Part shown: piece after piece, positions 1 to 64,000 of the stretch
Layout: the number at the start of each line of letters is the position of its first letter
Numbering within the stretch: the first letter of the stretch is position 1
Source of the DNA: Spirochaetia bacterium
Lineage (GTDB): Bacteria > Spirochaetota > Spirochaetia > WTKD01 > G963693115
Assembly (NCBI GenBank): GCA_965218205.1
Contig: OZ244590.1
Location: 1,176,178 to 1,240,177 of the forward strand
Length of the DNA stretch: 64,000 nucleotides
Reading direction: 5' to 3'
Made by a program: the position numbers and the translations under genes
Notes under the pieces: model-generated
Seen by the model: the letters and a program-made list of their open reading frames with translations, nothing else
Databases searched by the model: none
What the model was told of the DNA's origin: nothing

Positions 1-624
1 ATGAACTCTCCGTATAAGTTCGCATCCCGCCACAATATTTGCCCACTGATCAGCTCCTCCAAATTGCAGTGTACATTGATGCTCTTGAAACAAATGGAGA
101 AAATCATAGGACTGTAATAGTTGATAATTAAACTCTAAAAAACTCAAGCCTGTTTCTAATCGCTTTTTGTATGTTTCAAAACTCAGCATTCTATTTACAG
201 AAAAATGTTTTCCTATATCACGAATAAAACTGATATATTGTAAATTATCAAGCCATGCACTATTATCGACAAACTGAGCTTGTATATCTAAGCGAGAGAA
301 AATTGATTGTACTTGTTCTTTAATTTTGTTAGTATTGCTCTCTAGCTTTTCAGCAGACAGAATAGGACGTGCTTTACTTTTTCCAGAAGGATCCCCTACT
401 TTTGCGGTACCAGTACCAAGCACAATAATAGGGCTATGTCCATATCGATAGAAATGGCACATAAGATACAATGGCACAAAATGCCCAATATGTAAACTGT
501 CTCCTGTAGGATCTACCCCTACATATGCAGTAATCTTTTCTTTTTCAAAACGTGATTGGAGCTCTGTATCGTTTGTGCATTGATAATAGAAGCCACGCCA
601 TTGCAGTTCTTCCCAAAGTGTCAT
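1..624 (-). CDS. tyrS: Tyrosyl-tRNA synthetase, N-terminal ~208 aa; C-terminus lies beyond the window start
   Basis: Hand translation of the minus strand from ATG 624..622 gives MTLWEELQWRGFYYQ...AYVGVDPTGDSLHIGHFVPL...GGADQWANI. The HIGH motif and class I TyrRS signature are present. The ORF track omits it because it runs off the edge. Its start lies 1 nt after the glyQS stop. Confidence 0.85.
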   Translation of the reverse strand, partial: MTLWEELQWRGFYYQCTNDTELQSRFEKEKITAYVGVDPTGDSLHIGHFVPLYLMCHFYRYGHSPIIVLGTGTAKVGDPSGKSKARPILSAEKLESNTNKIKEQVQSIFSRLDIQAQFVDNSAWLDNLQYISFIRDIGKHFSVNRMLSFETYKKRLETGLSFLEFNYQLLQSYDFLHLFQEHQCTLQFGGADQWANIVAGCELIRRVH

Positions 625-625
625 A

Positions 626-1945
626 TTATACTCGCTTGTAATTATGAATATAGTTTGTAAGATATTCTCTGATATGAGAAATTGCTATTCTATCCTGTGT
701 AAGTGTATCACGATTTCTTATCGTAACTTTAGAATCATCCTTTGTTTCATAATCCACTGTAATACACAGTGGAGTACCTATTTCATCTTGCCTTCGATAC
801 CGTTTGCCAATAGATCCGCCTGCATCAAAGCATACAGGCACTTCATTTTGTAGCGAAGTAAAAATGTCTCTTGAAAGTTCTAGCAAGCCATCTTTCTTTA
901 CCAAAGGCAGCACTGCAAGCTGATAAGGGCTGAGTGTAGGGTGCATTTTCAACACTACCCTCACTTCCCCATCTGCATTGTCTTCTTCATAACTATCGCA
1001 TAAGACAAGCAACACAGAACGAGTAAGCCCTGCAGATGTTTCAATAATATAAGGAGTGTATTTCTCTCCTTCTTCGTTTTGATATGATATGTCTTTTTTT
1101 GAGTACTTAGAATGCTGAGTAAGATCATAGTCCGATCGGTTATGCACTCCTTCCACTTCGTTCCATCCAAAAGGAAAATTATAATAAATATCAAAGGCAG
1201 CTTTTGCATAATGAGCAAGCTCATCAGGACCATGCTCATTAAATTTGAGACATGATTCCTTAATGCCTAAATCACGATAATATTGCATACGTTTTTCCAT
1301 CCAAAACTCAAACCATTTAGCATCTGTATCGGGAGAAACAAAAAACTGCATTTCCATCTGTTCAAACTCACAGGTACGAAAGATAAAATTCTTAAATACA
1401 AGTTCATTACGAAATGCTTTTCCTATCTGTGCTATCCCAAAAGGAATTTTAAGACGACTTGATTGCTGTACATTCTTAAAGTTTACATAAATTCCCTGTG
1501 CTGTCTCTGGACGAAGATACACAGTCATTCTTGACTCTTCTGTTGAACCAAGCTGTGTGGCAAACATAAGATTAAAATTTTTCGGTTTACTCAAAGGGTT
1601 ACCGTTAGGACTGGTATTGGTATCTCTTTGTTCTTGTGTAAGATGATCGTATCTATATCTTTCCTTTGTTACTGTATCTTCTACGAGAACATCAATAAAA
1701 TTGTCTACATGGCCACTTGCTTTCCATACAGTTGGATGCATTAAGATTGCAGAATCAAGTCCTACAATATTTTCATTCTGCTGCACCATGCATTTCCACC
1801 AATAGTTTTGAATATTTTTTTTGAGCTCTACTCCTAAGGGGCCATAATCCCATGCAGAAGCAAGTCCGTTATATATTTCTGATGATTGAAAAATAAATCC
1901 TCTTCTTTTACACAAAGACACAATATGATCAATAGTACTAGCCAT
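626..1945 (-). CDS. glyQS: Glycyl-tRNA synthetase, dimeric alpha2 type
   Basis: 439-aa ORF with class II aaRS motifs. N-terminus MASTIDHIVSLCKRRGFIFQSSEIYNGLASAWDYGPLGVELKKN is typical of GlyQS. Overlaps gltX by 8 nt. Confidence 0.93.
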   Translation of the reverse strand: MASTIDHIVSLCKRRGFIFQSSEIYNGLASAWDYGPLGVELKKNIQNYWWKCMVQQNENIVGLDSAILMHPTVWKASGHVDNFIDVLVEDTVTKERYRYDHLTQEQRDTNTSPNGNPLSKPKNFNLMFATQLGSTEESRMTVYLRPETAQGIYVNFKNVQQSSRLKIPFGIAQIGKAFRNELVFKNFIFRTCEFEQMEMQFFVSPDTDAKWFEFWMEKRMQYYRDLGIKESCLKFNEHGPDELAHYAKAAFDIYYNFPFGWNEVEGVHNRSDYDLTQHSKYSKKDISYQNEEGEKYTPYIIETSAGLTRSVLLVLCDSYEEDNADGEVRVVLKMHPTLSPYQLAVLPLVKKDGLLELSRDIFTSLQNEVPVCFDAGGSIGKRYRRQDEIGTPLCITVDYETKDDSKVTIRNRDTLTQDRIAISHIREYLTNYIHNYKRV

Positions 1946-3401
1946 TATGTTTCTCCTTTTGTTTCTCTAATAGTTCTAAAAATTCTAAAAATGTATGCAC
2001 TCTTTGTAATACCTCATCATGTCCCATAGCATGTTCTATTGCAACAGTCATTGCGGTTATGGGAGGTGATATTTTACTTCCAGTAAGGGCTATACGCAAA
2101 GGCATGAGCATGTTTCCCAGCTTTATCCCTCTCGCCTTACTCTCACTGCGTATCTTCTCTTCAAGCTCCTCAGAGGAGCTATATGTGTTGTCCTGTAGTA
2201 TAGTTTGCACTAAACATAATCCATCAATGAATGGTGATACTGATTTTTGTTCTACTAAAGCAATGGATGCATCCATATCAGGAGTAACAAACAAAGGCTT
2301 TAATAAATGATTTACATCAGAGAGAAGCTCCATACGTTCTTTGATACTAGGAACAATACTTTTTTGTAACATCTCCTTAAACGAAGCTGAAATAGATAGC
2401 TTGTACTTTTTTTCTAAAAATGGTACTATCATATCAGTGAGATGCTCATCAGAACATGCCTTAATATAATGAGCATTAAACCAGCGTAATTTCTCCATAC
2501 TAAACTTTGCAGGATTTTTCTGTATGTTTCCTTGCATGAAATGTTTTGTAAGCTCTGTAAGGCTAAAAAATTCACGCGAATCATCAAAGCTCCACCCTAA
2601 AAGAGCAATGCAGTTTATGAGAGCTTCAGGCAAAATGCCCATATCACGCAATTCTCGTATGCTTATTGACCCGTTTCGTTTTGATAGCTTCTGCCCATCA
2701 TCGCCTAGTACCATAGGTAAATGAGCGTATACAGGAGCTTGCCATCCTAGTACAGTATACATGTACACATGCACAGGAGTAGTGGGAATCCACTCTTGAG
2801 AACGCAATACATGAGTAATATCCATAGCATGATCGTCTACCACATTTGCAAGATGATAGGTAGGCATTCTATCTGATTTTAAGAGTATGGGATCAACTAT
2901 CATGTCTTGAAACTTACGAACAATAGATCCTAGTATACTATCATCAAACTGCTGTTCTCCTTCTAGTGGTAATTTAAGGCGAATAACAGGAGCTATGCCC
3001 TTTTGCTTATATGCAGTAATTTCTTCTGTACTCAAATTACGCGAAGAGCGATCGTAGTCTCCTTCTCTTTGCATTGAAGAAGTATAGCAATAATACGCAA
3101 AGCCTTCATCAACTAAATATTCAGCTATTTCCTGATATTTCTGTTTTCGTTGTGACTGAATGTATGGAGCATAGGGGCCCTTGTCTGTATGTTCATCAGG
3201 TTCTATAGAAAGCCATTGTAATGACTCTAGCATATCATCTAAATATTCCTGCTTACTACGACTTGCGTCAGTATCTTCAACACGCAATATAAATGTACCT
3301 CCTTGTGAATGTGCAAAGAGATAATTAAAGAGTGCTGTTCTCAATCCTCCGATATGTTGAAACCCTGTAGGAGAAGGAGCGTATCTTACTCGTATTGACA
3401 T
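1938..3401 (-). CDS. gltX: Glutamyl-tRNA synthetase
   Basis: 487 aa. N-terminus MSIRVRYAPSPTGFQHIGGLRTALFNYLFA carries the HIGH-type motif. A KLSKR-like KMSKS motif (QKLSKRNGS) is present. Confidence 0.93.
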   Translation of the reverse strand: MSIRVRYAPSPTGFQHIGGLRTALFNYLFAHSQGGTFILRVEDTDASRSKQEYLDDMLESLQWLSIEPDEHTDKGPYAPYIQSQRKQKYQEIAEYLVDEGFAYYCYTSSMQREGDYDRSSRNLSTEEITAYKQKGIAPVIRLKLPLEGEQQFDDSILGSIVRKFQDMIVDPILLKSDRMPTYHLANVVDDHAMDITHVLRSQEWIPTTPVHVYMYTVLGWQAPVYAHLPMVLGDDGQKLSKRNGSISIRELRDMGILPEALINCIALLGWSFDDSREFFSLTELTKHFMQGNIQKNPAKFSMEKLRWFNAHYIKACSDEHLTDMIVPFLEKKYKLSISASFKEMLQKSIVPSIKERMELLSDVNHLLKPLFVTPDMDASIALVEQKSVSPFIDGLCLVQTILQDNTYSSSEELEEKIRSESKARGIKLGNMLMPLRIALTGSKISPPITAMTVAIEHAMGHDEVLQRVHTFLEFLELLEKQKEKHNG

Positions 3402-3482
3402 ATAATTAGTATATCAAAAAAGCATAATAGATTACAAAGGGAGTAGCCACTATGTACGAGATACATATATATCATTCCTCTG

Positions 3483-4697
3483 CTATCGTTGTCTATAGCT
3501 TTGTAAAAAATCTTTGAGACGAAGCATAGCTTCCCTCATAGTGTCTTCTGGGGCTAAGCATACAATACGAAAAAAGTTTTCTTTATGATAGTTAAATCCA
3601 GAAGCAGGAACTAAGAGTACATGTTTTTCGCGTAAAAAATCAAGAACAAACTGTTCTCCATTTTGTATAGCATGCTCCTCTAAAAGCTGCGGAAAAATAT
3701 ACATTGTCCCTTTAGGAGGCATAAATCGTATTCCTGCTATGGAGGAAAGTCCTGTACAAGCAGCTTGCACTCTTTCGTAAAATATCCCCTTAGGCTTCAT
3801 CAATGCATCAATATGCTCTTGTTGCTGAAATACTGCTTGCAAACTGAGCTGTGCAATAACATTACTACATAAACGTAAGCTGGATAGTTTTTCTATCGCA
3901 TCCTTGAGTAACATCAATACATTTTTAGGATCGTATATGCACATCCAACCACAACGAAATCCAGGAGCTCTGTATGTTTTTGATATGCCATTAAAAAAAA
4001 TACAGGGAACATCATTCATCAATGTTGCAATAGGACAAGGCTCTTGTGTATCATATACAATACGCTCATAAATTTCATCTGAAAAAATGAGAAGCTGATG
4101 TTCTATTGCAATATTGATTATCTGTTGTAGCAATGTTTTAGAATATACCGCTCCCGTAGGATTATTGGGAGAAATAATGACTATCGCACGAGTTTTGTTA
4201 CTTATAAGCTTTTTTATATCCTCAACTCGTGGCATCCAATCATTTTCAATATCACAGGAATAATATACTGGTGTTCCATGATTAAGATGAATCATAGCTG
4301 ACCATAAGGGATAATCAGGGGACGGCACAAGAATTTCATCTCCTGGATTAATGAATGCACTCATGCTCAGAGATATAAGCTCGCTTACCCCGTTTCCAAG
4401 AAAAATAGAATCGGGAGAAATAGCAAGATTATAATTATATGCATAATAGTGCGCGACTGCCTCACGAGATGTAAGAAGCCCCTTACTTTCAACATATCCT
4501 TGAGCAAGGGCTATATTATCACGCACATACTCTAGTACATGTGTATCTGCCTCAATACCAAAAGGAAATGTATTACCAATATTTAGTTTCAATACCTCTT
4601 CACCTGCTTCTTCAAGTCGTAGGGCTTCTTGTAGAATAGGGCCTCTGATAGCATAATGTACTTTCTTTACTGTATGAGAAATATTTTTAATATCCAT
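3483..4697 (-). CDS. alaA: Alanine (glutamate-pyruvate) aminotransferase, class I/II PLP-dependent, AlaA-like
   Basis: Strong colinear similarity to E. coli AlaA recalled from memory: VHYAIRGPILQEA, LKLNIGN, GNGVSELI, SPNNPTGAVYSK, FNGISKTYRAPGFRCGWM. I take the start as the internal Met MDIKNISHTVKK at 4697. The ORF-track extension to 4838 encodes a low-complexity Tyr/Phe-rich peptide. Confidence 0.85.
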   Translation of the reverse strand: MDIKNISHTVKKVHYAIRGPILQEALRLEEAGEEVLKLNIGNTFPFGIEADTHVLEYVRDNIALAQGYVESKGLLTSREAVAHYYAYNYNLAISPDSIFLGNGVSELISLSMSAFINPGDEILVPSPDYPLWSAMIHLNHGTPVYYSCDIENDWMPRVEDIKKLISNKTRAIVIISPNNPTGAVYSKTLLQQIINIAIEHQLLIFSDEIYERIVYDTQEPCPIATLMNDVPCIFFNGISKTYRAPGFRCGWMCIYDPKNVLMLLKDAIEKLSSLRLCSNVIAQLSLQAVFQQQEHIDALMKPKGIFYERVQAACTGLSSIAGIRFMPPKGTMYIFPQLLEEHAIQNGEQFVLDFLREKHVLLVPASGFNYHKENFFRIVCLAPEDTMREAMLRLKDFLQSYRQR

Positions 4698-4757
4698 GTA
4701 TATACCATTCTTTTTATATTTATTATATACTGTTATATGAAAATATAAAATATATAT

Positions 4758-6044
4758 ATGCTTGTTTTGATTACTAAAGAAATCAATTTTATAGCCGATG
4801 CTAATGGTAGATTCATGCTTACAAAAAAAATAGCACAAATTGAAAGAAATAGCAGTATAGATTCTCTCGGATATTTAGATAAAGATTTTATTTTATTTCT
4901 TCCAGAAACACAGTTTAACAATACAATTAAGCAAATTTTTAATGAACATCAGATAGCAGCATATCAAACATATGAAACATCAGATATACATATCGCAACA
5001 AATAATTCAGAAGATGCACAAAAAAATACCCCTTCCCCCTCTTTTGTGCATACTACAAAAAAAGTAGATAGCAAATATGTACGGCTTCTCTCCTTATACC
5101 CAAACTATGAAATAAAATATGAAGAGCTGTATCATCAGATCAAGAATATTGTACATAATATCTCTCTATTACAAACAGTAGATTATAAAGAAATTACTAA
5201 TCTTATGTATGATAAAGTGTTACCGCTTATAAAAAAAGAACCTCTTGTATATTTAGCTGCCCATGAATTCTATGTTACAGAAAATCACATGCAATGTAAA
5301 CTTATTAACTTTTTTTTACAGAACCTACTTTTCACTACCTCATTGCTTGAACTTGATACAAGTAAAACATTTATCAGTATCGAAAAAAAGCTGCAAGTGA
5401 GTATATCCTCTATGCTAGCAAATGTAGGGCTTATTATTGTACTTAATACATTAGAAAAAGAAGAAGTAATAGGTATGCTGTTTACTCCTCAATTACGAAA
5501 AACAATCCCTAAACTGAGCAGTAAAATACTCAGTCATTCAATCTTTCCTCTTTCTCTCACACAAGGTATATTATACTCTAAAATACCATATGTTCATTTA
5601 CAGAAAATACAAAAAAGAAGTTCAGCATTAATCCATCCATCCAATTTGTATGAATTTTCTTTTATCATTAACTCGTATGTGTTTTTAGTAGGTGGCTACA
5701 ATAAAAAAAGGCATGCTCCTCCTCAAGCAATAAAAATCATTGCACAACAAGCAAACAAAGAGTTTAATCCTGACTTTATAAAAGTTATTGTCAATGTAAT
5801 CAGTACTATACCACCTGGTACCTATGTGTCGTTGGCTAATAAATCAAAGGGGATGATACTCTCTCCAAATATAGAATCTGAGAGCACCGCCTCCTTTCAG
5901 GTATTATCTACAAAACATGATAACACGGTAACTGATCTAAAGGTTATCACTGTTGATTCACAAGAGTTTAGTATAAGCAGCATTCTTTCTGAGGAAGAAA
6001 GTATGGCACTTCATAAGCATAGAAAATCTCTATATCAATACTAG
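4758..6044 (+). CDS. Hypothetical protein. C-terminal half resembles a degenerate HD-GYP-type domain (catalytic HD and GYP motifs not conserved)
   Basis: 428-aa ORF. The tail FNPDFIKVIVNVISTIPPGTYVSLANKSKGMIL resembles the conserved HD-GYP C-terminal segment. The candidate HD position reads LLELDTSK and the GYP position reads GGYNKKRH. Domain assignment is from memory and is weak. Confidence 0.5.
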   Translation: MLVLITKEINFIADANGRFMLTKKIAQIERNSSIDSLGYLDKDFILFLPETQFNNTIKQIFNEHQIAAYQTYETSDIHIATNNSEDAQKNTPSPSFVHTTKKVDSKYVRLLSLYPNYEIKYEELYHQIKNIVHNISLLQTVDYKEITNLMYDKVLPLIKKEPLVYLAAHEFYVTENHMQCKLINFFLQNLLFTTSLLELDTSKTFISIEKKLQVSISSMLANVGLIIVLNTLEKEEVIGMLFTPQLRKTIPKLSSKILSHSIFPLSLTQGILYSKIPYVHLQKIQKRSSALIHPSNLYEFSFIINSYVFLVGGYNKKRHAPPQAIKIIAQQANKEFNPDFIKVIVNVISTIPPGTYVSLANKSKGMILSPNIESESTASFQVLSTKHDNTVTDLKVITVDSQEFSISSILSEEESMALHKHRKSLYQY

Positions 6045-6066
6045 TGCTACACTTCTTATAAAAACA

Positions 6067-8454
6067 TCATTTTACTGTTTCCTTTTTGCTCAACTTTCTC
6101 TGTACTTGTATTTTTGTATGTATGTGCTTATTGGTAACTGTGAGTAAAATACTATGGAATACACGATGATGAGAAGTATTTTTATGTACTATTTTTCTTA
6201 GCACCGTATCTGTTAATATATCGTGTACCTCCTTTGCCATCATTCTCTTTACATTTCTTGCTCCAAAAATAGGAGAATAGCCTTTATTTGCTAAATATTC
6301 TACTACTGAATTATCCCAATGCAATGTTATATGGAGCTTTTTTAGTTTTACAGAAATGATATGTAATTCTCTTGTCACTATGTGTCGAATATGCTGTGTA
6401 TGTAATGTATTAAATGTAATGACTTCATCAAGTCTATTTCTAAATTCGGGGGTGAAAATATGTGAGGTTGCATCAAGCATAGCATTCTTTCCACGATAAT
6501 TTTCTCCTTCAAAACCAACCTCTGCTTGAATAGCATGTTCTGCTCCTGCATTTGAAGTCATGCACAATAGAATATTACGAAAATCTGCCTTTCTTCCCAT
6601 GCTATCAGTAATAGTAGCATAATCCATAATTTGCAGAAGAAGGTTATATACATCAGCGTGTGCTTTTTCAATCTCATCTAAAAGAAGTAAAGAATATGGA
6701 GAGCGTCTTATACAGTCTATCAGTACTCCCCCATTTGTATGTCCTACATACCCAGGAGGAGAACCAATAAATTTTGATACTGAGCTTTGCTCTTGAAACT
6801 CACTCATATCAAAACGATGAAATGTAATAGCAAGCTCAGATGCCACTTGTTTACATAATTCTGTTTTCCCTACTCCTGTTGGACCTACAAGCAAAAACGA
6901 AGCAAGCGGTTTATTCTCATCACTCAGTCCTGCTTTTGCACGATGTATTACATTAACGAAAGAATCGATAGCTTCGTCTTGTCCGAAAATAGTTTTTTTT
7001 AACTTTACTTTCAAATCTAAAAGCTCTTGTAGCTCATTTCTTTTAATGCTTGTCAATGATCGCTTTGTTATTTTACTCATGACTAATTCTACATCTTCTT
7101 TCTTTACGACTTTTATTTTTTCTGTATTATTGGTATGATTTTTAAGCTTAATGGATGAGCCTATAGCATCAAGAATATCAATAGCTTTGTCAGGAAACGC
7201 TCTATCTGTAACATACTTTTTACTCAGCTCTATAATATAATCAAACACTGTATGGGAATAACTCACTTTATAAAATGCTTCAAATGTATCCTTTAATTGT
7301 AATAAAATAGTTTTTACTTCTTTATTATTTGGCTCTTGCATCTCTACTACATGAAAGCGACGAAATATACTTTTTTCACGTTCTATGAGCTTTAGCTCTT
7401 CATATGTACAAGTACCTATACAGCGTATCTTATTATTTGCAAGCACAGGTTTTATAAGATCACCAAAATCGTTTCCGTTTCCTGTGCTAGAACCTGTGTT
7501 CATAGCACTATATATATCATCAAGCAATAGAATATACTGTTTTTCTTTTGAAAATGACTGCATGATCAATTTTACTCTCTCTTCAAAATCTCCTCTATAT
7601 CGAGTACCTGCTACTAATGCGGTAACATTAAGAGACAAAAGCTTTGTGTTACTGAGCTCATGAGGCACTGCATTTTTCTGTATAAGATGAGCAAATTCAT
7701 AGACCAATGATGTTTTTCCTACTCCAGCTTCACCCACTAAAAGAACATTATTTTTTTGTCTTCTTAATAAAACTTCTGTCACCTCGTTCAAGCAATCTAA
7801 TTGCCCTATAAAAGGTTCTAGCATATTTTTTTCTGCCAATGTATTTATATCAACTGTATATTTTTGTAAAGTGTTTTCATTTTTATGTTCATCATGCTCT
7901 TCATCTTCTTGAGAAGCAAAGAAAGAAATATCTTCATCTCCCTCAAGGGATGGTACAGAAAAATTAATTTTCTTATTCGTTTCTGTATTGGTATCATAAT
8001 TAAAAAAATCTTGAATAAAATCTTCGTCTTTCATTATTTCAAGAATATCTTCCTCTTTTATATTTTGATTTTTGAAAAATGAAATTTTTTGACTATCCTC
8101 TATTTGAATCAACGCAATAAGTAAATCTTTAATACCTAATATATCTCTTTGTTCGCTTGCACAAAATAGAAACGATTTTTCTATAAGCTGTCTGTATTCT
8201 AAAGAATATGCAATTCTAAACAAAGAGTTTTTTTTAGTAGCACTCACAGGAATATGAGAAAGATAGTCTATTAGCTCTCTTTTCATATCTTCAATACGAA
8301 TATTCATCATATCAAAGATTGCTCGAATTGCAGGCTGATAAAGAAGTACATACAGAACATGCTCAGGGGTAATTTTTTGATGTTGATAGTATATAGCTTC
8401 ATCACTTGCTGCATCTAAAATTAATTGAACATTTTCATCTAGTTTAAGTTTCAT
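6067..8454 (-). CDS. clpA: ATP-dependent Clp protease ATP-binding subunit ClpA-like (two AAA+ modules, no ClpB-type M domain)
   Basis: 795 aa. N-terminal Clp_N repeats. Walker A GEAGVGKT in D1 and GPTGVGKT in D2. Short D1-D2 linker as in ClpA. Confidence 0.88.
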   Translation of the reverse strand: MKLKLDENVQLILDAASDEAIYYQHQKITPEHVLYVLLYQPAIRAIFDMMNIRIEDMKRELIDYLSHIPVSATKKNSLFRIAYSLEYRQLIEKSFLFCASEQRDILGIKDLLIALIQIEDSQKISFFKNQNIKEEDILEIMKDEDFIQDFFNYDTNTETNKKINFSVPSLEGDEDISFFASQEDEEHDEHKNENTLQKYTVDINTLAEKNMLEPFIGQLDCLNEVTEVLLRRQKNNVLLVGEAGVGKTSLVYEFAHLIQKNAVPHELSNTKLLSLNVTALVAGTRYRGDFEERVKLIMQSFSKEKQYILLLDDIYSAMNTGSSTGNGNDFGDLIKPVLANNKIRCIGTCTYEELKLIEREKSIFRRFHVVEMQEPNNKEVKTILLQLKDTFEAFYKVSYSHTVFDYIIELSKKYVTDRAFPDKAIDILDAIGSSIKLKNHTNNTEKIKVVKKEDVELVMSKITKRSLTSIKRNELQELLDLKVKLKKTIFGQDEAIDSFVNVIHRAKAGLSDENKPLASFLLVGPTGVGKTELCKQVASELAITFHRFDMSEFQEQSSVSKFIGSPPGYVGHTNGGVLIDCIRRSPYSLLLLDEIEKAHADVYNLLLQIMDYATITDSMGRKADFRNILLCMTSNAGAEHAIQAEVGFEGENYRGKNAMLDATSHIFTPEFRNRLDEVITFNTLHTQHIRHIVTRELHIISVKLKKLHITLHWDNSVVEYLANKGYSPIFGARNVKRMMAKEVHDILTDTVLRKIVHKNTSHHRVFHSILLTVTNKHIHTKIQVQRKLSKKETVK

Positions 8455-8562
8455 ATATTAGTCTAGTATAGCAACATTATGTAAATAATGTCTTTCATTT
8501 TTGTAATGGTATACAAAAATATCCATAGTATCGATAAAAAAAATACATTGATGCATCTATGT

Positions 8563-8652
8563 CTTACGGACTAATTTTTTTTAACATTCCTGCTTCTAAA
8601 GTATATATTGAAGAGCAGGTATAATGGAGTACTTCTTCTAAATGAGAAATAA
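8563..8652. repeat. Direct repeat L (~90 bp) flanking the R-M cassette. A duplicated copy of the 3' end of the downstream ABC ATPase gene
   Basis: 8563-8652 matches 10766-10855 with 2 mismatches in 90 nt (cttacggactaattttttttaacattcctgcttctaaagtatatattgaagagca[g/t]gtataa[t/c]ggagtacttcttctaaatgagaaataa). On the minus strand it still encodes ...ISHLEEVLHYTCSSIYTLEAGMLKKISP* as an orphan gene tail. Confidence 0.9.
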
Positions 8653-8809
8653 TATATGTTTTTCTATAAAAATTCTTCCTGTTGTTATTTTAATATCTAT
8701 ATGCTTTTTCTTCATTATGGGTGTATTTTTCACTATACATTGTATTTTATGATAAATAAAAATATGATGTCTATAGATCTTATAGCTTTAGAGATATTAC
8801 AATTTGTAT

Positions 8810-9616
8810 TTAGAACATCAATACACTATTTTCTTCTTTATATTTTTTAATTCTATTTCTTGATAACTGACAATATTCTTTTGATATATCAATACCTATA
8901 TAATTTCTTCCTAATTTTAAAGCTGTAACACAAGTAGTTCCACTACCACACATTGGATCAAATACTAAATCGCCTTTATTAGTCCATGAATTGATATGAT
9001 CTCTTACTAATGCACAAGGAAAAGGAGCAGAATGCTTTTTTGCTTCCTGATCCTCAGCTTTTTTACCAACAACATAAGTCCATATATTACCTTTAATTTT
9101 TTGCTTTTGTACTGGATTAGCAAATTTTTCCCTCTTTTGTTCTCCTTTTGAGTAATTTTTATATGTAGTTCCATTTAACTGTAGACCTGCGTGTAAACAA
9201 TCTATTTTTATTGGATTATGAGTCTTAACAGTTCCTTTACTAAAAACAAACATATATTCAAACTCATTATTATATCTCTTTCTATATATCTGAGGGATTG
9301 GATTCTTTTTTTGAAATATCATTGTATCATGAAGATTAAAACCAATTTCTTTAAAATATAGTGCTTGCTTAAAACTACTTCCAGTTTCACTGCCAGCAAT
9401 TGTTGCATCTCCAACTACCCAAACTAAGATTCCTCCAATTTTAGTTATACGGAACAATTGTTTAGCTATTTTTTCAAATGGAAATGAATACCCTTTATAA
9501 GTACGTAAATTATCATAGGGAGGTGAAGTTATCGTTAAATCAACAAAATTGTCATCAAAAAATCCCATTAAATTAGTACAATTTCCTTCAATTATTTGAT
9601 TCAGATATTTTTGCAT
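8810..9616 (-). CDS. DNA methyltransferase, beta-class amino-MTase (motif IV SPPY precedes motif I FDPMCGSGTT). N4-cytosine or N6-adenine
   Basis: 268 aa. TSPPY at residues ~30-34 and FDPMCGSGTTCV near the C-terminus, the circular-permuted beta order. Start lies 1 nt after the upstream endonuclease stop. Confidence 0.85.
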   Translation of the reverse strand: MQKYLNQIIEGNCTNLMGFFDDNFVDLTITSPPYDNLRTYKGYSFPFEKIAKQLFRITKIGGILVWVVGDATIAGSETGSSFKQALYFKEIGFNLHDTMIFQKKNPIPQIYRKRYNNEFEYMFVFSKGTVKTHNPIKIDCLHAGLQLNGTTYKNYSKGEQKREKFANPVQKQKIKGNIWTYVVGKKAEDQEAKKHSAPFPCALVRDHINSWTNKGDLVFDPMCGSGTTCVTALKLGRNYIGIDISKEYCQLSRNRIKKYKEENSVLMF

Positions 9617-9617
9617 A

Positions 9618-10535
9618 TTATTTTATATTAAGTAGATCATTATTAGAGACATTATTAATTATTTTAATTTTATTTTCTATTCTACTTATATTGACTAGCT
9701 GCTTTAATGCTTCTTCATGACTTAGCTGCATAATCTTTTTTCTTTGTTCGCTTAGATATTTAAGAGCTTCTTGCTTAGCAATACTAATAGTATTTGATGC
9801 CATTATTTTTTCTTCTTGCCATAATTTAGCTATATTGCTTGAATAATTAAGAATAGTTTTATTTACCCCTAACCAATAGTCAACAGCATTTTTTGATGGA
9901 TTTAAAGCAGGGATAGTCTTAAATATTATATATAGCAACTCTTTTGATTTTTTTGCTCCAGATTCAAAGGCGAATCTTACTAATAAAGATAAATGAGAAT
10001 AGGTAAAAATACAAACATTTTTAGTTATTGCTTGCTCATAAATCTGGCTAGTTCTATTTGGCATTTGGTATATTGTACTCACTACCATAGCAAATGGTTT
10101 TCCATGTTTCCATCTATCCATAGATTGAATCTTAAAATCTTTTTGATTTTTAGCAGTTCTACTTAGCCTAAATGCTTTAGCATCAGCGACAAATTCAAAA
10201 TTATCTGTATAGCCTTCTACATCTGCAACATCTGCTCTCTCAGATAATACAAGACTTTTTATTCCCATCATTTTGTAGGCACTTGCTAATAAGCAATCTG
10301 TATATTTTGAATATAATTTCTCTTCAGTGGTATCATGCCCATAAGATTCTGGTATGTTGCCACAAAGATGTAAGTGTGCAATTAGAGCCTCCATACCTTT
10401 TTCATTAATTTCTGCATTTAATTCCCTTTCTAAAAATTCGGAGTTATCACTAAATGAACCTTTTAGATTTTCTATTTTTTTAATCCATTTTTCTCTAATA
10501 CTAATAATCTCGTTAATGTTTGATTTTACTGACAT
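9618..10535 (-). CDS. Type II restriction endonuclease, HindIII-like
   Basis: 305 aa. The segment FEFVADAKAFRLSRTAKNQKDFKIQSMDRWK closely matches the R.HindIII active-site region recalled from memory (…LVADAKSFRLSRTAKNQKDFKV…, catalytic D-x-K in VADAK). An upstream acidic residue lies in ADVEGYTDNFEF. Genetically coupled to the MTase. Confidence 0.78.
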   Translation of the reverse strand: MSVKSNINEIISIREKWIKKIENLKGSFSDNSEFLERELNAEINEKGMEALIAHLHLCGNIPESYGHDTTEEKLYSKYTDCLLASAYKMMGIKSLVLSERADVADVEGYTDNFEFVADAKAFRLSRTAKNQKDFKIQSMDRWKHGKPFAMVVSTIYQMPNRTSQIYEQAITKNVCIFTYSHLSLLVRFAFESGAKKSKELLYIIFKTIPALNPSKNAVDYWLGVNKTILNYSSNIAKLWQEEKIMASNTISIAKQEALKYLSEQRKKIMQLSHEEALKQLVNISRIENKIKIINNVSNNDLLNIK

Positions 10536-10765
10536 AATTTTTTAATTGAGTTGATAGATACCTTTAAAGTTCTATATCTTGTTTAATACTACAAATATGG
10601 TGAAAACATCCTATTTTTACAAAAAATAATTTTATAATTTTTAGCAAAATGGAAGTAAATTTATAATTTTCTAAAGTATCTTCTTTACTCATGTATAGTA
10701 TAATAGCATATTTATACATTATTGTTTTACTTACTACAATTAATTTACATATATTCTATCATCGC

Positions 10766-10855
10766 CTTACGGACTAATTTTTTTTAACATTCCTGCTTCT
10801 AAAGTATATATTGAAGAGCATGTATAACGGAGTACTTCTTCTAAATGAGAAATAA
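10766..10855. repeat. Direct repeat R (~90 bp). The native 3' end of the ABC ATPase gene
   Basis: See repeat L. This copy is continuous with CDS 10767..11648. Confidence 0.9.
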
Positions 10856-11648
10856 GCACTACTGAGCTTTTATAGCAAGAAAATAAATGGAGTACTATAT
10901 CGAGTATTTGTTTTCGTAGTCTGCTATCTAAAAAGCTTACTGGTTCATCTAATATGATAAGCTTTGGTTTTACAATAAATACCCGTACTAACGATAATCG
11001 TTGTAGTTCTCCTCCAGATACCTGATGAGGCAAACGGTGCAAAAGAGCATTGGATATTCCTACTTTTTGTAAAAGTTCAAATAACTCATGCTGAAACGTT
11101 TCTCGTAATGCTTTTTTACTTATTTCTGTTTTTGTTGTGTTGTTATCTGTATACATTGTTTCATAGTATGTCTTTTTATATGCAGTAAAAGTATCGTACA
11201 TACTTTGATATATGCTAAGACGGGGATTGAAACTTGCAAGGGGTTGCTGATATACCATTTGACATTGTAAATACATGCTTTTTTTATAATGAGAATAATG
11301 TTGCTTTTTATTCTTAAAATAAAAATTTCCTGATAAAGGAGAGATAGTGCCAGCTAGTAGCTTTGCAAGTGTAGACTTACCTGCTCCAGAATATCCTTGT
11401 ATGCCCACAAACTCATGATGAGATATATCAATAGATACATCATGTAATAGTAATGATTGCAGTAATGCACTTTGCTTCGTACTGTTAGTATTGCTATGAG
11501 TATTGTCTTTTTGTAGTATTGCATGTTTTAAGGCAGTATACTTTTTGGAAGAAGAAACAGTATGCCAAGAAAAATACACATGCTCAAATCTTATAAAAGA
11601 AAGAGAAGTATCATTTGTATATATACTGTTAATAGTACTATCTTTCAT
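10767..11648 (-). CDS. ABC transporter ATP-binding protein, peptide/nickel (OppF/DppF/NikE-like) family
   Basis: 293 aa. Walker A GYSGAGKST. The motif MVYQQPLASFNPRLSIYQ is characteristic of Opp/Dpp/Nik ATPases. ABC signature LSGGELQRLSL and Walker B LIILDEP are present. Confidence 0.85.
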   Translation of the reverse strand: MKDSTINSIYTNDTSLSFIRFEHVYFSWHTVSSSKKYTALKHAILQKDNTHSNTNSTKQSALLQSLLLHDVSIDISHHEFVGIQGYSGAGKSTLAKLLAGTISPLSGNFYFKNKKQHYSHYKKSMYLQCQMVYQQPLASFNPRLSIYQSMYDTFTAYKKTYYETMYTDNNTTKTEISKKALRETFQHELFELLQKVGISNALLHRLPHQVSGGELQRLSLVRVFIVKPKLIILDEPVSFLDSRLRKQILDIVLHLFSCYKSSVVLISHLEEVLRYTCSSIYTLEAGMLKKISP

Positions 11649-11673
11649 ATAATGCTTCCATATAATGTATATA

Positions 11674-12375
11674 TTATTTTTGCAATGAATTATAAAATAA
11701 AGATTGAATATAGGGATGTTTTTTTGTCAGTACTTCTTGTGTTGTCCCCATTATTACTTGTTCTCCATTGTGAAGAACAAGTATTTTTGAACAAAATTGT
11801 TTAATAAGGTGCATTCTATGTGTTACAAGAACAAGTGCTTTTGTGTGCTTTTTTAATAACTGTAGTATTTCCATTTCATGCTTTCTATCAAGAGAAGAAC
11901 TAATCTCATCAGCAAGAATCCAGTCATACCCACATGCTAATACCATTGCTAGCATAATTCTCTGTGCCATCCCTCCTGATAGCTGTTGTGGATAAGAAGA
12001 TAGTAGCTCTTTTGTTGCTGGCAAATCAACATTGCGTAAAGATTTGTGTATTACTTCATCATCTATACGGATATGAGGAGCTATAGTATGGAGTTTCTTA
12101 AATGAAGAATATACAGTACGTAATGGATTTAAGCATGATTTTGAATCTTGAAAAATCATACCAAAACGTGGAGAAGGAAATTGTAGCATCCCACTTATTT
12201 CTAACGTATCTGAAATAGAATTGATTATTCCTGCAAGCGTTTTTAGTAAAGTAGTTTTTCCTGCTCCCGAATGTCCTACTACAGCAAGGACTTCCCCTTC
12301 TGACAAAGATATGCTAATATCCTTAAGAACATATGTTTCTTGTTTTTGTACAGTAAGATTGTGAGCTAGCATCAT
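11674..12375 (-). CDS. ABC transporter ATP-binding protein, peptide/nickel (OppD/DppD/NikD-like) family
   Basis: 233 aa. Walker A GHSGAGKTT. FQDSKSCLNPLRTV. Signature LSGGMAQRIMLA. Overlaps the permease gene by 4 nt. Confidence 0.85.
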   Translation of the reverse strand: MMLAHNLTVQKQETYVLKDISISLSEGEVLAVVGHSGAGKTTLLKTLAGIINSISDTLEISGMLQFPSPRFGMIFQDSKSCLNPLRTVYSSFKKLHTIAPHIRIDDEVIHKSLRNVDLPATKELLSSYPQQLSGGMAQRIMLAMVLACGYDWILADEISSSLDRKHEMEILQLLKKHTKALVLVTHRMHLIKQFCSKILVLHNGEQVIMGTTQEVLTKKHPYIQSLFYNSLQK

Positions 12376-13304
12376 AGCGTATCACCATAAGAAATAGTTG
12401 TATAATAACGCTTATAGAGTAATTTTAAGATTATATGCACAGTGCCTATAATTACCCCGTATACTAACACAATAGTTCTCATCAATAACAAATCACGGGA
12501 GTTTACTGCATTTACAAGTAAAGTGCCAAGACCAGGAATTGCAAAAGTAAATTCTATGAGAATGCTGCCTCCCATCAATATACTTATCTGTACTGACGAA
12601 ATGGCAATAGTATATAATAGAGCGTTTGGGAGTATATCATTTTTCCATATCTGTGATTGGGAATACCCGAGACTATAAGAAAAATGTACAAAAGGGAGCT
12701 TACTAATCATAGTTACTGCTTTTAGTAAAGAACGCACATACAAAGGAATTTGTAGCAACACTAACACTATGAGAGGAACAATATACCGTACCACACTCTC
12801 AAGAGAAACATTACTTGAAGTATAAAACAGAGGAATTGGAATAGAAAAAAAAGTAACACACATTATTATAAGTAAACTTAACGTGAGGGGGGTAAAAGAC
12901 AATAGCATAGTTTCTAATACAGTATAGATTTTCTTTATGAAATGTACATGCTGATACTGAAAAAGTATTTTTACTATAGAAAGTGAAAAAAATAATGCTA
13001 TTATCCAAGAAAGTCCATTTAAGAGTAGCGTAATACCCCAATGTGATACAATAAGATCAACAATAGGAATATCAAGATATACTGATGTTCCTAATTGTAA
13101 ATGCAACAACGACCATACCCATGAAAAAAAAGAGTACATATAGGTAGAAAATGTAGTATCATCTGTTTGGATGCTTGTATACTCCATACCTGCAAGAATT
13201 TCTTCTGCATTGCCTGGCAAGATAACACTTATTGTATATACTATAAAAGCAAGTCCAAAAAGTAATAATAAAAACTGAGCAATAAAGAAAAATAATTGTT
13301 TCAT
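12372..13304 (-). CDS. ABC transporter permease (OppB/DppB/NikB-like, BPD_transp_1)
   Basis: 310 aa, multi-pass membrane protein. N-terminus ILPGNAEEILAGMEY resembles OppB/DppB. An EAA-like loop (SLGYSQSQIWKNDILPNAL) is present. No second permease or substrate-binding protein gene is adjacent. Confidence 0.75.
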   Translation of the reverse strand: MKQLFFFIAQFLLLLFGLAFIVYTISVILPGNAEEILAGMEYTSIQTDDTTFSTYMYSFFSWVWSLLHLQLGTSVYLDIPIVDLIVSHWGITLLLNGLSWIIALFFSLSIVKILFQYQHVHFIKKIYTVLETMLLSFTPLTLSLLIIMCVTFFSIPIPLFYTSSNVSLESVVRYIVPLIVLVLLQIPLYVRSLLKAVTMISKLPFVHFSYSLGYSQSQIWKNDILPNALLYTIAISSVQISILMGGSILIEFTFAIPGLGTLLVNAVNSRDLLLMRTIVLVYGVIIGTVHIILKLLYKRYYTTISYGDTL

Positions 13305-13349
13305 GTGTGTAAGAGATATTACATTCTTTCTATCTATTTTATGAGTATC

Positions 13350-14153
13350 TTAGACACTATGCAATGCTTCATGCAAAAAAGTATGTACTCCTGAAATACC
13401 ATCTTGGTGCAATATGTTAATGATATGACTTCCAATAACAAGAATATCAACATACCCTTTGAGTGCTTTAATGTGCTTAATGCTTGAAATTCCAAACCCT
13501 CCTATAATAGGAACAGAAAAGTAGTTTCGTATATTTTGTAAAAAAGACAGTACAGAAGAGTCAATAGTTTTCTTTGTTCCAGTAATGCCAATACGAAGCG
13601 TGCAATAGACTAAGTAGCTACAAATATCTGCCATAGCTTTCAAACGAGTTGTATCTACATTTGCTGAAATTACTGGTATCATAGGGATAGTATCATGAGA
13701 AGTAAATGCAGAAAACTCTTCTTCATCAAATGGTAAATCAGGAATAATACATCCTGCAACGTTCAATGCTTCTGAACAACGTAAAAATTTTTTAATACCA
13801 AAACTGTATGGAATATTTGCATAGGTCATCAATAACAATGGAATTGAAATTTCATCCCTAATGTGAGCAATAAAATCAAAACACTGTTGTATGCTTACTC
13901 CTTGTTCTAATACTGTTTGGTTTGCTTGCATAATGGTACTGCCGTCTCCTAAAGGATCACTAAACGGTAGTTGTATTTCAATATGTGAAACGCCTGCATC
14001 TACCATAGTTTTGATAAGCTGATAAGAAGTGTCAAAATTTGGGTATCCAGCAACAACATGTGTCATGAGAGTAGTAGGACTATTTGAATGTTGAGATAGC
14101 TGTGTACTTAGTGTATGTTTCTTTTTTATGTGTTTCATTTTATTTTTTATCAT
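13350..14153 (-). CDS. trpA: Tryptophan synthase alpha subunit
   Basis: VVAGYPNFDTSYQLIKTMVDAGVSHIEIQLPFSDPLGDGSTIMQANQ is the TrpA active-site region. The start is ambiguous (Met1 at 14153 overlaps trpB; Met6 at 14138 abuts the trpB stop). Confidence 0.88.
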   Translation of the reverse strand: MIKNKMKHIKKKHTLSTQLSQHSNSPTTLMTHVVAGYPNFDTSYQLIKTMVDAGVSHIEIQLPFSDPLGDGSTIMQANQTVLEQGVSIQQCFDFIAHIRDEISIPLLLMTYANIPYSFGIKKFLRCSEALNVAGCIIPDLPFDEEEFSAFTSHDTIPMIPVISANVDTTRLKAMADICSYLVYCTLRIGITGTKKTIDSSVLSFLQNIRNYFSVPIIGGFGISSIKHIKALKGYVDILVIGSHIINILHQDGISGVHTFLHEALHSV

Positions 14154-15537
14154 CCGTATGTCTTGCTATTTGATCTGTAAGATATGCAAGCCACCCTTCC
14201 TTATCAATATGTGGTGCAGCAATAAATATGTCTTTATCCCCTCTCCCTGATATATTCACCACTATGTTTACTGGACGCTGAGCAGCTACTTTTTTTGCTA
14301 TGTTGGTGTTGCTCATCTTTTTTTGCTTTAGCAGTGATGCTATTTTTGGTAACACTGCAATGGCATGAGAGCTTTCAAGTGCAGGGATGATACCTTCTGT
14401 TTTTGAAAGTAAGCTGTACCCTTGTATAGCTTGGGCATCACTTGCATAGGTAAAATGAACGCGTCCTATATCATAATAATGTGCAAGCTGTGGGGAAATT
14501 CCCGAATAATCTAATCCTGCACTAATTGAATGTGTATTTGCAATTTGCCCGTCTTTGTTCTGTAAAAAATATGATTTATACCCTTGAGTAATGCCAATAC
14601 TCGCATTCCCTTGAAGACGTACTGCATGTTTCTTACTAGACAAGCCATATCCACCAGCTTCAACACCAAGCAATGCGGTATTAGTATGTTCAAAAAAACT
14701 GGAAAATATACCCATTGCGTTTGACCCTCCCCCTACACATGCTATTATCATATCAAGAGCTACCGATGAAGAAGTACCAGAGAGAGAAGGATGCTGCTTT
14801 TCTGTACTGCTGTTTTTTTTCATTGATGCCTGTTGTTCTTGAAAATATGTCTGAAATTGCTCTTGCAACTCTATGCTGATAATAGATTGAAAAAATTGAA
14901 CAATATTAGGATATGGAAATGGACCAAGTGCTGATCCAAGTATATAATGAGTATCAAAAACATGTTCTATCCAATATTTCATTGCAGCATTTACCGCATC
15001 TTTGAGCGTTCTGTTTCCTTCTTTTACAGAAACAACCTTTGCTCCCATCAATTTCATAGCGTATACATTAGGATGTTGTCGTTTTACATCAGTTTCTCCC
15101 ATAAATATAATGCAATCAAGTCCTAATTTAGCACATGCTGCAGCTGTGGCAAGACCGTGTTGTCCTGCACCAGTTTCAGCTACAATTTTATTTTTTCCCA
15201 TATATTTTGCAAGTAAGGCTTGCCCGAGTGCATTATTCATTTTATGAGCACCAGTATGATTAAGATGCTCAAGTTTTAGAAATATGTTAGAGTCTTTATG
15301 TAAACCTGCTTTTTTAATAACAGTGTGTGTTAGATTATCTGCTTTGTAGAGAGGACTTGGTCTGCCATTATATTTTTTTTGTACATCGTTGAGTTCGTCA
15401 ATAAATTGAGTAGTATCAATACATTGTACAAAGGCAGTAGCTAATTCATCTAATGGTTGTATTAACATCTCAGGGACATATCTACCACCATATGTACCAA
15501 AATAGCGATGTAGTGTAATATTACTTTTCTTGTACAT
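14140..15537 (-). CDS. trpB: Tryptophan synthase beta subunit (long form with ~30-aa internal insertion and C-terminal extension)
   Basis: HTGAHKMNNALGQALLAKYMGK...VAETGAGQHGLATAAACAKLGLDCIIFMGETDV is the TrpB PLP site. It is 465 aa against ~400 typical. A Ser/Gln-rich insert lies before ACVGGGSNAMG. Confidence 0.9.
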   Translation of the reverse strand: MYKKSNITLHRYFGTYGGRYVPEMLIQPLDELATAFVQCIDTTQFIDELNDVQKKYNGRPSPLYKADNLTHTVIKKAGLHKDSNIFLKLEHLNHTGAHKMNNALGQALLAKYMGKNKIVAETGAGQHGLATAAACAKLGLDCIIFMGETDVKRQHPNVYAMKLMGAKVVSVKEGNRTLKDAVNAAMKYWIEHVFDTHYILGSALGPFPYPNIVQFFQSIISIELQEQFQTYFQEQQASMKKNSSTEKQHPSLSGTSSSVALDMIIACVGGGSNAMGIFSSFFEHTNTALLGVEAGGYGLSSKKHAVRLQGNASIGITQGYKSYFLQNKDGQIANTHSISAGLDYSGISPQLAHYYDIGRVHFTYASDAQAIQGYSLLSKTEGIIPALESSHAIAVLPKIASLLKQKKMSNTNIAKKVAAQRPVNIVVNISGRGDKDIFIAAPHIDKEGWLAYLTDQIARHTDDKK

Positions 15538-15600
15538 ATCTATATCAATTATATACTATTAGTACATTTTTTATAAGAGGAATTTCTTTTTATATAATCT

Positions 15601-15639
15601 CCTATAGCAAAAAAGGAGCATTTCCTTTCTTGCTATAGG
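15601..15639. terminator. 17-bp-stem hairpin immediately 3' of the giant lipoprotein gene (no clear U-tract). Probable terminator or stabilising stem-loop, also conserved at 58251-58289
   Basis: cctatagcaaaaaagga gcatt tcctttcttgctatagg has 16/17 complementary positions. The same structure follows paralog 3. Confidence 0.55.
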
Positions 15640-15662
15640 CATGTGTCTCTTATGTACCTCTA

Positions 15663-18600
15663 TTATGAAGTACATTCTGGATCATCTCTATCCTTTGGAA
15701 ACCAATCTGTTTTTTTTGCCATAGCTGAATTTTGGAAATCACCATTCTTTACTGATATTTTACAAATTTTCCACGAGGATAAATTTTGATTAAATTCAGA
15801 AGCGTTATAAAAGACAAAATTAAATCTTGTAACATTACCTACATTCCAACCTGATATATCCTTATCAAACTTACTTGCGTCTCTAAACATAAGATCCATA
15901 TTAGTAACCTTACGCGTATCCCAATCTCCTATATCTTTATTAAAAGCACGTGCTCTATTGAACATAGAACTCATATTAGTAACTTTGCTTACATCCCAAT
16001 CTCCTATATTTTTATTAAAAGCACTTTCTTGAAATAGAGCTTGCATATTCGTTACATTACTGGTATTCCACTGTGTTATATTTCCATTAAAAGTACTATC
16101 TTGATAAAATAAAGCATTCATATCAGTAATAGCACTGGTATCTATCATGTTGAGGTTGGGGCTAGGGTTGTTGTTACCTCCTGAACCTTGTCTTGTTTTT
16201 TCTGCAGTGATAATAGCTTGCAGTGCTGCTTTTGTTGTTGGTCTGTAATAGGTAGCTGATTGTCCTGCTAGTTTTACCAGCCCTGTCTCTACATTGATAG
16301 TCGCAAGTACCTTTTGTCCCGAGTTTGCTCCCGCAGAAGTAATGGTACACTCCACTACTCCATAGCTATACTCAGTTATAGCAGTATCATGTATGTTTGA
16401 TTTATTTGCTGTGCCTGCTATCGTTACTGTATTGGTATTTTTTGCAAATGTTACTGTTAAGCCTGTTTCTTGTTTGAGTGTGCTGTTATCTACTGTGCTT
16501 TCATCACAGGTAAATGATAGTCCACTAGGACTAATGCTGGTAAGTACTCTTGTTGTATGTGCTGATGTTGGTGCTGAGCCTACTGTTGCTGAAACTTTTG
16601 TAGCATTTCCTATCACTACTACTGGAGTGCTGGCAGAGACTGCTGTTGCTTCTGCTGATACCTTTGTCTTTTTGAGGCTGTTTACTGCTACTGCGGTGAT
16701 ATAGTACTTTGTATTCAATCGTAGGTTGCGTATTGTATAGCTTGTTGCTCCTGTTGGTACATCGTCTTTTTCTGCTCCTACTTGTGCATCGCTTGCTGCT
16801 TGTGCTTGTGTTTTTACTGTTGCTCCATTTATGCTTGTATTTGAGGCTATATAGTATACTTTGTAATCTATTTGATTATCTCTGAGAGTAGTTGTTCCGT
16901 CTTCTGTTGTTCCTTTCACGGTTGGGGCTGTTATGGTAAGTACTATGGTTGCTCCTTGTGCATTTGCTTGTATGGTGGGCTTTCCTGGTGCTCCATAGGC
17001 TTCTTTTGCGATAAACTCCTTGCGGACACCTCTTGATTCTTTGTTAGGATCGGTGCTGTTTACTGCTTGCACTACTATTTCGTAGCTTGTGCCTACTGTC
17101 ACACTGGTCAGAGTGCTGTTGGTTGTTCCTGCTGCTGTTGTTGTGGGGCTTCCTCCTGCTGCTATTATTATCTCTGCTATTGTCCTCTGTGAACTACCAT
17201 TTTTTGCTACTTTGTATACTTTGTACGATACTTGTGCTACTGCTAGGGTGTCTCCTGTGTCTGTTTTGTGGCTTGCAGTAAGGCTGGGGGCTGTCCACGA
17301 TAGCGTTGCATTCCTTCCTTCTACTCCTTTTACTTGTATGTTGCTTACTTCTGCGGGATCTGTTGCTTGTGATGCGGTTGTTACTGTTGCCACTGTCGAT
17401 ACTGCTTTTTTGCTTGGGTCTGTTTTTATGGCTACTTCTACTACAAAGTGATACTTTGTCGCTCCTTTTATTGCTACTGTTGGGGATGTCACGCCTAAAC
17501 TGCTAAGCGCTGGTACTGTGTACACTCCGTTCCTTGCACTGCCTATAGTTACTTTTCTGCCTTTTTGTACTTCTGCTACTGTTGGGGTTGTGTCTTTCTG
17601 TAAGCCGTACACTGTGTATACTAGCTCATCATTGCTGGTTACTGTTGTGCCGTCTTTGTTTTTTGCTCCTGTTATTGTGCTTAATTGTGTGAGTACTAGC
17701 TTTATTGTTCCTGTTGTGTTTGTTGATTGTGATACTACCAGCTTGTTTGCTAAGGACGAGGTAGGGGCTGTTGCTTTTGATCTGGGGATGGTGCTCAGTT
17801 CTAGTGTTTGTATCAGTGCTGGGTCCTTGCTTTGTGCTTTCTTTGTTGTAGAGGGGTTCAGGCTGTTTATTGCTTCTATGCCTATGGTGTATACTGCTCC
17901 TTTTGTTCCTATAAATGTTCCTCGTAAAGTGCTACTTCCTGCTATGTCTTGTGTTTGTACTCCTGTTATTGTTTTTATTTCGGCTATTGTTTTAGTACTC
18001 TGGTCTCCTGCTACTAGGTATACTTTGTACTGTATCTGTGCTTGTGTGAGTTTGCTGTCATTGGGTGCTTTGTGGTTGTCGGTAATTGTTCCTGCTTGAA
18101 ACTCGTACTGTACGGTATCGCTTGTTGCTGTTGATTCTGCAATAAGCAGAGTGAGGGTTTCTGGTGCGGGGGGGACAGTGGATATTGCATCATATACTGC
18201 TACTTTGTCAGTGAGTGTTGTTGGGGGGCTTACTCTGTTATTTTCTACTGTGAGAAAGCTAAAGCTATATTGTTTTGCATTGGCTTGTGTTGCTGATACT
18301 TCTATGCCATCTGCTATGCCAAAGCTAATGGTGGTAGCTATTCCTGTTATGCTTTTTTCTGCTATCAGTGTAGTGCTATCGTACATACGCAGGGTGTAGT
18401 ACTTATTTGATCCAGGTGCTTGCGTAAAGGTTGCTTTTATTTGTATTGCTCCTGTTGTTGTAACGAGGGCAGGCTTGCTTTGAAAGAGTTCTGCTGAGGG
18501 GGCTGTGAGTGGGGTGGGTGTTGTTATGTCTTGTGTTTTTGCATTGCTTTTGTTTTCTGCATAGTCTATTGCTTGTATTGTTACTGTGTATGTTTTGCCT

Positions 18601-20216
18601 TGACTGAGTGCTTCGACAGAGAGCGATGTTGTGGGATAGGGTATTTTTTTCTCGTTCAGTACTGTGGTAGTTGTGCCTTTCTCTTGTATGCTTATGCTGT
18701 ATTCTTTTATGTCTTTGTTCTTTGCTTTTGTTGCATCGGGTGCTGTCCATGTTATCTGTGTTGCTACTTTTGTTGCTGATACAAAGGGATAGCTTGCTTG
18801 TATGTTTGTTACTGGATCGGGATCGGTGCTATCTGCTCCTGTATCTACTGTTGCTGTTGCTTCTGTTCCTTTGTTGCCTGCACTGTCCATTGATACGACT
18901 GCCACTGTATACTCGGTGGTAGCTTTGAGGCCTGGTATCTGTGTGTTGCGTAGTGTTCTGTCTGTTATTGTTACTGTCTTTGCTGGAGTATCGCTCTCTT
19001 TCTCTGTTGCTGTTATAGTCACTCCTGCGTAGTCTCGTACATTGGGGGCTTGCCAGATGACTACTATGCTTGTTGCTCCTCCTACGGCACTTACATTGGT
19101 CGCGGGCTTTGTTGTTTTGTCGGTTGTTGCTTGTTCTTTTGACACTGCAGTGGAGTACTTTCCGTTTTGAGAGACATACACTTCTACTTTGTACGTAAGC
19201 GTGCCGTAGAGTTTTGTGAGTGCTATGCCATCTTTTGCGACATACACAGTGGCATATTCTTTTGTCTGTGCAGTTGCACTGCTGACATTGGTTGCACTGG
19301 TATCTTTGCTTATTGTCTCCTCTGCTACTATCGTCTGTGTTGCGGTTGCTGTTACTCGTACTAAGAGGCTTTTTGCTGTGTTGCCTGTTCCAAAGGCAAA
19401 GCTCCCCCACTTGATAAGCAGGCTTTCATCGGCAGGGCTATTGCTTTTATCGTTTGCTGTTACTGTAAGATTTGCCTCTGGTAGTGCTGCTACTGTTTGT
19501 GAGAGTGCTGATGCTTTTACGCCTGTCAGTACTGTTGTAGGACTGCTTGTGTTGTCATTTCTGTCTTTGTAGCGTATTTCTACATCATAGGATATGCCTG
19601 CAAGCGTAGAGATGTTTGGAAGCACAACCTCTCCTTGCTGTAGATTCTGCACGGTAGCTTGTGCAAGCACTGTGCCATCATTAGCCGTGCTTTTTACCAC
19701 TATTGTTGCTTCTGCTATGTCTGTCTTGCCTACTGCTAGTCGCTCTTTGTCCCATGTTATCTTTATGCCATCCCCCGACTTTTCTACTCCTACCTGTGTC
19801 AATGTGTCCTGTGGGGTAGTAGTATCTATCAGTGTTGTCACGGTGCGGGTTGTTTTTGGTGATACTTCTGTGTCCTTTTGGGCTTCAATCTCTACAGTGT
19901 AGTTAGTGAGTGCTTGCAAGCCTTTGAGTTTGTACGATTGTCCTTGTTGAAAGAGTGTTTGATATTCTATGGCAGGAACACGCACTTGTATTGATTGGGC
20001 TGGTGCGGTAGAGGTAGCGTTTACGACTACATGCGTGGCATCGCTTGGGGCTTGCCAGCGTAAAGCAAGCGTCCCATCATTGCCTGCTGGCTGTATCTGC
20101 ACATTGGACAGTGATGCAAGGGTCGGGGTTACCTGTTTCCCTCCCCCTCCGCCTGATGAGGAACTGCTACTGCCCTCCGAACATGCTACGAGTACGAGGG
20201 TAGTTATTGCTAGCAC
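15663..20216 (-). CDS. Giant surface lipoprotein, paralog 1. Multiple FN3/Ig-like repeats plus C-terminal DUF285 (BspA/mycoplasma-type) repeats. Body as called from GTG 20216; the true initiation is probably the ATG at 20314, currently out of frame (see the poly-G feature)
   Basis: 1517 aa. Lipobox LVAC, then a Ser/Gly linker. Repeated FN3-like endings (YTVTIQAIDYAENKS, EYTVAVVSMDSAGNKG). The C-terminal tandem motif ...MFxxAxxFNxDIGxWDVSxVTNM is typical of DUF285. The called GTG start leaves only 11 residues before the lipobox Cys, with no charged n-region. Confidence 0.85.
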   Translation of the reverse strand: MLAITTLVLVACSEGSSSSSSGGGGGKQVTPTLASLSNVQIQPAGNDGTLALRWQAPSDATHVVVNATSTAPAQSIQVRVPAIEYQTLFQQGQSYKLKGLQALTNYTVEIEAQKDTEVSPKTTRTVTTLIDTTTPQDTLTQVGVEKSGDGIKITWDKERLAVGKTDIAEATIVVKSTANDGTVLAQATVQNLQQGEVVLPNISTLAGISYDVEIRYKDRNDNTSSPTTVLTGVKASALSQTVAALPEANLTVTANDKSNSPADESLLIKWGSFAFGTGNTAKSLLVRVTATATQTIVAEETISKDTSATNVSSATAQTKEYATVYVAKDGIALTKLYGTLTYKVEVYVSQNGKYSTAVSKEQATTDKTTKPATNVSAVGGATSIVVIWQAPNVRDYAGVTITATEKESDTPAKTVTITDRTLRNTQIPGLKATTEYTVAVVSMDSAGNKGTEATATVDTGADSTDPDPVTNIQASYPFVSATKVATQITWTAPDATKAKNKDIKEYSISIQEKGTTTTVLNEKKIPYPTTSLSVEALSQGKTYTVTIQAIDYAENKSNAKTQDITTPTPLTAPSAELFQSKPALVTTTGAIQIKATFTQAPGSNKYYTLRMYDSTTLIAEKSITGIATTISFGIADGIEVSATQANAKQYSFSFLTVENNRVSPPTTLTDKVAVYDAISTVPPAPETLTLLIAESTATSDTVQYEFQAGTITDNHKAPNDSKLTQAQIQYKVYLVAGDQSTKTIAEIKTITGVQTQDIAGSSTLRGTFIGTKGAVYTIGIEAINSLNPSTTKKAQSKDPALIQTLELSTIPRSKATAPTSSLANKLVVSQSTNTTGTIKLVLTQLSTITGAKNKDGTTVTSNDELVYTVYGLQKDTTPTVAEVQKGRKVTIGSARNGVYTVPALSSLGVTSPTVAIKGATKYHFVVEVAIKTDPSKKAVSTVATVTTASQATDPAEVSNIQVKGVEGRNATLSWTAPSLTASHKTDTGDTLAVAQVSYKVYKVAKNGSSQRTIAEIIIAAGGSPTTTAAGTTNSTLTSVTVGTSYEIVVQAVNSTDPNKESRGVRKEFIAKEAYGAPGKPTIQANAQGATIVLTITAPTVKGTTEDGTTTLRDNQIDYKVYYIASNTSINGATVKTQAQAASDAQVGAEKDDVPTGATSYTIRNLRLNTKYYITAVAVNSLKKTKVSAEATAVSASTPVVVIGNATKVSATVGSAPTSAHTTRVLTSISPSGLSFTCDESTVDNSTLKQETGLTVTFAKNTNTVTIAGTANKSNIHDTAITEYSYGVVECTITSAGANSGQKVLATINVETGLVKLAGQSATYYRPTTKAALQAIITAEKTRQGSGGNNNPSPNLNMIDTSAITDMNALFYQDSTFNGNITQWNTSNVTNMQALFQESAFNKNIGDWDVSKVTNMSSMFNRARAFNKDIGDWDTRKVTNMDLMFRDASKFDKDISGWNVGNVTRFNFVFYNASEFNQNLSSWKICKISVKNGDFQNSAMAKKTDWFPKDRDDPECTS

Positions 20217-20290
20217 TAAAAACAGTGCAACGAGAGTTATGCTTTGCTTATATCGAGAGTGTACCCCCCCCCCCCCCCGATTTTTTTCAC
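16100..20290. repeat. Large direct repeat copy 1 (~4.2 kb, near-identical to 58760-62940)
   Basis: Block-by-block comparison of the two lipoprotein genes and their 5' ends. They diverge 3' of ~16100/58760 (DUF285 cassette) and 5' of the G tracts. Confidence 0.85.
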
Positions 20291-20314
20291 GCTTTGTAGA
20301 TCTCTATGTATCAT
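20237..20314 (-). other. Signal-peptide leader ORF of lipoprotein paralog 1 (ATG with AAGGAGG SD). It reads through a 15-nt G tract and terminates out of frame in the present sequence
   Basis: SD cctcct is at 20321-20326 (minus AGGAGG). ATG is at 20314..20312. The peptide MIHRDLQSVKKIGGGGG then goes +2 out of frame. With 16 or 13 G it continues VHSRYKQSITLVALFLVLAITTLVLVAC|SEG, a canonical lipoprotein signal peptide. Confidence 0.7.
20264..20278. repeat. Homopolymeric tract, C15 on the + strand (G15 on the coding strand) inside the lipoprotein signal-peptide coding region. Candidate slipped-strand phase-variation switch
   Basis: Counted directly: gta + 15 c + gattttttt. Confidence 0.9.
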
Positions 20315-20351
20315 AAAGGCCTCCTTATGTTATTTAGTATCATATATGAAT

Positions 20352-20361
20352 ATTATAGCAA
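20352..20361 (-). promoter_or_regulatory. Extended -10 promoter element TGcTATAAT for lipoprotein paralog 1
   Basis: The minus strand reads ttgctataat at 20361..20352, ~38 nt upstream of the leader ATG. The same TTGCTATAAT recurs upstream of paralog 3 (~63036-63045). Confidence 0.5.
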
Positions 20362-20412
20362 ATAATAGTATTTTATATATCTATAAAGCAAATAGCATGC
20401 ATCTCTATATTA

Positions 20413-23400
20413 CTATGATTTACATTCTTTACTATTTATGTCTTTTGGGTACTGTGTTGTTTTTCCTGCCATAGCTGAATTTGAGAAATCATAACTGCTA
20501 AGAAATACCTTACACAATCTCCATGATGATAAATCTTGATCAAATGCAGAGGCTTTCTCAAACGCAACAGCAAAACTATTAACATTCCTTACATTCCAAT
20601 TTCCTATGTCTTGATCAAAGATATTTGCTCTATTAAACATTGCAAACATATCCCTTACATTACTCACATTCCAATTTCCTATATCTTGATTAAAGGCACT
20701 TGCTCTCGTAAACATTGAAAACATACTCCTTACATTACTGGTATTCCACTGTGTTATATCTCCATTAAAGGTACTATCGTTATCAAATAAATTACTCATA
20801 TCAGTGATAGCACTGGTATCTATCATGTTGAGATTGGGACTATTGGTGTTTTGCCTCCTTGCTCCTCTTTCTGCACTGATAATAGCTTTAAGCTGCTTCT
20901 TTGTCGTTGGTCTGTAATAAGTAGGTGATGTCTCTCCTGATGGTGCTGCTTTTAGTCCTGTCTTTATGATAATGCTTGCTGGTACTCTTTTATTTGAAGC
21001 GGTAATTGTACACTGTACTACATCATAGCTATAGTTAGTAATAGCAAGATCATGCACATTAGATTTATTTGCTATGCCTGATATAGTAATTGTTTTACTA
21101 CTCTGTTCAAACTGTAGTGCTAAGCCTGTTTCTTCTTTAATTTTCTTGCTATCTCCTTCCCGTATATTAGCATCACAGGTAAATGCAACGCCACTGGGAC
21201 TGCTTACTAATCTTCTTGTACTATGTGCTGATCTTGGGGCTTTACCTACTTCTGCTGAAACCTCCATAGTGTTTCCTATAATCACTGCTGACATTTCAAA
21301 CTCATGTCGTTCTCCTGTTGATGTTTTTGTCGTATCGGTGCTGTTTACTGCTTGTACAACTATTTCGTAGGTTGTTCCGTTTATCAAGCCTGTCAGGGTA
21401 GTGTTGGTTGTTCCTGCTCCTACTGTTGTGGGGCTTGAGTCTGCTTGTTTTATCGCTGTCGCACTTCTTGCACTGCCACTCTTGGCAATACTGTATACCT
21501 TGTACGATACTTGTGCAGTAATTAAGGCATCCCCTGTATCTGCTTTGTGATTTGCACTGAGGCTAGGAGCTGTCCATGATACTCTCATGCCTATTGGGGT
21601 TGTTCTTGTTTGTATGTTTCTTACTTCTGCTGGAGCAGTCGCTAGCGATACGGTTATTATGCTTGCCACTGATGAAGATGCTACTTTCTTGCTAAGATCT
21701 GCTTTTATTGCTACCTCCAATACAAAGTGATACTTTGTCGCTCCTTTTATTGCTATCACTGGTGCAGTGTCTGAAGATAAGCCTAAACTCATCAAGGCTG
21801 GTACTGTGTACACTCCGCTACTTGCACTGCCTATGTTTACTTTTCTTCCTGCAAGCACTTCTGCTACTGTTGGTATTGTGTCTTTCTGTAAGCCGTACAC
21901 GGTGTACACAAGCTGTGCATCTGCTGTTATATCTTTGCCATCGTAGTCTTTTGCTCCCGTAAATGTGCTTAGCTGGGTGAGCCTCAGGTTTATTTTCCCT
22001 GCTGTGCTTGATTGTGACAGTACCAGCTTTCCTGTAAGCAATGATCTATTGGGTGCTACTGCCTTTGAAGTATAGACTTCCTTTATTTCCGTTATATCGG
22101 TGTAAAAGCCTGCAGGAAAGAGCCTGTCGCTATTTGATGCATCGTAATCGGGGGATGTTGTGTTTACTATCCTCACTCCTATATAGTAATCTTTTGCTGT
22201 TTCTATGGGTGTTGCTCCTGCATTGCTTCCACTGGTACTGTCTACTATTGGTATCTGTACAGTCGCTTGATTTGTCATTCCTGTTGCTTTTGTGTATTTT
22301 GCTACTCTCACTGCTACCTTTGAATGGCTTTTTTCTACTGCCCATAGGGCTGATACACTGTCAGGCTTTCCAGTGCTGTCTTCTTTCTTGAGATATAGCA
22401 CATAGTACGCAAGATCAGTTGCTTCAAGAGGAGTACCATCTGCTTTACGCATTCCTGCTATGGCTGAGGCATTTACCTGTACTGTTATGACTTTTTTTCC
22501 TGTATTGCCTCCTGTGCTAGGCACTGAAAATACTACTGCATTATTGCTAGTATATGTTGTTATTTTTGGTGTTGTTGGTGGAGGAGTGAGTGCTTTTGTT
22601 ATTATTGTTCCTGATGCTCCTATGCTATAGGCGGGACTGAGGCTGTTTATAGCTTCCACTCCTACAGTATAGGTTGCATCTCTTTTTCCTATAAATGATA
22701 CGCTGTACCTTGTAGTATTCTTTCCTGCTAGCTCCCGTATTTGTTTCTGTGTTTCTACTCCTGCAAGAGTTTTTATTACATCTATTGTTTTTGTGCTGTG
22801 ATCTCCTTCTGCTATGTACACTTTGTACTGTATCTGTGCCTGTGTAAGTTTGCTTCCATTAGGAGCTTTGTTGTCAGTAGTAATGTCGCCTGCACTAAAC
22901 TCATAGACTGCTGTTGCTGTTGTTTGTGTTGCTGACACTACAGAGAGCTTTGCATCCTTGGGAGCAGGTGGTGCAGTTGAAGTATCATCATATACTGCCA
23001 CTGTATCAGCAAGAGAGGTTATGAATCTTACTATATTATTTTCTATTTGCAGAAAGATAAAGCGATAGTCCTTCTTTGTTGCTTCTGTCTTGGGTACTTC
23101 TAAACCATCTGCTATACCAAAGCTAATGGTGGTATCTGTTCCTGTTATGCTCTTGTCTGCTATTGAGTTTTTGCTATAGCTAACAGTAGTGTCTGTTCCT
23201 GCTATGCTCTTGTCTGCTATTAAGTTTTTGCTATCGTACATAAGCAGGGTATAATATCGTCCTACGCCAGGAGCTGTCTTAAAGGTTGCTTTTATTTGTA
23301 CTGCTCCTGTTTTGTCTAAGCTAGGTTTATTTTGAAATATATCTTCTGATGGGACTGTAGGTTTAGGAGGGGGGTTTAAGGGAGGCTTAGGAGTCTGTAT

Positions 23401-23514
23401 ATCTGTGGTAGTTACTGTTTCTGTACATCCTAGCACAAAAAGCGTAGCCACTACTAGCATCCATGCCAGCGTAACTGTAATTATTCTTTGTAAAATCAAG
23501 GTGCACCTCCTCAA
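20413..23514 (-). CDS. Giant surface lipoprotein, paralog 2. It lacks the first ~570 aa of paralog 1, has no G tract, and carries its own C-terminal DUF285 cassette
   Basis: 1033 aa. Lipobox FVLGC. Colinear with paralog 1 from ...QNKPSLDKTGAVQIKATF onward. The ORF-track start is TTG at 23514. A second TTG at 23499 sits 6 nt after GAGGAGG and is the likelier start (MILQRIITVTLAWMLVVATLFVLGC). An in-frame TGA lies 3 codons upstream. Confidence 0.8.
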   Translation of the reverse strand: MRRCTLILQRIITVTLAWMLVVATLFVLGCTETVTTTDIQTPKPPLNPPPKPTVPSEDIFQNKPSLDKTGAVQIKATFKTAPGVGRYYTLLMYDSKNLIADKSIAGTDTTVSYSKNSIADKSITGTDTTISFGIADGLEVPKTEATKKDYRFIFLQIENNIVRFITSLADTVAVYDDTSTAPPAPKDAKLSVVSATQTTATAVYEFSAGDITTDNKAPNGSKLTQAQIQYKVYIAEGDHSTKTIDVIKTLAGVETQKQIRELAGKNTTRYSVSFIGKRDATYTVGVEAINSLSPAYSIGASGTIITKALTPPPTTPKITTYTSNNAVVFSVPSTGGNTGKKVITVQVNASAIAGMRKADGTPLEATDLAYYVLYLKKEDSTGKPDSVSALWAVEKSHSKVAVRVAKYTKATGMTNQATVQIPIVDSTSGSNAGATPIETAKDYYIGVRIVNTTSPDYDASNSDRLFPAGFYTDITEIKEVYTSKAVAPNRSLLTGKLVLSQSSTAGKINLRLTQLSTFTGAKDYDGKDITADAQLVYTVYGLQKDTIPTVAEVLAGRKVNIGSASSGVYTVPALMSLGLSSDTAPVIAIKGATKYHFVLEVAIKADLSKKVASSSVASIITVSLATAPAEVRNIQTRTTPIGMRVSWTAPSLSANHKADTGDALITAQVSYKVYSIAKSGSARSATAIKQADSSPTTVGAGTTNTTLTGLINGTTYEIVVQAVNSTDTTKTSTGERHEFEMSAVIIGNTMEVSAEVGKAPRSAHSTRRLVSSPSGVAFTCDANIREGDSKKIKEETGLALQFEQSSKTITISGIANKSNVHDLAITNYSYDVVQCTITASNKRVPASIIIKTGLKAAPSGETSPTYYRPTTKKQLKAIISAERGARRQNTNSPNLNMIDTSAITDMSNLFDNDSTFNGDITQWNTSNVRSMFSMFTRASAFNQDIGNWNVSNVRDMFAMFNRANIFDQDIGNWNVRNVNSFAVAFEKASAFDQDLSSWRLCKVFLSSYDFSNSAMAGKTTQYPKDINSKECKS
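23132..23245. repeat. 57-bp x2 tandem duplication inside paralog 2. It encodes a repeated 19-aa unit (…ADKSIAGTDTTVSYSKNS / …ADKSITGTDTTISFGIAD) that is single-copy in paralogs 1 and 3
   Basis: Unit 23132-23188 against 23189-23245, ~90% identical. Confidence 0.7.
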
Positions 23515-23608
23515 TTTTTTTCACGCTTTGTAGCTATTTTGTTTGTAGCTACTATTTGTAAAATATACTCCTCACTCCTTATTACATTATTTATTATAGC
23601 ATAAAAAA

Positions 23609-24586
23609 TTATAATAGAAAAGGCACAAACAAAAAATTTTCAGTCAATAATTCAGCATTTCTATCAAACATTGTAATGAGAGAATATACATACCATTTCT
23701 CATACATTAGATTCTCAGTATTGATATCTTCTATGTACTTATATAACGATAACAACATACGATTAAATTCCATTACATTCAAGTCTAAAAGAGATTCTTG
23801 ATAAGAATACACTAAGTCAATCATACGAGATATATCAGTATACTCATAGGTAGGATACACTGACGCGAGATAATTATTGATATGAGTCATTGCCATAGAC
23901 AAAGCGTATAACAACAGCTCAATACCTTTGTCCTGCTGACCAGCACTGATATAATAAATGCCAAGTTCACGAAACGCATAGAACGATGAATCAAAATCAA
24001 CCTTTACAAATACATGTATATCGTCTAATCCATCTTCTACTAAGATTTTTTTTAATACATCTAAATCATTTGTAAACAATGCTTCTTTTTCTTGAACAAT
24101 CTCTTGTAATATAGCAACAAAGGCCTCTTCATTTTCTTCAAAAAAATAAAGCAGTGCTAAACGATAGCGTACTATATTTCTAGCATCATAGTGCAAGGTA
24201 GGGAGAGTATCATACAAAATAGTATAATAATTCTTTGCATTGATAACATCACCAAGTAAAAAATAAACATTAGCTACTCCCAACAGAGCAGTACTATTTT
24301 CTTTATTTTTTTGGTAAGCTGATACATACAGCTCTAAAGCCTTAAGAAAATTTTTATTTTCAATATAAATATTTGCTTGCTGAAATTGCTTTGCTTGCTG
24401 ATACTCCATTACACTTATTGTGCCATTCTCTTTTTGAAAAAAAAGAAGTGGATCTTCTAGCAACAAATTTTCAACCCAATGCTCCTCTGTCTGACTAAAA
24501 AGAGAATTTTGGGCAGTAAGAGACATCATTGCTATACCAATAAGCAACATATATTTCTTTATCTGCACTAACAGCATACTGCCCAA
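23609..24586 (-). CDS. Secreted TPR-repeat protein (hypothetical)
   Basis: 325 aa. N-terminal signal peptide (LLIGIAMMSLTAQNSLFSQ). TPR-like helical repeats (ALELYVSAYQKN..., GDVINAKNYYTIL...). Directly downstream of the V-ATPase operon. Confidence 0.6.
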   Translation of the reverse strand: MGSMLLVQIKKYMLLIGIAMMSLTAQNSLFSQTEEHWVENLLLEDPLLFFQKENGTISVMEYQQAKQFQQANIYIENKNFLKALELYVSAYQKNKENSTALLGVANVYFLLGDVINAKNYYTILYDTLPTLHYDARNIVRYRLALLYFFEENEEAFVAILQEIVQEKEALFTNDLDVLKKILVEDGLDDIHVFVKVDFDSSFYAFRELGIYYISAGQQDKGIELLLYALSMAMTHINNYLASVYPTYEYTDISRMIDLVYSYQESLLDLNVMEFNRMLLSLYKYIEDINTENLMYEKWYVYSLITMFDRNAELLTENFLFVPFLL

Positions 24587-24651
24587 ACCCTAAATATTGC
24601 AATGTGATAATACATATGGTATATTATCACACAATTAACTAAATGTTGCTG

Positions 24652-25086
24652 CTATGAAATTATTGAAAACAGAAATACCATTACAAATAATGCAACTGAT
24701 TCAATCAATCCAAGCACAATAATATAATTAGTAAATCCTTTCCCTGTTTTTGCAAAAGCATCTGATGCTGCAGCTGCGGCTTTTCCTTGATACCATGCTG
24801 AACATCCCATAGCCAAACCTCCTAAAAGTCCTGCTCCTAATATTTGTCCTGATGCAACAGAACCAACAGCGGCTACTAATGCATTCATTAAAATAAGACC
24901 ATAAAACGTTTGTGTCAATGGTGCACCAATAAAAGCAAAAAGAAGAAACGGTATTTTTTCATTTTGCAAATAACAACGTTTCCAAGCACCTACTGCAGAT
25001 ACACCAGCAGAACCAATTCCTAATGCTGAACCTGCTGCTGCTAAACAAAGAGCTGCTGCAACTCCTACTAAACCAAAATTATCCAT
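24652..25086 (-). CDS. atpK: V-type ATP synthase proteolipid subunit K
   Basis: 144 aa, two Gly/Ala-rich hairpins (GIGSAGVSAVGA...). The carboxylate-bearing helix is present. Confidence 0.85.
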   Translation of the reverse strand: MDNFGLVGVAAALCLAAAGSALGIGSAGVSAVGAWKRCYLQNEKIPFLLFAFIGAPLTQTFYGLILMNALVAAVGSVASGQILGAGLLGGLAMGCSAWYQGKAAAAASDAFAKTGKGFTNYIIVLGLIESVALFVMVFLFSIIS

Positions 25087-25109
25087 TCATATCCTCCAGA
25101 TTAATTTTT

Positions 25110-26963
25110 TTATTTTTTTCTAAACGGTGAATAAACTCTTCCACTCCATTCCATTCCAATGTGCATACCAAATTCAAGTATATTTAAACGTACACCATGA
25201 ATGATAATAGCTAATAACCCCATTGCAAGATTGAAAGTATGAGCAAATATAAGCACTGCTACCCCTCCAACATATCCTATAACAGTACCAGAACTCATAA
25301 TTGATTGTGCCATATCATTGAAAGCACTTGCAATTGAAAGTGATGCTAACCCTACAGCAAACAAACGAATATAAGAAATAATATCCGCAAAATTCCCCAA
25401 ACTATCAAGGGCATGTAATAAAATTTTCGCTATTCCAATACCGATGCCTACAAAAAAATTATGATTAGGACTTTGATCTGCAGATATTACTACTAATACA
25501 AAGCCAATGATAATACAAACAAGGGCATATGAAGGAAAAGGAAAAGCCTCTGCTCCAAGCAATAGAGTAAGCACTAGATGATACAAACCATATATCATAA
25601 CACCAGATCCTAAATGATTTATAACAAAAAATATGTCTTTTAAGCGTATACCACGAATAATGCCCCAAAAATGAGCAATACATAAATGAATAAGTCCAAC
25701 AGTAAAAGCAAAATACCATATATTTTGCGCACTACTTGGATTAGTAATAGCTATAGCAGGTATCACAAGATAAGACAAAACACCAGTTTCTGCAAATGGA
25801 GCATAGCCAAACCAATTTCCTGACATTGCTCCCCATGCTATAGTGGCAAAAGAGTTCCATAAAAGAAACAGTAAGGTGAGATTTGTTATATCATTTCGCT
25901 GTTTTATAAGAAGAAAGCCCATAAGAGAACTTATTAACAGTACTATCCCATATCCAGCATCCCCTATAATCATACCAAAGAAAAGCGTGAGAGCAAGCAG
26001 AAACATACCGCTAATGTCAAACTCTTTGTATCCAGGCACTGTATCCATCAGCTTAAATAAAGGCTTCATAATTCTAATAGGCGGCAAATTTTTCTGTTTC
26101 GTAGGAACATCATCTTCATCTTTTACTTCATCAATGACTACCCCTAATTTATTCTTACGACAAAAAGAATAGAAAGAATCACATTCTGCTTGAGGAATAA
26201 ACCCTTCAATTACCAGAATAGTATCATATTGTTTTGCTTCATTTTGTACTGATAAAATAGAAATTTCATTTTCTAATGCTATTTTCATATCTAACAATGT
26301 TTGCTTATACACAGAATACGCAAAAATCTTCTCTTGCACAATTCTCATTGCATTAGAAATATCAAGTATTTTAGTATGTAATTCATGAGGAGAAAAATCC
26401 GATATTATACATTCTTTCCATTGAGAAGGTGGAGAAAAAGCATCTTTTTCAGTAGATACTACTAAACAATACATGTAATCTTTTTTCTTAAAAAGATCAA
26501 AGCAAGTATAGTGCATAGTGTGTTTTTCTCTCTTCTTATTTTGTTTATCAGTTGCAGAATAACAATACACATTGCAAAAAACATTATTTTCTCTCAGATA
26601 TGCTATATCTTTTGCCGAAACTTCCCCATAGGGCTGCATTTCTCCAATAGTGTTATTATGCTCCTCGTACTGCTCTTTCAGTGTATGTAACTCCTGTGCA
26701 TGCTGTAACACCTGCTCAATAACACCGTCATCTAATGATGGCAACTGTGCTTTTACGCTTGTGCTTTCTTGTACATCGGTAGATTCAAGTATATCAAGTA
26801 CTTGACATACATCATTATATTTTTTTACTACACTGCTATGTGTTGCATCGCTTATTGTATTATATGCAATATCCACTAAGCCGTACTCTTGTAGTTTAGA
26901 TAAGTAGCTATTTGCATCATGAGAAGTGAAGATAATGCTGACTTTTTTCATTTTCTCTATCAT
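25110..26963 (-). CDS. atpI: V-type ATP synthase subunit I (a)
   Basis: 617 aa. Soluble N-terminal half, then a polytopic C-terminal half. Operon position between atpD and atpK. Confidence 0.85.
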   Translation of the reverse strand: MIEKMKKVSIIFTSHDANSYLSKLQEYGLVDIAYNTISDATHSSVVKKYNDVCQVLDILESTDVQESTSVKAQLPSLDDGVIEQVLQHAQELHTLKEQYEEHNNTIGEMQPYGEVSAKDIAYLRENNVFCNVYCYSATDKQNKKREKHTMHYTCFDLFKKKDYMYCLVVSTEKDAFSPPSQWKECIISDFSPHELHTKILDISNAMRIVQEKIFAYSVYKQTLLDMKIALENEISILSVQNEAKQYDTILVIEGFIPQAECDSFYSFCRKNKLGVVIDEVKDEDDVPTKQKNLPPIRIMKPLFKLMDTVPGYKEFDISGMFLLALTLFFGMIIGDAGYGIVLLISSLMGFLLIKQRNDITNLTLLFLLWNSFATIAWGAMSGNWFGYAPFAETGVLSYLVIPAIAITNPSSAQNIWYFAFTVGLIHLCIAHFWGIIRGIRLKDIFFVINHLGSGVMIYGLYHLVLTLLLGAEAFPFPSYALVCIIIGFVLVVISADQSPNHNFFVGIGIGIAKILLHALDSLGNFADIISYIRLFAVGLASLSIASAFNDMAQSIMSSGTVIGYVGGVAVLIFAHTFNLAMGLLAIIIHGVRLNILEFGMHIGMEWSGRVYSPFRKK

Positions 26964-26966
26964 ACG

Positions 26967-27569
26967 TTACGCCTCTACAATTCTTCCTTTCGTTATTTTT
27001 CCTCGCACTACTCCTGCTGTTTGCTGATCACCGAGATAAATTTGAATAACACGAATATTATGCTTTGTTTCTGGAATTTTTATTTTCTCAAATAGATTCA
27101 CTCTCTGTATAGTAATACGAAGTTCTTTTTCAATCTTCTCATACTGTTGCTGATACACTTCAATTTCAGCTGCAATTTTTAATACATCAATAAGAGATGA
27201 GATACCATCATCCAACCAATAGGGAGTAGTATATATATCATAATCTACCAACTGAACCAATAATTCCTTATAAATAGGAACATCCACTCCTGCTATGTTC
27301 TGCATCTCTACTTCAAGTTTAGTATGCTCAATGTACTGTTCAATGAGACTGGCATCACTATCCCCAAATACTGCAACCCACGTATCTATTGCATTTACAT
27401 ACTCACGATATTTTTCTTGCAGCACCTTTATTTGATACAGAATTTTTTGCAATATACTTTGTAATTGCTGTTGTTTTAATTTAAGAGTTGGAAGGTATCT
27501 ATCAAAACGCTTTAAGTCATCCTTCTGCTTTTTGAGTTCATTTTTTGTAAGCTTTACTCTACTTGACAT
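26967..27569 (-). CDS. atpD: V-type ATP synthase subunit D
   Basis: 200 aa. N-terminus MSSRVKLTKNELKKQKDDLKRFDRYLPTLKLKQQQL matches V-ATPase D. Confidence 0.88.
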   Translation of the reverse strand: MSSRVKLTKNELKKQKDDLKRFDRYLPTLKLKQQQLQSILQKILYQIKVLQEKYREYVNAIDTWVAVFGDSDASLIEQYIEHTKLEVEMQNIAGVDVPIYKELLVQLVDYDIYTTPYWLDDGISSLIDVLKIAAEIEVYQQQYEKIEKELRITIQRVNLFEKIKIPETKHNIRVIQIYLGDQQTAGVVRGKITKGRIVEA

Positions 27570-27625
27570 TATTTCTCCACCGTATACTACTGGCTATAAA
27601 CCTATGGCTACATTACTATTCTTAT

Positions 27626-28978
27626 CTACACAGCCTTTTCTATTGTATCAGATACTGTATCAGAAGACTCATCTTTATTGTTAGCAGTAGTCTGCCAAAA
27701 TTTTTGTACTAAATCGCTTTTTAATCCTACTTCGTGCTTTTCAAAACAAGCAGCAAGGATTTTCCATCCAGTATCTAACGCTTTTTCTAAGGGTAAATTT
27801 ACCGAAAGTGTCATGAGTTCTAACTCAAACAGCTCCCCAAACTTAATGAGTTTGCTGTCCCAATCAGACATACGAAATCCCATAGAACGTTTTTCAAGGC
27901 TTGATTTATAACTTGCATATAGCTTAATAAGTCCATCCATAATGGCACGATGATCTTCACGTGTTTTTCCATTTACCATTTGCTTTAAGCGCGATAATGA
28001 TCCAAACGGTTCAATACGTCCTCCTCTTAAATAATATTGACCTTCGGTAATATATCCTGTATTATCAGGAATAGGATGAGTAACATCATCCCCTGGCATT
28101 GTGGTAACACTCAGTATGGTAATAGATCCTGCTCCTTCAAAATCTACAGCTTTCTCATAACGCGACGCAAGCTGACTGTATAAATCTCCTGGATACCCTC
28201 TATTAGAAGGCACTTGTTCTTGAGTAATAGCAATTTCTTTTAAGCTATCTGCAAAGTTAGTAAGATCGCTCAACAGTACCAGCACTTTTTTTCCTGCAAC
28301 TGCAAATCGTTCTGCTACCGCTAAACTCACATCTGGTACCATAAGTGCTTCTACAATAGGATCGGATGCTGTATGCACAAAAAATACAGTACGCGATAAC
28401 ACTCCCCCTTCTTCCAAAGCAGAACGAAAGAAAAGATAATCATCATACTTAAGCCCTATCCCTCCAAGAATAATCATATCAACTTCTGATTGCAATGCAA
28501 TACGTGCTAAAAGCTGATTATATGGCTCTCCCGAAACGGAAAAAATAGGTATTTTTTGTGATTCTACCAAAGTATTAAACACATCAATCATAGGAATACC
28601 CGTTCGTACCATTTTAGTAGGGATAATTCTTTTTGCAGGATTTACTGAGGGACCACCAATTTCAATAAGATTATCACGAAGATGTGGGCCTTTATCGCGT
28701 GGTTCTCCTCTTCCATTAAAAATTCTTCCTAACAAATTATCGGAAAAAGCAACTTTCATAGGCTCTCCCAAAAAGCGAATAGAATCTTGGGTAGATATTC
28801 CTCTGCCTCCCGCAAACACTTGCAAGCTCACCATATCTTTATTAAGACGAATAACCTCTGCTAATGATTCTCCAAAACGAGTTTGTACTACTGCAGTCTC
28901 ACCATAAGAAACTCCTTCTGCTCGCACATTAAGAACATTACCAGTGATTGATTCAATTTTATTGTATACCTTATGCAT
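27626..28978 (-). CDS. atpB: V-type ATP synthase subunit B (regulatory)
   Basis: 450 aa. Non-catalytic A/B-family nucleotide-binding fold, no P-loop lysine context. Confidence 0.9.
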
Positions 28979-30797
28979 TTGAAACTCCTTCTTTAGATGT
29001 ATTGTTAGCGGTATTGCCAGACATATCCTGCTTTGAAATTATCGATTGTACCTGTTGCTCATATCCTTCAAATCGTTCTTCAATTTTCCTTTTTATTTCA
29101 TTGACAAGATCAGTAAATTGACTACTATTCCATTCAGCCCCATTATAATCAAGAAATTTCTGAGTAAGAACGGCAAACCAACTTCGTGCTTCATCTTTAT
29201 TTTCAAAACGCAAAGTACCAAACAGTACCTTAAATACCATGTCAAAAGAATATTGTTGTCGCTCAAGACTGACTGAACAGTCTACTTTATCAAAAGCATC
29301 CTGTTGTAAGTACACTCTATCTAAAAACTCACCTTTTAGATATATAATAAAATCATCAATGCTTGTTCCTTCTTCACCAACTACCTTCATCATCTGTCCT
29401 ACTTCATTTCCATGACTCAAACGATTATACGCTAAGGATACTATATCAGCAGAAATAGGGCCTGTATATTTACTCCAGCTTTCTAGGGGATGAATGGAGG
29501 GGTATTTTCGTGCATCAGAACGCTCTCGTGATAGTCCATGAAATGCCCCCACTACTTTTAGTGTTGCTTGTGTAACAGGTTCTTCAAAATTACCCCCTGC
29601 AGGACTCACAGCTCCCCCAATAGTTACAGAACCAAACGAATCATCGTTTAAGCGTACTCTTCCTGCTCTTTCATAAAACGCTGCAATAACAGACTCTAAA
29701 TATGCAGGAAACGCTTCTTCTCCCGGTATTTCTTCTAAACGCCCTGACATTTCACGCATTGCCTGTGCCCAACGAGAAGTACTATCAGCCAAGAGCAATG
29801 TGTTTAAGCCCATCTGACGATAGTATTCGGCAAATGTAACGGCTGTATATACTGAGGCTTCCCGTGCAGCTACAGGCATAGAGCTTGTATTACAAATAAT
29901 GATAGTTCGCTCCATGAGTGTTTTTCCTGTTTTAGGATCTATCAGCTCAGGAAACTCACGTAATGTTTCCACCACTTCCCCTGCTCGTTCTCCACAAGCT
30001 GCCACAATAACTATATCGACTTCTGCGTTTCTACTGGTAATTTGCTGTAGCACAGTTTTGCCTGCACCAAAGGGGCCTGGCACACAGTAAGTGCCTCCTA
30101 ATGCAACAGGGAAAAAAGTATCAATAATACGCACTTTCGTTACCATAGGGTCTTTAGGCACTAATCGTTCTTTATATAGTTTGATAGGAACTTTTACAGG
30201 CCAGTGAAAACTCATACCCAGCTTGCGTTGTTTTCCTTCTGAAGAGCTAATGCTTGCTATTGTATCATCTAGGGTGTACAATCCTTTCTGTACCAGCGAA
30301 TTGAGTGTCCATTCTCCTAATACATCAAAGGGAACAAATATTTTGTGAGTAAATACTCCTTCTCCTACTGATCCTAGCTGATCGCCTGCTCTTACTATTT
30401 TCCTTTCTTGCAAAGCAGGGTTAGGAGTGAATTCCCATTTTTTTATTCTACTCAATGGAGACAGATATACTCCTCGTTCAAGAAAAAAGCCACATTGCTC
30501 AGCTAGCTCATTGAGTGGGTTTTGTAATCCATCGTATACTCTCCCTAATAATCCTGGACCAAGTTCTACCGATAAGAGCAGGTCGGTAAATTCCACTGTA
30601 TCATTGACTTGAATGCCCTTTGTAAATTCAAATACCTGTGCTTCAACAGTCGTGCCTTTTACACGGATAACTTCTGCTTTTAACTTCTTTCCTTCAGAAG
30701 TTGAAATATAGGCAACTTCATTCATTGATACTTTCTCTTGTACCTCTATTGTTACAAGGTTACCATTTACACCTATTACACTTCCTTTAGTGTTCAT
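28971..30797 (-). CDS. atpA: V-type ATP synthase catalytic subunit A
   Basis: 608 aa. P-loop GPFGAGKTV. The non-homologous insert region is typical of A subunits. Confidence 0.92.
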
Positions 30798-31371
30798 TCT
30801 CTATGCCTCCTGAAATTGCAGTAGGGGAAAATCCAGCTTTTTGTGTTATACTGCTTACAAGTTGTCCCCATGTTTTTTTTCCTCGTTTTTTTCTAAATTG
30901 TACTAATTTTGAGAGGAGCTGTAGTTTCCAAGCATAAATAGCAAGATTCTCTTTGCTCCTCTGGTATTGAGAATCAAGTGCCTCTAGTATATCCCACAGC
31001 GTAGAAAACACTACTAGTTGTGCTTGAAGTGGTGTTTCTGATTGTGCTGTGGAAGATGCCATCTTTATTGCTTCGGCACTTACTGCTCCCCCTTTTATTT
31101 GGGGAAATATCCCTGATTTTACTTTTGTCCATCGAAGCCGTGCTGATTCATGTTGTATTGACTCTACAAAATTGTGCCATTCCTGTGCTATTGCAAGAGA
31201 TGATTCTGCAGGGTTTTCTATTGCTATGCGTATACTACGAGCATCATCTTCTGACAGTATAATTTCACAGCTTACAATAAAGTCTTCTATACTGTACTGC
31301 TCGGGAACAACACTGTCAATATCAAATAAAAGATCAGGAACACTAGCAAGAATATATCCAGCTTCAACCAT
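30787..31371 (-). CDS. Conserved hypothetical protein embedded in the V-ATPase operon (the slot between E and A seen in spirochete/chlamydial operons)
   Basis: 194 aa. No recognisable motif. Position and size match the uncharacterised ORF found between atpE and atpA in Treponema, Borrelia and Chlamydia operons. Confidence 0.6.
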   Translation of the reverse strand: MVEAGYILASVPDLLFDIDSVVPEQYSIEDFIVSCEIILSEDDARSIRIAIENPAESSLAIAQEWHNFVESIQHESARLRWTKVKSGIFPQIKGGAVSAEAIKMASSTAQSETPLQAQLVVFSTLWDILEALDSQYQRSKENLAIYAWKLQLLSKLVQFRKKRGKKTWGQLVSSITQKAGFSPTAISGGIENEH

Positions 31372-31372
31372 T

Positions 31373-31957
31373 TTACTGCAATAACTCCTGAATATTTTGT
31401 GTTAAGAAATGTGTCAAAGCTTCGTTTATTGCTGTTTCACTAAAATCATATTGTAAAGATCCTTGTTCATCACTGGAAATACGGAAGCCTTTTGATAGCT
31501 GTTCGTCTACTTTGATCTCTATAGTTCCTGCACTGTGTAGAGCGGCTGCACTTATTTTTTGTGCATCTTCTTTTGATACATGAACAAACAGCGATTTATT
31601 TGATTGAAAATTCCACTTTGATAATGCTACTTTAATAAGCTCAATTGTAGCTTCGGTACTCAGGGCTTTTGCGAGATTTTTCTGTGCAAAGCTGGCAATG
31701 ATGCTCGCGAGCTGTTCTTTTACCACAAGCAACAAATCTCTCTTTGCCTGCTGCAGTGCTGATGTACCTCGTGTTACGATAGATTCTGATTGTTGTGCAG
31801 CTTGCTGTATTATTTGTTTTGCCTGTGTGCGAGCATCATCTATAATACTCTGAGCTTCTGATTTTGCTTGTGAAACAAGCGAGGAAGCCTCTTCCTTTCC
31901 TTTGTTTACCCCTTCGGTTTTTATTTTATCAATAATCTCATCTAGTTTTACATCCAT
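31373..31957 (-). CDS. atpE: V-type ATP synthase subunit E
   Basis: 194 aa. Highly charged coiled-coil N-terminus MDVKLDEIIDKIKTEG..EEASSLVSQAKSEAQSIIDDARTQAKQI. Confidence 0.85.
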   Translation of the reverse strand: MDVKLDEIIDKIKTEGVNKGKEEASSLVSQAKSEAQSIIDDARTQAKQIIQQAAQQSESIVTRGTSALQQAKRDLLLVVKEQLASIIASFAQKNLAKALSTEATIELIKVALSKWNFQSNKSLFVHVSKEDAQKISAAALHSAGTIEIKVDEQLSKGFRISSDEQGSLQYDFSETAINEALTHFLTQNIQELLQ

Positions 31958-32114
31958 AGATACTCCTCTGAAATATGCTTATAAAGACTTATTTGTATAC
32001 TTAATTATTATTTATATTTAGTATAGAAAAAAAAGCAATCAAAGTCAAGGAGGTAGGGGAGATTTTTTGGAAATTCAATCATCAAAAACAACAAAGGATA
32101 ACACAGAACAGAAA

Positions 32115-32150
32115 TAAAAAAGGTATTCCTTATAGGAATACCTTTTTTAC
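32115..32150. terminator. Bidirectional rho-independent terminator (A5-stem-loop-T6)
   Basis: aaaaa aggtattcct tat aggaatacct tttttt. 10-bp perfect stem flanked by A and T runs, 135 nt downstream of mutS2 and upstream of the V-ATPase promoter region. Confidence 0.7.
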
Positions 32151-32284
32151 AATACAAAAACGATATGCTCTTTACCTAGTTGCACCACAATATCCAGTAT
32201 ACCATGATGAAAGAGCAGAGCAATTGCCTGTAGACATACTACGTGTACTATTAAAAGTACAGTTCAATAATCAGTATTCAATAG

Positions 32285-34792
32285 TTATTCCATGTAAATT
32301 TTAGTAAGTCCTTCTCCGCCCTCTTCAGGTGTTCCAAATTCTTTCCGAAGTACTGCAGTATGCTGTGCTACATACTCGTGTATGGCTTTACGTAATGCTC
32401 CTTCTCCTTTTCCATGAATGATTGAAAACGATGTTTCTTTTTGTAACAATGCCATATCAATATTTTTCTCTAAACGCTGTATAGCTTCTTCTGCTCTATT
32501 GCCACGCAGATCCAGTATTTTTTTAAAATGCTGCTCTATCGTACTTCGTTCAATAATAAACTGACTATGATGTACCTGAGGTTCTTCTGCTCTCTCTGTA
32601 TTTTCTTCTTGCATGTACATTTCACTTGCATGTACTCTCATTTTGATAATACCCACATGTACAATATAATAGTTATTTGCAAGCACCTCTATCACAGTGC
32701 CTTTCGCTTTATTTTTCTTTAAGCACACTGCTGTTCCTAATTCAAAAGAAACGATAGAATTTTTTTCTTGTCTCTGCTTCAAATGTATTTGCATATTCCC
32801 AAGTTCTAGCTTTGCATGCTTGGCTACTTCCCGAAGCTCTTTCACTTTTTTTTGTGAGCTTGAAGATTCTGCTGAAGTGTTTTGTAAATTACTCTGTAAT
32901 GACTGGCTCTGTTCTACCGATTTTCGTAATTGTTGTAATAGTTGTGTTCCTTGTATATAGTTCTCTTTCAATAAGCTCTCTTCTTTTTCATAAACAACAG
33001 CCTCTTTTTGCGATAGCTCTCTCTGTTTACGCTGTAGTTTTTTTTCTAGCATATCTAGTTGCATATTTCTCTGTTCCCAATGCACAATGTATTGCTGAAG
33101 TTTCCGCAAATACTCTTGATACTCTTTCCCGTATTCATTGAGTAACGCTTGCTGGCGCTGTACAATAGAAGAGATCATTCCCACCTGCTTTGCGCATTTT
33201 TCGGCTTCGCTAGTGCCTATTACTCCATATCGTATAGTATGCTTATCATCTCCTCTTCCTTCTTCAACTGAGGCTATTTCTACCGTTTCTTTACTGATAG
33301 CATATTGTTTTAGCAAAGCAAGGTGAGTAGTCACTACTGTATATATATCATGCTGCTCTAAATACTCAAGTATTGCCCATGCCAACGCTCCTCCTTCTCT
33401 ATCGTCTGTATCACTGCATATTTCATCTATAAGGAGTAATGACGGTGCAGCAGATTGGATACGTGTTAGCGAAATAGCATTTTTGGTACTATCAGATTGC
33501 TTTTCATTTTCTGTCTTTTTTTCTGTATCACTTACCATATGTAAAGCGTTTTGAATAGCTTGTAAATGTGCAGTAAAAGTAGAAAGTCCTGTATCTATAT
33601 TTTGAGTATCCCCTATCACCATTGCAATATTTGAAAACACAGGTAACTCTGATGATTGCTGTACGGGGATAGGAATACCACTTTGATTCATAAGTGCAAG
33701 CAATCCAAGTACTTTAAGGGCAAATGTTTTTCCGCCACCATTTGCCCCAGTAATAACAAGCTGTTTACAGTTATGGGGAACATATATATCAATTGGCTCA
33801 GATTGTGCAAGTAAAGGGTGGGTAGCCCCTAACAGTTTTACAGAAAAAGCTTCTTGATTTTGTGTTGGCTTTTTGGTACTTTCATGAGCATGAGGATAGC
33901 TCTGCTTCTGCTGAATGCTTTTTTCTATAGAAGGTATCTGCACTAACTGTCCTTTGATACGTTTTCCATACATATATTGAGCCTGAATCATATCAAAATC
34001 AAGAAACTGCTCATAAAATGTACGAAATGTATTTAGCTGTCGCCTTAATGTTTCACTTATTTTTCGGCATATATCGTAGACAATTTTTTGTTCTTGGTAA
34101 TGTAGATATTCAATCTCATTGTTGTGGTTTTGCATGCTGTGTAGCTCAATAAATACTGTCTCAAAACTAGCAGAATTAGTGTAAATAGTTCCCGATACCT
34201 GTGAACGAAACGATGATTTTATAGGAATCAGCAGTTTGTTGTCACGTATTGTTGCCTGATCACTTTGGCATATAGACATATTTGCTCTCATAAAGGTTTG
34301 TGCAATTTTCACACGTTGTTTCTGAAGAGAAGATTTTTTTGTTTCAATAATACTCAATTCTGGTATATTATCACTACGCAATGCCCCTTTGCTATCAAAA
34401 TAAAAGACAAAGGTATCATATAGGCTTTTAGGAAAATGCGTTTTAGCAAAAAAGCTGTACTCATTAGCATGGGCCCATGCATGATATGCCCACATAGTTT
34501 CCAGTGCAATACGTAATTGTATTGCTTCTTCAATATAGAGCTCACGTTTTTTTATGTGAGCAAGAAACACAAACAGCGAAGAAAAAGAATGTGTTGTAGG
34601 CAACTCTTTCACACTTGTAGCAACAGAAAAATTTCTCACTTTTTTGTGTACATCAGACACCGCTATAGTATTGAACATAGGGCGTTGTGCAAGAAATTGT
34701 TGATGAGAATCAGAGGCAACACAATACCGCGTTACTTCTTCAATAACTTTGTAATAGTCAAGAACTTCAAGTACCTGTGTGTGTGCTTGCAT
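32285..34792 (-). CDS. mutS2: Endonuclease MutS2 (MutS domains plus C-terminal Smr)
   Basis: 835 aa. Walker A GANGGGKTFALK. C-terminal Smr motif ILDLRGNRAEEAI...IIHGKGEGALRKAIHEY. Confidence 0.9.
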   Translation of the reverse strand: MQAHTQVLEVLDYYKVIEEVTRYCVASDSHQQFLAQRPMFNTIAVSDVHKKVRNFSVATSVKELPTTHSFSSLFVFLAHIKKRELYIEEAIQLRIALETMWAYHAWAHANEYSFFAKTHFPKSLYDTFVFYFDSKGALRSDNIPELSIIETKKSSLQKQRVKIAQTFMRANMSICQSDQATIRDNKLLIPIKSSFRSQVSGTIYTNSASFETVFIELHSMQNHNNEIEYLHYQEQKIVYDICRKISETLRRQLNTFRTFYEQFLDFDMIQAQYMYGKRIKGQLVQIPSIEKSIQQKQSYPHAHESTKKPTQNQEAFSVKLLGATHPLLAQSEPIDIYVPHNCKQLVITGANGGGKTFALKVLGLLALMNQSGIPIPVQQSSELPVFSNIAMVIGDTQNIDTGLSTFTAHLQAIQNALHMVSDTEKKTENEKQSDSTKNAISLTRIQSAAPSLLLIDEICSDTDDREGGALAWAILEYLEQHDIYTVVTTHLALLKQYAISKETVEIASVEEGRGDDKHTIRYGVIGTSEAEKCAKQVGMISSIVQRQQALLNEYGKEYQEYLRKLQQYIVHWEQRNMQLDMLEKKLQRKQRELSQKEAVVYEKEESLLKENYIQGTQLLQQLRKSVEQSQSLQSNLQNTSAESSSSQKKVKELREVAKHAKLELGNMQIHLKQRQEKNSIVSFELGTAVCLKKNKAKGTVIEVLANNYYIVHVGIIKMRVHASEMYMQEENTERAEEPQVHHSQFIIERSTIEQHFKKILDLRGNRAEEAIQRLEKNIDMALLQKETSFSIIHGKGEGALRKAIHEYVAQHTAVLRKEFGTPEEGGEGLTKIYME

Positions 34793-34818
34793 CTATGGAA
34801 CAATCCTTTTTGTATATA

Positions 34819-35946
34819 TCATTTTTTACGTTGATGTTTCTCTTGTGGCTTACTGTACCATTTCTTACGCTTATTTTCATGAAACTCTATTTCAGCACGA
34901 AGTTTGACATAACTCTCATACCGCGATTCTGCTATCATAGTTCCTACTTGAGGAAGCAGCATGCATCCCGGTTCGTCTCTATGACTACAGGTTGGCAGCT
35001 TACACTGCTTGGCATACTGTTCAAATTCTGGGAATGCTAGAATGACTGAAGTGGGAGGCAGTTGTGATGGTATCATATCTCGCATTCCAGGAGTATCTAC
35101 AATAGCATATCCATCTCCAAAGCATAGCTCGGGCATGGTAGTAGTGTGTCTCCCTTCTTTGTACTTTACTGATAAAGACAATACTTTTCGTTGTAACCTT
35201 GGGTACAGTGCATTTAACAAAGAAGATTTTCCTACACCAGAGCGACCTAGCACAGCGATCATTTTTCCATAGATATACTGCTTAAGGTGAGCGGGGGTAT
35301 AATTGTGTAATACTGTATGTTTGTTCGTATGGGTACTAGTATATACAAAAGAAAAAAAGTGAGGCATATACTGCGACAATATACTTACTCTCAAACGAAT
35401 AGGCTCTGGAAGCATAGCTTGTAACGAAAAAGAATCATGGGTACAAGGAGCGTTCTCTTGTATAGTTTCTTTATTACTGTGCAGATACTTTTCAAAAAGT
35501 AAGTCTATTTTGTTTATCACTATGATTGCAGGAAGTGTTTCCAACAGAGAGAGACATACTATTTTATCAAAAAAAACAGCATTAAATTCGGGCTCCTGCA
35601 CAGAAAACACTGCCATAATAGCATCACTATTTACTGCCATACAGTGATGCATATCTCTTCGCACACGGAGTAAACTATTTTTTCTTTGTATGCTTCCCGT
35701 AATAACTCCGTGTTTATTGTCAATATATTCAAAATATACCCTGTCTCCTGCCATAAGAAAATTATTAAGCTCCAGTGTGCTTTCTGTAATATTCCCTCTC
35801 TTTCCTTTAATCCTACATTCAATACATTGTTCATATATTTTGTCAGGATAACTAGCATTTTGTAAAAACATTTCATATGCTTCTATAGGGAGAACAAGAA
35901 AAATATTTCGGGTACCACGTACTACAACACCAATAACATCAGACAT
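34819..35946 (-). CDS. rsgA: Ribosome small-subunit-dependent GTPase A
   Basis: Circularly permuted GTPase. G1 GRSGVGKSSLLNAL, G3 DTPGM. C-terminal zinc knuckle CKLPTCSHRDEPGC. Confidence 0.88.
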   Translation of the reverse strand: MSDVIGVVVRGTRNIFLVLPIEAYEMFLQNASYPDKIYEQCIECRIKGKRGNITESTLELNNFLMAGDRVYFEYIDNKHGVITGSIQRKNSLLRVRRDMHHCMAVNSDAIMAVFSVQEPEFNAVFFDKIVCLSLLETLPAIIVINKIDLLFEKYLHSNKETIQENAPCTHDSFSLQAMLPEPIRLRVSILSQYMPHFFSFVYTSTHTNKHTVLHNYTPAHLKQYIYGKMIAVLGRSGVGKSSLLNALYPRLQRKVLSLSVKYKEGRHTTTMPELCFGDGYAIVDTPGMRDMIPSQLPPTSVILAFPEFEQYAKQCKLPTCSHRDEPGCMLLPQVGTMIAESRYESYVKLRAEIEFHENKRKKWYSKPQEKHQRKK

Positions 35947-35997
35947 ACTATTCCTTTTTCATATTTTGTACATTATATTACTTTTTTTGCATAAGCA

Positions 35998-36867
35998 TTA
36001 CATACCATGAGCAATAATGCCCCCGTATTGATACTGGGAAATTTGTACATACTGCTTAAATTCTTCTTCTCTCTCAACATCAGTAATATACAGCGTAGGA
36101 ACACATGCATCCACTGTATCAGTTCGTATATGGTTTGCTGTTTCTTGCTCTGTACTTTCCTCTCTCTGTTCTGTTTTATGTTCAATAGCATGCAGAATAG
36201 TACCAATTTGCTTTACTACTCCCTCCAATGAATGATATATCGTAATACCCTCTGGCAATAAGCGTTCTAGTTGTTTTCTAATGAACAAAAAATGAGTACA
36301 AGCAAGCACAACGCTATCTATGTTAAGCTCTTTTATTTCCATGACAATTTTCTCAAGTAAAGAAGCTACATACTGTCCATACGCATCCGAATGAGAAAGC
36401 ACCATCTTTTCTATAGATTCTACTAATTCGGGAAAACCACGTAAAAATATTTGCATATCGTCCGCAAATTCTTGGAGCAATGCATCTGTATATTTGTTTT
36501 TCTTTGTAGCGGTAGTACTCATCATGTACATACGTTTTCCTTTTGCATGGAATACAGGCTTTATTGCAGGAACAACCCCAACAAAGTTGACTGATAGCTT
36601 TTTGGAGTATGCTGCACGTAATACCTGTAATGCAGATACAGAGGCAGTATTACACGCTAGCACAATAATACTAGACTTACATGTATCAATAACACGCTGA
36701 CACAAAGCAAGAAGTCTCTGTTGTATATGTTCTGCTTCATGGTTTCCATACGGAAAAAATTGTGTATCAGCAATATAACTCACTTCTACATCAGGATAGG
36801 CTTGCAAAAACGCATCACAATATATTAACCCTCCCACTCCTGAATCTATAAAAGACACATGTACCAT
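35998..36867 (-). CDS. murI: Glutamate racemase
   Basis: N-terminus VSFIDSGVGGLIY. Catalytic-Cys contexts VLACNTAS and VLACTHF. Confidence 0.9.
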   Translation of the reverse strand: MVHVSFIDSGVGGLIYCDAFLQAYPDVEVSYIADTQFFPYGNHEAEHIQQRLLALCQRVIDTCKSSIIVLACNTASVSALQVLRAAYSKKLSVNFVGVVPAIKPVFHAKGKRMYMMSTTATKKNKYTDALLQEFADDMQIFLRGFPELVESIEKMVLSHSDAYGQYVASLLEKIVMEIKELNIDSVVLACTHFLFIRKQLERLLPEGITIYHSLEGVVKQIGTILHAIEHKTEQREESTEQETANHIRTDTVDACVPTLYITDVEREEEFKQYVQISQYQYGGIIAHGM

Positions 36868-36887
36868 ATTTGTAGTATACTAATTTT

Positions 36888-37382
36888 GTGGATTATCATT
36901 TTTTCTCGCTTTATTCTTATATTGATGCTAAGGATACTACGACTGCATCTACTGATTTCTCAAATAATTTCTTACATACTATTAGGCAATCGCATAAAAT
37001 TCTCAATAAGGTATTTTCTAACATGCAAAGAGACACTTTACATGTTGATTGCAATGCCCATTTTTTTATCAACTGTACCTTTGAATCGTTACAATTTAAT
37101 GAAAGCAATTTTTCTCTGTGTACATTTTATAACTGCAATTTCTATGACTGTCGTTTTTTTGATTGCTCTTTAGAAACTATGGGATTGTTTAACTGTGCTT
37201 TTACAGACTGCACCATACAAGAAAGCATTTTGAATTATTCTCGTTTTATTGATGGCACTATATCATCATTGTATATTGAAGATTGCAACTTACAAGGAAC
37301 TATGTTTTATTTGGACAAAGCTCATACTCGTAATATTATGATACAGTATAGCAACGATGAGGATGCCTACTTTAATGAGTGA
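36888..37382 (+). CDS. Pentapeptide-repeat protein (hypothetical)
   Basis: 164 aa with consecutive A(N/D/C)LxF-like pentapeptides (NCTFESLQFNESNFSLCTFYNCNFYDCRFFDCSL...). Confidence 0.55.
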   Translation: MDYHFFSLYSYIDAKDTTTASTDFSNNFLHTIRQSHKILNKVFSNMQRDTLHVDCNAHFFINCTFESLQFNESNFSLCTFYNCNFYDCRFFDCSLETMGLFNCAFTDCTIQESILNYSRFIDGTISSLYIEDCNLQGTMFYLDKAHTRNIMIQYSNDEDAYFNE

Positions 37383-38025
37383 TATGCTTACACACCATCA
37401 TATATATCAGAAAATGAACACACTTTCTCTTGGTTCTTCACATGCTACATATGACAAACTATTCTGTTACATACACAAAAAACATAACACTTGGATATTT
37501 TTCTGTGCTTGTTCTTATACTGTGTTTTTAATAGATCCTCCTGATATTCAACAACAGATTGTGGATTGCATTTATTCATTACAGGCAAAAAAATATTATT
37601 ATATTCTCACTCGGCATCATAGAACAAAACTAGAAAACTTAAAACAGTGGATTCAACTGTTTCCATTTCAGCTTTTAGCACATAACCAAGCATACTTTGA
37701 TTACAACATTCATAGTACAGAAACACAGCAAAAAGAAAGCCAAAGCAAAATAGAACAGAATATTGCAAATGTAACACTTATTAGAGGCAAATATGACATA
37801 GATCATTGTCTTTTAGCATATAAAAAACCATTTTTATTTTGCGGAGAAATTTTACAAAGACAACAAGACAATCAATTACATTATCATAAAATTTCTAAAA
37901 CTATTCTCAATTTCTTACAAAAAATACCGAAAGATACTATTATCCTCCCTTCCACTGGACCAATAGAATTATTAGAATTTCTTCCTATTTCTTTTACTCA
38001 ACCAAGAGATATTTTCTCAACATAA
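37357..38025 (+). CDS. Hypothetical protein, possible degenerate MBL-fold (metallo-beta-lactamase-like). Metal-binding HxHxDH not conserved
   Basis: 222 aa. The segment FLIDPPD...YYYILTRHHRTKLENL aligns loosely to the MBL beta-strand/HxHxDH region, but reads TRHHRTK. Confidence 0.4.
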   Translation: MRMPTLMSDMLTHHHIYQKMNTLSLGSSHATYDKLFCYIHKKHNTWIFFCACSYTVFLIDPPDIQQQIVDCIYSLQAKKYYYILTRHHRTKLENLKQWIQLFPFQLLAHNQAYFDYNIHSTETQQKESQSKIEQNIANVTLIRGKYDIDHCLLAYKKPFLFCGEILQRQQDNQLHYHKISKTILNFLQKIPKDTIILPSTGPIELLEFLPISFTQPRDIFST

Positions 38026-38052
38026 AAGACACATAGCTACTCTGTATACATA

Positions 38053-39195
38053 TTATACAGTATATCCTATTGTTTTACAAAGCTGTTGCATATCTGCAGG
38101 TACAGGACTCGTATAGGTTGTAGCTTGTATCCCTAACTTCTGAACAATAGTGCGTAACATAGCATCTCCAGCACTCATGCTGGGACTACTCCTGTCATGA
38201 TCTCTTTCTTTATGAAAAGAGCTATGCACATACTGTTGTGTGTGCGGATGAGTAAGGATAGCACTAGGATGATAAAAAGATATTGTCCATGCATGCAACA
38301 TCAACTTTACAGCAGGAAATTCCTGCGATTTTCTTGCATACAGCTCATCTCCTATAATGGGACATCCAAGATGCTGTGCTACTACCCGTAACTGATGCGT
38401 CCTGCCCGTACGAGGCATACATAATAGCACTGTATATTTTCCGTTAGTAAAGAGTATCTGGTACTGAGTAACTGTTTCTCTCCCTCCTTGTGGTACTACA
38501 CAAAAACGTTTTCTATGCACTCTGTTTCTCTCCATATTGACAATAACAGTATCCTGTTCCTTTGGAGGCATTCCTTTTACTATGGCAAGATATTTTTTTT
38601 CTACAAGACGCTCTTGAAACTGTTTGCTCAGTATCGTATGTGCCTCAGATGTTTTTGCAATAAGCAAACTACCACTGGTATCTTTATCCAGTCTATGAAC
38701 AATACCTGCTCGAGCATGCAACATATCTTCTTTCCGATAGCTTAATAGTTTATTTACTACTGCATCAGCTATTGTAATACTATCTTTATGTCCATTTCCT
38801 GAGTGTACTAATTGGCCTCTTGCCTTATTTAGCACCATTACCACCGAATCTTCATATATAATATCCAATGCATATGCTTCTGTGATAGCAGAAAGATGCC
38901 TATGTTCTGCCCCCTCTTTCTCTGATGTCTTTTTTATCACAGGAAGATCAAAATGAGCCTCCACATAATCTCCATGCTGTACTATATACGAAAATTTTAC
39001 CTTTTTTTTGTTTACTATTATGTTTGAACAAAGCTGTCGTATTTGTGAACGACTTAGCTGTAATGGCAACAATGATATATAGGTATCAACACGTATATCA
39101 TTCACAAAACACACACAGCATTTCAGTACCATGTATGGTGAGATATGTGACATAACAGCCTCTTTCTGTATATTTTGATGTTGCATGCTATCCAA
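38053..39195 (-). CDS. rluD: RluA-family 23S rRNA pseudouridine synthase (RluD/RluC-like, N-terminal S4-like domain)
   Basis: Catalytic motif HRLDKDTSGSLLIAKT. 380 aa. Confidence 0.85.
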   Translation of the reverse strand: MDSMQHQNIQKEAVMSHISPYMVLKCCVCFVNDIRVDTYISLLPLQLSRSQIRQLCSNIIVNKKKVKFSYIVQHGDYVEAHFDLPVIKKTSEKEGAEHRHLSAITEAYALDIIYEDSVVMVLNKARGQLVHSGNGHKDSITIADAVVNKLLSYRKEDMLHARAGIVHRLDKDTSGSLLIAKTSEAHTILSKQFQERLVEKKYLAIVKGMPPKEQDTVIVNMERNRVHRKRFCVVPQGGRETVTQYQILFTNGKYTVLLCMPRTGRTHQLRVVAQHLGCPIIGDELYARKSQEFPAVKLMLHAWTISFYHPSAILTHPHTQQYVHSSFHKERDHDRSSPSMSAGDAMLRTIVQKLGIQATTYTSPVPADMQQLCKTIGYTV

Positions 39196-39200
39196 AGATA

Positions 39201-39743
39201 TTACTGCACACTCTCAAATAACTCATCAATGGCAGCATCAGTATTATCTGTGATAAGCGAAATAATTAAATCAGCAAGGGCTATAGATATAGAAACTCCC
39301 AATCCAATAAACAGTACAGAAACAACTTCATCAGAAGTGTACACAGGTTTATCAGCACCTCCAAAAAACAAAGGAAGATACTTTGATTGAAAAGAATTAT
39401 TTTGTATACTAAAATCTATTGTTCGGTAGGTATCAAATATCACCGAAGAGAGCAATATAGAAAAAGGAAAGCTCCCAACAGTGATAGCAAAAAAACGATA
39501 GGTATAGTATGCTCCAAGAGAAAATTCATCCTCTGTTTGCTCATAAGGGACAGGTTCAGGCTTTGTTTTTTTAGGAGGATCAAGAATATTAGGCAAATCT
39601 TTGCTATCTTCACGTGGTTTGACATTTTCATTTCTTGTTCCTTCTTGTGCAACAAGTGGCATTCCTATACACACAATACTAAGCAATACACAAACAACAA
39701 TCTTTTGTTTAGTAGATATACATTGAATAAGGATATGTTTCAT
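39201..39743 (-). CDS. Hypothetical exported/membrane protein
   Basis: 180 aa. N-terminal signal peptide and a C-terminal TM segment. Overlaps yggS by 4 nt. Confidence 0.5.
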   Translation of the reverse strand: MKHILIQCISTKQKIVVCVLLSIVCIGMPLVAQEGTRNENVKPREDSKDLPNILDPPKKTKPEPVPYEQTEDEFSLGAYYTYRFFAITVGSFPFSILLSSVIFDTYRTIDFSIQNNSFQSKYLPLFFGGADKPVYTSDEVVSVLFIGLGVSISIALADLIISLITDNTDAAIDELFESVQ

Positions 39744-40534
39744 TTTCGCACTCCAAATATTTTAGAACCAAGTCGTAACATAGTACTCCCTTCTGCAATA
39801 GCGTAACAGTAGTCATTACTCATTCCCATAGAAATATCAGGAGAACGCATAATACCAAAGTATTTCCATGCATGTTCTGCCCACTGTCTCGTAAGAGCAA
39901 ATCCTTCGCGTATTATTTTTTCATCGTCACAAAACGGAGCAATAGTCATAACTCCTCGCACATCAATATACTCTTTTTGTTGCATACAAAACTCAACAGC
40001 AGACAACAATGCATCTATGGTATCAAACCCATGCTTATAATCATACTGAGAACAACGGATTTGCAAAAAAACAGGATATGGCATTACTGCTTGTGTGTAT
40101 GTTGCATCAGAAGTACTCTCATTATACTGCTTTTGCTCCTGTTGTTTTAGATGTGTCGCTATTTTTTCTAACAGAGCAAAAGAGTCAACGCTTTGAATAC
40201 AAGAAAAATGGTGTAAGGCTTTCCCTATTTTATTACTTTGAAGCGTACCAATAAGATGTACTTCAATATCTTTCGTTATCTGATCAGTATCACATGCAAA
40301 GGCAGTGGCATAATCCTGCTTCTTTTTAATAAACTCTTGTACTTTATTTTCACCAAAAAGCAACATACCGCAATCCTTTGCCACTACAATGTTTTCAAAA
40401 GGATGGGTTTTACTTACCACAAGTAATTGTAAAGACTCTTTCTTGCGATTATGTTTCTCTAAGATAGTCTCTATGTCAGCAAGTACTTGCTGTAATGAGG
40501 CTTGAATAGTATCGTGCATATGAGGAAACTGCAT
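39740..40534 (-). CDS. yggS: YggS-family PLP homeostasis protein (alanine-racemase-fold)
   Basis: LLVVSKTHP (PLP-binding Lys). HLIGTLQSNK. C-terminus SMGMSNDYCYAIAEGSTMLRLGSKIFG matches E. coli YggS throughout. Confidence 0.88.
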   Translation of the reverse strand: MQFPHMHDTIQASLQQVLADIETILEKHNRKKESLQLLVVSKTHPFENIVVAKDCGMLLFGENKVQEFIKKKQDYATAFACDTDQITKDIEVHLIGTLQSNKIGKALHHFSCIQSVDSFALLEKIATHLKQQEQKQYNESTSDATYTQAVMPYPVFLQIRCSQYDYKHGFDTIDALLSAVEFCMQQKEYIDVRGVMTIAPFCDDEKIIREGFALTRQWAEHAWKYFGIMRSPDISMGMSNDYCYAIAEGSTMLRLGSKIFGVRK

Positions 40535-40660
40535 AGCTATAATAATGAAACTCCGAGATGTATATACTTGTTATTTTCTACAAAATATGTGTTACTTTTC
40601 ATTGACTAATTTGTTATGTCTTGTTATAGTATAGTAAACTGTAAAAATAGAGGCTAGACT

Positions 40661-41614
40661 ATGAATACTCAAAAACAAACTACACAAGCTCATGCTTCTA
40701 CACCAGCCATTCAGTATGGAGAATGGGCTTCTCTACAAAATGAAACATGGAAAATAAAACGCTCCCTGTCCGAAATGCTAAAAGGAGGCGTTATTATGGA
40801 TGTAGTAACTGCTGAGCAAGCAAAGATAGCTACTGACGCTGGAGCACAAGCAGTGATGGCATTAGAAAGAGTACCTGCAGATATACGAAAAGCAGGAGGC
40901 ATTGCCCGTATGTCTGATCCAAAAATGATTGAATCTATACAGAAAGCAGTTGATATACCAGTTATGGCAAAATGTCGTATAGGACATATAGCTGAAGCCC
41001 GCATATTACAAGCACTTGAAATAGATTTTATAGATGAAAGCGAAGTGCTTACTCCTGCAGATGATAAATTTCATATTGATAAAGAACAGTTTACTATCCC
41101 CTTTGTATGCGGTTGCCGTAACCTTGGCGAAGCCCTGCGTCGCATAGGAGAAGGAGCAGTACTCATTCGCACAAAAGGAGAAGCTGGTACTGGTGATATA
41201 GTGGAAGCAGTAACACACATGCGTACCTTACTCAATGAGATTGCTCGTCTCAGTGTACTTCCTGAAGAAGAGTTAATGAATGCAGCAAAAGAGCTAGGAG
41301 CTCCTTACACATTAGTCAAAGAAGTGGCAAAAACAAAAAAACTCCCTGTTCCTAATTTTTCTGCAGGAGGAGTTGCTACCCCAGCAGATGCAGCGCTTAT
41401 GCGTCTATTAGGTGCTGAAGCAGTATTTGTAGGCTCTGGCGTATTTAAGTCTTCTCAACCTTCTCGTATGGCAAAGGCAATAGTACAAGCAGTAGCTAAC
41501 TATGACGATCCCGATACACTTGCAAAAATATCTTATGATTTAGGAACTGCTATGGAAAGCATTTCTTCTAAAACATTAGAAGAACATCAGAAATTAGCTT
41601 CTAGAGGCTGGTAA
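40661..41614 (+). CDS. pdxS: Pyridoxal 5'-phosphate synthase lyase subunit
   Basis: [20 protein letters not shown]...AKCRIGH is the highly conserved PdxS core. The true start is possibly an internal Met. Confidence 0.92.
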
Positions 41615-41630
41615 TCCAGCAATACTATAA

Positions 41631-42383
41631 TTGTCAATCACTATAGGAATACTAGCGTTACAGGGTAATTTCTCACAGCACGCAGAGTTATTATCATACA
41701 TAGAGAGTAATAAAAGCGTACTATTCAATCCATATAAAACACAATATCCTCAAGAGTACCAGTACCTTACAGAAAAAAATATACAAAGCCGTTTGATTAG
41801 CAAAAAACAAGATATAGCTGGTATAGATGGACTCATTCTCCCTGGAGGAGAAAGCAGTACCATAGCACGACTTATTCAAGAACAAAATATACAAAATGAC
41901 TTGTATTCTCTTATACAGTCACACATGCCTACATTAGGCACTTGTGCAGGATGCATTTTGCTATCAAAAACAGTGTTTACAAGAAATAGAAAGCACACAG
42001 AACAACACAGCAATAATGAAGATTTAGATAGTAAACATGATAGCAACAAGTATTTTCAAAGCCCGCTTGCTGTTTGCGATATAAGCATAGAAAGAAATTC
42101 ATACGGAAGACAGGCGTTTAGCTTCTTCGCTACTTCTATATGTGTAAATAATACACTAATTTCATTAGGAATTAGAAATATTGAAGGACTTTTTATTCGA
42201 GCTCCTCGTATTATAGCAACAGGAGCAGGAGATAACAGCAAAACACTGTTTATGCATAATAACGATCCCGTTATCGTACAACATGACAGTAAATTATTAT
42301 GTACCTTTCACCCTGAAGCAGTAAAATCTCCTGTACTCCATACACTCTTTTTATTGCAGTGTATACAAAAAAAGCTCTCCTAA
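41631..42383 (+). CDS. pdxT: Pyridoxal 5'-phosphate synthase glutaminase subunit
   Basis: N-terminus IGILALQGNFSQH. Catalytic Cys in LGTCAGCILL. Contains a ~45-aa insertion relative to canonical PdxT. Confidence 0.88.
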   Translation: MSITIGILALQGNFSQHAELLSYIESNKSVLFNPYKTQYPQEYQYLTEKNIQSRLISKKQDIAGIDGLILPGGESSTIARLIQEQNIQNDLYSLIQSHMPTLGTCAGCILLSKTVFTRNRKHTEQHSNNEDLDSKHDSNKYFQSPLAVCDISIERNSYGRQAFSFFATSICVNNTLISLGIRNIEGLFIRAPRIIATGAGDNSKTLFMHNNDPVIVQHDSKLLCTFHPEAVKSPVLHTLFLLQCIQKKLS

Positions 42384-42497
42384 CGCTTGTATCAATAGAA
42401 GGCTGAGCTTCCAAATTTTATATATATGATATTGAAATATCTTAGTCTATGTACTATACTGATGTAGGGATAACATTATGAAAAATACTTACATACT

Positions 42498-43082
42498 ATG
42501 AATATGATGGGTTTATGGAACACTTTAATACAGCAACTCAATGGCAGTGTGATAATTTTGGCAATACTGTTGATAGCAGTTCTTATCATTACTTTTAAGT
42601 CTGGCTCTTGGATATCATCTTTACAGGAATGGAAGAAAAATGTAGATAAGCATGATAAAAAAATAGATGATTTACAAAAAATGTCTGCAAAGATTGATAT
42701 CATTTACCAAAGAGTAATTCCAAATTTTCCCATAAAATCTCAAAGCCCTATTTCATTGACAGAAAGTGGACGTGAAATAATGAAAGAAATACATGCCGAA
42801 AAAATTTTTGAGCGAATACTTCCCACTATTCAAGATGAATTTAAGAAAGAATTTTCAGAAAAAAACGCTTACGATATACAAACAAGAGCAATGGCATACG
42901 CAGAAGAAAACATAGAAAGCAAACTCACTTCTGAAGAAATAATTAAAGTTAAAAACGCAGCTTTTACAAGAGGGCTAATGAAAGATGATATACTAGCTAT
43001 ATTTGGATTGCTACTAAGAGATAAAACCCTCGAAGATTTTAACATACCAGTATCTGATGTAGATAAACATGCTCCAGAATAA
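42498..43082 (+). CDS. Hypothetical membrane-anchored coiled-coil protein
   Basis: 194 aa. Single N-terminal TM (VIILAILLIAVLIITF). No recognised domain. Confidence 0.45.
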   Translation: MNMMGLWNTLIQQLNGSVIILAILLIAVLIITFKSGSWISSLQEWKKNVDKHDKKIDDLQKMSAKIDIIYQRVIPNFPIKSQSPISLTESGREIMKEIHAEKIFERILPTIQDEFKKEFSEKNAYDIQTRAMAYAEENIESKLTSEEIIKVKNAAFTRGLMKDDILAIFGLLLRDKTLEDFNIPVSDVDKHAPE

Positions 43083-43101
43083 TATATTAGAAATGCATAA
43101 T

Positions 43102-44295
43102 TTATTGTTGTCTTGCTGTAAGAAATTCTACAAAATTGATATACTGTGTTTTTGCATATGAAGCAAGATGCAACTCTGCAAGCTGTGCTGTAATACTCTT
43201 TTGTAAACGCATGAAATGTACATCTAAAAGTGCTTCAAACTCTATATCTGCAATAAAGTTACGAAACGATACCATTGCACCTTGTAATGACTGCCCTTCC
43301 TGTATTTTCTGTACTATTTGAACAAGCTCCCTTTCTCTTCCTTGTTTTTTTGCATGCTCAAACAAAAGAGAGCGTACAAATGTTTTTTTTCCTTGCTTAA
43401 TATCTGAGGCTTCTGTCTTTCCAGTAACACTAGCATCATATAATACCTCTATAGCATCGTCTTTGATTTGAAACAATGTGCCTGTCTGCATACCCAGTGC
43501 ATATAAGTTGTCTATTTCCTTTTGAATATCATAGGTATCATCAGCGGCTAATAAAAACCCCATTATCATGGGCAACGAAAAAGTATACACTCCTGTCTTC
43601 TTTGCATACATGTTTTGAATAGCATGTGTATCTGGCTCAATAGTACTTTCTCCCCATACTACATCGTCCATTTGAGCAACCCCTACCTCAGACACAATAG
43701 TAGTGTAATAGGACATTATCAATCGCATCATATTGCTTGGCACATGCTTTACTAACAGTTCCACTGCGTAAGAAAATAAAATATCTCCTAGACAAATAGT
43801 AAGCGACTCTCCTACTTTCCCTAGCACATTGTCTGTGGTATCATCAAAACCCTTGCTATTCTGTACAATATGTTTTGCTGTAATATGAAAACTTTTTTTT
43901 CCTCTTCGCAATATATCTTCATCTATAATATCATCATGCATAAGAAGAAATGCTTGTAAATACTCTACACTCAATGCCATATCTATCATATCATCAGAAA
44001 AATCAACAGAGATAGATGTATCTTTCATGTCAGCTACACTCCCATCTTTCTCTTGCTTTGAATACGAGCTAGCACCATAGTGTTCATATAATCTATACAT
44101 GTATAGCATAAGACTGCTTCGAAATAGCTTTCCTCCTAACATATACTGCGTGAGAGGTTCTTTTAGAGCATAGTGAAAGCTATGTTTTCCAACACTCCGT
44201 TCAAAGAGCATATGTATAGTTCTATGAATCCCCTTTTCAATCAAAGGACGGACATTTACAAGAAAATGAGAAAAATTATTGTTTACTGTATTCAT
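43102..44295 (-). CDS. Polyprenyl diphosphate synthase (trans-isoprenyl diphosphate synthase family)
   Basis: First Asp-rich motif LLMHDDIIDED. Second Asp-rich motif FQIKDDAIEV. 397 aa, longer than typical FPP/GGPP synthases. Confidence 0.8.
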   Translation of the reverse strand: MNTVNNNFSHFLVNVRPLIEKGIHRTIHMLFERSVGKHSFHYALKEPLTQYMLGGKLFRSSLMLYMYRLYEHYGASSYSKQEKDGSVADMKDTSISVDFSDDMIDMALSVEYLQAFLLMHDDIIDEDILRRGKKSFHITAKHIVQNSKGFDDTTDNVLGKVGESLTICLGDILFSYAVELLVKHVPSNMMRLIMSYYTTIVSEVGVAQMDDVVWGESTIEPDTHAIQNMYAKKTGVYTFSLPMIMGFLLAADDTYDIQKEIDNLYALGMQTGTLFQIKDDAIEVLYDASVTGKTEASDIKQGKKTFVRSLLFEHAKKQGRERELVQIVQKIQEGQSLQGAMVSFRNFIADIEFEALLDVHFMRLQKSITAQLAELHLASYAKTQYINFVEFLTARQQ

Positions 44296-44353
44296 ATTTC
44301 CTCTTACTTTTATATTCTTATTGTATACAAACTTCTATCACATACACCTACCA

Positions 44354-45229
44354 CTACTGTACTAATGTGAATCTCTGTTGTATCAATTTTTTCTTTACGG
44401 AGAAGCAATTCATTATTCCCTTAAAAAGAATATAATGCTTCTTTGGACGCACCTTTTTTTCATATACTAAAAATGGATTTTTATAGATTCTCTGTGCTAT
44501 GTAATGATATCCTTGTACAGCAGTAACAATAGGAATAAGCATACGCTTTGGTAAATAATGCAATCCTTTTTGTGCTTTTTGTAACCAAGCTGCATATATA
44601 TCCAAGTTTTTTCGAATAAATTGCTCAAACATATGAGGATGTGACATAGCTTCTTGCTTGCTTAAGTTTTGAAATGTATAATCTCCTATTGGAATATACT
44701 GCCTATTTTTACTATAATCTTCTCCTATATCACGAATAAAATTAACATACTGCATACAAGAACCAAGCAAAGCAGCATACTCTTTTGCTTCATCAGAAAT
44801 ATGGCAAATATGACACAAAGTAAGTCCAATAATATCAGCACTTCCATACATATATTTTTTACAGTCTTCCATAGTAGTGATAATATATATTTCCTGTAAA
44901 TCGGCTTCCATTGCACACCAAAAAGCATCGAAATACTCTATTGGTATAGACTCTTGTTCAATAAGCGTACATATTCTCTCTATAATCACTGGTGCTGATA
45001 TAGACACTCTTTTTACTCGATCATAAAATGCTTTTTTTAAAAAAAAGAACGCCTCAGCTTGTTTGGGTTGTAAATCAACAAAATTATCAACAATACGCAC
45101 AAAGCTATAAAAAATCATGACTTTATCGTATATTTCTTTAGAAAAAAAGAGTGACGACTTAGAATAAGTAGTACTTCCTTTTGAAAAAATAGCCTCAAAG
45201 ATATTTTTTTCTAATTTTTTCGTTCTCAT
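44354..45229 (-). CDS. Squalene/phytoene synthase family protein (CrtB/CrtM/HpnD-like)
   Basis: FYSFVRIVDNFVD (first substrate-binding motif, Asp partly replaced). YVNFIRDIGEDYSKNRQYIP matches the second conserved motif of the family. Confidence 0.75.
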   Translation of the reverse strand: MRTKKLEKNIFEAIFSKGSTTYSKSSLFFSKEIYDKVMIFYSFVRIVDNFVDLQPKQAEAFFFLKKAFYDRVKRVSISAPVIIERICTLIEQESIPIEYFDAFWCAMEADLQEIYIITTMEDCKKYMYGSADIIGLTLCHICHISDEAKEYAALLGSCMQYVNFIRDIGEDYSKNRQYIPIGDYTFQNLSKQEAMSHPHMFEQFIRKNLDIYAAWLQKAQKGLHYLPKRMLIPIVTAVQGYHYIAQRIYKNPFLVYEKKVRPKKHYILFKGIMNCFSVKKKLIQQRFTLVQ

Positions 45230-45323
45230 TTTTTATAGTATACTTATAACTTAATTTTTTATCAATTATTTTTCCCAAAATTTCAAAAAATTGTAAAATA
45301 TAACAAAAAAACATAAAAAAACC

Positions 45324-45352
45324 TTGACTTTTTTATTATTTATATATAATAT
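45324..45352 (+). promoter_or_regulatory. Sigma70-like promoter TTGACT-N15/17-TATAAT/TAATAT for ilvBH
   Basis: TTGACT at 45324-45329, TATAAT at 45345-45350, ATG at 45360. The ORF-track TTG start at 45324 is the -35 hexamer. Confidence 0.55.
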
Positions 45353-45359
45353 ATATGAT

Positions 45360-47072
45360 ATGAAAGAAAAAGAATATATTGTTGCAGAAGTAATGTTAGA
45401 TGTTTTGCAACAACTTGGTATTGATTATATCTTTGGTCTTCCTGGCGGAGCAGCCATACCAATTTTTGATGCCTTAGTGGATAGCCCTATAAAATTTATC
45501 CTTACTCGACATGAACAAGGGGCTGTACATATGGCTGATGGGTATGCACGAGCATCTGGAAAACCAGCGGTTGTACTGGTAACTTCAGGCCCTGGAGCTA
45601 CTAATACTATAACAGGCCTGCTTACTGCTCTTATGGATTCAGTGCCAACTATCGTTATCTGTGGACAACAAATACGTAGTAATTTAGGACTCGATGCGTT
45701 TCAAGAAGCAGATGTTATGGGCATTACCTATGCAGTAGTAAAGCATTCCTATATGCTAAAAGAACCAAATGATACAGTACGCATTATGAAAGAAGCATTC
45801 CATATTGCTACTGAAGGAAGACCTGGTCCTGTACTTATTGATATACCAAAAGATGTTGCTTCCTCTACTATTGTGCCAAATTTTGAAACGGAAATTGAGT
45901 TGCCTGGCATTCGTCCAGTACCTGAACCTACAACAGAAACTATAGAATATGCAGCTGAGTTACTACAGCAATCTTCACGCCCCTTGATATTAGCAGGACA
46001 TGGTGCTGTACTTTCTCATGCACAAAAACCTCTTATCCACCTTGCAGAAAAAATGCAAGTTCCAGTTACCTCCACCCTTCTAGGAAAAGGGGCTTTTCCA
46101 GAATCACATCCGCTTAGTTTAGGCATGCTAGGAATGCATGGCACCGCATACGCTAATCTTGCAGTATCGCAGTGTGATCTTATTATGTCTGTAGGTTCAC
46201 GATGGGATGATAGAATTACAGGAAAAACAAGTGAGTTTTGTAAAACAGCGCGAAAAATCCACATTGATGTTGATGCTTCTGAGTTCAATAAAATTTTACA
46301 GATGGACTGCATAATACAAGCAGATGCTAATACAGCAGTAGAACGCATAGCAAGCATAGCTCAAAAGAAAAATAATACTATGTGGCTTAATCTAATCAAA
46401 AAGTGGAAAAAGAAATACCCTATGAATTACCGAAAAACAGGAAGCCTAAAAGCAACTCATATCATAGAGGAAGTGTATAAGCAAAGTGCAGGAAAAGCTA
46501 TTGTTTCCACCGATGTAGGTCAACATCAAATGTGGGCAGCCCAATATTATCTCGTAGATGAGGGATACCAATGGCTTAGCTCTGGAGGAGCTGGCACTAT
46601 GGGATACGGACTTCCTGCAGCTATTGGAGCACAGTTTGCTTATCCAGACAAGTCTGTATTTGCCTTTGTAGGTGATGGGGGCTTTCAAATGACATTATAT
46701 GAACTCTCTACCATTACGGTACACAAACTCCCTGTCAAAATCTTTATTCTCAATAACAATTACTTAGGTATGGTACGTCAATGGCAAAGTTTATTTTATG
46801 AAAATAGATTAAGTGGTGTAGATATGGAAGGAAACCCTCACTTTGCAAAACTAGGAGCAAGTTATGGCATAAAATCATTTCGTATTCGGCACAGTGCACA
46901 TGTAAAGCGAACTATCAAAGAAGTATTAGCATATCCCGGACCTTGCTTAGTAGAAGCAATAGTACAAAAAGAAGAAAATGTTTTTCCTATGATACCAGCG
47001 GGAGCCACTTATGAACAAATGCTTATAACTCAACCAAAAGAAAAATTAGAAAAACCAGTAGGGAGTACATAA
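45360..47072 (+). CDS. ilvB: Acetolactate synthase (acetohydroxyacid synthase) large subunit
   Basis: [39 protein letters not shown] is the TPP-enzyme N-terminus. C-terminal TPP motif [20 protein letters not shown]. Confidence 0.92.
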
Positions 47073-47076
47073 TTTA

Positions 47077-47580
47077 ATGGATAAACAACAAGAAAGAAGA
47101 ATTATTACTGTTTTAGTATCGAATAAACCTGGAGTGCTTATTCGTATAGCACTTGTATTTTCACGAAGAGGGTATAACATACATGGGTTAGTAACTCATC
47201 CTACCCATGATCCTACAAAATCAGTTATCACTATTACTGCAAAAGGAAAAAAAGAAGTGATGAACCAAATTCTCAAACAGCTTAACAAACTCATTGATGT
47301 TATTCATGCTTCTGATAGAACATATGACAATACTGTAAAGCAAGAACTTGCACTCATAAAAATCAACTTCAATGAAAACACAAGAAAGGATATACTGCTT
47401 ATCGCACAATCATTTAAGTGCGAAATTGTGGATATATCACATGAATCTATCACTCTCAGTTTCTCAGGAACAGAATTAGAACTTGATCCACTTGAAAATT
47501 TACTTGCTTCATTTGGTATCATTGAAATTATACGTACAGGGTCTATCGTAATGATACGAGGAAATACTTTAACAACATAA
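47077..47580 (+). CDS. ilvH: Acetolactate synthase small (regulatory) subunit
   Basis: ACT domain RIITVLVSNKPGVLIRIALVFSRRGYNI. 167 aa. Immediately downstream of ilvB. Confidence 0.9.
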   Translation: MDKQQERRIITVLVSNKPGVLIRIALVFSRRGYNIHGLVTHPTHDPTKSVITITAKGKKEVMNQILKQLNKLIDVIHASDRTYDNTVKQELALIKINFNENTRKDILLIAQSFKCEIVDISHESITLSFSGTELELDPLENLLASFGIIEIIRTGSIVMIRGNTLTT

Positions 47581-47624
47581 GCCTCCCTCTCTAAACTCTA
47601 AAGCTTAGCTAGAGTTACAAGACA

Positions 47625-47658
47625 TAAAAAAGAGCAACAGGACTGTTGCTCTTTTTTA
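47625..47658. terminator. Bidirectional rho-independent terminator between the convergent ilvH and TonB-dependent receptor genes
   Basis: aaaaaa gagcaacag gac tgttgctc tttttt. Confidence 0.75.
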
Positions 47659-47674
47659 TGCACTCTCTCTCAAT

Positions 47675-50158
47675 TTATAGCTTAAATGTTAAGTATAGTG
47701 AAAATTCAAGATATTTCGTAAAACTATTAGCATCAATGTTATATGTATATTCTCTTCCATCAATATCTTTATCTGATGCTCCTTCTGTCTTATCATCTTT
47801 TATATCTCTCTTAAATGTTAAGAAAGCAAGCAAATTACCTAAGGCAAAACGATAGTTAAAGGTGAGAAATTTATTATCCACAAACACCCCTGTAAAAGAA
47901 GGCACTAAGGTCATCACGGGAATGTACTCTCTTGCTGAATTAATTTCTCTTTCTTGCCTGATGAGATTTCCTTTATCATCTTTTACTACTTCGTTAGGAG
48001 TAAATGGTTTGTCTATTGCAAAAGAACTAGACAGTGCAAAAGTAAACACTTCATGGGGGCTTACTGAGTATTTCATTCCAATAGTATGACGTGTATCATC
48101 ATTAGATGGTAACCACTCATTGTCTTTTGTATAGAAATAAGAAAATCCTAGTGTATAGGAAAGCTCAAATGTTTGAATATTTTTACTATACTTCCAACGA
48201 GTGGTTGCTCCAGTACCATAGCCATAATTTACAGGCTTATATGCGTAGTTTCGAGTAGCATCTGTATCTCTATATCTAAACTGACTAAATATTCCATGAA
48301 AATTATAGTACCAGCCAAAATACGGAGTAAGCGATAACTGATGATTTCCAAGTTCAATAAGGTATTTTGTAGAGGCCATAATGCCATAATTAGGATCTGT
48401 ATACGATGTTTTGCTGTCTGTATACTCTACTGTTTTTTCTAACACCTTTCTGTCTATGTACTGCAATTTTTCTAAAAAAGCAGGACTCCATCCTAATGAA
48501 AAAGAAATAGTGTGTATATCAGAAAAAGTGGTAGCATACTCACTTCGAAGCGAAGGATACAAAGAGCTAGCTGATTGAGCAACCCATGATACGCCTGGAC
48601 TTATAGAAAATTTAACATCTCCCCTATCAAAATAATCTTCATAGTCATATTGACCGTATAGATATAATCGTAAATAATCTTCGTTTATTGTAATGTTTTT
48701 ATCTTGATTTTCTTTATTTGTAGGACTACTTACATTAGCATATGTATAAGTATCTCCATAGCTAGCATCTAGGACAGAATACTCAACACTAGAGCCTGCA
48801 CTCACTATATGCTTATCAGTTAATGCCCATGAAAAAGAATCATTCAACGCAGAGTACCATACTTTTGATGTTCCATCATAATCGTAGCCAATAGTTCCCT
48901 TCGTCTCTCCTCTTTCTTTTAAGCGTTTTATAGCATCATCTGAGAGTTTTTTTAATGTATATTGCGAATTTAATGAGACTACAGAATAGTATGAAATAAT
49001 ATCTATAACATGTAAACCTCTATCTGCAACTACTTTTCGCCATTGCACTCCTCCTCCAAAAAAGTAGGGAAAATCTTGCTTTTCTCCTTCAAACGGATTG
49101 TCTTGCGAAGTATTTTTTACATCCAGCTGTACTATATCATAGTAGGCAAGCCCCAGTACTTTTACTACATCATTTTGATTTTTATAGGTAAAAGACAAGA
49201 AATAATCCCCATATGTATACCAATCAACATTTATGTCACTATCATCAGTAGCTAACACTTCAATAAGTGGAATTAGAGTATACCTCTCAATAGATTGCCG
49301 TGCTATCGCAAATAATGTTGCATTCTTTCCTATTGTCTGCCTATACCCAATATAAGGGGCAGTGGCACTCAACCCTAACATGAGACGATTATTCTGTACA
49401 TCCTTAGGATATGCAATTACTGTTCCTCCAAGTGATTGTCCATACCTTCCAGGAGGAGGTCCCTTGATGGTCTTAATAGATCCCACCGTTTCCTTAGAGA
49501 TAATAGGCTGGCTACTATTAGAATAATGTGCATTAGTCGGAACAGGCAAAAAATCAACATAGTTCTGATTCCATGCACTGTCTCCTCCAAACACAGAATA
49601 ACTTGTTCCTAATGTAAAAAATGAATTTGTACCAGGCTCTAGGATTCTCGCCATAGAAGCATTTCCTATATCATCTTGCATCACTCCTGCTTCAGAGGTA
49701 ATAATACTAAAAGGGTCACCTCGTTCAAGGGAGGCATTTTCTACCTCAGATTCCCCGTATTCTGTAATGTTTGGCTCTTGTTGTATATCTCTGTCTGCAG
49801 TAACTATTATCTCCTCTTCTACTAACTCAGCCTGTGAAGATTGCTCCACTACAATCTCAAATACTGTTGGATTAGCACTGGTATCTTGTCCTGCATTAAC
49901 ACTAAAAGAAAAATCAGCTTCATCAGCAGCAAGAGTGATAACTTTAAGCGTATATTCACCTGGCTCTACATCAAAAAAAGCAAAATTACCCTCTTCATCA
50001 CTTAGTTCAATGATGTCTAACTCAACGAGTATGACTGTTGCCTCAACAACAGGTTCATCATTTTGTATAATACTCCCATAATAATCTTCAGAAAATACAG
50101 TAATGCTTCCTACTATTAATAAGAAACATACAAACATGCTTAATTTCTTATATACCAT
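47675..50158 (-). CDS. TonB-dependent outer-membrane receptor with N-terminal carboxypeptidase-regulatory-like domain
   Basis: 827 aa. Signal peptide. The beta-sandwich-like N-terminal domain (VEATVILVELDIIELSDEEGNFAFFDVEPGEYTLKV) is followed by a TonB-box/plug start EEEIIVTADRD. Long Tyr/Gly-rich beta-barrel region. Divergent from the exbB-exbD-tonB cluster. Confidence 0.65.
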   Translation of the reverse strand: MVYKKLSMFVCFLLIVGSITVFSEDYYGSIIQNDEPVVEATVILVELDIIELSDEEGNFAFFDVEPGEYTLKVITLAADEADFSFSVNAGQDTSANPTVFEIVVEQSSQAELVEEEIIVTADRDIQQEPNITEYGESEVENASLERGDPFSIITSEAGVMQDDIGNASMARILEPGTNSFFTLGTSYSVFGGDSAWNQNYVDFLPVPTNAHYSNSSQPIISKETVGSIKTIKGPPPGRYGQSLGGTVIAYPKDVQNNRLMLGLSATAPYIGYRQTIGKNATLFAIARQSIERYTLIPLIEVLATDDSDINVDWYTYGDYFLSFTYKNQNDVVKVLGLAYYDIVQLDVKNTSQDNPFEGEKQDFPYFFGGGVQWRKVVADRGLHVIDIISYYSVVSLNSQYTLKKLSDDAIKRLKERGETKGTIGYDYDGTSKVWYSALNDSFSWALTDKHIVSAGSSVEYSVLDASYGDTYTYANVSSPTNKENQDKNITINEDYLRLYLYGQYDYEDYFDRGDVKFSISPGVSWVAQSASSLYPSLRSEYATTFSDIHTISFSLGWSPAFLEKLQYIDRKVLEKTVEYTDSKTSYTDPNYGIMASTKYLIELGNHQLSLTPYFGWYYNFHGIFSQFRYRDTDATRNYAYKPVNYGYGTGATTRWKYSKNIQTFELSYTLGFSYFYTKDNEWLPSNDDTRHTIGMKYSVSPHEVFTFALSSSFAIDKPFTPNEVVKDDKGNLIRQEREINSAREYIPVMTLVPSFTGVFVDNKFLTFNYRFALGNLLAFLTFKRDIKDDKTEGASDKDIDGREYTYNIDANSFTKYLEFSLYLTFKL

Positions 50159-50283
50159 TATATTCCTCCTAGTATATTATTTTTTTTTATAGATATTTCT
50201 ATTAAGAACTATTTTTATAACAAATATTTACAATTATAACATAAAAAATAAATAGTATGTGTGTGTTTTGACTAAAATTTTAG

Positions 50284-50299
50284 AAAAAAAAAAAAAAAA
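50284..50299. repeat. Homopolymeric A16 tract in the divergent intergenic/promoter region
   Basis: Counted directly: tag + 16 a + tagcct. Confidence 0.85.
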
Positions 50300-50349
50300 T
50301 AGCCTGTATTACTGTGCATAAAATGTAATTTTTCTTATATAGTTACTAT

Positions 50350-50444
50350 AAAAAACTAATTACTATACCATTTTAGTAAAATATGCCTTTCACTTGACAC
50401 ATAAAGTACGCTTTTACTGATAACTATACAATAGTACGAGAATA
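50350..50444. repeat. Direct repeat A (~95 bp) upstream of the IS remnant. A duplicate of the exbB promoter region with an 11-bp insertion
   Basis: Matches 51402-51486 except for an extra ataaagtacgc (50401-50411) placed between the TTGACA and the downstream -10-like hexamer. Confidence 0.85.
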
Positions 50445-50463
50445 CAAAGAGAAGCCGAAAGCT

Positions 50464-51373
50464 ATGCTCTATGATAGGCGTCCTGCTTCAGTAGAACATC
50501 CTAATACCATGATACCTTACTATCAGTTAAAACTCAAAGAGATATGCGAAACATTACAGCACTATCATCAACGATGTATTGCCTCTCATATACAACGAGA
50601 GTATGCCATTCCTTATTCCATAAAGACTATCATTAAGCATCTGAGAAAGATGGGGTTTTTTAAGACACATAAAAAGCGAAAAGCAGAAAAGAAACAAGAG
50701 GCTCGCCTATGGAAACAACTGCTGCAGTTTTGTCAAAAAATACAAGTAGATATTAAATATCTTACCGATATCCCTGAATTATACTTCTCATTACGCAAGT
50801 TTTGCCTCCCAAAGTATCAAATTACCGCACGCGATGTCGCAACAGGGGCTTTATGGATATGCTTTGCTACTCAAAAAAGCTCTTCTCATACCGCTTTGTT
50901 TATTGAATATCTGCTTACTCATCTTGCTTCTTTTCACGTTGATACTTCCTCTATTACTATTCAAACTGTTGATAATGGCTCTGAGTTTATCTCAGGGGCT
51001 TTTAGTACTAAACAGTCTGCTTTTGTTGCTTCTCTTGCAGCATACGAGGCACACCATACTACTATCCCATATGCTTCTCCTACTTACAATTCTGATGTCG
51101 AGGCTTCTCATAAACTTATTGAAACTGAATGCTATGCAAAAATGCAGAATCCCTACTCTCAGTACTTTTTTACTCAAAAGTGCTGAGTATCAATATAGCT
51201 TTAATCATCAACGCCATAACTCTTATAAACACGGCTCTCCTGCTTTGTTGCTCAAAGAAAAAAGTCCTTCTCTGGATCCTTGTGTACTTACTCTGCGACC
51301 TCTTATTGTTGATACTTTCCTTACTAAACGAACATTACACACTTGGCATAATAGAAATTTTGCAGTATACTGA
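50464..51373 (+). pseudogene. IS481-family (rve/DDE integrase-core) transposase remnant. N-terminally truncated and frameshifted
   Basis: Frame 1 (50464..51186) carries catalytic D (QVDIKYLTD), D (TVDNGSEF) and E (PTYNSDVEASHKLIETE). The C-terminal hallmark ...FNHQRHNSYKHGSPALL (YNxxRPHxxL-like) lies in another frame (ORF 50834..51373). The HTH N-terminal ~100 aa is absent. Confidence 0.75.
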
Positions 51374-51401
51374 TTTTATCAAAAGGGTTCACACGAAACG
51401 G

Positions 51402-51486
51402 TTAAAACTCCAAAAAACTAATTACTATACCATTTTAGTAAAATATGCCTTTCACTTGACACTTTTTACTGATAACTATACAATAG
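51402..51486. repeat. Direct repeat B (~85 bp). The native exbB promoter region
   Basis: See repeat A. Confidence 0.85.
51446..51474 (+). promoter_or_regulatory. Sigma70-like promoter TTGACA-N17-TACAAT for exbB-exbD-exbD-tonB
   Basis: TTGACA at 51446-51451. TACAAT at 51469-51474. exbB ATG at 51544 with SD aggag. Confidence 0.55.
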
Positions 51487-51543
51487 TACGAGAATAGACT
51501 TATATTTTTTATTATACATTATCAATAATAATTAGGAGTAGTT

Positions 51544-52119
51544 ATGCAAAATGCAGTAGATTTTTTTATTTCTGGGGGACCATTTATGTACCCCCTCTTA
51601 CTTGCTTCAGTATTAGCAATCACGCTTATATTAGAGCGTATGATAAGTAGCATTGCTTGGACAAGAACAATGAAACAATACGTACGGTTTATAGAAACAC
51701 GTGGTATTGAAGGTACTAAAATTCCCGGTAGCAGCGAAAGTTTTTGGCAAAAAAATACAAAAGATCGCAAACAAGAAACAGAAAGCAACTTTCAAGCTGT
51801 ATGCGAAAAACGTACAAGCCCATATCAAATACTCAACACAGTAGGAGCTGTATCTCCTCTTCTTGGGTTTATTGGTACTATTTCTGGAATGATAGGGGCT
51901 TTTCAATCTATAGCAAATGCAGATAAAGTTTCCATTAAATTGGTAGCGGCAGGTATTTCAGAAGCCTTAATTACTACTGGTTTTGGACTTATCATTGCTG
52001 TAATATGTATTTTTGCCGAATCTGTAGGAATGTATCTTTTTGGAAATTTTACTCAAAGTATTGAGTTAAAGCTAGAAAAGATATTTAAGGCAGAAGAAGA
52101 CGCTCATGAAAATCGTTAA
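51544..52119 (+). CDS. exbB: MotA/TolQ/ExbB proton-channel family protein
   Basis: 191 aa, 3 TM segments. C-terminal ISEALITTGFGLIIAV is typical of ExbB/TolQ. Confidence 0.85.
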   Translation: MQNAVDFFISGGPFMYPLLLASVLAITLILERMISSIAWTRTMKQYVRFIETRGIEGTKIPGSSESFWQKNTKDRKQETESNFQAVCEKRTSPYQILNTVGAVSPLLGFIGTISGMIGAFQSIANADKVSIKLVAAGISEALITTGFGLIIAVICIFAESVGMYLFGNFTQSIELKLEKIFKAEEDAHENR

Positions 52120-52600
52120 AGAAGGACGTAAATCGCTTGGTGACCTTTCGGGATCCATGACTGACATATGTTTTTTACTTATTATCTTTTTTCTTGTTGC
52201 CGCAGTATTTATCAATGATGAAGGGCTTGTTCTTTTTTTACCAAACGAAGATTCTGAACCACAAAAAAAATTAGAAGACAAAGTTTTACAGATAAGACAA
52301 ATACGATTACTCAGCGAAGAAAGCATTATTGTAGATACAAAAGAGTACCCCTTTGAAGAGTTTAAGAAGATTATCACCCCTTTAATACAGGAGAAAATAC
52401 AAGAAATTGGTACTCCTCCTACTGTAATTTTACAAATTGGTGATGATATATCGTATAGTAAAGCTATGGAAGCCCTCTCTGTTATTGAGCAGGCAGGAGT
52501 GGAAGATTTTACTATTACTTCGCAAGGAATAGAGACATTTTTAATACCAATAAATTTCTCAAAAAAAGGGAATTTTCTTACTACTATAGATGAGGAGTAG
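52106..52600 (+). CDS. exbD: ExbD/TolR biopolymer transport protein
   Basis: 164 aa. Single N-terminal TM with the conserved acidic residue (SMTDICFLLIIFFLV). Confidence 0.8.
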   Translation: MKIVKEGRKSLGDLSGSMTDICFLLIIFFLVAAVFINDEGLVLFLPNEDSEPQKKLEDKVLQIRQIRLLSEESIIVDTKEYPFEEFKKIITPLIQEKIQEIGTPPTVILQIGDDISYSKAMEALSVIEQAGVEDFTITSQGIETFLIPINFSKKGNFLTTIDEE

Positions 52601-52603
52601 ACT

Positions 52604-52996
52604 ATGCAATTATTAAAACGAAAAAAAAGAAAAGCCTTTGCTCTTGTTGCTACAAGTGATATTGCTTTCTTATTACTGATATTTTTGATAGTTACTGCTA
52701 ACTTAGAGTACAACCCTGAGATTACTGCCCCACAAATTGCAAACACTACTGAGTTTTTAGCAACTGAAAATAAAGTAATTCTTATTGAAGTAACAGGTGA
52801 TGGAGAACTCTTTGTTGAAAGTAAAAAAACTAATCTAAATGAGTTTCCTTCTCTATTATCAGAGCTTAGTAATGAATTTATTTATAGAATTTATGCGGAT
52901 CAAACAGCCCCATTTTTTCTTATTGCAACAGCCTTAAACGAACTGCAAAAAAATAATAAGCAAAAAATACTTATGATGATTGAAAAGGAACAATAA
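52604..52996 (+). CDS. exbD: ExbD/TolR biopolymer transport protein (second paralog)
   Basis: 130 aa. TM ATSDIAFLLLIFLIV. Confidence 0.8.
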   Translation: MQLLKRKKRKAFALVATSDIAFLLLIFLIVTANLEYNPEITAPQIANTTEFLATENKVILIEVTGDGELFVESKKTNLNEFPSLLSELSNEFIYRIYADQTAPFFLIATALNELQKNNKQKILMMIEKEQ

Positions 52997-53010
52997 TATA
53001 CAGGATAGCT

Positions 53011-53598
53011 ATGAAAAAAATACTTTTTTACATTATTTCTATTGTAACACATATAGTTATTTTCTATATATTGGCATTAAACTTTGGAGTATTAGGTCAA
53101 TTTACAGAAGAAAAACAATATGAAGTGCTTGAATTTCAATTAGTAAATCCTGTAGTAAAAACTGCCCCTCCTCCCCCTCCAGAAGTAAAGAAAGCACCTC
53201 CTCCTCCAAAAGTTATATCATCAGTAACGGAGGTAACAAAAGAACCTGAAGAAGAACAGGAAGCGGTAGAAGAGGTAGTACAGCAAATTACTAGCACAGC
53301 AAAGGAGTTTGCTGCTTTTTATAAAGTAGATACTCGGCCTTCATTTAAGAAGAGAGCACCACAACGTTATCCTGCTCTTGAAAAACGTGCAGGAAAAGAA
53401 GGTATCGTTATTATAGAAGTGGATATTGATGAAAATGGCATATTACAAGCTGCTCGTATCAAAAAAAGTGGGGGGAAAAATTTTGACACTTCTGCATTAG
53501 AGATGATTGAAAATTCAACATATAATCCTGGTGTAAAAGATGGTGTGCCTATTCCTGTACGAATGCGCTTTACTATACGCTATAAACTAAAAGGGTAA
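53011..53598 (+). CDS. tonB: TonB energy-transducer
   Basis: N-terminal TM. Pro-rich spacer APPPPPEVKKAPPPPKV. C-terminal TonB domain (GIVIIEVDIDENGIL...VPIPVRMRFTIRYKL). Confidence 0.85.
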   Translation: MKKILFYIISIVTHIVIFYILALNFGVLGQFTEEKQYEVLEFQLVNPVVKTAPPPPPEVKKAPPPPKVISSVTEVTKEPEEEQEAVEEVVQQITSTAKEFAAFYKVDTRPSFKKRAPQRYPALEKRAGKEGIVIIEVDIDENGILQAARIKKSGGKNFDTSALEMIENSTYNPGVKDGVPIPVRMRFTIRYKLKG

Positions 53599-53619
53599 TA
53601 CTTATATGGAGAAGGCATC

Positions 53620-54039
53620 ATGTCAGCTATACAAGAACGAATAGTACTAGAAGCAAAAAAGAGAGGCTTTCATCTCATTAGCAATGAGATTGAAAGCAAA
53701 TCTAAAACACTACAGAACATTGAGAGCGGACTTGCCCATTTATTTTTAATGCATACAAGTGCAAGCATAAGTATCAATGAAAATGCAGACCCATCAGTAC
53801 GTGTAGATTTTGAAACATTTAGCAATACTATGATACCTGAACATTTTGCAGGTTTTACCCATACCTATGAAGGCAGCGATGATATGCCTGCTCATATAAA
53901 ATCTTCTTTGTATGGGGTGTCATTATCCATACCAGTACATAATGGAACATTTGTGCTTGGTACTTGGCAAGGAATCTATCTTAATGAACATCGTAACTAC
54001 GGAGGAAACCGTACATTGATGATAACAGTATTATACTAG
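53620..54039 (+). CDS. yjbQ: YjbQ-family secondary thiamine-phosphate synthase (UPF0047)
   Basis: 139 aa. HIKSSLYGVSLSIPVHNGTFVLGTWQGIYLNEHRNYGGNRTLMITV matches the YjbQ core. Confidence 0.85.
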   Translation: MSAIQERIVLEAKKRGFHLISNEIESKSKTLQNIESGLAHLFLMHTSASISINENADPSVRVDFETFSNTMIPEHFAGFTHTYEGSDDMPAHIKSSLYGVSLSIPVHNGTFVLGTWQGIYLNEHRNYGGNRTLMITVLY

Positions 54040-54047
54040 CGATAATA

Positions 54048-55256
54048 TTATTCATCAGTAGTCATCTCTTGAGAAGTTTCTTGAACGAATACATTATTTT
54101 TATTTTTTAGTAACATATCTAATTGAGGGTACGGAATCTCAATAGCATATTTCTTAAATAGCTCCCATACTTTTATGTGTAAATCTGAGCTTACTTGATA
54201 CCTGTCTTTTACATCTCGAATACATACATATATTGCTACTTTAATTCCTGAGTCTGCAAATTTTTGTACTCTAAAAAACATATCTTTCCCTGTTTCTCTG
54301 TATGGCATAGTCTCTGCAGCTTCTTTCATCACTTTTTCTACCATGTATAAATCAGACTGATAGCTAACTTGTACTTTACAATTTATATAAAAAATTCTAT
54401 CGCTATGCGTATAATTTTGTACTGGATTGTTGGTAAGGTATTTATTAGGAATGATAAGCTCGTCTCCAGAAAGATTACGAATAACAGTATGCAACATGTT
54501 TATATGTTCAACAGTACCTTCAATATCCATCACTAATACCCTATCGCCTTCATTGATGACTCGAGAGGTGTTCATTGAAATGCCTGATATAAAATTACCA
54601 ACAACATCCTGTAACCCAAACCCTATACCAAAGCCCAATGCTCCAAATACAAGATTAAGCGATCTTATATCAATTCCTATAAAAGGAAGCCCAACAAAAA
54701 TAACTATGGTAAAGACACCGTAGCGTATGAGTATGCCTAGTGAATTCTTATTCTTAATGGTAACATGCTGGATAACATAACGTTGTGATACTTGCATGCC
54801 TATCTTAGACAAGGAGTTTGCTATATACAAAAGAATAATAATTTGCACAATATTGAGAAATGAAATAGTAATATTACCATTTGTAAAAAAAGGAGTAGTA
54901 AATATTTCTACAATATTTCGTAGAGATAACAATAACAACAACAAACGTACTACAATAACTATTACTATTATCAAAGTGATGGTATGTATTACCTTTAGTG
55001 CAATATCATACCGTGTACGGATGCCTTTGCCTTTCGTATGGGATATATGAGAATCTCTACTTGCTTTTCCATTATCGTTGCCTGCTATTAAGAGAATGAT
55101 ATGCCTAAACAATCTAGAAAGAACAAGCAACAGAACAAGAGGAATGATTAAATGTATGATAAAAAACTCTACAGTAAATACTTCCCCTCTTATAGAGAGA
55201 ATTGTAAAGTCAAAAAAAGCACTTATTTTATCCATTCGAAAGTAATCGTGCCTCAT
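54048..55256 (-). CDS. mscS: Mechanosensitive ion channel (MscS family)
   Basis: 402 aa. Pore-lining TM3 with GFGLQDVVGNFISGISMN. Downstream beta-domain RVLVMDIEGTVEHINMLHTVIRN. Confidence 0.85.
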   Translation of the reverse strand: MRHDYFRMDKISAFFDFTILSIRGEVFTVEFFIIHLIIPLVLLLVLSRLFRHIILLIAGNDNGKASRDSHISHTKGKGIRTRYDIALKVIHTITLIIVIVIVVRLLLLLLSLRNIVEIFTTPFFTNGNITISFLNIVQIIILLYIANSLSKIGMQVSQRYVIQHVTIKNKNSLGILIRYGVFTIVIFVGLPFIGIDIRSLNLVFGALGFGIGFGLQDVVGNFISGISMNTSRVINEGDRVLVMDIEGTVEHINMLHTVIRNLSGDELIIPNKYLTNNPVQNYTHSDRIFYINCKVQVSYQSDLYMVEKVMKEAAETMPYRETGKDMFFRVQKFADSGIKVAIYVCIRDVKDRYQVSSDLHIKVWELFKKYAIEIPYPQLDMLLKNKNNVFVQETSQEMTTDE

Positions 55257-55671
55257 CTATAATTTTTTGTACTATATTGCCAAAGGCATTTGCTCTTGTA
55301 GGAGTAAGCATAATATGTAAATCAATAGAGCGAGTAAATTCTTGTATTAGAGCTTGTCCTTCCTGTGCTAATTCGGCAATGCTTAAAAAAGAAAAACCAA
55401 ACGCCATTACTCCCATAAGCCCTTGAATAATCATAGCATCCGATTTTCCTCGTATTGTTGCTTTCTCATCGTGTTCTTCTACTACTACATAGGCATTAGA
55501 TATGCATCCATGTACATAGGTATGCTCATTACATTCTTCTTGTGTTAATACACTGAGTTTGCTTTGATATGCAATAATCCCATGAAACATATCGCTTGCA
55601 TCCAATAATAGCAAATCATTTAGCTCATTCGCAAGAGAATGAAATGTTTTACGTGATACTTCTATTGACAT
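55228..55671 (-). CDS. sufE: SufE-like cysteine desulfuration (sulfur acceptor) protein
   Basis: Conserved acceptor Cys in HGCISNAYVV. IRGKSDAMIIQGLMGV and MLTPTRANAFGNIVQKI align to E. coli SufE. Start taken at Met6 (55671), directly after the cysS stop. Confidence 0.75.
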   Translation of the reverse strand: MSIEVSRKTFHSLANELNDLLLLDASDMFHGIIAYQSKLSVLTQEECNEHTYVHGCISNAYVVVEEHDEKATIRGKSDAMIIQGLMGVMAFGFSFLSIAELAQEGQALIQEFTRSIDLHIMLTPTRANAFGNIVQKIIDEARLLSNG

Positions 55672-55673
55672 AA

Positions 55674-57269
55674 CTACATCTCCCAATAACTAGAACCATC
55701 TTTTCTATCTTTAATAACTATATTTGCTGAAAGAAGCATATCTCTTAAATGATCCGATAATGCAAAATTTTTCTCATTTCTTGCCATTGTTCGCATGTCC
55801 ACAATGGCATCTATTAAACGAGTAAACAACTGTGTTTCTTCTTGGTGTGTCCGTAATCCTAATACCACTGTGCAGAACACGTAAAATACTAGCATACAAT
55901 CAATATCATCTTTTTCTTCTTCAAGCAGCTTTTCTAAATACTTATCAATAGAAAATAATGTTGCTATCACCGCTGGAGTATCCATATCATTATTCATATG
56001 ATGCTCTAATTCTTCAAGATACTCTGTAGCTTTTTCTTTCTTCCCTTTAATAGATTGCACCGCTGCTATAAGCATTTTATGTATATCATCAAAGAAAAGA
56101 TTAGTAGCATAGTATTGTAGATTATTGCTTATTACACTAAAAGGGAGTGCTATTTTTTCTTGTTCTGATTTTTGATACAATGAGAAAGCATACTGTAATA
56201 CTCTCATTTCTATATTACATAAAAGATGTAATAGTTTTTTAAGACCTTTCTCAGTACCTTTTAGTGCATCATCAGTAACATCAAGAATACTACGATAATG
56301 CGAACGTAAAAGAAAAAATCGTAATACATTGGGGCCATATCCCTTGCTTATATGTTCATTATTACCAGTAAAGCAATCCTCAAGATTAATAAAGTTACCA
56401 AGACTTTTACTCATTTTCTGATGGTTGATAGTAATAAGATTATTATATACCCAATAGTTTGCCTGCAATGTATTGTACAATGCATAGGTCTGTGCAATTT
56501 CTGCTTCATGATGAGGAAACTGTAAATCTAAGCCTCCGCCATGTATATCAAATGGTATACCAAGATACTTTTTACTCATTGCTGCACATTCTGTATGCCA
56601 CCCTGGAAAACCATGATTAGTCCACTTTGAACGCCACTTCATGAGGTGCATAATATCAGCTTTTTTCCATAAGGCAAAGTCAAAGGGAGATTTTTTTTCA
56701 CTATGCTGTGCAGATATTTCAGTAGAATTTTGCATATCTTTAATCGATACTCCCGATAAGGCTCCATACACATAGGCATGTTTCATAAGAAAATGTTGTA
56801 TATCAAAATATACTGATCCTTGTTTTTCATATGCAAAGCCTAAATCTATAAGTTGTTCAATACTCTCTAATTGTTCAGGGATATGTCCAGTGGCAATTGG
56901 TTCTATAGAAGGATGGAGTACATTCAAATACCGTAATGCCTGATGATATTTGCCAGTATAAAACTGTGCTAACTCCATAGGTTCTTTTTTTTCAACCACT
57001 GATTGCTTTATAAGTTTATCTTGCCCTTGCTCTTGCACTTCATCTTCTAAATGACCAACATCTGTTATGTTTCTTACATACCGAACGGTATACCCTAAAT
57101 ACTGTAAATACCGATACAGTGTATCAAACACAATAGCAGAGCGTGCATGTCCTAAATGAGGACTTCCATAGACTGTAGGTCCACACACATACATACCTAC
57201 TGTATTCTGAGAAATAGGAACAAATAACTCTACTGTACGCTTATAGTAATTAAACAGTTGCAAAGACAT
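55674..57269 (-). CDS. cysS: Cysteinyl-tRNA synthetase
   Basis: HIGH motif ([16 protein letters not shown]) and KMSKS motif (KMSKSLGN). 531 aa. Confidence 0.92.
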
Positions 57270-57358
57270 AATGATAAAGGCTTCTTTTATTATAATAGCT
57301 TATCTCATTTTTTGCAAAAGCATTTCATGGGTAAACTATATACAATAGTACAGTATAC

Positions 57359-58051
57359 TTAAAATGTTTTTGGTGTAAAATTATTATTTGGTCTTGAGTA
57401 ATTATTTTGCATAACGCTAATATTATCCTGATAATTCTGTGGAAATATTAACGGATGGGTTTGATTTTGCTGAGGCTGATTAAATATAGAGATAATACCT
57501 TTATCTATTGGTGCATCTAAGTCAGAAATAGAATGTACTAAACCTTTTTCTTTTGCTTGTGTAGGGAAAAGGGTTGTTCTATTGTGTATCATATTATTAA
57601 TTTCTTCTTCTGTTACTGTATTATTGCCTACTTCTGCATTTGTGTTGATAGTATGTGAAATAATTTTTGATATGTTTGCTTGATCAATTTTCAATGATTT
57701 TAGCATTTCATCAATATTTTTTTCATCCATTGAAGAGTTTGCTTGCAAATGAGAATTTATAGGATGCAGCAAAAATCTAGCATGTTCAACTGATTTTCTA
57801 ATTTTTCCAGCACAGTATAAAATAATACCAATGGAATCCACTGATCCAAAATTATAAGTAATTAGTTCTATAGGAGCTTTTACAAGATAATTATATAAAC
57901 TTAATCCGTGATAAACAGAACCACCAGGCGTAGACATGAGTAAATGTACTTTTTCATAGCCATTTTGTATTACATCATCAATAACATTGAATAACGAACG
58001 GGTAGTATATTCATCAACGGCAGCAAAAAATCTTATGCATATTTCTTTCAT
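57359..58051 (-). CDS. ClpP-family (ClpP/crotonase-fold) serine peptidase-like protein, non-canonical
   Basis: STPGGSVYHGLSLYNYL...GSVDSIGIILYCAG...LLHP parallels ClpP INSPGGxxxAG...GxAASMG...MIHQP (Ser and His retained). The catalytic Asp position is not obvious. Lacks the ClpP N-terminal ~20 aa and has an Asn/Gln-rich ~60-aa C-terminal tail. Confidence 0.6.
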   Translation of the reverse strand: MKEICIRFFAAVDEYTTRSLFNVIDDVIQNGYEKVHLLMSTPGGSVYHGLSLYNYLVKAPIELITYNFGSVDSIGIILYCAGKIRKSVEHARFLLHPINSHLQANSSMDEKNIDEMLKSLKIDQANISKIISHTINTNAEVGNNTVTEEEINNMIHNRTTLFPTQAKEKGLVHSISDLDAPIDKGIISIFNQPQQNQTHPLIFPQNYQDNISVMQNNYSRPNNNFTPKTF

Positions 58052-58250
58052 TATATCCCCCTAGTTTAATAATCATATTAAACTTATTATAATATTATTG
58101 TATTTTTTTTAACACTCTGTGTCAATATTTTTATTACAATAGTACAATCTATTTTGATATTAAGTGTAGTAATGAGATTCATAATTTTCTATTTATCGCT
58201 CTATTTAATGTGCTGTTGTATATAATTCCCTCCTTATTGATACTTGATGC

Positions 58251-58289
58251 CCTATAGCAAGAAAGGAGCATTTCCTTTCTTGCCTAAGC
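58251..58289. terminator. Conserved hairpin 3' of lipoprotein paralog 3 (homolog of 15601-15639)
   Basis: cctatagcaagaaagga gcatt tcctttcttgcctaagc. Confidence 0.5.
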
Positions 58290-58313
58290 TTGTATTTTAT
58301 GACAGAATGTATG

Positions 58314-61300
58314 CTATGATGAAGGACATGCTGTTTTATCAGTACTGTCCTTTGGGTACTGTGATGTTTTTCCATACATAGCTGAACCAGAAAAAGTACT
58401 TAAAATTATTGTTGCTTTACATAATCTCCACGATGATAAATCTTGATCAAATTTACGAGCATTTTTAAATGTATGGTATACATTAGTAACACTCTGTACA
58501 TCCCAATCTCCTATGTCTTGATTAAAAGCAGAAGCTCTATTGAACATACTATTCATACCAATAACCTTACTCATATCCCAATCTCCTATATCTTGATTAA
58601 AAGCAGAAGCTAAAGTAAACATATTAACCACATTAGTAACCTTACCTACATCCCAATTTCCTATATCTTGATTAAAGACAGTAGCAGAATCAAACATAGC
58701 ACCCATATCCGTTACATTACTGGTATTCCATTTTGTAATATCTCCATTAAATGTACTATCATTAAAAAATAAATCACTCATATCAGTAATAGCACTGGTG
58801 TCTATCATGTTGAGGTTGGGGCTAGGGTTGTTGTTCCCTCCCGAACCTTGCCTTGTTTTTTCTGCAGTGATAATAGCTTGCAATGCTGACTTTGTTGTTG
58901 GTCTGTAATAGCTCGCTGATTGTCCTGCTAGTTTCACCAGCCCTGTCTCTACATTGATAGTCGCAAGTACCTTTTGTCCCGAGTTTGCTCCCGCAGTAAT
59001 GGTACATTCCACTACTCCATAGCTATATTCAGTTATAGCAGTATCATGTATGTTTGATTTATTTGCTGTGCCTGTTATCGTTACTGTATTGGTATTTTTT
59101 GCAAATGTTACTGTTAGGCCTGTTTCTTGTTTGAGGGTGCTGTTATCGTTATCTATTGTGCTTTCATCACAGGTAAAGGTAAGCCCACTAGGACTAATGC
59201 TGGTAAGTACTCTCGTTGTATGTGCTGATGTTGGTGTTGATCCTACTGTTGCTGAAACCTTTGTGGCATTTCCTATTACTACTGTTGGGGTGCTGGCAGA
59301 GACTGCTGTTGCTTCTGCTGATATTTTTGTCTTTTTGAGGCTGTTTACTGCTACTGCGGTGATATAGTACTTTGTATTCAATCGTAGGTTGCGTATTGTA
59401 TAGCTTGTTGCTCCTGTTGGCACATCGTCTTTTTCTGCTCCTACTTGTGCATCGCTTGCTGCTTGTGCCCGTGTTTTTATTGTTGCTCCATTTATGTTTG
59501 TATTTGAGGCTATATAGTATACTTTGTAGTCTATTTGATTATCTCTGAGATGAGTTGTTCCGTCTTCTGCTGTTCCTTTTACGGTTGGGGCTGTTATGGT
59601 AAGTACTATGGTAGCTCCTTGTGCATTTGCTTGTATGGTGGGCTTTCCTGGTGCTGCATAGGCTTCTTTTGCTACAAACTCCTTGCGGATACCTGTTGAT
59701 TCTTTGTTGGGATCGGTGCTGTTTACTGCTTGCACTACTATTTCGTAGCTTGTGCCTACTGTCACACTGGTCAGAGTGCTGTTGGTTGTTCCTGCTGCTG
59801 TTGTTGTGGGGCTTCCTCCTGATGCTATTATTATCTCTGCTATTGTCCTCTGTGTACTGCCACTTTTTGCTACTTTGTATACTTTGTACGATACTTGTGC
59901 TACTGCTAGGGTATCGCCTGTGTCTGTTGTGTGGCTTGCAGTAAGGCTGGGGGCTGTCCACGATAGCTTTGCATTCCTTCCTTCTACTCCTTTTACTTGT
60001 ATGTTGCTTACTTCTGCGGGATCTGTTGCTAGTGATGCGGTTGTTACTGTTGCCACTGTCGATACTGCTTTTTTGCTTGGATCTGTTTTTATGGCTACTT
60101 CTACTACAAAGTGATACTTTGTTGCTCCTTTTATTGCTACTGCTGAGGATGTCACGCCTATACTGCTAAGGGCTGGTACTGTGTACACTCCGTTCCTTGC
60201 TGTGCCTATGCTTACTCTTCTGCCTCTTTGTACTTCTGCTACTGTTGGGGTTGTGTCTTTTTGTAAGCCGTACACTGTGTACACTAGCTCATCATTGCTG
60301 GTTACTGTTGTGCCATCTTTGTTTTTTGCTCCTGTTATTGTGCTTAATTGCGTGAGTACTAGCTTTATTGTTCCTGTTGTGTTTGTTGACTGTGATACTA
60401 CTAGCTTGCCTGTTAAGGACGAGTTAGGGGCTGTTGCTTTTGATCTGGGGATGGTGCTGAGTGCTAGTGTTTGTATCAGTGCGGGGTCTTTGCTTTGTGC
60501 TTTCTTTGTTGTAAAGGGGTTCAGGTTGTTTATTGCTTCTATGCCTATGGTGTATTCTGCTCCTTTTGTTCCTATAAATGTTCCTCGTAAAGTGCTGTTT
60601 CCTGCTATATCTTGTATTTGTACTCCTGTCATTGCTTTTATTTCTGCTATTGTTTTAGTACTCTGGTCTCCTGCTACTATGTATACTTTGTACTGTATGT
60701 TTGCTTGTGTGAGTTTGCTGTCATTGGGTGCTTTGTGGTTGTCGGTAATTGTTCCTGCTTGAAACTCGTACTGTACGGTATCGCTTGTTGCTGTTGATTC
60801 TGCAATAAGCAGAGTGAGGCTTTCTGGTGCGGGAGGGACAGTGGATATTGCATCGTATACTGCTACTTTGTCTGTGAGTGTTGTTGGGGGGCTTACTCTG
60901 TTATTTTCTACTGTGAGAAAGCGAAAGCTATATTGTTTTGCATTTGCTTGTGTTGCTGATACTTCTATGCCATCTGCTATGCCAAAGCTAATGGTGGTTG
61001 CGGTACTTGTTATGCTTTTTTCTGCTACCAGTGTAGTGCTATCGTACATACGCAGGGTGTAGTACTTATTTGATCCAGGTGCTTGCGTAAAGGTTGCTTT
61101 TATTTGTATTGCTCCTGTTGTAACGAGGGCGGGCTTGCTTTGAAAGAGTTCTGCTGAGGGTGCTGTAAGCTGAGAGGGAGTGGTTATGTCTTTTGGGGTT
61201 GATGTGCTTTTGTTGCCTGCATAGTCTATTGCTTGTATTGTTACTGTGTATGTTTTTCCTTGACTGAGTTCTTCGACAGAGAGCGATGTTGTGGGATAGG

Positions 61301-62873
61301 CTATTTTCTGCTCGTTCAGTACTGCAGTACTTGTGCCTTGCTCTTGTATGCTTATGCTGTATTCTTTTATGTCTTTGTTCTTGGCTTTTGTTGCATCGGG
61401 GGCTGTCCATGTTATCTGTGTTGCTACTTTTGTTGCTGATACAAAGGGATAGCTTGCTTGTATGTTTGTTACTGGATCGGGTGCTGTGCTATCTGCTCCT
61501 GTATCTACTGTGGTTGTTGCTTCTGTTCCTTTGTTGCCTGCATAGTCCATTGATACGACTGCCACTGTGTACTCGGTGGTGGCTTTGAGGCCTGGTATCT
61601 GCGTGTTGCGTACTGTTCTGTCTGTTATTGTTACTGTCTTTGCTGCTGTTGGGCTATCTTTTTCTGTTGCTGTTATGGTCACTCCTGCGTAGTCTCGTAC
61701 ATTGGGCTCTTGCCAGCTTACTACTATGCTTGTTGCTCCTCCTACGGCACTTACATTGCTTACGGGCTTTGTTGTTTTGTCGGTTGTTGCTAATTCTTTT
61801 GACACTGCAGTGGAGTACTTTCCGTTTTGAGAGACATACACTTCTACTTTGTAGCTAAGTGTACCGTAGAGTTTTGTGAGTGCTATGCCATCTTTTGCGA
61901 CATACACAGTGGCGTATTCTTTGTTTTGTGCGGTTGCTCCGCTGACATTGGTTGCACTTGTATCTTTGCTTATTGTCTCCTCTGCTACTACTGTGTTTGT
62001 TGCGGTTGCTGTTACTCGTACTAAGAGGCTTTTTGCTGTACTGCCTGTTCCAAAGGTAAAGTTTCCCCACTTGATAAGCAGGCTTTCATCGGCAGGGCTA
62101 TTGTCTTTATCGTTTGCTGTTACTGTAAGTTCTGCCTCTGGTAGTGGCGTTACTGTTTGTGAGAGTGCTGATGCTTGCACACCAGTCAGTACTGTTGTAG
62201 GACTGCTTGTGTTGTCATTTCTGTCTTTGTAGCGTATTTCTACATCATAGGATATGCCTGCAAGCGTGGAGATGTTTGGAAGCGTAACTTCCCCTTGTTG
62301 TAGGTTCTGTACGGTAGCTTGTGCAAGCACTGTGCCACCAGTTGTGCTTTTTACCACTATCGTTGCTTCTGCTATGTCTGTCTTGCCTACTGCAAGTCGT
62401 TCTTTGTCCCATGTTATCTTTATGCCATCACCTGATTTTTCTACGCCTACTTGTGTCAATGTGTCTTGTGGGGTAGTAGTATCTATCAGTGTTGTCACAG
62501 TGCGGGTTGTTTTTGGTGATACTTCCGTGTTTTTCTGGGCTTCTATCTCTACAGTGTAGTTAGTAAGTGCTTGTAAGCCTTTGAGTTTATACGATTGTCC
62601 TTGTTGAAACAATGCACGATATTCTATGGCAGGAACACGCACTTGTATTGATTGGGCTGGCGTTGTAGATGTAGCTTTTACTACTACATGTGTGGCATCA
62701 CTGGGAGCTTGCCAGCGTAATGAGAGTGTCCCATCATTGCCTGCTGGTTGTATCTGCACATTGGACAGTGATGCAAGTGTCGGGGTTACTGGTGAAGTTC
62801 CTCCTCCGCCTGATGAGGAACTGCTACTGCCCTCCGAACATCCTACGAGTACGAGGGTAACTATTGCTAGCAC
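58314..62873 (-). CDS. Giant surface lipoprotein, paralog 3 (near-identical to paralog 1 over ~4.2 kb, with a different C-terminal DUF285 cassette). Body as called from GTG 62873. The probable true start ATG 62967 is out of frame across a G14 tract
   Basis: 1519 aa. Lipobox LVGC. FN3-like repeats identical in order to paralog 1. The C-terminus carries one more DUF285 unit and a distinct tail (...KDSTDKTACPSS). Confidence 0.85.
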   Translation of the reverse strand: MLAIVTLVLVGCSEGSSSSSSGGGGTSPVTPTLASLSNVQIQPAGNDGTLSLRWQAPSDATHVVVKATSTTPAQSIQVRVPAIEYRALFQQGQSYKLKGLQALTNYTVEIEAQKNTEVSPKTTRTVTTLIDTTTPQDTLTQVGVEKSGDGIKITWDKERLAVGKTDIAEATIVVKSTTGGTVLAQATVQNLQQGEVTLPNISTLAGISYDVEIRYKDRNDNTSSPTTVLTGVQASALSQTVTPLPEAELTVTANDKDNSPADESLLIKWGNFTFGTGSTAKSLLVRVTATATNTVVAEETISKDTSATNVSGATAQNKEYATVYVAKDGIALTKLYGTLSYKVEVYVSQNGKYSTAVSKELATTDKTTKPVSNVSAVGGATSIVVSWQEPNVRDYAGVTITATEKDSPTAAKTVTITDRTVRNTQIPGLKATTEYTVAVVSMDYAGNKGTEATTTVDTGADSTAPDPVTNIQASYPFVSATKVATQITWTAPDATKAKNKDIKEYSISIQEQGTSTAVLNEQKIAYPTTSLSVEELSQGKTYTVTIQAIDYAGNKSTSTPKDITTPSQLTAPSAELFQSKPALVTTGAIQIKATFTQAPGSNKYYTLRMYDSTTLVAEKSITSTATTISFGIADGIEVSATQANAKQYSFRFLTVENNRVSPPTTLTDKVAVYDAISTVPPAPESLTLLIAESTATSDTVQYEFQAGTITDNHKAPNDSKLTQANIQYKVYIVAGDQSTKTIAEIKAMTGVQIQDIAGNSTLRGTFIGTKGAEYTIGIEAINNLNPFTTKKAQSKDPALIQTLALSTIPRSKATAPNSSLTGKLVVSQSTNTTGTIKLVLTQLSTITGAKNKDGTTVTSNDELVYTVYGLQKDTTPTVAEVQRGRRVSIGTARNGVYTVPALSSIGVTSSAVAIKGATKYHFVVEVAIKTDPSKKAVSTVATVTTASLATDPAEVSNIQVKGVEGRNAKLSWTAPSLTASHTTDTGDTLAVAQVSYKVYKVAKSGSTQRTIAEIIIASGGSPTTTAAGTTNSTLTSVTVGTSYEIVVQAVNSTDPNKESTGIRKEFVAKEAYAAPGKPTIQANAQGATIVLTITAPTVKGTAEDGTTHLRDNQIDYKVYYIASNTNINGATIKTRAQAASDAQVGAEKDDVPTGATSYTIRNLRLNTKYYITAVAVNSLKKTKISAEATAVSASTPTVVIGNATKVSATVGSTPTSAHTTRVLTSISPSGLTFTCDESTIDNDNSTLKQETGLTVTFAKNTNTVTITGTANKSNIHDTAITEYSYGVVECTITAGANSGQKVLATINVETGLVKLAGQSASYYRPTTKSALQAIITAEKTRQGSGGNNNPSPNLNMIDTSAITDMSDLFFNDSTFNGDITKWNTSNVTDMGAMFDSATVFNQDIGNWDVGKVTNVVNMFTLASAFNQDIGDWDMSKVIGMNSMFNRASAFNQDIGDWDVQSVTNVYHTFKNARKFDQDLSSWRLCKATIILSTFSGSAMYGKTSQYPKDSTDKTACPSS

Positions 62874-62940
62874 TAAAAACAGTGCAACGAGAGTTATGCT
62901 TTGCTTATATCGAGAGTGTACCCCCCCCCCCCCCGATTTT
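58760..62940. repeat. Large direct repeat copy 2 (~4.2 kb)
   Basis: See copy 1. Confidence 0.85.
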
Positions 62941-62967
62941 TTTGATGCTACTTATTCTTTCGTCCAT
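62905..62967 (-). other. Signal-peptide leader ORF of paralog 3 (SD aaaggaga, ATG 62967). Out of frame after a G14 tract
   Basis: MDERISSIKKIGGGG then out of frame. With 13 or 16 G it reads on as ...VHSRYKQSITLVALFLVLAIVTLVLVGC|SEG. Confidence 0.7.
62921..62934. repeat. Homopolymeric tract C14 (+ strand), G14 on the coding strand, inside the paralog 3 signal-peptide region
   Basis: Counted directly: gagtgta + 14 c + gattttttt. Confidence 0.9.
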
Positions 62968-63061
62968 ATACATCTCCTTTTATTATTATGTATTATATCA
63001 TGTTTATTATAACACAACATACTATTATTGTGTTACTCTATTATAGCAAAAAATATATAGC

Positions 63062-63760
63062 TTATTTTAATTCTAAGTAGCGATAAATATCTTTTACTGA
63101 TTGAATAAAATGAATACTTTTATACTTCTTGTGTTGTTGAATACTAAAAGGTGAAGAAAATATCAAACACTTCATATTTGCCTGCAAAGCACCATACCCA
63201 TCATAAAATATATGATTCCCGATATATAAGCATTCATCATTTGCAACTCCTAATTGTGTAGCTGCTGTATCAAATAAAAAACGATGAGGCTTAAAATACC
63301 CATATTGCTCAGAAGAAATAACGCTTTGAAAATAAGGAAGCAGCTGCCAGTTTTGTAGCTTATCATATGCCATAAAATCAGAGATAATACCGAGTTTATA
63401 ATTATGGTGATAGAGATCACCTATGAGTGTACGCATTCCCATGCGAAGCGGTGTTCTTTTTAAGCCATTTATCCACATATGTTTTATTCTGTGTTCTAAT
63501 ATATACTCCGATAAACATTTTGATGCACCAGTCTGCTCAATAAATAATTCAAGAGAGAGTTTTTCAAAAAACTCTTGATTTGTTTCATTATTATTTTCTA
63601 GTGTTTTACGTAATTTTCTTCGCATACAATAATAATGGTATATCCATTTAGAAGAGAACATATAACGAAACGGAGCACACAATAACATTACTGTATTGGA
63701 ATAGAGAGTATTGTCAATATCAAATATAATTGCCTTAAAGCGACTAGAATTTTTTATCAT
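63062..63760 (-). CDS. HAD-superfamily hydrolase
   Basis: N-terminal motif I FDIDNTLY (DxDxT). 232 aa. Confidence 0.7.
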   Translation of the reverse strand: MIKNSSRFKAIIFDIDNTLYSNTVMLLCAPFRYMFSSKWIYHYYCMRRKLRKTLENNNETNQEFFEKLSLELFIEQTGASKCLSEYILEHRIKHMWINGLKRTPLRMGMRTLIGDLYHHNYKLGIISDFMAYDKLQNWQLLPYFQSVISSEQYGYFKPHRFLFDTAATQLGVANDECLYIGNHIFYDGYGALQANMKCLIFSSPFSIQQHKKYKSIHFIQSVKDIYRYLELK

Positions 63761-64000
63761 AAGAAAACGGAACTTTTAGTGGTAACACTCTATAGCTATA
63801 TTGACGATTAGACAACTGTTCATCTATTACCATAGATTCAATATCATCAAAACGAGTATTATAAAAATCAAACTCTCCTGCAGGAGTAATGTATGGTATA
63901 TATATTCTCCATGCAACTGTCTTTTTTATTGTATCACCTTCAATACTTTGCAGTTCATCAATGAGGACAAGATAAAAAAATTGAGGATAACGAATTGTCC
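63744..64000 (-). CDS. Hypothetical protein, C-terminal fragment (gene continues beyond the window end)
   Basis: Open minus-strand frame from 64000 ending in ...VLPLKVPFSYDKKF* at 63744. Overlaps the HAD start by 17 nt. Not in the ORF track because it is edge-truncated. Confidence 0.4.
   Translation of the reverse strand, partial: TIRYPQFFYLVLIDELQSIEGDTIKKTVAWRIYIPYITPAGEFDFYNTRFDDIESMVIDEQLSNRQYSYRVLPLKVPFSYDKKF

Follow-up and report, generated by a model that had tools for sequence, protein, structure and literature searches.

A HindIII-type restriction-modification unit bracketed by a 90-bp direct repeat of an ABC ATPase gene end in an uncultured Spirochaetia genome

Organization of the locus

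In the window, i.e., the whole 64-kb stretch of DNA that was analysed, a 2.1-kb type IIP restriction-modification (R-M) unit lies between an ABC transporter ATPase gene and clpA of a low-GC uncultured Spirochaetia genome (Table 1). The top NCBIfam match of the ABC ATPase is NikE (E=1e-37), under the family cut-off, and the orthologue in the only close relative found, a Spirochaetia metagenome-assembled genome (the sister MAG), is 92% identical. The TIGR02639 match of ClpA also stays below the model's cut-off, and the protein shares 97% identity with its counterpart in the sister MAG. The unit is bracketed by two copies of a 90-bp direct repeat, identical at 88 of 90 positions and located exactly where the original prediction had placed them. 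Copy 1 contains the last 28 codons and the stop codon of the ABC ATPase gene. Copy 2, upstream of clpA, encodes these residues once more as the orphan tail that had been predicted, with one non-synonymous (R to H) and one synonymous difference; its reading frame follows an in-frame stop and has no usable start codon. The boundaries of the repeat are sharp, without similarity extending past either end. In a count that covers the 64-kb window alone, these are the only two copies at three or fewer mismatches, whereas shuffled sequences are expected to yield none. The bracketed segment (8653-10765, 2113 bp) has a GC content of 27.0% versus 35.8% for the window, placing it among the lowest 0.2% of same-size windows, in line with the earlier observation that the unit is AT-richer than its surroundings.

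Table 1. Features of the R-M locus and its flanks (positions in the window)
Feature	Position	Strand	Evidence or remark
clpA (795 aa), right-hand chromosomal flank	6067..8454	-	TIGR02639 ClpA E=4e-225; also PF07724, PF00004, PF02861
Conserved clpA upstream region	8455..8513	-	sister-genome homology restarts here; promoter-like site 8494 to 8465
49-bp block, repeat copy 2 to conserved clpA leader	8514..8562	-	without alignment to sister genome
Direct repeat copy 2, orphan ABC ATPase 3' end	8563..8652	.	same 28 residues, one R to H
157-bp AT-rich non-coding segment, methyltransferase stop to repeat copy 2	8653..8809	-	without sister counterpart
Beta-class amino-methyltransferase, 268 aa	8810..9616	-	PF01555 E=1e-47
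HindIII-family type IIP restriction endonuclease, 305 aa	9618..10535	-	PF09518 RE_HindIII E=5e-103, profile 2-284/285
AT-rich spacer (~20% GC), repeat copy 1 to endonuclease start	10536..10765	-	present and collinear in sister
Direct repeat copy 1	10766..10855	.	functional 3' end of ABC ATPase gene: 28 codons, stop and 1 nt
ABC transporter ATPase gene (NikE/OppF-like, 293 aa)	10767..11648	-	PF00005 E=1e-25; intact

The window appears to come from a metagenome-assembled genome, and the structure might be an artefact of assembly or consensus. This is barely credible, given that the two copies differ at two positions and lie 2.2 kb apart in unique, fully coding sequence, and that an independent assembly, that of the sister MAG, contains the left half of the structure. 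An Rfam search of 8300-11000 gave zero matches, a terminator scan of the locus found none, and promoter-like sites are no more numerous there than by chance. A controller (C) protein in the spacer was considered and rejected, as the spacer offers no credible open reading frame. The 51-aa frame at 10564-10719 is of low complexity, and two single-base indels separate its region from the counterpart in the sister genome.

No integrase or transposase gene is present among the unit's neighbours in the window or within ~10 kb on the annotated sister contig, and the 64-kb window contains no tRNA. These absences bear on the possibility that the 90-bp repeats are att sites, left when a larger integrative element, whose integrase part has since been lost, integrated site-specifically. 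Such integrations are known to leave long att repeats (PMC2853133), and in one Bacteroidota context a homologous cassette adjoins a large serine recombinase. With no integrase, transposase or tRNA in or near the unit in the window or the sister contig, only two genes between the repeats, and a repeat formed by the end of a protein-coding gene instead of a tRNA, we regard an att origin as very improbable.

The endonuclease and its partner methyltransferase

Assignment of the endonuclease to the HindIII family, proposed earlier from its catalytic region, is borne out by the match to PF09518 (344.7 bits, cut-off 25.3) and by PADLOC REase_II (E=5e-85). The protein aligns over its full length with the HindIII crystal-structure sequence 2E52 (E=2e-31) and conserves VADAK...QKDFK. 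Its PD-(D/E)XK residues D118, D133 and K135 align residue for residue with those of 2E52, which we take to be D108, D123 and K125. The endonuclease encoded in the window is apparently intact and most likely cuts AAGCTT. This hexamer occurs at 10 sites in the window versus 30-43 expected, an about four-fold depletion that makes it the second most depleted 6-bp palindrome in the window, and not one site lies inside the unit. Identity of the endonuclease is 51% to EcoVIII-type plasmid endonucleases and 66-67% to homologues from Bacteroidota.

The endonuclease stop codon and the methyltransferase ATG are 1 nt apart (TAA-T-ATG), a tight linkage that agrees with the predicted close coupling to a beta-class SPPY enzyme. 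The methyltransferase matches PF01555 with 163 bits (cut-off 26.7) and carries SPPY at residue 31, HSAPFP at residue 195 and DPMCGSGTT at residue 220, i.e., the beta-class order with motif IV N-terminal to the AdoMet motif I. It is 78-81% identical to homologues from Flavobacteriia. SPPY is common to most bacterial N4C methyltransferases, as opposed to DPPY in N6A enzymes (PMC8885841). PMC5974420 places M.HindIII among the N6-adenine enzymes, and motif IV of HindIII-like systems is reported as DIPY (PMC12294265). When the methyltransferase is compared with the partner enzyme of a plasmid HindIII-family endonuclease, only 68 C-terminal residues align (40% identity), and SPPY/HSAPFP stand against DIPY/HPTQKP; on this alignment the methyltransferase is not an orthologue of M.HindIII or M.EcoVIII. 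Because its SPPY and HxAPFP signatures are those of an N4-cytosine methyltransferase structure, the enzyme is probably N4-cytosine-specific and would produce m4C. The original prediction had been cautious about the modification chemistry, and this caution was justified. M.BstZ1II, considered as a possible m4C precedent, is aligned among N6-adenine beta-class enzymes (PMC5974420). In the literature searched for an AAGCTT m4C methylome, the assignments found are either m6A or undetermined.

Divergence from the sister genome and origin of the repeat

We searched for an empty site, i.e., clpA beside the ABC gene with one repeat copy, and found none in 185,579 species genomes, the JGI metagenomes or a collection of 5.8 billion proteins; searches for proteins identical to the ABC ATPase or ClpA gave nothing. 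The homologue search recovered one close genome (92%) and one distant contig (58%) and no others. A ClpA scan of genome contigs returned the same sister MAG alone, with all remaining matches at 40% identity or less, and an ABC ATPase scan of metagenome contigs returned matches of at most 33%. Two short cluster members, P0186 and P0189, were rejected as unrelated fragments. In a more distant relative, ABC1 and ABC2 are swapped and no clpA block is present at this position.

The sister MAG, with flanks ~4-5% diverged, carries the R-M unit at the identical left junction, yet contains one copy of the 90 bp. Homology stops exactly at the methyltransferase stop codon, beyond which an unrelated 185 bp stands in place of the 296 bp (157 bp, repeat and 49 bp) found in the window. 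Local and global alignments of the two right junctions, made in search of hidden homology, do not outscore shuffled controls. Queried by blastn and tblastx, four segments (231-bp spacer, 157-bp tail, 49-bp block and the 185-bp block of the sister genome) matched nothing in the loci from Bacteroidota, in those on plasmids or in the full set of 107, nor in the whole window. By its sequence the sister endonuclease is dead, carrying D133Y and a 266-bp deletion, and the unit is decaying there into an orphan methyltransferase.

At synonymous sites, the R-M genes have diverged from the sister genome by 0.026-0.036, as against 0.09-0.16 for five flanking genes and clpA. Pooled pS is about four times lower in the R-M genes than in the flanks (0.03, 8.5/282 sites, versus 0.127, 194/1528; Fisher p=8e-8 on 8/282). 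The best low-divergence segment, 10516-8353, reaches a logLR of 29.7 versus a permutation maximum of 8.1, and synonymous divergence directly beside the unit is already ~0.096. From this difference in divergence between R-M genes and flanks it follows that the unit has its own, younger history. The spacer (10536-10766) takes an intermediate position, above the young R-M genes and below the old flanks, with 11 substitutions and two indels in 231 bp (4.8% diverged), so its place in the mobile unit is uncertain. By our calculation, the repeat copies, with two differences in 90 bp, have an age of roughly one quarter of that of the lineage split, a proportion that also holds for the R-M genes. When copy 1, copy 2 and the sister copy are compared, one private change is found in each. 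The distant relative (L002) was considered for polarising these differences and rejected as too diverged, the gene tail not being alignable at its last 33 nt. That the unit is not very recent, as had been suggested, fits both the about four-fold AAGCTT depletion and its presence in the sister genome.

From these features we infer, at about an even chance, that the unit integrated beside the ABC gene and that the 90 bp at the end of this gene were duplicated in the process. Such integration would have kept the ABC gene intact and left an orphan copy of its tail on the far side, and the 49-bp block (8514-8562) would, on the duplication model, be native DNA from 3' of the ABC gene. [quoted passage not shown] In either case, integration would have occurred after the split of the two sampled lineages, within a species-level population and without involvement of a recombinase gene. 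A long duplication of this kind is a known, though uncommon, footprint of R-M unit movement. Set beside the criteria of Furuta et al. (PMC2853133), the locus has R and M inside the repeats, an insert below 20 kb (2113 bp), a repeat above 30 bp (90 bp), no mobility gene or other mobile element, and a repeat that is not multicopy within 64 kb. As to the comparison genome that these criteria also ask for, no insert-free genome was found, and the close relative has one repeat copy with the R-M unit present. The predicted insertion with target duplication is supported in part: the structure agrees with it, but for the decisive comparison no empty-site counterpart was found, and the sister genome is single-copy. 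Against the insertion reading, the single copy and the different right junction of the sister genome require at least one extra, unexplained event. The sister arrangement and the younger common ancestor of the R-M genes together indicate that the history comprised more than one clean insertion.

The sister arrangement leaves open that the sister state may be ancestral and that the duplication came later for unrelated reasons. In that case the unit would have entered the common ancestor without target duplication, and local illegitimate recombination or repair, in the window lineage only, would later have replaced the block 3' of the methyltransferase with one that happens to hold the ABC tail, the repeat being the mark of this rearrangement. 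Such an origin, which we consider unlikely although still a serious contender, accounts for the unit's presence in the sister genome beside just one repeat copy and for the left junction common to both genomes. It is compatible with the 4.8% spacer divergence, which would reflect old residence, and with a locus prone to rearrangement, as seen in the ABC1/ABC2 swap and missing clpA block of the distant relative. R-M units are, moreover, linked to nearby rearrangements (PMC2853133). Against a secondary duplication stand the exact bracketing of the unit by the repeat and the agreement in age between the repeat and the young R-M genes. In addition, no source was found for the 157-bp or the 49-bp block, and decay of the sister locus (266-bp deletion, D133Y) makes a secondary loss there plausible.

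Conversely, the repeat-flanked form could be ancestral, with one insertion before the split, loss of copy 2 from the sister genome by deletion and replacement, and later homologous exchange of the R-M genes between the lineages, which would explain their low divergence. The common left junction and the decay at the sister locus suit this scenario, as does a 16/18 match between the sister block and the junction of insert and repeat copy 2, TATATTATTTCT(C/T)AT(T/G)TA. This match is weak, scoring no better than shuffled controls (26 versus a maximum of 25). A repeat of that age, with one coding and one neutral copy, should show ~8 differences per 90 bp instead of two (Poisson P ~0.01 by our calculation). 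Exchange should also have carried the right junction along, and synonymous divergence is already back at the value given above right beside the unit. All in all, we judge a pre-split origin of the repeat to be quite improbable.

Integration with duplication of the ABC gene end, which we prefer, can be extended to a bolder and rather improbable proposal, in which the two-gene unit is an autonomous, recombinase-free mobile element that entered, or re-entered, the same site separately in two sister lineages and belongs to an uncharacterised large branch of HindIII-type plus m4C systems. Separate entries would leave a block younger than both flanks with right ends that differ between the two genomes, one event being caught with its 90-bp target duplication intact. 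R-M units with long target duplications provide some of the few hints that such gene pairs move alone, without transposases or integrases, and we know of no demonstration of the mechanism by which they move. The present locus offers an unusual internal control, in that its R-M genes are younger than the surrounding chromosome and the same unit is decaying in a sister genome. If an empty site, an excised form or tandem copies appear, it could be used for studying the movement step itself.

Comparison with known systems

An R-M insertion with long target duplication was reportedly described in Helicobacter pylori by Nobusato et al. in 2000. The survey by Furuta et al. 2010 (PMC2853133) lists such insertions for Haemophilus, Campylobacter, Neisseria, Microcystis and others, each case there resting on comparison with a genome whose site is empty and single-copy. 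The present locus resembles these cases in comprising a complete R and M unit of ~2 kb without a mobility gene, in having the 3' end of a flanking gene in the repeat, and in the lower GC content of the insert. The repeat of 90 bp compares with 46-423 bp in PMC2853133, both far longer than transposon target duplications. Unlike for the cases given there, no empty site was found for the present locus, and in its sole close relative the unit comes with one repeat copy and another right junction. The locus extends the examples to Spirochaetota, which is not among the phyla named in the parts of the survey at hand.

HindIII of Haemophilus influenzae Rd (2E52, 3A4K) belongs to the same Pfam family and aligns in full length with conservation of VADAK...SRTAKNQKDFK, and AAGCTT specificity is probably common to both enzymes. 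The two systems differ in that the endonucleases are distant and the partner methyltransferase comes from a different beta-class subgroup. Outside metagenomes, the closest annotated endonucleases are those of EcoVIII-type systems on small ColE1-like plasmids of E. coli and Klebsiella, with the identity given above extending over ~90% of the length. These systems are plasmid-borne with convergent genes (L085), and their methyltransferase has 305 aa and the DIPY and HPTQKP motifs, its alignable part being the C-terminal stretch described above. The methyltransferase of the window shares with N4CMT (8S9M/8S9N) a TSPPY motif IV, identical to that of 8S9M, and KH(S/P)APFP before motif I; M.PvuII is also an N4-cytosine beta-class enzyme. 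Similarity to N4CMT is limited to the C-terminal 100 residues and motif IV.

By sequence identity (66% for the endonuclease, 78% for the methyltransferase), the closest relatives of the unit are cassettes on many contigs of Bacteroidota, including uncharacterised proteins of Mesonia, Paludibacter, Flavobacterium psychrophilum and Flavobacteriaceae MAGs. These cassettes (for example L087-L095) occupy other contexts, next to a serine recombinase, M78/DUF4411 or other defence-type genes, with ~73% nucleotide identity and no common non-coding flanks. The spacer has no similarity to their flanks, and the ends of the cassette are not definable from these relatives. They share with the present unit the gene order, the near-abutting stop and start codons and the SPPY, HxAPFP and DPMxGSGTT motifs. 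HindIII-type endonucleases paired with N4-cytosine-type methyltransferases are widespread in Bacteroidota, and the pairing would lend itself readily to a biochemical test.

A HindIII-family unit between two copies of a 90-bp repeat

The genes of the locus all lie on the minus strand, and the restriction-modification (R-M) pair is bracketed by a 90-nt direct repeat detected by a repeat finder (8563-8652 versus 10766-10855, 88/90 identical). In the whole window the repeat occurs in these two copies only (up to 3 mismatches allowed; 0 in 100 shuffles), and its ends are sharp, with no similarity past either boundary. The copy at 10766-10855 comprises the last 28 codons of the ABC ATPase gene, its stop codon and one base beyond; the copy at 8563-8652 gives an identical 28-residue translation apart from one R-to-H change and is an orphan fragment, because it is preceded by an in-frame stop and lacks a start codon. 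The 2113 bp between the repeats have a GC content of 27.0% versus 35.8% for the window, below 99.8% of same-size windows, and GC3 is 0.15-0.19 in the two R-M genes versus 0.20-0.25 in their neighbours.

Features of the R-M locus in reading direction
Feature	Position	Strand	Length	Place
ABC ATPase gene	11648 to 10767	minus		first in reading direction
AT-rich spacer			230 bp	between ABC ATPase and endonuclease
Endonuclease gene	10535 to 9618	minus	305 aa	
Methyltransferase gene	9616 to 8810	minus	268 aa	
Non-coding DNA			157 bp	between methyltransferase gene and second repeat copy
Second repeat copy	8652 to 8563			between 157-bp and 108-bp non-coding DNA
Non-coding DNA			108 bp	between second repeat copy and clpA
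clpA	8454 to 6067	minus		last in reading direction

The endonuclease matches nearly the entire PF09518 RE_HindIII profile (E=5e-103) and a PADLOC type II REase model (E=5e-85), and aligns over its full length with the HindIII crystal-structure sequence (E=2e-31), keeping the VADAK...FRLSRTAKNQKDFK segment that bears the catalytic D, D and K. The original prediction is upheld in calling the enzyme HindIII-related, and its descriptive statements on the repeat, coordinates, orphan tail and low GC are all correct. Indirect evidence on specificity comes from the HindIII site AAGCTT, of which the 64 kb contain 10 copies, versus 39 expected from dinucleotide shuffles and 30-43 from Markov models (orders 1, 2 and 4), with none inside the R-M unit. 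Only one 6-bp palindrome in the window is more depleted, and the shortage fits a lineage long exposed to AAGCTT-specific restriction.

Two of these sites (10933-10938 and 10959-10964), 26 bp apart, fall within the ABC ATPase gene at 78-109 bp from the boundary of the repeat, a clustering beside the unit that is unexpected for 10 sites in 64 kb and was spotted post hoc; in the sister genome the second is AAACTT. The most depleted palindrome is TTTAAA (8 versus 32-69 expected), while GTTAAC is absent from the window (2-18 expected) and AGATCT is rare (3 versus 7-23); these shortages suggest restriction pressures beyond the HindIII-like system. Elsewhere in the window, two paralogous minus-strand ORFs of ~1518 aa (15663-20216 and 58314-62873), 88% identical and 38 kb apart, have a lipoprotein-like N-terminus and each contain an antisense 193-aa GTG ORF; on the sister contig, the first has an orthologue with fn3 and DUF285 Pfam matches.

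Comparison with a sister genome and the age of the unit

The host lineage is very sparsely sampled. Among 5.8 billion proteins the ABC ATPase has one close (92%) and one distant (58%) homologue, and when 185,579 species genomes were scanned with ClpA, only one relative came up, a Spirochaetia MAG (CBDDCA010000003.1, locus L001), every other match having 40% identity or less; a search of JGI metagenomes gave no close relative. The flanks of this sister genome are collinear with the window and ~4-5% diverged, and its left junction is identical, running from the ABC stop through the spacer to the endonuclease of the same unit. The sister endonuclease (L001 11116-11748, corresponding to window 10535-9618) carries D133Y in the catalytic QKDFK motif and a 266-bp frameshifting deletion (window 9905-9640 missing) that truncates it to 210 aa, and is inactivated; the methyltransferase is intact and 99% identical, and the sister unit is decaying into an orphan methyltransferase. 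The second repeat copy is absent at the sister locus. Directly after the methyltransferase stop, 185 bp with no relation to any other sequence compared stand in place of the window's 157 bp, repeat and 49 bp, and homology resumes 58 bp upstream of clpA.

Synonymous divergence between the two genomes is 0.026 in the methyltransferase and 0.036 in the 5' part of the endonuclease, versus 0.09-0.16 in flanking genes (8.5 changes in 282 sites versus 194 in 1528; Fisher p=8e-8, computed on 8/282). The maximum-likelihood low-divergence segment spans 10516-8353, with 0.94% divergence inside and 4.3% outside (log-likelihood ratio 29.7 versus a permutation maximum of 8.1). In the 250 bp that end the ABC gene and the 450 bp that open clpA, synonymous divergence already reaches ~0.096, so that the young block coincides with the unit itself. 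The spacer is intermediate at 4.8%: statistically it fits the young block (p=0.35), and it is less diverged than the flanks are at synonymous sites (p=2e-4). In non-synonymous divergence the ABC ATPase gene (10767-11648, minus) exceeds all others in the neighbourhood (pN 0.036 versus 0.009-0.020), its changes concentrating in the first ~60 codons, an N-terminal extension outside the Pfam ABC domain.

Exactly one private change each is found in copy 1 (10766-10855), copy 2 (8563-8652) and the sister gene tail. With coding constraint on one copy and neutral evolution of the other, 2 differences in 90 bp correspond by calculation to roughly one fourth of the interval since the lineages separated, a fraction equal to the synonymous divergence ratio of 0.03/0.127. 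A duplication that predated the split and was later lost in the sister would predict ~8 differences in 90 bp, where two are seen, and we regard it as improbable.

Possible routes of arrival

Our best single reading, which we hold with about even confidence, is integration by target duplication or anchored by homology. The R-M unit would have moved within this species-level population after the two lineages separated, and in the window lineage would have integrated beside the ABC gene by an event in which the gene's final 90 bp were duplicated. [quoted passage not shown] This reading does not account for the different right-hand DNA of the two genomes. The main rival takes the sister arrangement, with its single copy and identical left junction, as ancestral and the duplication as a later local rearrangement; we consider it less likely, though possible.

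The unit agrees with the published criteria for target duplication in R and M content, insert size, repeat length and the lack of mobility genes (PMC2853133). For the remaining criterion, an empty single-copy site, none was found in the genomes and metagenomes searched, and no cassette-free genome exists among the 185,579 species genomes, the JGI metagenomes and the 5.8 billion proteins. The claim of a cassette inserted with long target duplication is partly supported: by repeat, R-M content and size, but not by an empty site.

In the more distant relative, L002, the locus runs permease, ABC2 (frameshifted), ABC1, gltX, and is not an empty site because clpA is absent at that position. There (L002 3586-6356 versus window 13304-10767) the two ABC ATPase genes are reversed, gltX follows directly, and the block of clpA, a 428-aa ORF and an aminotransferase gene is missing; this marks the ABC2/clpA boundary as a rearrangement point in the clade. 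The 428-aa ORF (4758-6044, plus), flanked on either side by opposite-strand neighbours, lacks any match in Pfam or PADLOC and is kept in the sister MAG, called there as 418 aa.

The methyltransferase and relation to known systems

The endonuclease is 66-67% identical to a large protein set from Bacteroidota and marine metagenomes, and 51% identical to HindIII-family enzymes of small EcoVIII-type plasmids of E. coli and Klebsiella; the nearest relatives of the methyltransferase are from Flavobacteriia (78-81%). Nine Bacteroidota loci have the same endonuclease-methyltransferase order, with stop and start a few bases apart, so that this is a conserved, widespread two-gene cassette; in one context it neighbours a serine recombinase, in another M78-peptidase and DUF4411 genes. 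By its relatives, the cassette's ancestry looks foreign to a spirochete.

The methyltransferase belongs to the beta class (PF01555); its SPPY motif lies at residue 31 and its DPMCGSGTT motif at residue 220. Its counterpart on an EcoVIII-type plasmid (L085), the partner of a HindIII-family endonuclease, has DIPY and HPTQKP, and only 68 C-terminal residues of the two align. In published alignments motif IV of HindIII-like systems is DIPY (PMC12294265), and M.HindIII, M.EcoVIII and M.LlaCI are given as beta-class N6-adenine methyltransferases (PMC5974420). The window enzyme differs in having TSPPY and KH(S/P)APFP, as do the N4-cytosine methyltransferase N4CMT (8S9M) and TTHA0409; SPPY is common to most bacterial N4C methyltransferases, whereas N6A enzymes have DPPY (PMC8885841). 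These motifs make m4C a somewhat likelier product than m6A, and the caution in the original prediction over the modification chemistry was justified, the enzyme being of the SPPY, N4CMT-like and not the DIPY/HPTQKP type.

The locus would gain interest only if empty, excised or amplified forms turn up. Target duplication by R-M units is established in Helicobacter, Haemophilus, Campylobacter, Neisseria and others (PMC2853133), and neither the family of the endonuclease nor the class of the methyltransferase is new. What is new is an R-M unit with flanking duplication in an uncultured spirochete, a demonstrable age difference between unit and flanks together with the decay of its sister copy, and the recognition of a HindIII-family branch paired with a methyltransferase that, by its motifs, appears to be of the N4-cytosine type.

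Follow-up and report, generated by a model that had tools for sequence, protein, structure and literature searches.

A 64-kb stretch of DNA from a Spirochaetia genome, referred to as the window, carries three large genes for putative lipoproteins with fibronectin type III (FN3) repeats, two of which are alike over most of their length and then diverge abruptly. The question raised by this locus is whether such genes exchange variable tips between constant bodies, or whether their variation arises in another way. An initial reading of the sequence alone favoured swapped C-terminal cassettes combined with ON/OFF switches. The three paralogous ORFs that it had proposed (p1, p2 and p3) were all recovered on the minus strand, as follows.

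15663-20314, minus strand: p1, long paralog with leader ATG at 20314 (ORF, Pfam and frame analysis); identical to database protein P0002
15663-20216, minus strand: main ORF of p1, 1517 codons, at 15 G not in the frame of ATG 20314
20413-23524, minus strand: p2, short paralog of about 1035 aa in which the N-terminal ~500 aa are missing, with four DUF285 repeats
58314-62967, minus strand: p3, long paralog with leader ATG at 62967; identical to database protein P0006
58314-62873, minus strand: main ORF of p3, 1519 codons, not in frame at 14 G

Matches to fn3 and to a C-terminal DUF285 domain were obtained with Pfam in all three genes (fn3 five times in p1), DUF285 (PF03382) scoring 182, 119 and 184 bits in p1, p2 and p3, respectively, at a cut-off of 25. 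p2 lies in tandem with p1, upstream of it, and the neighbours of the family genes comprise trpBA, a V-ATPase operon, a ClpP-like protein, cysS and a HAD hydrolase.

Instead of a family of three, at least 35 long members were found in the source genome, together making up 164.4 kb or 7.0% of the 2,360,799-bp contig, and a second strain (MAG CBDDCA01) has about 34 members, with 15 or more family loci located in its DNA. A protein search, which missed short paralogs of the p2 type, returned 72 matches, 66 of which (P0001-P0066) constitute the close family and stem from two assemblies only; P0067, 37% identical, is encoded on a contig of the second assembly and outside these two assemblies almost nothing similar was present. 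Literature searches yielded no description of this lipoprotein family. Among named organisms, Spirochaeta thermophila and Marispirochaeta have the closest relatives of the V-ATPase A subunit encoded in the window (about 69-70% identity), homologies that place the source organism only as a deep Spirochaetia lineage. We consider it likely that p1-p3 are part of a lineage-specific, dispersed family of at least 35 complete genes encoding poly-G-switched giant lipoproteins.

Each of the three genes possesses its own TGCTATAAT -10-like element, Shine-Dalgarno sequence, leader and stop codon, and the two long ones also share the previously noted 3' hairpin.

20352-20360, minus strand: extended -10-like element TGCTATAAT of p1 (consensus match, putative function)
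20320-20326, minus strand: Shine-Dalgarno sequence AAGGAGG of p1, 5 nt 5' of ATG 20314 (consensus match, putative function)
20318-20360, minus strand: expression signals of p1 taken as one feature (consensus match, putative function)
23593-23601, minus strand: -10-like element TGCTATAAT upstream of p2
63040-63048, minus strand: -10-like element TGCTATAAT upstream of p3
15601-15639, minus strand: 3' hairpin of p1 with a 17-bp stem (dG -25 kcal/mol), a putative terminator or stabiliser
58251-58288, minus strand: 3' hairpin of p3 (dG -19.5 kcal/mol)

The exact loop motif of the hairpin was not found at 15 family loci of the second strain, so at the sequence level this element is not family-wide. 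A generic promoter and terminator scan of the window performed no better than on shuffled sequences, and searching the window for Rfam families and tRNAs gave no matches.

The candidate switches are two homopolymers in the leaders of the long genes.

20264-20278, minus strand: poly-G tract of p1, 15 G, placed after the start codon and ahead of the hydrophobic core of the signal peptide
62921-62934, minus strand: poly-G tract of p3, 14 G, at the corresponding place in the leader

These are the only runs of at least nine G in the window, where none is expected by chance, and they lie 36 nt (p1) and 33 nt (p3) downstream of an ATG preceded by a Shine-Dalgarno sequence. In silico, p1 is ON with 10, 13, 16 or 19 G and yields peptides of 20-25 aa at other lengths, and p3 is in frame with 13 or 16 G. 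In both genes, 13 or 16 G would restore a lipoprotein leader, that of p3 starting with MDERISS... as in the in-frame paralogs P0005 and P0011. Both genes are OFF (out of frame) in the assembly consensus, individual ON/OFF calls being uncertain because homopolymer lengths in the assembly may have been miscalled. Seven paralogs with a read-through leader display the form MxxxKKIGGGGGVHSRYKQN...LVGC, and in-frame leaders end in KKIGGGGGVHSRYKQNITLVALFLVLAIVTLVLVGC followed by SEG; the lipoprotein assignment is putative and based on a leader (positively charged n-region, hydrophobic core, lipobox Cys) judged by eye. Tract lengths vary from 11 to 16 among paralogs, with values of 11, 14, 14, 15, 15, 15, 15 and 16 for eight tracts of the second strain (frame analysis); in the single syntenic pair of tracts, p1 and L015, both strains carry 15 G.

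The ON/OFF switches of the initial reading were retained for p1 and p3, with their 15 and 14 G. p2 has no G tract but only a decayed remnant, GAGGAGGTG, and its frame is broken by an A7 run (23515-23521): the GTG at 23524 that precedes this run is out of frame, A6, as in the second strain, would give a 1036-aa ORF, and two other possible starts, TTG 23514 and TTG 23499, are in frame. Nor is switching universal in the family, since 22 of the 34 second-strain members start with leaders of other kinds, most of which are complete and contain no tract.

Such tracts could also be frameshift lesions or homopolymer errors in decaying or mis-assembled genes, most copies then being pseudogenes or constitutively expressed without any switching. 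That the consensus shows 21 of the 35 copies out of frame, that homopolymers of 14-16 nt are prone to error and that P0029 and P0032 appear 5'-truncated would all fit with this explanation. However, the tract occupies the same leader position across the paralogs and in both strains, both wrong frames stop at once whereas the right one opens into a canonical leader, and the out-of-frame genes maintain some 1,500 intact codons (stop-free ORFs of 4.5 kb) under purifying selection (omega 0.22-0.27; body dN/dS 0.27). Moreover, a related poly-G leader is borne by a different LRR protein, P0068. We thus regard decay or error as quite unlikely and infer that poly-G switching probably occurs in this family, along with variation of tract length within populations. 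A practical consequence concerns annotation: among the gene calls for the 35 long members of the source genome, seven read through the tract, 21 begin at an internal start within the signal peptide, a false start caused by the tract, and seven are of other kinds.

Regarding the relation between p1 and p3, both genes indeed form long direct repeats, approximately 42.66 kb apart, and their divergence past the ITDM codons is as abrupt as had been suggested. 'Almost base-identical' overstates the likeness of their bodies, as identity amounts to 93.3% over 4274 nt, with about 286 mismatches and a longest perfect run of 118 nt, before it falls to 67.2% over the next 381 nt. In the alignment, mismatches start to accumulate directly past ITDM (16119), identity drops to 67% some 75 nt further on, and the maximum-likelihood change-point at about 16043 was not reached in any of 200 permutations. 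An assembly artefact was excluded: p1 and p3 are 7% different, their flanks are dissimilar and an independent assembly has the p2-p1 arrangement again at its syntenic locus. The deletion of the intervening 42 kb, which the repeats had been thought able to mediate, was not supported as a viable outcome; this interval carries cysS, the V-ATPase operon, mutS2, rsgA, pdxST and ilvBN.

The region beyond the boundary was delineated as follows.

16119-16151, minus strand: p1 junction, codons for NMIDTSAITDM, where the first DUF285/LRR repeat begins
15666-16118, minus strand: hypervariable tip of p1, consisting of the remainder of repeat 1, four further DUF285 repeats of 25 aa and a C-terminal cap that contains Cys
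58317-58778, minus strand: hypervariable tip of p3, five repeats and cap

All three tips are built of tandem 25-residue repeats, five in p1, four in p2 and five in p3. Swapped cassettes were not supported for p1 and p3: their tips share one architecture of five repeats and differ by scattered substitutions. A profile of 156 internal repeats revealed, by per-position entropy, eight hypervariable positions out of 25 in an invariant scaffold. The motif SPNLNMIDTSAITDM preceding the repeats is nearly invariant, as is the p1 junction motif NMIDTSAITDM in some 70 paralogs. The tip is, as modelled, an LRR-type solenoid, and the view that the body is constant whereas the adhesin-like tip varies was supported. 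Specificity or antigenicity presumably resides in this tip, which may bind host or environmental ligands, on lipoproteins that are presumably exposed at the cell surface.

Body and tip of these genes evolve differently. Across 17 close paralogs, mean identity is 91% for the body and 58% for the tip (r = -0.11), and dS is 0.44 in the tip (dN/dS 0.92) versus 0.15 in the body, a threefold excess indicating that tip and body have different histories. Along the stalk, the best-matching paralog switches every 30-60 residues. A PHI-type test gave 0.400 versus 0.420 +/- 0.003, with none of 500 permutations as low, on a high background of four-gamete failure (42-61%) that may partly represent recurrent mutation and not conversion. 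For the body, the best match lies in the same genome in 33 of 36 members, for the tip in only 17 of 36. Between the strains, the flanks are 96-97% identical, and the p1 slot is a mosaic of 60-88% identity with indels. The stalks thus look like fine-scale mosaics that are nearer to paralogs of the same genome than to those of the other strain. Judged from these patterns, recombination demonstrably acts on the stalks and appears to end within the first LRR repeat. The general idea of a system for surface variation whose copies recombine with each other is supported; recombination on the tips, as the sequence-only reading would have it, is not.

It could nevertheless be argued that programmed exchange takes place, with gene conversion moving DUF285 tips between genes under guidance of the junction motif on the 5' side and of the conserved 3' end with its hairpin, in the manner of vlsE, pilE or msp2. 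The variable tip is flanked on both sides by conserved sequence (the motif and the hairpin), tip relatedness is not coupled to body relatedness, the dS excess of the tip is in line with such exchange, and P0002, P0003 and P0004 share one tip type at 78-86% identity. Yet every copy is a complete gene equipped with its own signals, and no silent or partial DUF285 cassettes were found elsewhere in the window, whose DNA was searched, the remaining genome being seen as called proteins only. Furthermore, no tip pair among the approximately 70 paralogs of the two strains exceeds 88% identity, so that nothing points to recent copying of a tip. The nearest tip to that of p3 is P0030 of the second strain (79%), tips of its own genome reaching at most 64%. 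The p2 tip is as stable between the strains (91%) as its body (89%), and several other tips have counterparts of 75-85% identity in the other strain, implying that tips are stable lineages. As a special DNA recombination signal the junction motif was rejected, because with a pairwise identity of 0.91 it is surpassed by several stalk segments (up to 0.97); it is simply the first LRR repeat, conserved as protein scaffold. Likewise, no recombinase was found beside the family genes in the window, which also led us to reject an invertible promoter or shufflon of the Mycoplasma vsa/vpma type. On the window DNA and the paralogs compared, a cassette system of the vlsE, pilE-pilS or msp2 type does not fit, and programmed tip exchange is, in our estimation, unlikely.

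Alternatively, the tips might owe their diversity to targeted hypermutation by a diversity-generating retroelement or similar, rather than to ancient divergence. Such retroelements exist in treponemes, the variation clusters at defined repeat positions and tip dN/dS is close to 1. On the other hand, no reverse transcriptase domain was detected in the window ORFs scanned, and no template repeat or extra tip-like template sequence in the window. Synonymous divergence of the tips is high as well, and the conservation of tips across strains, above all the 91% of p2, also argues against this option, which we deem very improbable. The tips are, by this comparison, older and private lineages, and the sharp p1/p3 boundary more probably marks where homogenisation of the stalk ends than where a swapped module begins.

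The favoured reading, a dispersed family of complete, poly-G-switched genes, would operate as follows. Each protein consists of a putative lipobox leader, a stalk of about 1,200 residues containing FN3 domains, a small beta-sandwich plus helix adapter and a DUF285 LRR-type tip of roughly 2-6 repeats. Most long genes have a poly-G tract of 11-16 nt after the start codon and ahead of the signal-peptide hydrophobic core, and slipped-strand mispairing at replication would alter its length. Only tracts of n = 1 mod 3 (13 or 16 G) are predicted to continue, as ...KKIGGGG(G)VHSRYKQ..., in the frame of the lipoprotein, whereas translation in either wrong frame stops within about 10 codons; since tract length sets the frame, each gene would switch ON and OFF stochastically and independently of the others, and populations would show shifting subsets of the repertoire. 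Meanwhile, frequent short-tract gene conversion would keep the stalks alike within a genome and render them mosaic without proceeding past the first LRR repeat. Its confinement to the stalk would create the sharp p1/p3 identity boundary and allow the tips to persist as old, distinct lineages.

If switching is real, a small, uncultured spirochaete of 2.36 Mb devotes 7% of its genome to one stochastic surface-display system, pointing to a host-associated life under strong diversifying pressure, and the DUF285 domain, widespread yet obscure in function, would gain a clear structural interpretation as an LRR solenoid at the tip of a stalk, its hypervariable positions being defined. The two strains moreover offer a natural experiment in which gene conversion homogenises one part of a family and spares another. 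A more far-reaching proposal, which we put forward tentatively and consider rather doubtful, is that the family might be the principal organ of host interaction and immune evasion of an uncharacterised, probably host-associated spirochaete, with a germline-encoded repertoire of about 35 LRR 'receptors' on long stalks displayed combinatorially by independent poly-G switches and with conversion actively confined to the stalk by a boundary in LRR repeat 1, keeping the tips private. Such an organ, if true, would be a bacterial constant/variable-region counterpart not described for spirochaetes.

Several known systems resemble this family in part. Unlike the BspA-type proteins (Tannerella BspA, Bacteroides BACOVA_04585), p1-p3 contain no PF13306 repeat detectable with Pfam, and neither a 35-gene expansion nor poly-G switching was seen among the BspA-type matches examined. 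With TpLRR the tip shares a likeness of fold only (12% identity). In Treponema pallidum, the characterised tracts (tpr subfamilies, tprL) sit in promoter regions, where they affect transcription, and the Tpr proteins are beta-barrel candidates; here, by contrast, the poly-G tract lies within the coding leader and would, in silico, act on translation.

Closer in domain content are the DUF285 lipoproteins of Mycoplasma (Drp of M. agalactiae, the M. mycoides cluster, M. feriruminatoris), which form scattered multigene families, M. agalactiae having 12-13 genes per strain and M. feriruminatoris about 27, with strain-specific repertoires and a poly-A A6/A7 frameshift that toggles one member, although phase variation of drp was considered unlikely by those authors (PMC2824730; bioRxiv 10.1101/2023.03.21.533155). 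Their 25-aa tandem repeats are preceded by a conserved motif (bioRxiv 10.1101/2023.03.21.533155). PF03382, 25-aa repeats with a preceding motif and an A6/A7 difference, similar in kind to that of p2 between strains, are thus common to both; the spirochaete family differs in its poly-G leader switch, its FN3 stalk of ~1,200 aa and its adapter module, for which only 8 relatives exist among 1.84 billion representative proteins, and in the phylum of its host.

The opa genes of Neisseria are dispersed, carry their tract in the region coding for the leader peptide and recombine between loci. They encode small beta-barrel outer-membrane proteins with a conserved framework, in which hypervariable regions fix receptor specificity. 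Each strain has about 11 complete opa genes, and the length of a (CTTCT)n tract sets the reading frame (PMC5320596). The present copies are likewise complete genes, most long ones with a frame set by a repeat tract, and by analogy the family fits contingency genes working like opa rather than exchange with silent cassettes. Sequence and fold are unrelated, the repeat is a homopolymer instead of a pentamer, and the spirochaete family is three times larger, with genes of about 4.6 kb and an LRR solenoid carried on a long FN3 stalk. The strategy is familiar in bacteria; the family and the lineage are new.

The window holds three genes for predicted lipoproteins, p1, p2 and p3, each with several Pfam fn3 matches in its body, or stalk, and a C-terminal tip of LRR-type repeats that matches DUF285 (PF03382) with 182, 119 and 184 bits respectively (Pfam cut-off 25 bits), an adapter module lying between stalk and tip. 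An TGCTATAAT element is found upstream of each gene, and three of its four occurrences in the window belong to them. The features are as follows.

15663-20216, minus strand: p1 ORF, 1517 codons
20413-23514, minus strand: p2 ORF, 1033 codons
58314-62873, minus strand: p3 ORF, 1519 codons
20264-20278: p1 poly-G tract, 15 G
62921-62934: p3 poly-G tract, 14 G
15601-15639: p1 3' hairpin, -25 kcal/mol
58251-58288: p3 3' hairpin, -19.5 kcal/mol
17518-18099 and 60181-60762: long antisense ORFs in family genes

The family genes have 41-45% GC compared to 32-36% in their surroundings (window 16000-20000 and 60000-62000), with a very strong excess of A over T on the coding strand (AT skew -0.44 on the plus strand), and the antisense ORFs are probably by-products of this composition.

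Searching 5.8 billion proteins with p1 as query yielded 72 matches, 66 of which are close family members (51-100% identical) that come from two assemblies only: the single 2,360,799-bp contig containing the window, where P0002 is p1 and P0006 is p3, and the metagenome-assembled genome (MAG) CBDDCA01, named 'Spirochaetia bacterium'. P0067, on a contig matching this MAG in size, and P0068, on a contig that fits neither assembly by length, are 37%-identical relatives; the other four matches have the DUF285 part alone in common. What the sequence-only reading described as a family of three thus numbers at least 35 long members in the window's genome, occupying 164.4 kb or 7.0% of the chromosome, and these values are minima since p2-type short members are not retrieved by a p1 search. 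The adapter module has 8 relatives only among 1.84 billion representative proteins.

Among named organisms, Spirochaeta thermophila and Marispirochaeta come closest, with only 69-70% identity in V-ATPase subunit A, so the organism belongs to an undescribed deep Spirochaetia lineage. The genes around the family members (trpBA, the V-type ATPase operon, mutS2, rsgA, pdxST, ilvBN, exbBD-tonB, cysS, clpA and tRNA synthetases) are ordinary chromosome content, and no reverse transcriptase, recombinase or mobile element was found in the window. In MAG CBDDCA01 the p2-p1 locus has its syntenic counterpart at L015, with TrpB 98%, V-ATPase subunit I 97.6% and an FlcA-like protein 96% identical, and flanking DNA at 94-99% identity per 250 nt. 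From these values we infer that the two genomes are strains of one species, which would explain why the MAG stands alone in a one-genome-per-species collection. The window also encodes a HindIII-type restriction-modification pair (N6/N4 methylase 8810-9616, HindIII-family endonuclease 9618-10535); about 265 nt inside the endonuclease gene (window 9640-9904) are absent from the other strain (L015 about 20399-21228), and the methylase region is 99.3% identical between strains, above the flanks. An 827-aa ORF (47675-50158, minus strand) matched nothing in Pfam or NCBIfam at the thresholds applied, and adjacent polyprenyl synthetase and squalene/phytoene synthase genes (43102-45229, minus strand) suggest that this spirochaete makes isoprenoid lipids of the carotenoid or squalene type.

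The p1 and p3 tracts are the only runs of at least nine G in the 64 kb, where none is expected by chance, and they lie 33-36 nt downstream of an ATG preceded by AAGGAG(G). When translation was tried at all tract lengths from 9 to 19 G, this ATG was joined to the 4.5-kb ORF only at 10, 13, 16 or 19 G. The ON-frame leader, M...KKIGGGG(G)VHSRYKQSITLVALFLVLAI(T/V)TLVLV(A/G)C followed by SEG, has the positively charged n-region, hydrophobic core and lipobox cysteine of a predicted lipoprotein. At 15 G, translation of p1 ends after 25 codons and at 14 G that of p3 after 20, so both genes are OFF in the consensus. The start used by the ORF finder and public gene calls is an internal GTG inside the signal peptide, before which no Shine-Dalgarno site was found in p1 or p3. 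The proposed ON/OFF switches are supported for p1 and p3; p2 carries TTGAGGAGGTGCACC at the homologous position and has no poly-G tract.

In p2 the native start, GTG 23524, is put out of frame by the A7 behind it and meets a stop after 45 codons; A6 instead would give a 1036-aa predicted lipoprotein, and the other strain's counterpart has ATG and A6 in frame (L015 about 6720-6740). Two in-frame TTG codons, 23514 and the GAGGAGG-preceded 23499, could be alternative starts, and with the A7 frameshift they make the ON/OFF state of p2 uncertain. The A6/A7 difference (window 23504-23524) could be either a second, poly-A switch or a simple frameshift. The one-time G tract of p2 has decayed to GAGGAGG, now Shine-Dalgarno-like ahead of TTG 23499.

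Sorted by called N-termini, 7 of the 35 members in the window's genome are called through the Gly run (ON), 21 from an internal start (OFF-like) and 7 otherwise (four with a complete tract-less leader, one with a decayed tract, two apparently truncated). Eight family genes in the loci fetched from MAG CBDDCA01 carry 11-16-nt poly-G at the same leader place, but among the 34 members there 22 have different leaders, most of them complete and lacking a tract (MKKSNEKLNYQLNGKLN...LVGC; P0021, P0033, P0046 and P0049 among others). Judged by these leaders, the two strains differ in the switchable share of their repertoire. At L009 (14511-19158) of the second strain, a family gene with 16 G in frame stops after 527 codons, and a 1009-aa family ORF comes next; the pair is either one long gene, split or frameshifted, or a short gene beside a fragment. 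Poly-G-encoded Gly-run leaders (MSEIQEPVRNIGGGGGGRPQYK...; MGGGGGRPHYIH...) also head the giant proteins P0068 (on a 975,373-bp contig) and P0001 (in the window's genome), one of them combining FN3 and Kelch domains with BspA-type LRR. The leader switch could be a portable module that also serves proteins outside the DUF285 stalk family.

In a global alignment, the first ~4.2 kb of p1 and p3 are 84-99% identical per 100 nt, and identity goes down to 59-81% in the last ~450 nt. The maximum-likelihood change-point lies at window ~16043, with 93.3% identity over 4274 nt to its left versus 67.2% over 381 nt to its right, a contrast matched by 0 of 200 permutations; mismatches accumulate immediately past the ITDM codons at 16119. 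The sharp identity boundary noted earlier is therefore real, and the 3' hairpin is indeed common to both genes, but the copies cannot be called almost base-identical because they are 7% divergent with a longest perfect run of 118 nt.

In the window's genome, 17 close paralogs have a mean identity of 91% (84-94%) in stalks compared to 58% (50-86%) in tips (taken after ...ITDM), the two being uncorrelated (r = -0.11). The best stalk match is from the same genome in 33 of 36 members (typically 93% within versus 85% across strains), the best tip match in only 17 of 36; several tips have a clearly nearer relative in the other strain, the best matches of the P0041, p3 and P0014 tips being 63%, 64% and 62% identical within their own genome versus 85%, 79% and 76% across strains. 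Between p1 and p3, dS, dN and omega are 0.151, 0.040 and 0.27 for the stalk and 0.436, 0.399 and 0.92 for the tip, and 28 pairs of MAG CBDDCA01 have median omegas of 0.22 (stalk) and 0.53 (tip). Along the stalk the closest paralog switches every 30-60 residues, often at 97-100% identity, a PHI-type test on 504 informative sites was significant at 0.400 observed compared to 0.420 +/- 0.003 after permutation (0 of 500 as low), and 42% to 61% of site pairs fail the four-gamete test. Combined, these identity, strain, substitution-rate and mosaicism results indicate frequent short-tract gene conversion in stalks, which would be absent from, or counter-selected in, tips. No tip pair among about 70 genes exceeds 88% identity, so nothing indicates that tips were transferred recently.

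Across strains, the genes in the p1 slot differ greatly: they match as a 60-88% mosaic interrupted by large indels, their tips are not the same, and the proteins are 55% identical overall. Against flanks of 94-99%, this means that the long tract-bearing genes turn over far faster than the genome. Tract-less p2 does not share this turnover, the body identity of its positional orthologs being about 89% and their tip identity 91%.

Built from 25-residue repeats followed by a Cys-containing cap, the tip has five repeats in p1 and p3 and four in p2, and a crude parse of the whole family counts about 2-6. The junction SPNLNMIDTSAITDM is the start of the first repeat, IDTSAITDM aligning with W[DN]VSxVTxM, and is the equivalent of a conserved motif that has been described ahead of the repeats in mycoplasma DUF285 proteins. 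In 156 internal repeats, positions 1, 6, 9, 12, 13, 16, 19, 20, 21, 23 and 24 are near-invariant (W, V, M, M, F, A, F, N, Q, I and G, in that order), and positions 8, 10, 11, 14, 15, 17, 18 and 25 have 2.1-3.6 bits of entropy.

A contingency-gene family is the best-supported reading of these sequences. It would consist of numerous genes, complete and dispersed, and in most of the long ones the leader would contain a translational poly-G switch. Their products would be stalked predicted lipoproteins with LRR tips that vary at defined positions, gene conversion keeping the stalks alike while the tips stay distinct. A silent-cassette system, a DGR target and an invertible shufflon were rejected on the window evidence. 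Recombination between p1 and p3 deleting the intervening 42 kb, also proposed, is unlikely to give a viable variant because housekeeping genes, cysS and the V-ATPase operon among them, would be lost. The family is a real, well-defined feature, notable for taking up 7% of a small genome, for its clean stalk/tip partition and for its unexplored lineage. Conceptually the system is not new but a new family of a known kind: its mode of working would be that of the Neisseria opa family, and its tip domain is in common with the mycoplasma Drp/DUF285 lipoprotein families.

Follow-up and report, generated by a model that had tools for sequence, protein, structure and literature searches.

Why should the gene for a giant lipoprotein carry an uninterrupted run of 15 guanines inside the stretch that would encode its signal peptide, with the rest of the gene out of frame behind it? 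This arrangement lies on the minus strand of a 64-kb segment of a Spirochaetia bacterium genome (contig OZ244590.1; 64,000 nucleotides, hereafter the window), in the first of three paralogous genes, and an earlier note on this DNA had proposed that the run is a phase-variation switch. All features located below are on the minus strand. In paralog 1, a Shine–Dalgarno (SD) sequence, AAGGAGG (20320–20326), precedes an ATG (20314–20312) by a spacer of 5 nt. The ATG opens a 36-nt leader of 12 codons, ATG to ATC (20279–20314; MIHRDLQSVKKI), whose frame carries on into the tract's first G; the tract itself counts precisely 15 G (20264–20278; C15 on the plus strand). As assembled, the leader open reading frame (ORF) reads MIHRDLQSVKKIGGGGGYTLDISKA and halts after 25 codons at a TAA (20239–20237), and stops lie 4 and 8 codons past the tract in the two frames that miss the body. 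The body itself, 1517 amino acids long (15663–20216), is open only from a GTG at 20216, which puts just 11 residues, and no charged n-region, ahead of the lipobox Cys. The earlier note had described the SD, the ATG, the 15 G, the 25-codon leader ORF and the GTG start correctly. The body comprises a Ser/Gly linker and FN3 repeats, with DUF285 as its C-terminal domain; both families score far above the Pfam gathering cut-off of 25 bits each (DUF285, PF03382, 3.8e-54, 182 bits; fn3, PF00041, 1.2e-24, 86.7 bits). A putative promoter element resembling an extended −10 sequence, TGCTATAAT (20352–20360), lies further upstream, before SD, ATG and tract alike.

Replacing the tract in silico reveals the frame logic of the locus. 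With 10, 13, 16 or 19 G, the leader and body of paralog 1 become a single ORF of 1548–1551 amino acids that runs through ...KKIGGGGGVHSRYKQSITLVALFLVLAITTLVLVAC into SEGSSS, as the earlier note had expected for 16 or 13 G; in this ON frame the remainder of the signal peptide is VHSRYKQSITLVALFLVLAITTLVLVAC (20181–20263), ending at the Cys codon (20183–20181). Every other length leaves paralog 1 with 20–26 residues. Across both tract-bearing copies in the window, ON lengths yield products of 1548–1552 amino acids and all other lengths yield peptides of 19–26. A change of one unit toggles between a full-length ORF and an early stop, and the same is true of two genes, L044 and L045, in a more distant assembly described below.

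Runs of this kind stand out sharply from their surroundings. In the window, which has a GC content of 36%, the longest G/C run besides this G15 and a G14 in paralog 2 measures 7. Across the 733 kb examined, about 3e-4 runs of 13 or more G/C would be expected by chance, and every G/C run of 9 or longer lies at such a leader: 22 before genes of the family and 1 on a leader remnant (L035). The tract base is G on the coding strand in every copy.

The second tract in the window, G14 (62921–62934), belongs to paralog 2 and has flanks identical to those of paralog 1, with the same ON lengths of 10, 13, 16 and 19. Its SD, AAGGAG (62979–62974), and leader (together 62935–62979) lead from an ATG at 62967 into MDERISSIKKI, and a match to TGCTATAAT lies upstream (63040–63048). 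An additional in-frame ATG is present at 62973. The body ORF (58314–62873; 1519 amino acids from a GTG at 62873, Cys codon 62840–62838) is 89% identical to that of paralog 1 and is likewise out of frame as assembled. Because the ON lengths of both genes are 3k+1, paralogs 1 and 2 sit in the two different OFF frames. Paralog 3 (20413–23514; 1033 amino acids), directly 5′ of paralog 1, has no tract. At the tract position it carries TTGAGGAGGTGCACC (23514–23500), an interrupted G-run that now supplies a GGAGG and a TTG start at 23499, from which the product MILQRIITVTLAWMLVVATLFVLGC has a normal lipoprotein signal peptide. All three paralogs contain FN3 repeats and end in a DUF285 domain. We also considered whether the segment after the tract is specially conserved at the DNA level and rejected this, as the whole N-terminal 1.5 kb is 80–95% identical among copies.

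The earlier note had called the ON-frame signal peptide textbook, which is not entirely so. By a check that was rule-based only (a lipobox [LVI][ASTVI][GAS]C after a hydrophobic core and a charged n-region), the ON-frame product has an n-region with a net charge of +4, an h-region of 20 residues (mean Kyte–Doolittle 2.7) and a lipobox LVAC or LVGC. The n-region of the paralog 1 product is 24 residues long and places the Cys at position 45, which makes the peptide atypically long. The Cys of a lipoprotein usually lies some 15–35 residues from the N terminus (PROSITE PS51257 heuristic), and this family as a whole exceeds that distance: long n-regions also occur in its tract-less paralogs, with the Cys at position 38, and in a fused variant, at position 47. 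In the product from the GTG start the Cys is at position 12. No usable translation start lies 3′ of the tract. The start codons found there, GTG or ATG, come just 8–11 residues before the Cys, lack a charged n-region and lie well 3′ of the point at which the hydrophobic core begins; non-canonical starts after the tract (ATA, CTG) were considered and rejected, having neither an SD nor a resulting charged n-region.

The tract is not peculiar to this window. Scanning 185,579 species representatives specifically for this family returned 38 loci, all from one metagenome-assembled genome (MAG), CBDDCA01 (‘Spirochaetia bacterium’; 6 contigs, ~2.25 Mb). Fifteen of its main-family genes carry a run at the same position, with assembled lengths of G9, G11, G12, G13, G14 (five genes), G15 (five genes) and G16, and three genes of a subfamily of 2540-amino-acid proteins, with the leader MIRNNITQKM, carry G13, G15 and G15. 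The window genome and CBDDCA01 are close relatives, and locus L013 of the MAG is the syntenic ortholog of the paralog 3/paralog 1 locus, as judged from neighbouring genes that are 96–100% identical in protein sequence and from collinearity at ~89–90% nucleotide identity. Housekeeping genes in the window include those for V-type ATPase subunits, MutS2, ClpA and CysS, and Rfam and tRNA scans of the 64 kb returned no matches. MutS2 is the one protein of the MutS1, MutL and MutS2 set seen in the window; a genome lacking mismatch repair would be predicted to have high slippage rates, as in Campylobacter and Helicobacter.

More distant relatives are scarce. An exhaustive HMMER search with P0001, the product of MAG locus L001, found few proteins sharing its N-terminal domain. 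A third assembly, ERZ25073789, accounts for two of these, which are ~40–45% identical, contain FN3 and Kelch/LRR_5 rather than DUF285 domains, and as called have truncated or missing signal peptides. The DNA in front of both reveals the same module. At L044, AGGAGG and an ATG are followed by a 32-nt leader (MSKMQSIMKTS) and G13; at L045, an ATG at 2853 opens a 33-nt leader (MSEIQEPVRNI) followed by G15. Past the tract, TAGACCT..ATATAA follows in each gene, along with a hydrophobic core and a lipobox; their ON lengths are 11, 14 and 17, so both are OFF as assembled. With these, tract-bearing genes number 22, counted over the window (2), CBDDCA01 (18) and ERZ25073789 (at least 2). Because the module has been kept across species and protein architectures, we infer that it is maintained by selection. 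Scans of JGI metagenomes with the exact leader/tract DNA pattern and with protein patterns gave no matches, and the lipoprotein genes were not reached or not present on Logan contig SRR26948294 and at the V-ATPase locus of the third genome. At L035 of the MAG, a leader with G14 survives as a remnant ~120 nt 5′ of an unrelated gene, also for a lipoprotein, with an ATG of its own.

How the leaders vary indicates at what level the tract acts. In 17 of 17 main-family genes, an SD (AAGGAG[G]) lies 4–8 nt before an ATG in phase with the start of the G-run. Nine leader lengths occur in the main family (30, 33, 36, 39, 48, 57, 60, 69 and 72 nt), all of them multiples of three. The leaders vary in sequence and share a conserved end, ...[ED]L[QYH]S[VLM]K(K)I, at which DNA differences are synonymous or conservative. 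Both the multiples of three and the nature of these changes identify the leader as a translated segment, not a promoter spacer. The element TGCTATAAT has four matches in the window, an overall count not above chance, and three of them lie directly 5′ of the three family genes, upstream of the SD; it also occurs 5′ of several MAG copies. Its distance upstream of the tract is 74 nt or more. A scan around both window tracts for paired sigma-70 hexamers and terminators found none on the gene strand. Because the tract comes after both TGCTATAAT and the start codon, control would be translational, unlike that by the promoter tracts of Treponema pallidum.

Both frame states occur among the assembled alleles. 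The assembled tract keeps the frame in four genes (L001, G16; L023, G13; L034, G13; L036, G15), and the public gene calls for two of them, P0001 (L001; MNDSYKSKELYSVKKIGGGGGVHSQYKQNLTLVALFLVLAILILVGC...) and P0025 (L036), pass straight through the tract. Two paralogs carry a decayed, fused tract: paralog 3 and the intact MAG gene L019, in which it is fused in frame (MKKWMDKELQSVKKNRGMGDKPQYRQN...; MKKWMDKELQSVKKNRGMGDKPQYRQNITIVAL...MLGC). Other MAG paralogs have ordinary ATG leaders, MKKSNEKLNYQLNGKLNIFIVVALFLVLAMTTLVLVGC. Assembled lengths run from G9 to G16 across main-family paralogs; these lengths, and the ON/OFF calls drawn from them, are unreliable to ±1 or more, because the related assemblies seem to consist of long-read contigs at low coverage (4.8–8.8×), in which indel errors are evident. 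With that limit, 18 of the 22 genes are out of frame, as are 15 of the 17 in the main family (2/17 ON; binomial P = 0.044). This OFF excess could reflect recoding, selection for mostly silent repertoires or systematic miscalling of homopolymers, and the OFF state in the window itself could be a homopolymer consensus error. For two pairs of orthologs the assembled lengths, with the same unreliability, are equal (paralog 1 and L013, both G15; paralog 2 and L042, both G14), which fits a stable tract and could also be chance, 14 and 15 being the commonest lengths. The bodies are open over 1500–3300 codons in every copy, with dN/dS of 0.43–0.47: these genes are intact and under purifying selection.

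From the directly observed anatomy, frame logic, recurrence and conservation, we consider it likely that a translational simple-sequence contingency switch, that is, slipped-strand phase variation, operates here with the G15 tract as its variable element. In support of this reading, the window holds a second copy and two related genomes about 20 more, the leader frame is strictly kept, in-frame and decayed alleles both occur, the bodies are intact and selected, and the promoter-like element, SD and ATG all lie upstream of the tract. Transcription would begin 5′ of the leader, probably at the TGCTATAAT element, and ribosomes would start at the SD-preceded ATG 20314 and translate the short, Lys-rich leader before entering the G-run. 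A tract of 3k+1 G (13, 16) would hold the frame and give a prolipoprotein of ~1550 amino acids with a long charged n-region including 4–5 Gly, a 20-residue core and an LVAC lipobox. This would presumably be exported, lipidated and displayed on the surface as an FN3 stalk tipped with a DUF285 (BspA-like) domain. At other lengths, translation would end 4–8 codons past the tract and no exportable body would be made. Slipped-strand mispairing during replication could then add or remove a G and flip the gene between ON and OFF, producing the heterogeneity in tract length by which phase variation is defined, so that each cell would show a stochastic subset of a large repertoire of giant lipoproteins.

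Other explanations can be set against these observations. The run might be a Gly linker in the n-region, fixed in frame at a length such as 16 and merely misread in the consensus, with no switching at all. Indel errors do occur in related assemblies from the same kind of project, where L001 has a single-base frameshift outside any homopolymer and one contig, at 4.76×, is split into five ORFs; every integer, moreover, lies within ±1 of an ON length, and the orthologs of two genomes have equal assembled lengths. However, ordinary window genes are full length when compared with profiles despite 31 A/T runs of 8, and any error would therefore be specific to the tract; assembled lengths from 9 to 16 are too broad a spread for ±1 around one value; and the paralogs that have no switch lost it through interruption of the run, which suggests that an uninterrupted run is retained only where it is selected. 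A real run of G13–G16 would in any case be intrinsically unstable, as is well established in phase-variable bacteria such as Campylobacter, Neisseria, Haemophilus and Mycoplasma. We regard consensus error without switching as unlikely, and it bears on the current ON/OFF state rather than on the nature of the element. Another possibility is that the G-run makes RNA polymerase slip or ribosomes shift frame and so yields some in-frame product at any tract length, making ‘OFF’ alleles leaky or low-level and not silent. The best-documented cases of transcriptional slippage are at A/T runs; no slippery heptamer with a stimulator is evident, and the predicted RNA fold of the 5′ region is ordinary (z = −0.59), on which ground structure-based regulation was dropped altogether. 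Recoding would nevertheless account for the predominance of out-of-frame lengths over bodies that are yet intact and selected, and the authors of a Mycoplasma agalactiae study consider ‘riboshifting’ in the case of a P48-like protein seen by mass spectrometry despite its out-of-frame gene (PMC2824730). We think recoding quite improbable here; it would modify frame switching by slippage and not exclude it.

Could the tract instead tune transcription from within a promoter or 5′ untranslated region, as at the tpr genes and TP0126 of T. pallidum, with translation from GTG 20216? The mechanism is known in a spirochete (PMC7864442), a TATAAG hexamer lies 11 nt 3′ of the tract, and the L035 remnant stands in front of a gene with its own start. 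Against this, a strong SD and ATG always lie 5′ of the tract and in frame with it, the best −35-like and −10-like hexamers around it are 32 nt apart, no sigma-70 pair spans it, and the GTG would cut into the hydrophobic core and leave 11 residues with no charged n-region before the Cys. A promoter role for the tract is in our view very unlikely. Nor do the frameshifted copies look like decaying pseudogenes, dead members of an expanded family whose G-run would be a scar left by mutation. Out-of-frame copies are in the majority and one in the MAG has an extra internal frameshift, as such decay would predict; set against this are the long open bodies and dN/dS values given above, and a tract that stays at one codon position in three genomes and several subfamilies, always with G on the sense strand. 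We consider this last reading extremely improbable. Translational frame switching by tract slippage remains the explanation that we favour.

The switch might also do more than flip genes on and off. A run of G15 or longer can in principle form a three-tetrad G-quadruplex (G4), and a ViennaRNA model has a G4 energy step at G15. The leader at the paralog 2 locus is wholly different between two genomes, with flanks that are 96–100% identical in protein sequence, and finds its nearest match at another locus; paralog 1 and its ortholog are ~89–90% identical at their ends and divergent in a central block. Together with the L035 remnant, these observations hint that the SD, leader, poly-G and signal peptide may form a portable cassette that recombines among more than 20 giant lipoprotein genes of differing domain architecture, with G15+ G4 hot spots coupling phase variation to gene conversion and mosaic antigenic variation. 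We consider this extension unlikely.

If the tracts slip as expected, an uncultured Spirochaetia lineage with a genome of ~2.3 Mb would devote ~8% of it, as reckoned for MAG CBDDCA01, to at least 38 giant-lipoprotein loci of ~4.6 kb or more, about half of them behind independent stochastic switches. Such a repertoire would be comparable in size to the phasomes of Campylobacter or Neisseria, in a lineage for which only promoter-type poly-G control, that of T. pallidum, has so far been described. The products are probably adhesins that face a host or partner, and some 20 short conserved sites offer a testable handle on surface variation in spirochetes. There is also a lesson for annotation: gene callers pick a GTG or ATG inside the gene and so miss the signal peptide, and the proteins are consequently misclassified as cytoplasmic or as pseudogenes.

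The switch shares features with several known systems. Campylobacter jejuni and Helicobacter pylori have tens of poly-G/C tracts per small, AT-rich genome, mostly intragenic, which generate combinatorial ‘phasotypes’. Those tracts are mostly G8–G13 and occupy varied positions in glycan-modification, flagellar and restriction-modification genes, unlike the spirochete runs of G13–G16, which sit at one position, the signal-peptide n-region, in one superfamily of giant lipoproteins. The opa genes of Neisseria form a surface multigene family with CTCTT repeats in the signal-peptide coding region, each gene switching independently with its own promoter and start. They resemble the spirochete genes in being multigene and in placing a slippage-prone repeat inside the leader coding region; they differ in that the repeat is a pentanucleotide, the products are β-barrel outer-membrane proteins rather than lipoproteins, and there are 11–12 loci of ~0.8 kb, compared with ~20 loci of 4.6–10 kb here. 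The opa family is cited as an example in work on T. pallidum, in which poly-G tracts in the promoters of tprE/G/J/F/I/L and TP0126 alter transcription (PMC7864442). That system has in common with ours a spirochete host, poly-G, a putative surface family and stochastic expression, but its tract alters transcription, whereas the tract described here, with SD and ATG upstream, alters the reading frame.

DUF285 lipoproteins have been described as variable reservoirs before (PMC2824730). The drp genes of M. agalactiae are a scattered multigene family of DUF285 lipoproteins, few of which are expressed, and form hot spots of rearrangement between strains (PMC2824730, PMC1868952). No 5′ poly-G switch has been described for them; one member has an A6/A7 frameshift, and they encode much smaller proteins than the spirochete giants, with no FN3 stalk. 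The closest described case is that of M. bovis P68 and the M. agalactiae P48-like gene (MAGa1620). In the passages of PMC2824730 that deal with these genes, citing Lysnyansky et al. 2008, poly-G occupies the 5′ end of the coding sequence for a surface lipoprotein, a single tract length aligns the signal peptide and lipobox with the body, the annotated start lies downstream and lacks the signal peptide, and the tract differs between strains (G8–10). In M. agalactiae, poly-G of up to 13 also occurs at the 5′ end of several other lipoprotein genes (PMC2824730). The architecture of poly-G before a lipobox is the same as in the spirochete. The host is a Mollicute, the tracts are shorter than G13–G16, and the switch is found in single genes or in the spma cluster, whose tracts occupy the 5′ untranslated region, as against ~20 paralogs sharing an in-frame leader. 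Sequence homology between the switch regions was neither found nor expected, and the FN3/DUF285 content points to a protein unrelated to P48/P68, so that the likeness is one of switch architecture only. The earlier note knew of no such case for FN3/DUF285 giant lipoproteins in spirochete-like genomes. Full-text literature searches found no description of such 5′-coding poly-G in spirochetes; as an architecture it was already known from P68 and the P48-like gene (PMC2824730). The mechanism is a classical one, with a new host and scale, and what is notable is its lineage, the length of its tracts and the number and size of the genes behind them.

The giant FN3/DUF285 lipoproteins form a large family in the close relative MAG CBDDCA01: within this one genome (about 2.25 Mb), at least 38 loci (L002-L039), arranged as tandem pairs and scattered genes, take up roughly 8% of the sequence. 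A scan of 185,579 genome representatives returned no match to the family in species other than that of the MAG, and JGI metagenomes gave zero matches. In a more distant relative (ERZ25073789 ctg148314, positions 14453-20254), the slot that follows the V-type ATPase operon and a TPR gene, corresponding to window 15663-24586, carries DNA methyltransferases and uvrA in place of the two giant lipoprotein genes, with a type I restriction-modification system upstream. On this comparison, the window lipoprotein pair (15663-24586) sits in a variable region.

Indel-level details in the relatives need to be read with caution, because their assemblies point to low-coverage long-read data. The contigs follow the naming pattern ctgN_coverage x_l; the MAG copy L001, which is ON with G16, carries a one-base insertion at a non-homopolymer site that splits the gene (about 11540-11584); and the 4.76x contig L040, from another sample, is broken into five short open reading frames.

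The start region of paralog 3, the shorter relative that lacks the tract, differs between the two genomes (window 23497-23530, minus strand; about 2715-2745 in the MAG locus L013). The MAG gene starts ATG-AAAAAA-TTGAGGAGG, with A6, and reads MKKLRRCTLILQR in frame, whereas the window gene starts GTG-AAAAAAA-TTGAGGAGG, with A7; the longer run shifts the upstream start out of frame, so that TTG codons are the only starts left. The difference amounts to a minor A-run polymorphism at the relic of the putative switch. For the paralog 1 tract (20264-20278), the ViennaRNA G-quadruplex model predicts that the energy of the 5′ region RNA falls by about 13 kcal/mol from G14 to G15, the minimum run for a three-tetrad quadruplex; this step is a property that the G-run has in the model alone. 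Besides the poly-G tracts, the sole further long homopolymer in the window is an intergenic A16 (50284-50299), bordered by the start of an 827-aa gene (47675-50158, minus strand) and by an IS481-family transposase fragment with a partial profile match (50464-51186). A T9 run lies at 50180-50188.

In the MAG, a leader (…KELQAVKKI) followed by G14 survives as a remnant that has no signal peptide after the tract (L035, 12091-12179). About 120 nt downstream begins a different, 1697-aa lipoprotein gene (12301-17391) with its own Shine–Dalgarno sequence, ATG and signal peptide. The remnant may be a detached switch, or may act at the level of transcription.

The paralog 1 orthologs of the window and L013 share about 89-90% identity at each end, and a central block of ~1.2 kb (window about 16613-17852; L013 8362-9703) aligns only weakly or to other paralogs, a mosaic structure that is consistent with gene conversion. 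Paralog 1 also contains, on the coding strand, a C7 run (18168-18174), third in length among the G/C runs of the window; it encodes ...VPPAPE..., a peptide that paralog 2 encodes without a C7 run.

The MAG assembly breaks within its paralog 2 ortholog (window counterpart 58314-63048). Contig_5 terminates in the signal peptide, just past the G14 tract (L042, 9804-9942), and contig_3 opens in the C-terminal half of the gene, beside cysS (L039, 3-2281). The promoter region is orthologous between L042 and the window, but the leader peptides are wholly unlike, MKKWMNDSYQNDKLQAVKI in the MAG and MDERISSIKKI in the window, and the window leader finds its match at a different MAG locus, L017. This combination suggests that 5′ segments have been exchanged between paralogs.

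Follow-up and report, generated by a model that had tools for sequence, protein, structure and literature searches.

Why should a run of 14 consecutive G residues lie between the start codon and the signal peptide of a large gene, leaving the two in different reading frames? The question is raised by paralog 3, one of three related genes on the minus strand of the window, by which we mean the whole 64,000-nucleotide stretch of DNA analysed here. In our reading, which we consider probable, the tract acts as a simple-sequence contingency switch, with translational phase variation by slipped-strand mispairing gating the expression of a large surface lipoprotein.

A G tract separates the leader of paralog 3 from its signal peptide

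In the assembly, the homopolymer is exactly 14 G long (62934..62921, minus strand). Upstream of it, we read a Shine–Dalgarno (SD) sequence, AAAGGAG (62974..62980, minus strand), followed six bases downstream by an ATG (62967..62965) and a leader of 11 codons, MDERISSIKKI. As assembled, the leader frame (62905..62967) reads MDERISSIKKIGGGGGTLSI*, that is, MDERISSIKKI, five glycines and TLSI, and terminates at TAA 62907..62905; this short peptide would be the OFF-state product. The long frame opens at the last G of the tract (GTA 62921..62919), reads VHSRYKQSITLVALFLVLAIVTLVLVGCSEG..., alias VHSRYKQSITLVALFLVLAIVTLVLVGCSEGSSSSSSGGGG..., and continues for 1,535 codons from the tract with no stop until 58314. 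It leads into ...VHSRYKQSITLVALFLVLAIVTLVLVGC|SEG one base off from the leader frame, and a tract of 13 or 16 G joins both. The original prediction, which had described the G14, the SD, ATG 62967 and the leader of paralog 3 and had placed the gene one base out of frame, is borne out by the sequence and by this frame reading.

The tract thus has the anatomy of a homopolymer contingency locus, for which an uninterrupted run of about 7 nt or more within a coding region is expected: it falls within the stretch from the ATG to the signal-peptide core, it determines the frame by its length, and the OFF frames run into stops after 5 and 8 codons. A scan of the long frame for ATG, GTG or TTG after the upstream stop found GTG 62873 as the first candidate start, which lacks an SD and sits midway through the hydrophobic core. 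Since no such codon precedes it, a complete signal peptide is available only from ATG 62967; a role of the G run itself as an SD for a downstream start was ruled out for the same reason.

Together with the G15 of paralog 1, the G14 accounts for all G/C runs of at least 9 in the 64-kb window, whose G+C content is about 35%; none appeared in 100 dinucleotide-preserving shuffles of the window. A preference for glycine does not explain the run, as the four consecutive glycines in the linker of the mature protein use mixed codons (ggc gga gga gga) and GGG makes up just 18% of the glycine codons in six housekeeping genes, so the pure G run is a feature at the nucleotide level. The segment 3' of the tract is coding, because paralogs that lack the tract start translation of its n-region homologue, ...SK(Q/Y)(N/S)(L/I)T..., at an ordinary ATG.

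Further upstream there is an extended -10-like box, TGcTATAAT (63040..63048, minus strand), read from the sequence and by pattern scan, which is the likely promoter of paralog 3. The pattern scan returned two further TGnTATAAT boxes, at about 63014 and 63000 on the same strand. A sigma-70 scanner (TTGACA/TATAAT) called no minus-strand promoter upstream of either tract in the window; it missed the TGcTATAAT box because there is no -35 match. We nevertheless favour the TGnTATAAT boxes as the likely promoter over the scanner result on grounds of conservation, the promoter block being about 93% identical in the syntenic locus L041 of a related genome.

At the RNA level, an Rfam search of the window gave no match. 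With its G-quadruplex option, ViennaRNA predicts for the window tracts a two-layer quadruplex in the mRNA at 11 G or more and a three-layer quadruplex at 15 G or more, the latter adding, in this model, about 27 kcal/mol of stability over the quadruplex-free fold.

The tract precedes a large predicted lipoprotein

Downstream of the tract, the +1 frame encodes the remainder of a signal peptide (62838..62921, minus strand), composed of the charged n-region VHSRYKQS, the h-region ITLVALFLVLAIVTLV and the lipobox L-V-G-C, the Cys codon of which is located at 62840..62838. Read by rule rather than by a predictor, the segment ...KKIGGGGVHSRYKQS / ITLVALFLVLAIVTLV / LVGC|S conforms to a lipoprotein signal with a charged n-region, a hydrophobic core and a lipobox of the form [LVI][ASTVI][GAS]C. 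In the joined product, the n-region carries the charges KK, R and K, the core spans about 20 residues, and LVGC is followed by a Ser/Gly linker.

The mature protein of about 1,507 aa (58314..62837, minus strand) would start with this linker, followed by at least five Fn3 domains and a C-terminal DUF285 repeat domain, and its ORF is intact. Both domains were assigned with Pfam: fn3 matches over five stretches (E=1.1e-24, 86.9 bits), and DUF285 (PF03382) at E=7.8e-55, with 184.2 bits against a gathering cut-off of 25.

The other two paralogs of the window

Paralog 1 carries a G15 tract (20264..20278, minus strand) at the equivalent position of the gene. It is out of frame as assembled and ON at 13 or 16 G. 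Its leader MIHRDLQSVKKI, starting at ATG 20314, differs from that of paralog 3, and the assembled leader ORF (20237..20314, minus strand) reads MIHRDLQSVKKIGGGGGYTLDISKA*. The main frame (15663..20264, minus strand) encodes a signal peptide with the lipobox LVAC, and then Fn3 and DUF285 domains. Both window copies are open over their full length: the ORFs behind the OFF tracts of paralogs 3 and 1 measure 1,535 and 1,533 codons from the tract, or 1,519 and 1,517 aa from the first internal GTG. The two paralogs thus stand as originally predicted, with G15 and G14 and both out of frame, and the OFF call hangs on the single-base accuracy of a homopolymer of 14–15 nt.

Paralog 2 (20413..23514, minus strand; 1,033 aa, Fn3 and DUF285) has no tract. 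In its place stands GAGGAGGTG (23512..23504), which in alignment corresponds to the 3' half of the G tract, and an in-frame TTG (23499), 4 nt past GAGGAGGTG, opens the normal lipoprotein signal peptide LILQRIITVTLAWMLVVATLFVLGC. The position of the ancestral leader ATG reads ACA. Paralog 2 may therefore be a decayed and fixed version of the switch, in which the tract seems to have turned into an SD-like sequence that would lock the gene ON.

The same arrangement recurs at 20 loci in three genomes

Used as a protein query, the reconstructed ON N-terminus of paralog 3 retrieved P0001 (84% identity over the 355-residue query and 86% from residue 57), the called N-terminus of which, MNDSYKSKELYSVKKIGGGGGVHSQYKQNLTLVALFLVLAILILVGCSEG, holds a leader, five glycines and a signal peptide in one ORF. 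The corresponding DNA (L006) carries G16, and the called protein reads MNDSYKSKELYSVKKIGGGGGVHSQYKQNL...LVGCSEG. Among species-representative genomes, 37 paralogous loci were located, every one in the metagenome-assembled genome (MAG) CBDDCA01 ('Spirochaetia bacterium'; 6 contigs, about 2.25 Mb). A G tract occupies the same position in 14 of these 37, with lengths of 14, 11, 12, 9, 16, 15, 14, 15, 15, 13, 15, 14, 15 and 14.

The family is narrow, as an exhaustive HMMER search of a 1.84-billion-protein library yielded six clusters only at E<1e-30, but this search added three tract-bearing members. One of them, P0009/L042, belongs to the same MAG, adjoins FlaA flagellar-sheath genes and has a G15 in frame, reading MIRNNITRKMGGGGGKLSF...LIACTD. 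The other two, from ENA ERZ25073789, are out of frame: L043 has G13, the leader MSKMQSIMKT and the lipobox LLAC, and L044 has G15, the leader MSEIQEPVRNI and the lipobox FFSC. In all, the arrangement of leader, poly-G and signal peptide is present at 20 loci in three genomes, comprising the two of the window, 16 in CBDDCA01 and two in ERZ25073789. All 20 tracts are uninterrupted G, ranging from G9 to G16, with lengths of 9, 11, 12, 13, 14, 15 and 16 at the 18 loci beyond the window. Three of the 20 are in frame, namely L006 (G16), L020 (G13) and L042 (G15). Length polymorphism with ON and OFF alleles is therefore seen among related copies, between paralogs and species and not within one locus.

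In the proteins of L043 and L044, which measure 1,809 and 3,330 aa, the C-terminal domains are a Kelch beta-propeller and LRR_5, not DUF285. This composition suggests a modular family, in which a conserved N-terminal module of leader, poly-G, signal peptide and first Fn3-like domains is combined with exchangeable C-terminal domains.

The frame logic is conserved as well. All 16 loci scored by script have an SD-proximal ATG, and the distance from this ATG to the tract is a multiple of 3 in every one, across nine leader lengths from 30 to 72 nt. At these loci, the A run 5' of the tract is A4 or A7, and in 15 of the 16 the two wrong frames meet a stop after 5 and 8 codons. The genes behind the OFF tracts are intact rather than decaying, in both window copies and in 11 of the 12 OFF loci of the MAG that were checked; these 11 remain open for more than 1,330 codons, up to the end of the DNA examined. 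Among the relatives, two have an interrupted tract; in one of these, L031 (interrupted tract CGGGGTATGGGAGAT), the leader frame continues directly into that of the signal peptide, MKKWMDKELQSVKKNRGMGDKPQYRQNIT..., so leader and signal peptide form one ORF. These data agree with the earlier statement of divergent leaders combined with a conserved tract and signal peptide. They also support the proposal of a hypermutable switch rather than a lone artefact, with 18 further loci, both ON and OFF lengths and intact ORFs, from which we infer the switching itself.

When the window was compared with the 37 MAG loci, flanking synteny was limited to L041 and an IS fragment. The HAD-hydrolase neighbour of paralog 3 (63062..63760) has its orthologue at the extreme end of MAG contig_5, adjoining the syntenic copy L041, which shares the promoter and 5'UTR of the window (about 93% nucleotide identity), has a different leader (MKKWMNDSYQNDKLQAVKI) and a G14, and then runs into the contig end. 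This only syntenic pair has G14 on both sides and is uninformative either way on length variation. A pattern of tract plus flanks, AAAATYG9N{0,9}TACACTCT, had no match in JGI metagenome contigs, and a protein-pattern scan of JGI metagenomes found no relatives of the family.

The 5' ends are mosaic when window 62842-63075 is aligned with L041 8686-8942 and L023 2880-3110: the window leader matches the non-syntenic MAG paralog L023, whereas the promoter and 5'UTR match the syntenic L041. The breakpoints fall on the SD and on the conserved tract block, a pattern suggestive of gene conversion between 5' ends within the family.

A putative switch and its alternatives

The architecture described above enables us to propose a putative model for the expression of paralog 3. 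Transcription would presumably start from the conserved TGnTATAAT promoter, and ribosomes would initiate at the SD-proximal ATG 62967 and translate the 11-codon leader before entering the G run. With 13 or 16 G, four or five glycines would follow, and then the n-region, the hydrophobic core and the lipobox LVGC in frame. The ON product would be exported, lipidated and cleaved by signal peptidase II, which would remove the leader and the glycines with the signal peptide; changes of three bases would thus spare the mature protein. At other lengths, such as the assembled 14, translation would stop 5 or 8 codons later and yield no exportable protein. During replication, slipped-strand mispairing would add or remove G residues at high frequency, and as each tract would slip separately, the members of the family would flip on and off independently and reversibly. 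The outcome would be a population with mixed surface repertoires.

Could the tract be real, yet have a true length of 13 or 16, so that the gene is ON and the frameshift is a homopolymer miscall? Homopolymers of 14–16 bases are error-prone on every sequencing platform, and a one-base error would flip the ON/OFF call of the window tracts. The related genomes are low-coverage assemblies whose contig names carry 8.4-12.5x and follow a style that presumably comes from a long-read metagenome assembler; tract lengths are therefore possibly off by one, and the ON/OFF calls in these genomes are soft. The gene of P0001 moreover has an extra frameshift outside any homopolymer, which hints at an imperfect consensus. 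However, a range of 9 to 16 G between near-identical flanks far exceeds a one-base error, and every remainder modulo 3 is represented among the tracts. The long housekeeping ORFs of the window (ClpA, 795 aa; MutS2, 835 aa; V-ATPase A, 608 aa) are intact, which indicates that its consensus is generally good. We thus consider a pure length artefact unlikely, and even were paralog 3 ON, its tract would still be a mutable frame-setter. The number of ON copies, 3 of 20 against 6.7 expected at random (one third), does not differ significantly from chance (P = 0.06) and is sensitive to one-base errors; it could reflect genes or repertoires that are mostly silent, or systematic miscalling.

An OFF tract might also be leaky, with RNA-polymerase slippage or ribosomal frameshifting partly restoring the frame, so that the tract tunes the level of expression instead of acting as a binary switch. 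Long homopolymers are indeed known slippage sites. Ribosomal shifting has also been raised for the G10 of the Mycoplasma agalactiae P48-like gene, as protein was detected from the out-of-frame gene (PMC2824730). In the present family, however, the required shift varies from +1 at some loci to -1 at others, which disfavours a dedicated programmed frameshift site with one fixed shift direction, and no stimulatory structure was found, the RNA fold of the 5' region being no better than that of shuffles (z = -0.8). A programmed frameshift or transcriptional slippage site was rejected on these two counts, with low-level slippage possible. Leakiness as the main role of the tract is in our view quite improbable, and it would be compatible with DNA-level switching as the main mechanism rather than a replacement for it.

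The out-of-frame copies could instead be silent pseudogenes or archival cassettes that serve as recombination donors, with the tract as a leftover or a recombination junction. The majority of copies are OFF, their 5' ends are mosaic (promoter and 5'UTR with L041, leader with L023), and the mycoplasma DUF285 'drp' genes have been proposed as a sequence reservoir (PMC2824730). Against this, each OFF copy retains its own SD, ATG, in-frame leader, complete signal peptide and lipobox, most have a promoter-like box, and the ORFs are intact across 1,300-1,500 codons. Silent cassettes usually come without an SD, ATG, leader, signal peptide or promoter, and we regard this explanation as highly improbable.

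The extra frameshift of P0001/L006 (L001 ~11540-11584) lies about 510 codons into the gene, leaves ORFs of 527 and 956 aa, and results from an extra G outside any homopolymer; it marks either a real pseudogene or a consensus error.

Comparison with known phase-variable systems

A translational contingency switch of the kind proposed here has several precedents. In Neisseria pilC, where the G/C run lies in the signal-peptide region, and in Campylobacter and Helicobacter, intragenic 5' poly-G/C tracts in surface-structure genes bring about translational ON/OFF switching by slippage. Those loci are unrelated to the present genes and usually single or scattered, whereas here a paralog family has expanded with a conserved leader-tract-signal-peptide module.

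A parallel in layout is offered by the Neisseria opa family, which has about a dozen copies or fewer; the MAG, a single genome of 2.25 Mb, has at least 16 copies with a tract. In opa, CTCTT repeats lie in the leader-peptide coding region, and their number sets the frame by slipped-strand mispairing (PMC3960869). Both are multigene families of surface proteins in which the region coding for the cleaved leader contains a separate repeat tract in every copy, each copy with a promoter of its own, and in-frame changes leave the mature protein unaffected. Unlike the pentameric opa unit, the repeat here is a homopolymer; the Opa proteins are unrelated beta-barrel outer-membrane proteins, and the present host is a spirochete.

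Among lipoproteins, M. agalactiae P48-like (MAGa1620) and M. bovis P68 have a 5' poly-G at which the gain or loss of one G restores the signal peptide and lipobox, and the length of which varies between strains from G8 to G10 (PMC2824730). In M. agalactiae, there are other 5' poly-G tracts of up to 13 G, as well as a DUF285 lipoprotein family named drp (PMC2824730). As in P48-like and P68, the poly-G of our family lies in the 5' coding region of a lipoprotein gene. However, the proteins are not homologous; the mycoplasma drp family alone shares DUF285, and a poly-G switch is unreported for drp (PMC2824730). The present tracts are also longer (mostly 13-16), are found systematically across one family, and belong to a diderm spirochete.

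A spirochete with poly-G at surface protein genes is already known in Treponema pallidum, in which the poly-G tracts of tprE/G/J, tprL and tp0126, of 7-12 bases, vary within strains, and such tracts are associated with genes of outer-membrane or surface proteins (PMC7864442). The characterised tracts there are located in promoters and act on transcription (PMC7864442), whereas the present tracts follow an SD and ATG and set the frame. Since the T. pallidum genome has 53% G+C against about 35% here, G runs are less exceptional in that species. A promoter-type poly-G like that of tpr was rejected for paralog 3, as its tract lies 33 nt downstream of the SD-proximal ATG and the frame logic is conserved. 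What is new is thus the lineage, the gene family and the scale; the mechanism itself is textbook and introduces no new principle.

Poly-T tracts suggest a second class of switch

Among the 37 close MAG paralogs, a poly-T tract of T14-T27 is present in 19 of the 23 copies that have no poly-G, and in none of the 14 poly-G copies. These tracts are located at about 2817-2870 in each of the loci L007, L009, L010, L015-L019, L022, L024-L030, L032, L033 and L036; L039 has a shorter run of about T8 at about 1510. The poly-T is flanked by a conserved module of about 65 nt on its upstream side and by the core promoter on its downstream side, and its end is 24-43 nt, mostly 33-36 nt, from the -10 box. 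The divergent member L042 carries both tracts, T17 and G15. The poly-T may represent a second, transcriptional class of homopolymer switch.

It is conceivable, and we put it forward tentatively, as somewhat short of an even prospect, that the window shows a small part of a two-tier variation system spread over the whole genome in an uncultured clade of treponeme-like spirochetes, with G9-G16 tracts acting on translation and T14-T27 tracts on transcription. Such a system would comprise large Fn3 surface lipoproteins, about 40 or more in number, that end in DUF285 or Kelch/LRR domains, and nearly every gene would carry one of the two hypermutable homopolymers. The poly-T would work as a transcriptional switch or rheostat, the two kinds of tract being mutually exclusive among the 37 close paralogs, and tracts of 15 G or more may add an mRNA G-quadruplex effect, as far as the ViennaRNA model goes. 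The resulting combinatorial surface repertoire would be on the scale of the Mycoplasma or Neisseria systems.

A T16 in the window (50284-50299, minus strand) lies 45 nt upstream of a TGtTATAAT box and precedes the ORF 47675-50158 on the same strand. This ORF encodes a protein of 827 aa with an N-terminal CarboxypepD_reg domain (weak Pfam match), which resembles a TonB-dependent receptor; it is unrelated to the lipoprotein family, but the layout is that of the family's poly-T promoters.

Genomic setting and significance

The genes of the window include a V-type ATPase and TonB/ExbB, and FlaA, TP_0070 and TP_0929 Pfam families lie beside the relatives of the family; this gene content fits a treponeme-like spirochete. 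Standard gene callers start paralog 3 at the internal GTG 62873 and lose most of the signal peptide. As a result of such internal-GTG starts, a whole surface lipoprotein family would be mis-annotated and its regulation missed.

With at least 16 poly-G genes and about 19 poly-T genes in one genome, an unusually large share of 2.3 Mb would be given to stochastic surface variation if the tracts switch, which would in turn suggest that host immunity, phages or predators exert a strong and fluctuating selection. The family offers a natural comparison with poly-G switching in Treponema pallidum and with the DUF285 lipoprotein families of mycoplasmas.

Two further observations concern the surroundings of the paralogs. 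An IS481-family transposase in the window (50442-51412) is split over the overlapping plus-strand ORFs 50464-51186 and 50834-51373, and is 93% identical in nucleotides to a MAG copy beside the truncated family member L037. The paralog bodies (window 16001-20000 and 60001-62000) have a G+C of 0.42-0.45 against about 0.33 nearby and an AT skew of -0.44 to -0.49, and contain many long spurious antisense ORFs, for example 60181-60762; this shift in composition probably stems from coding sequence rich in Thr, Ala, Ser and Val.
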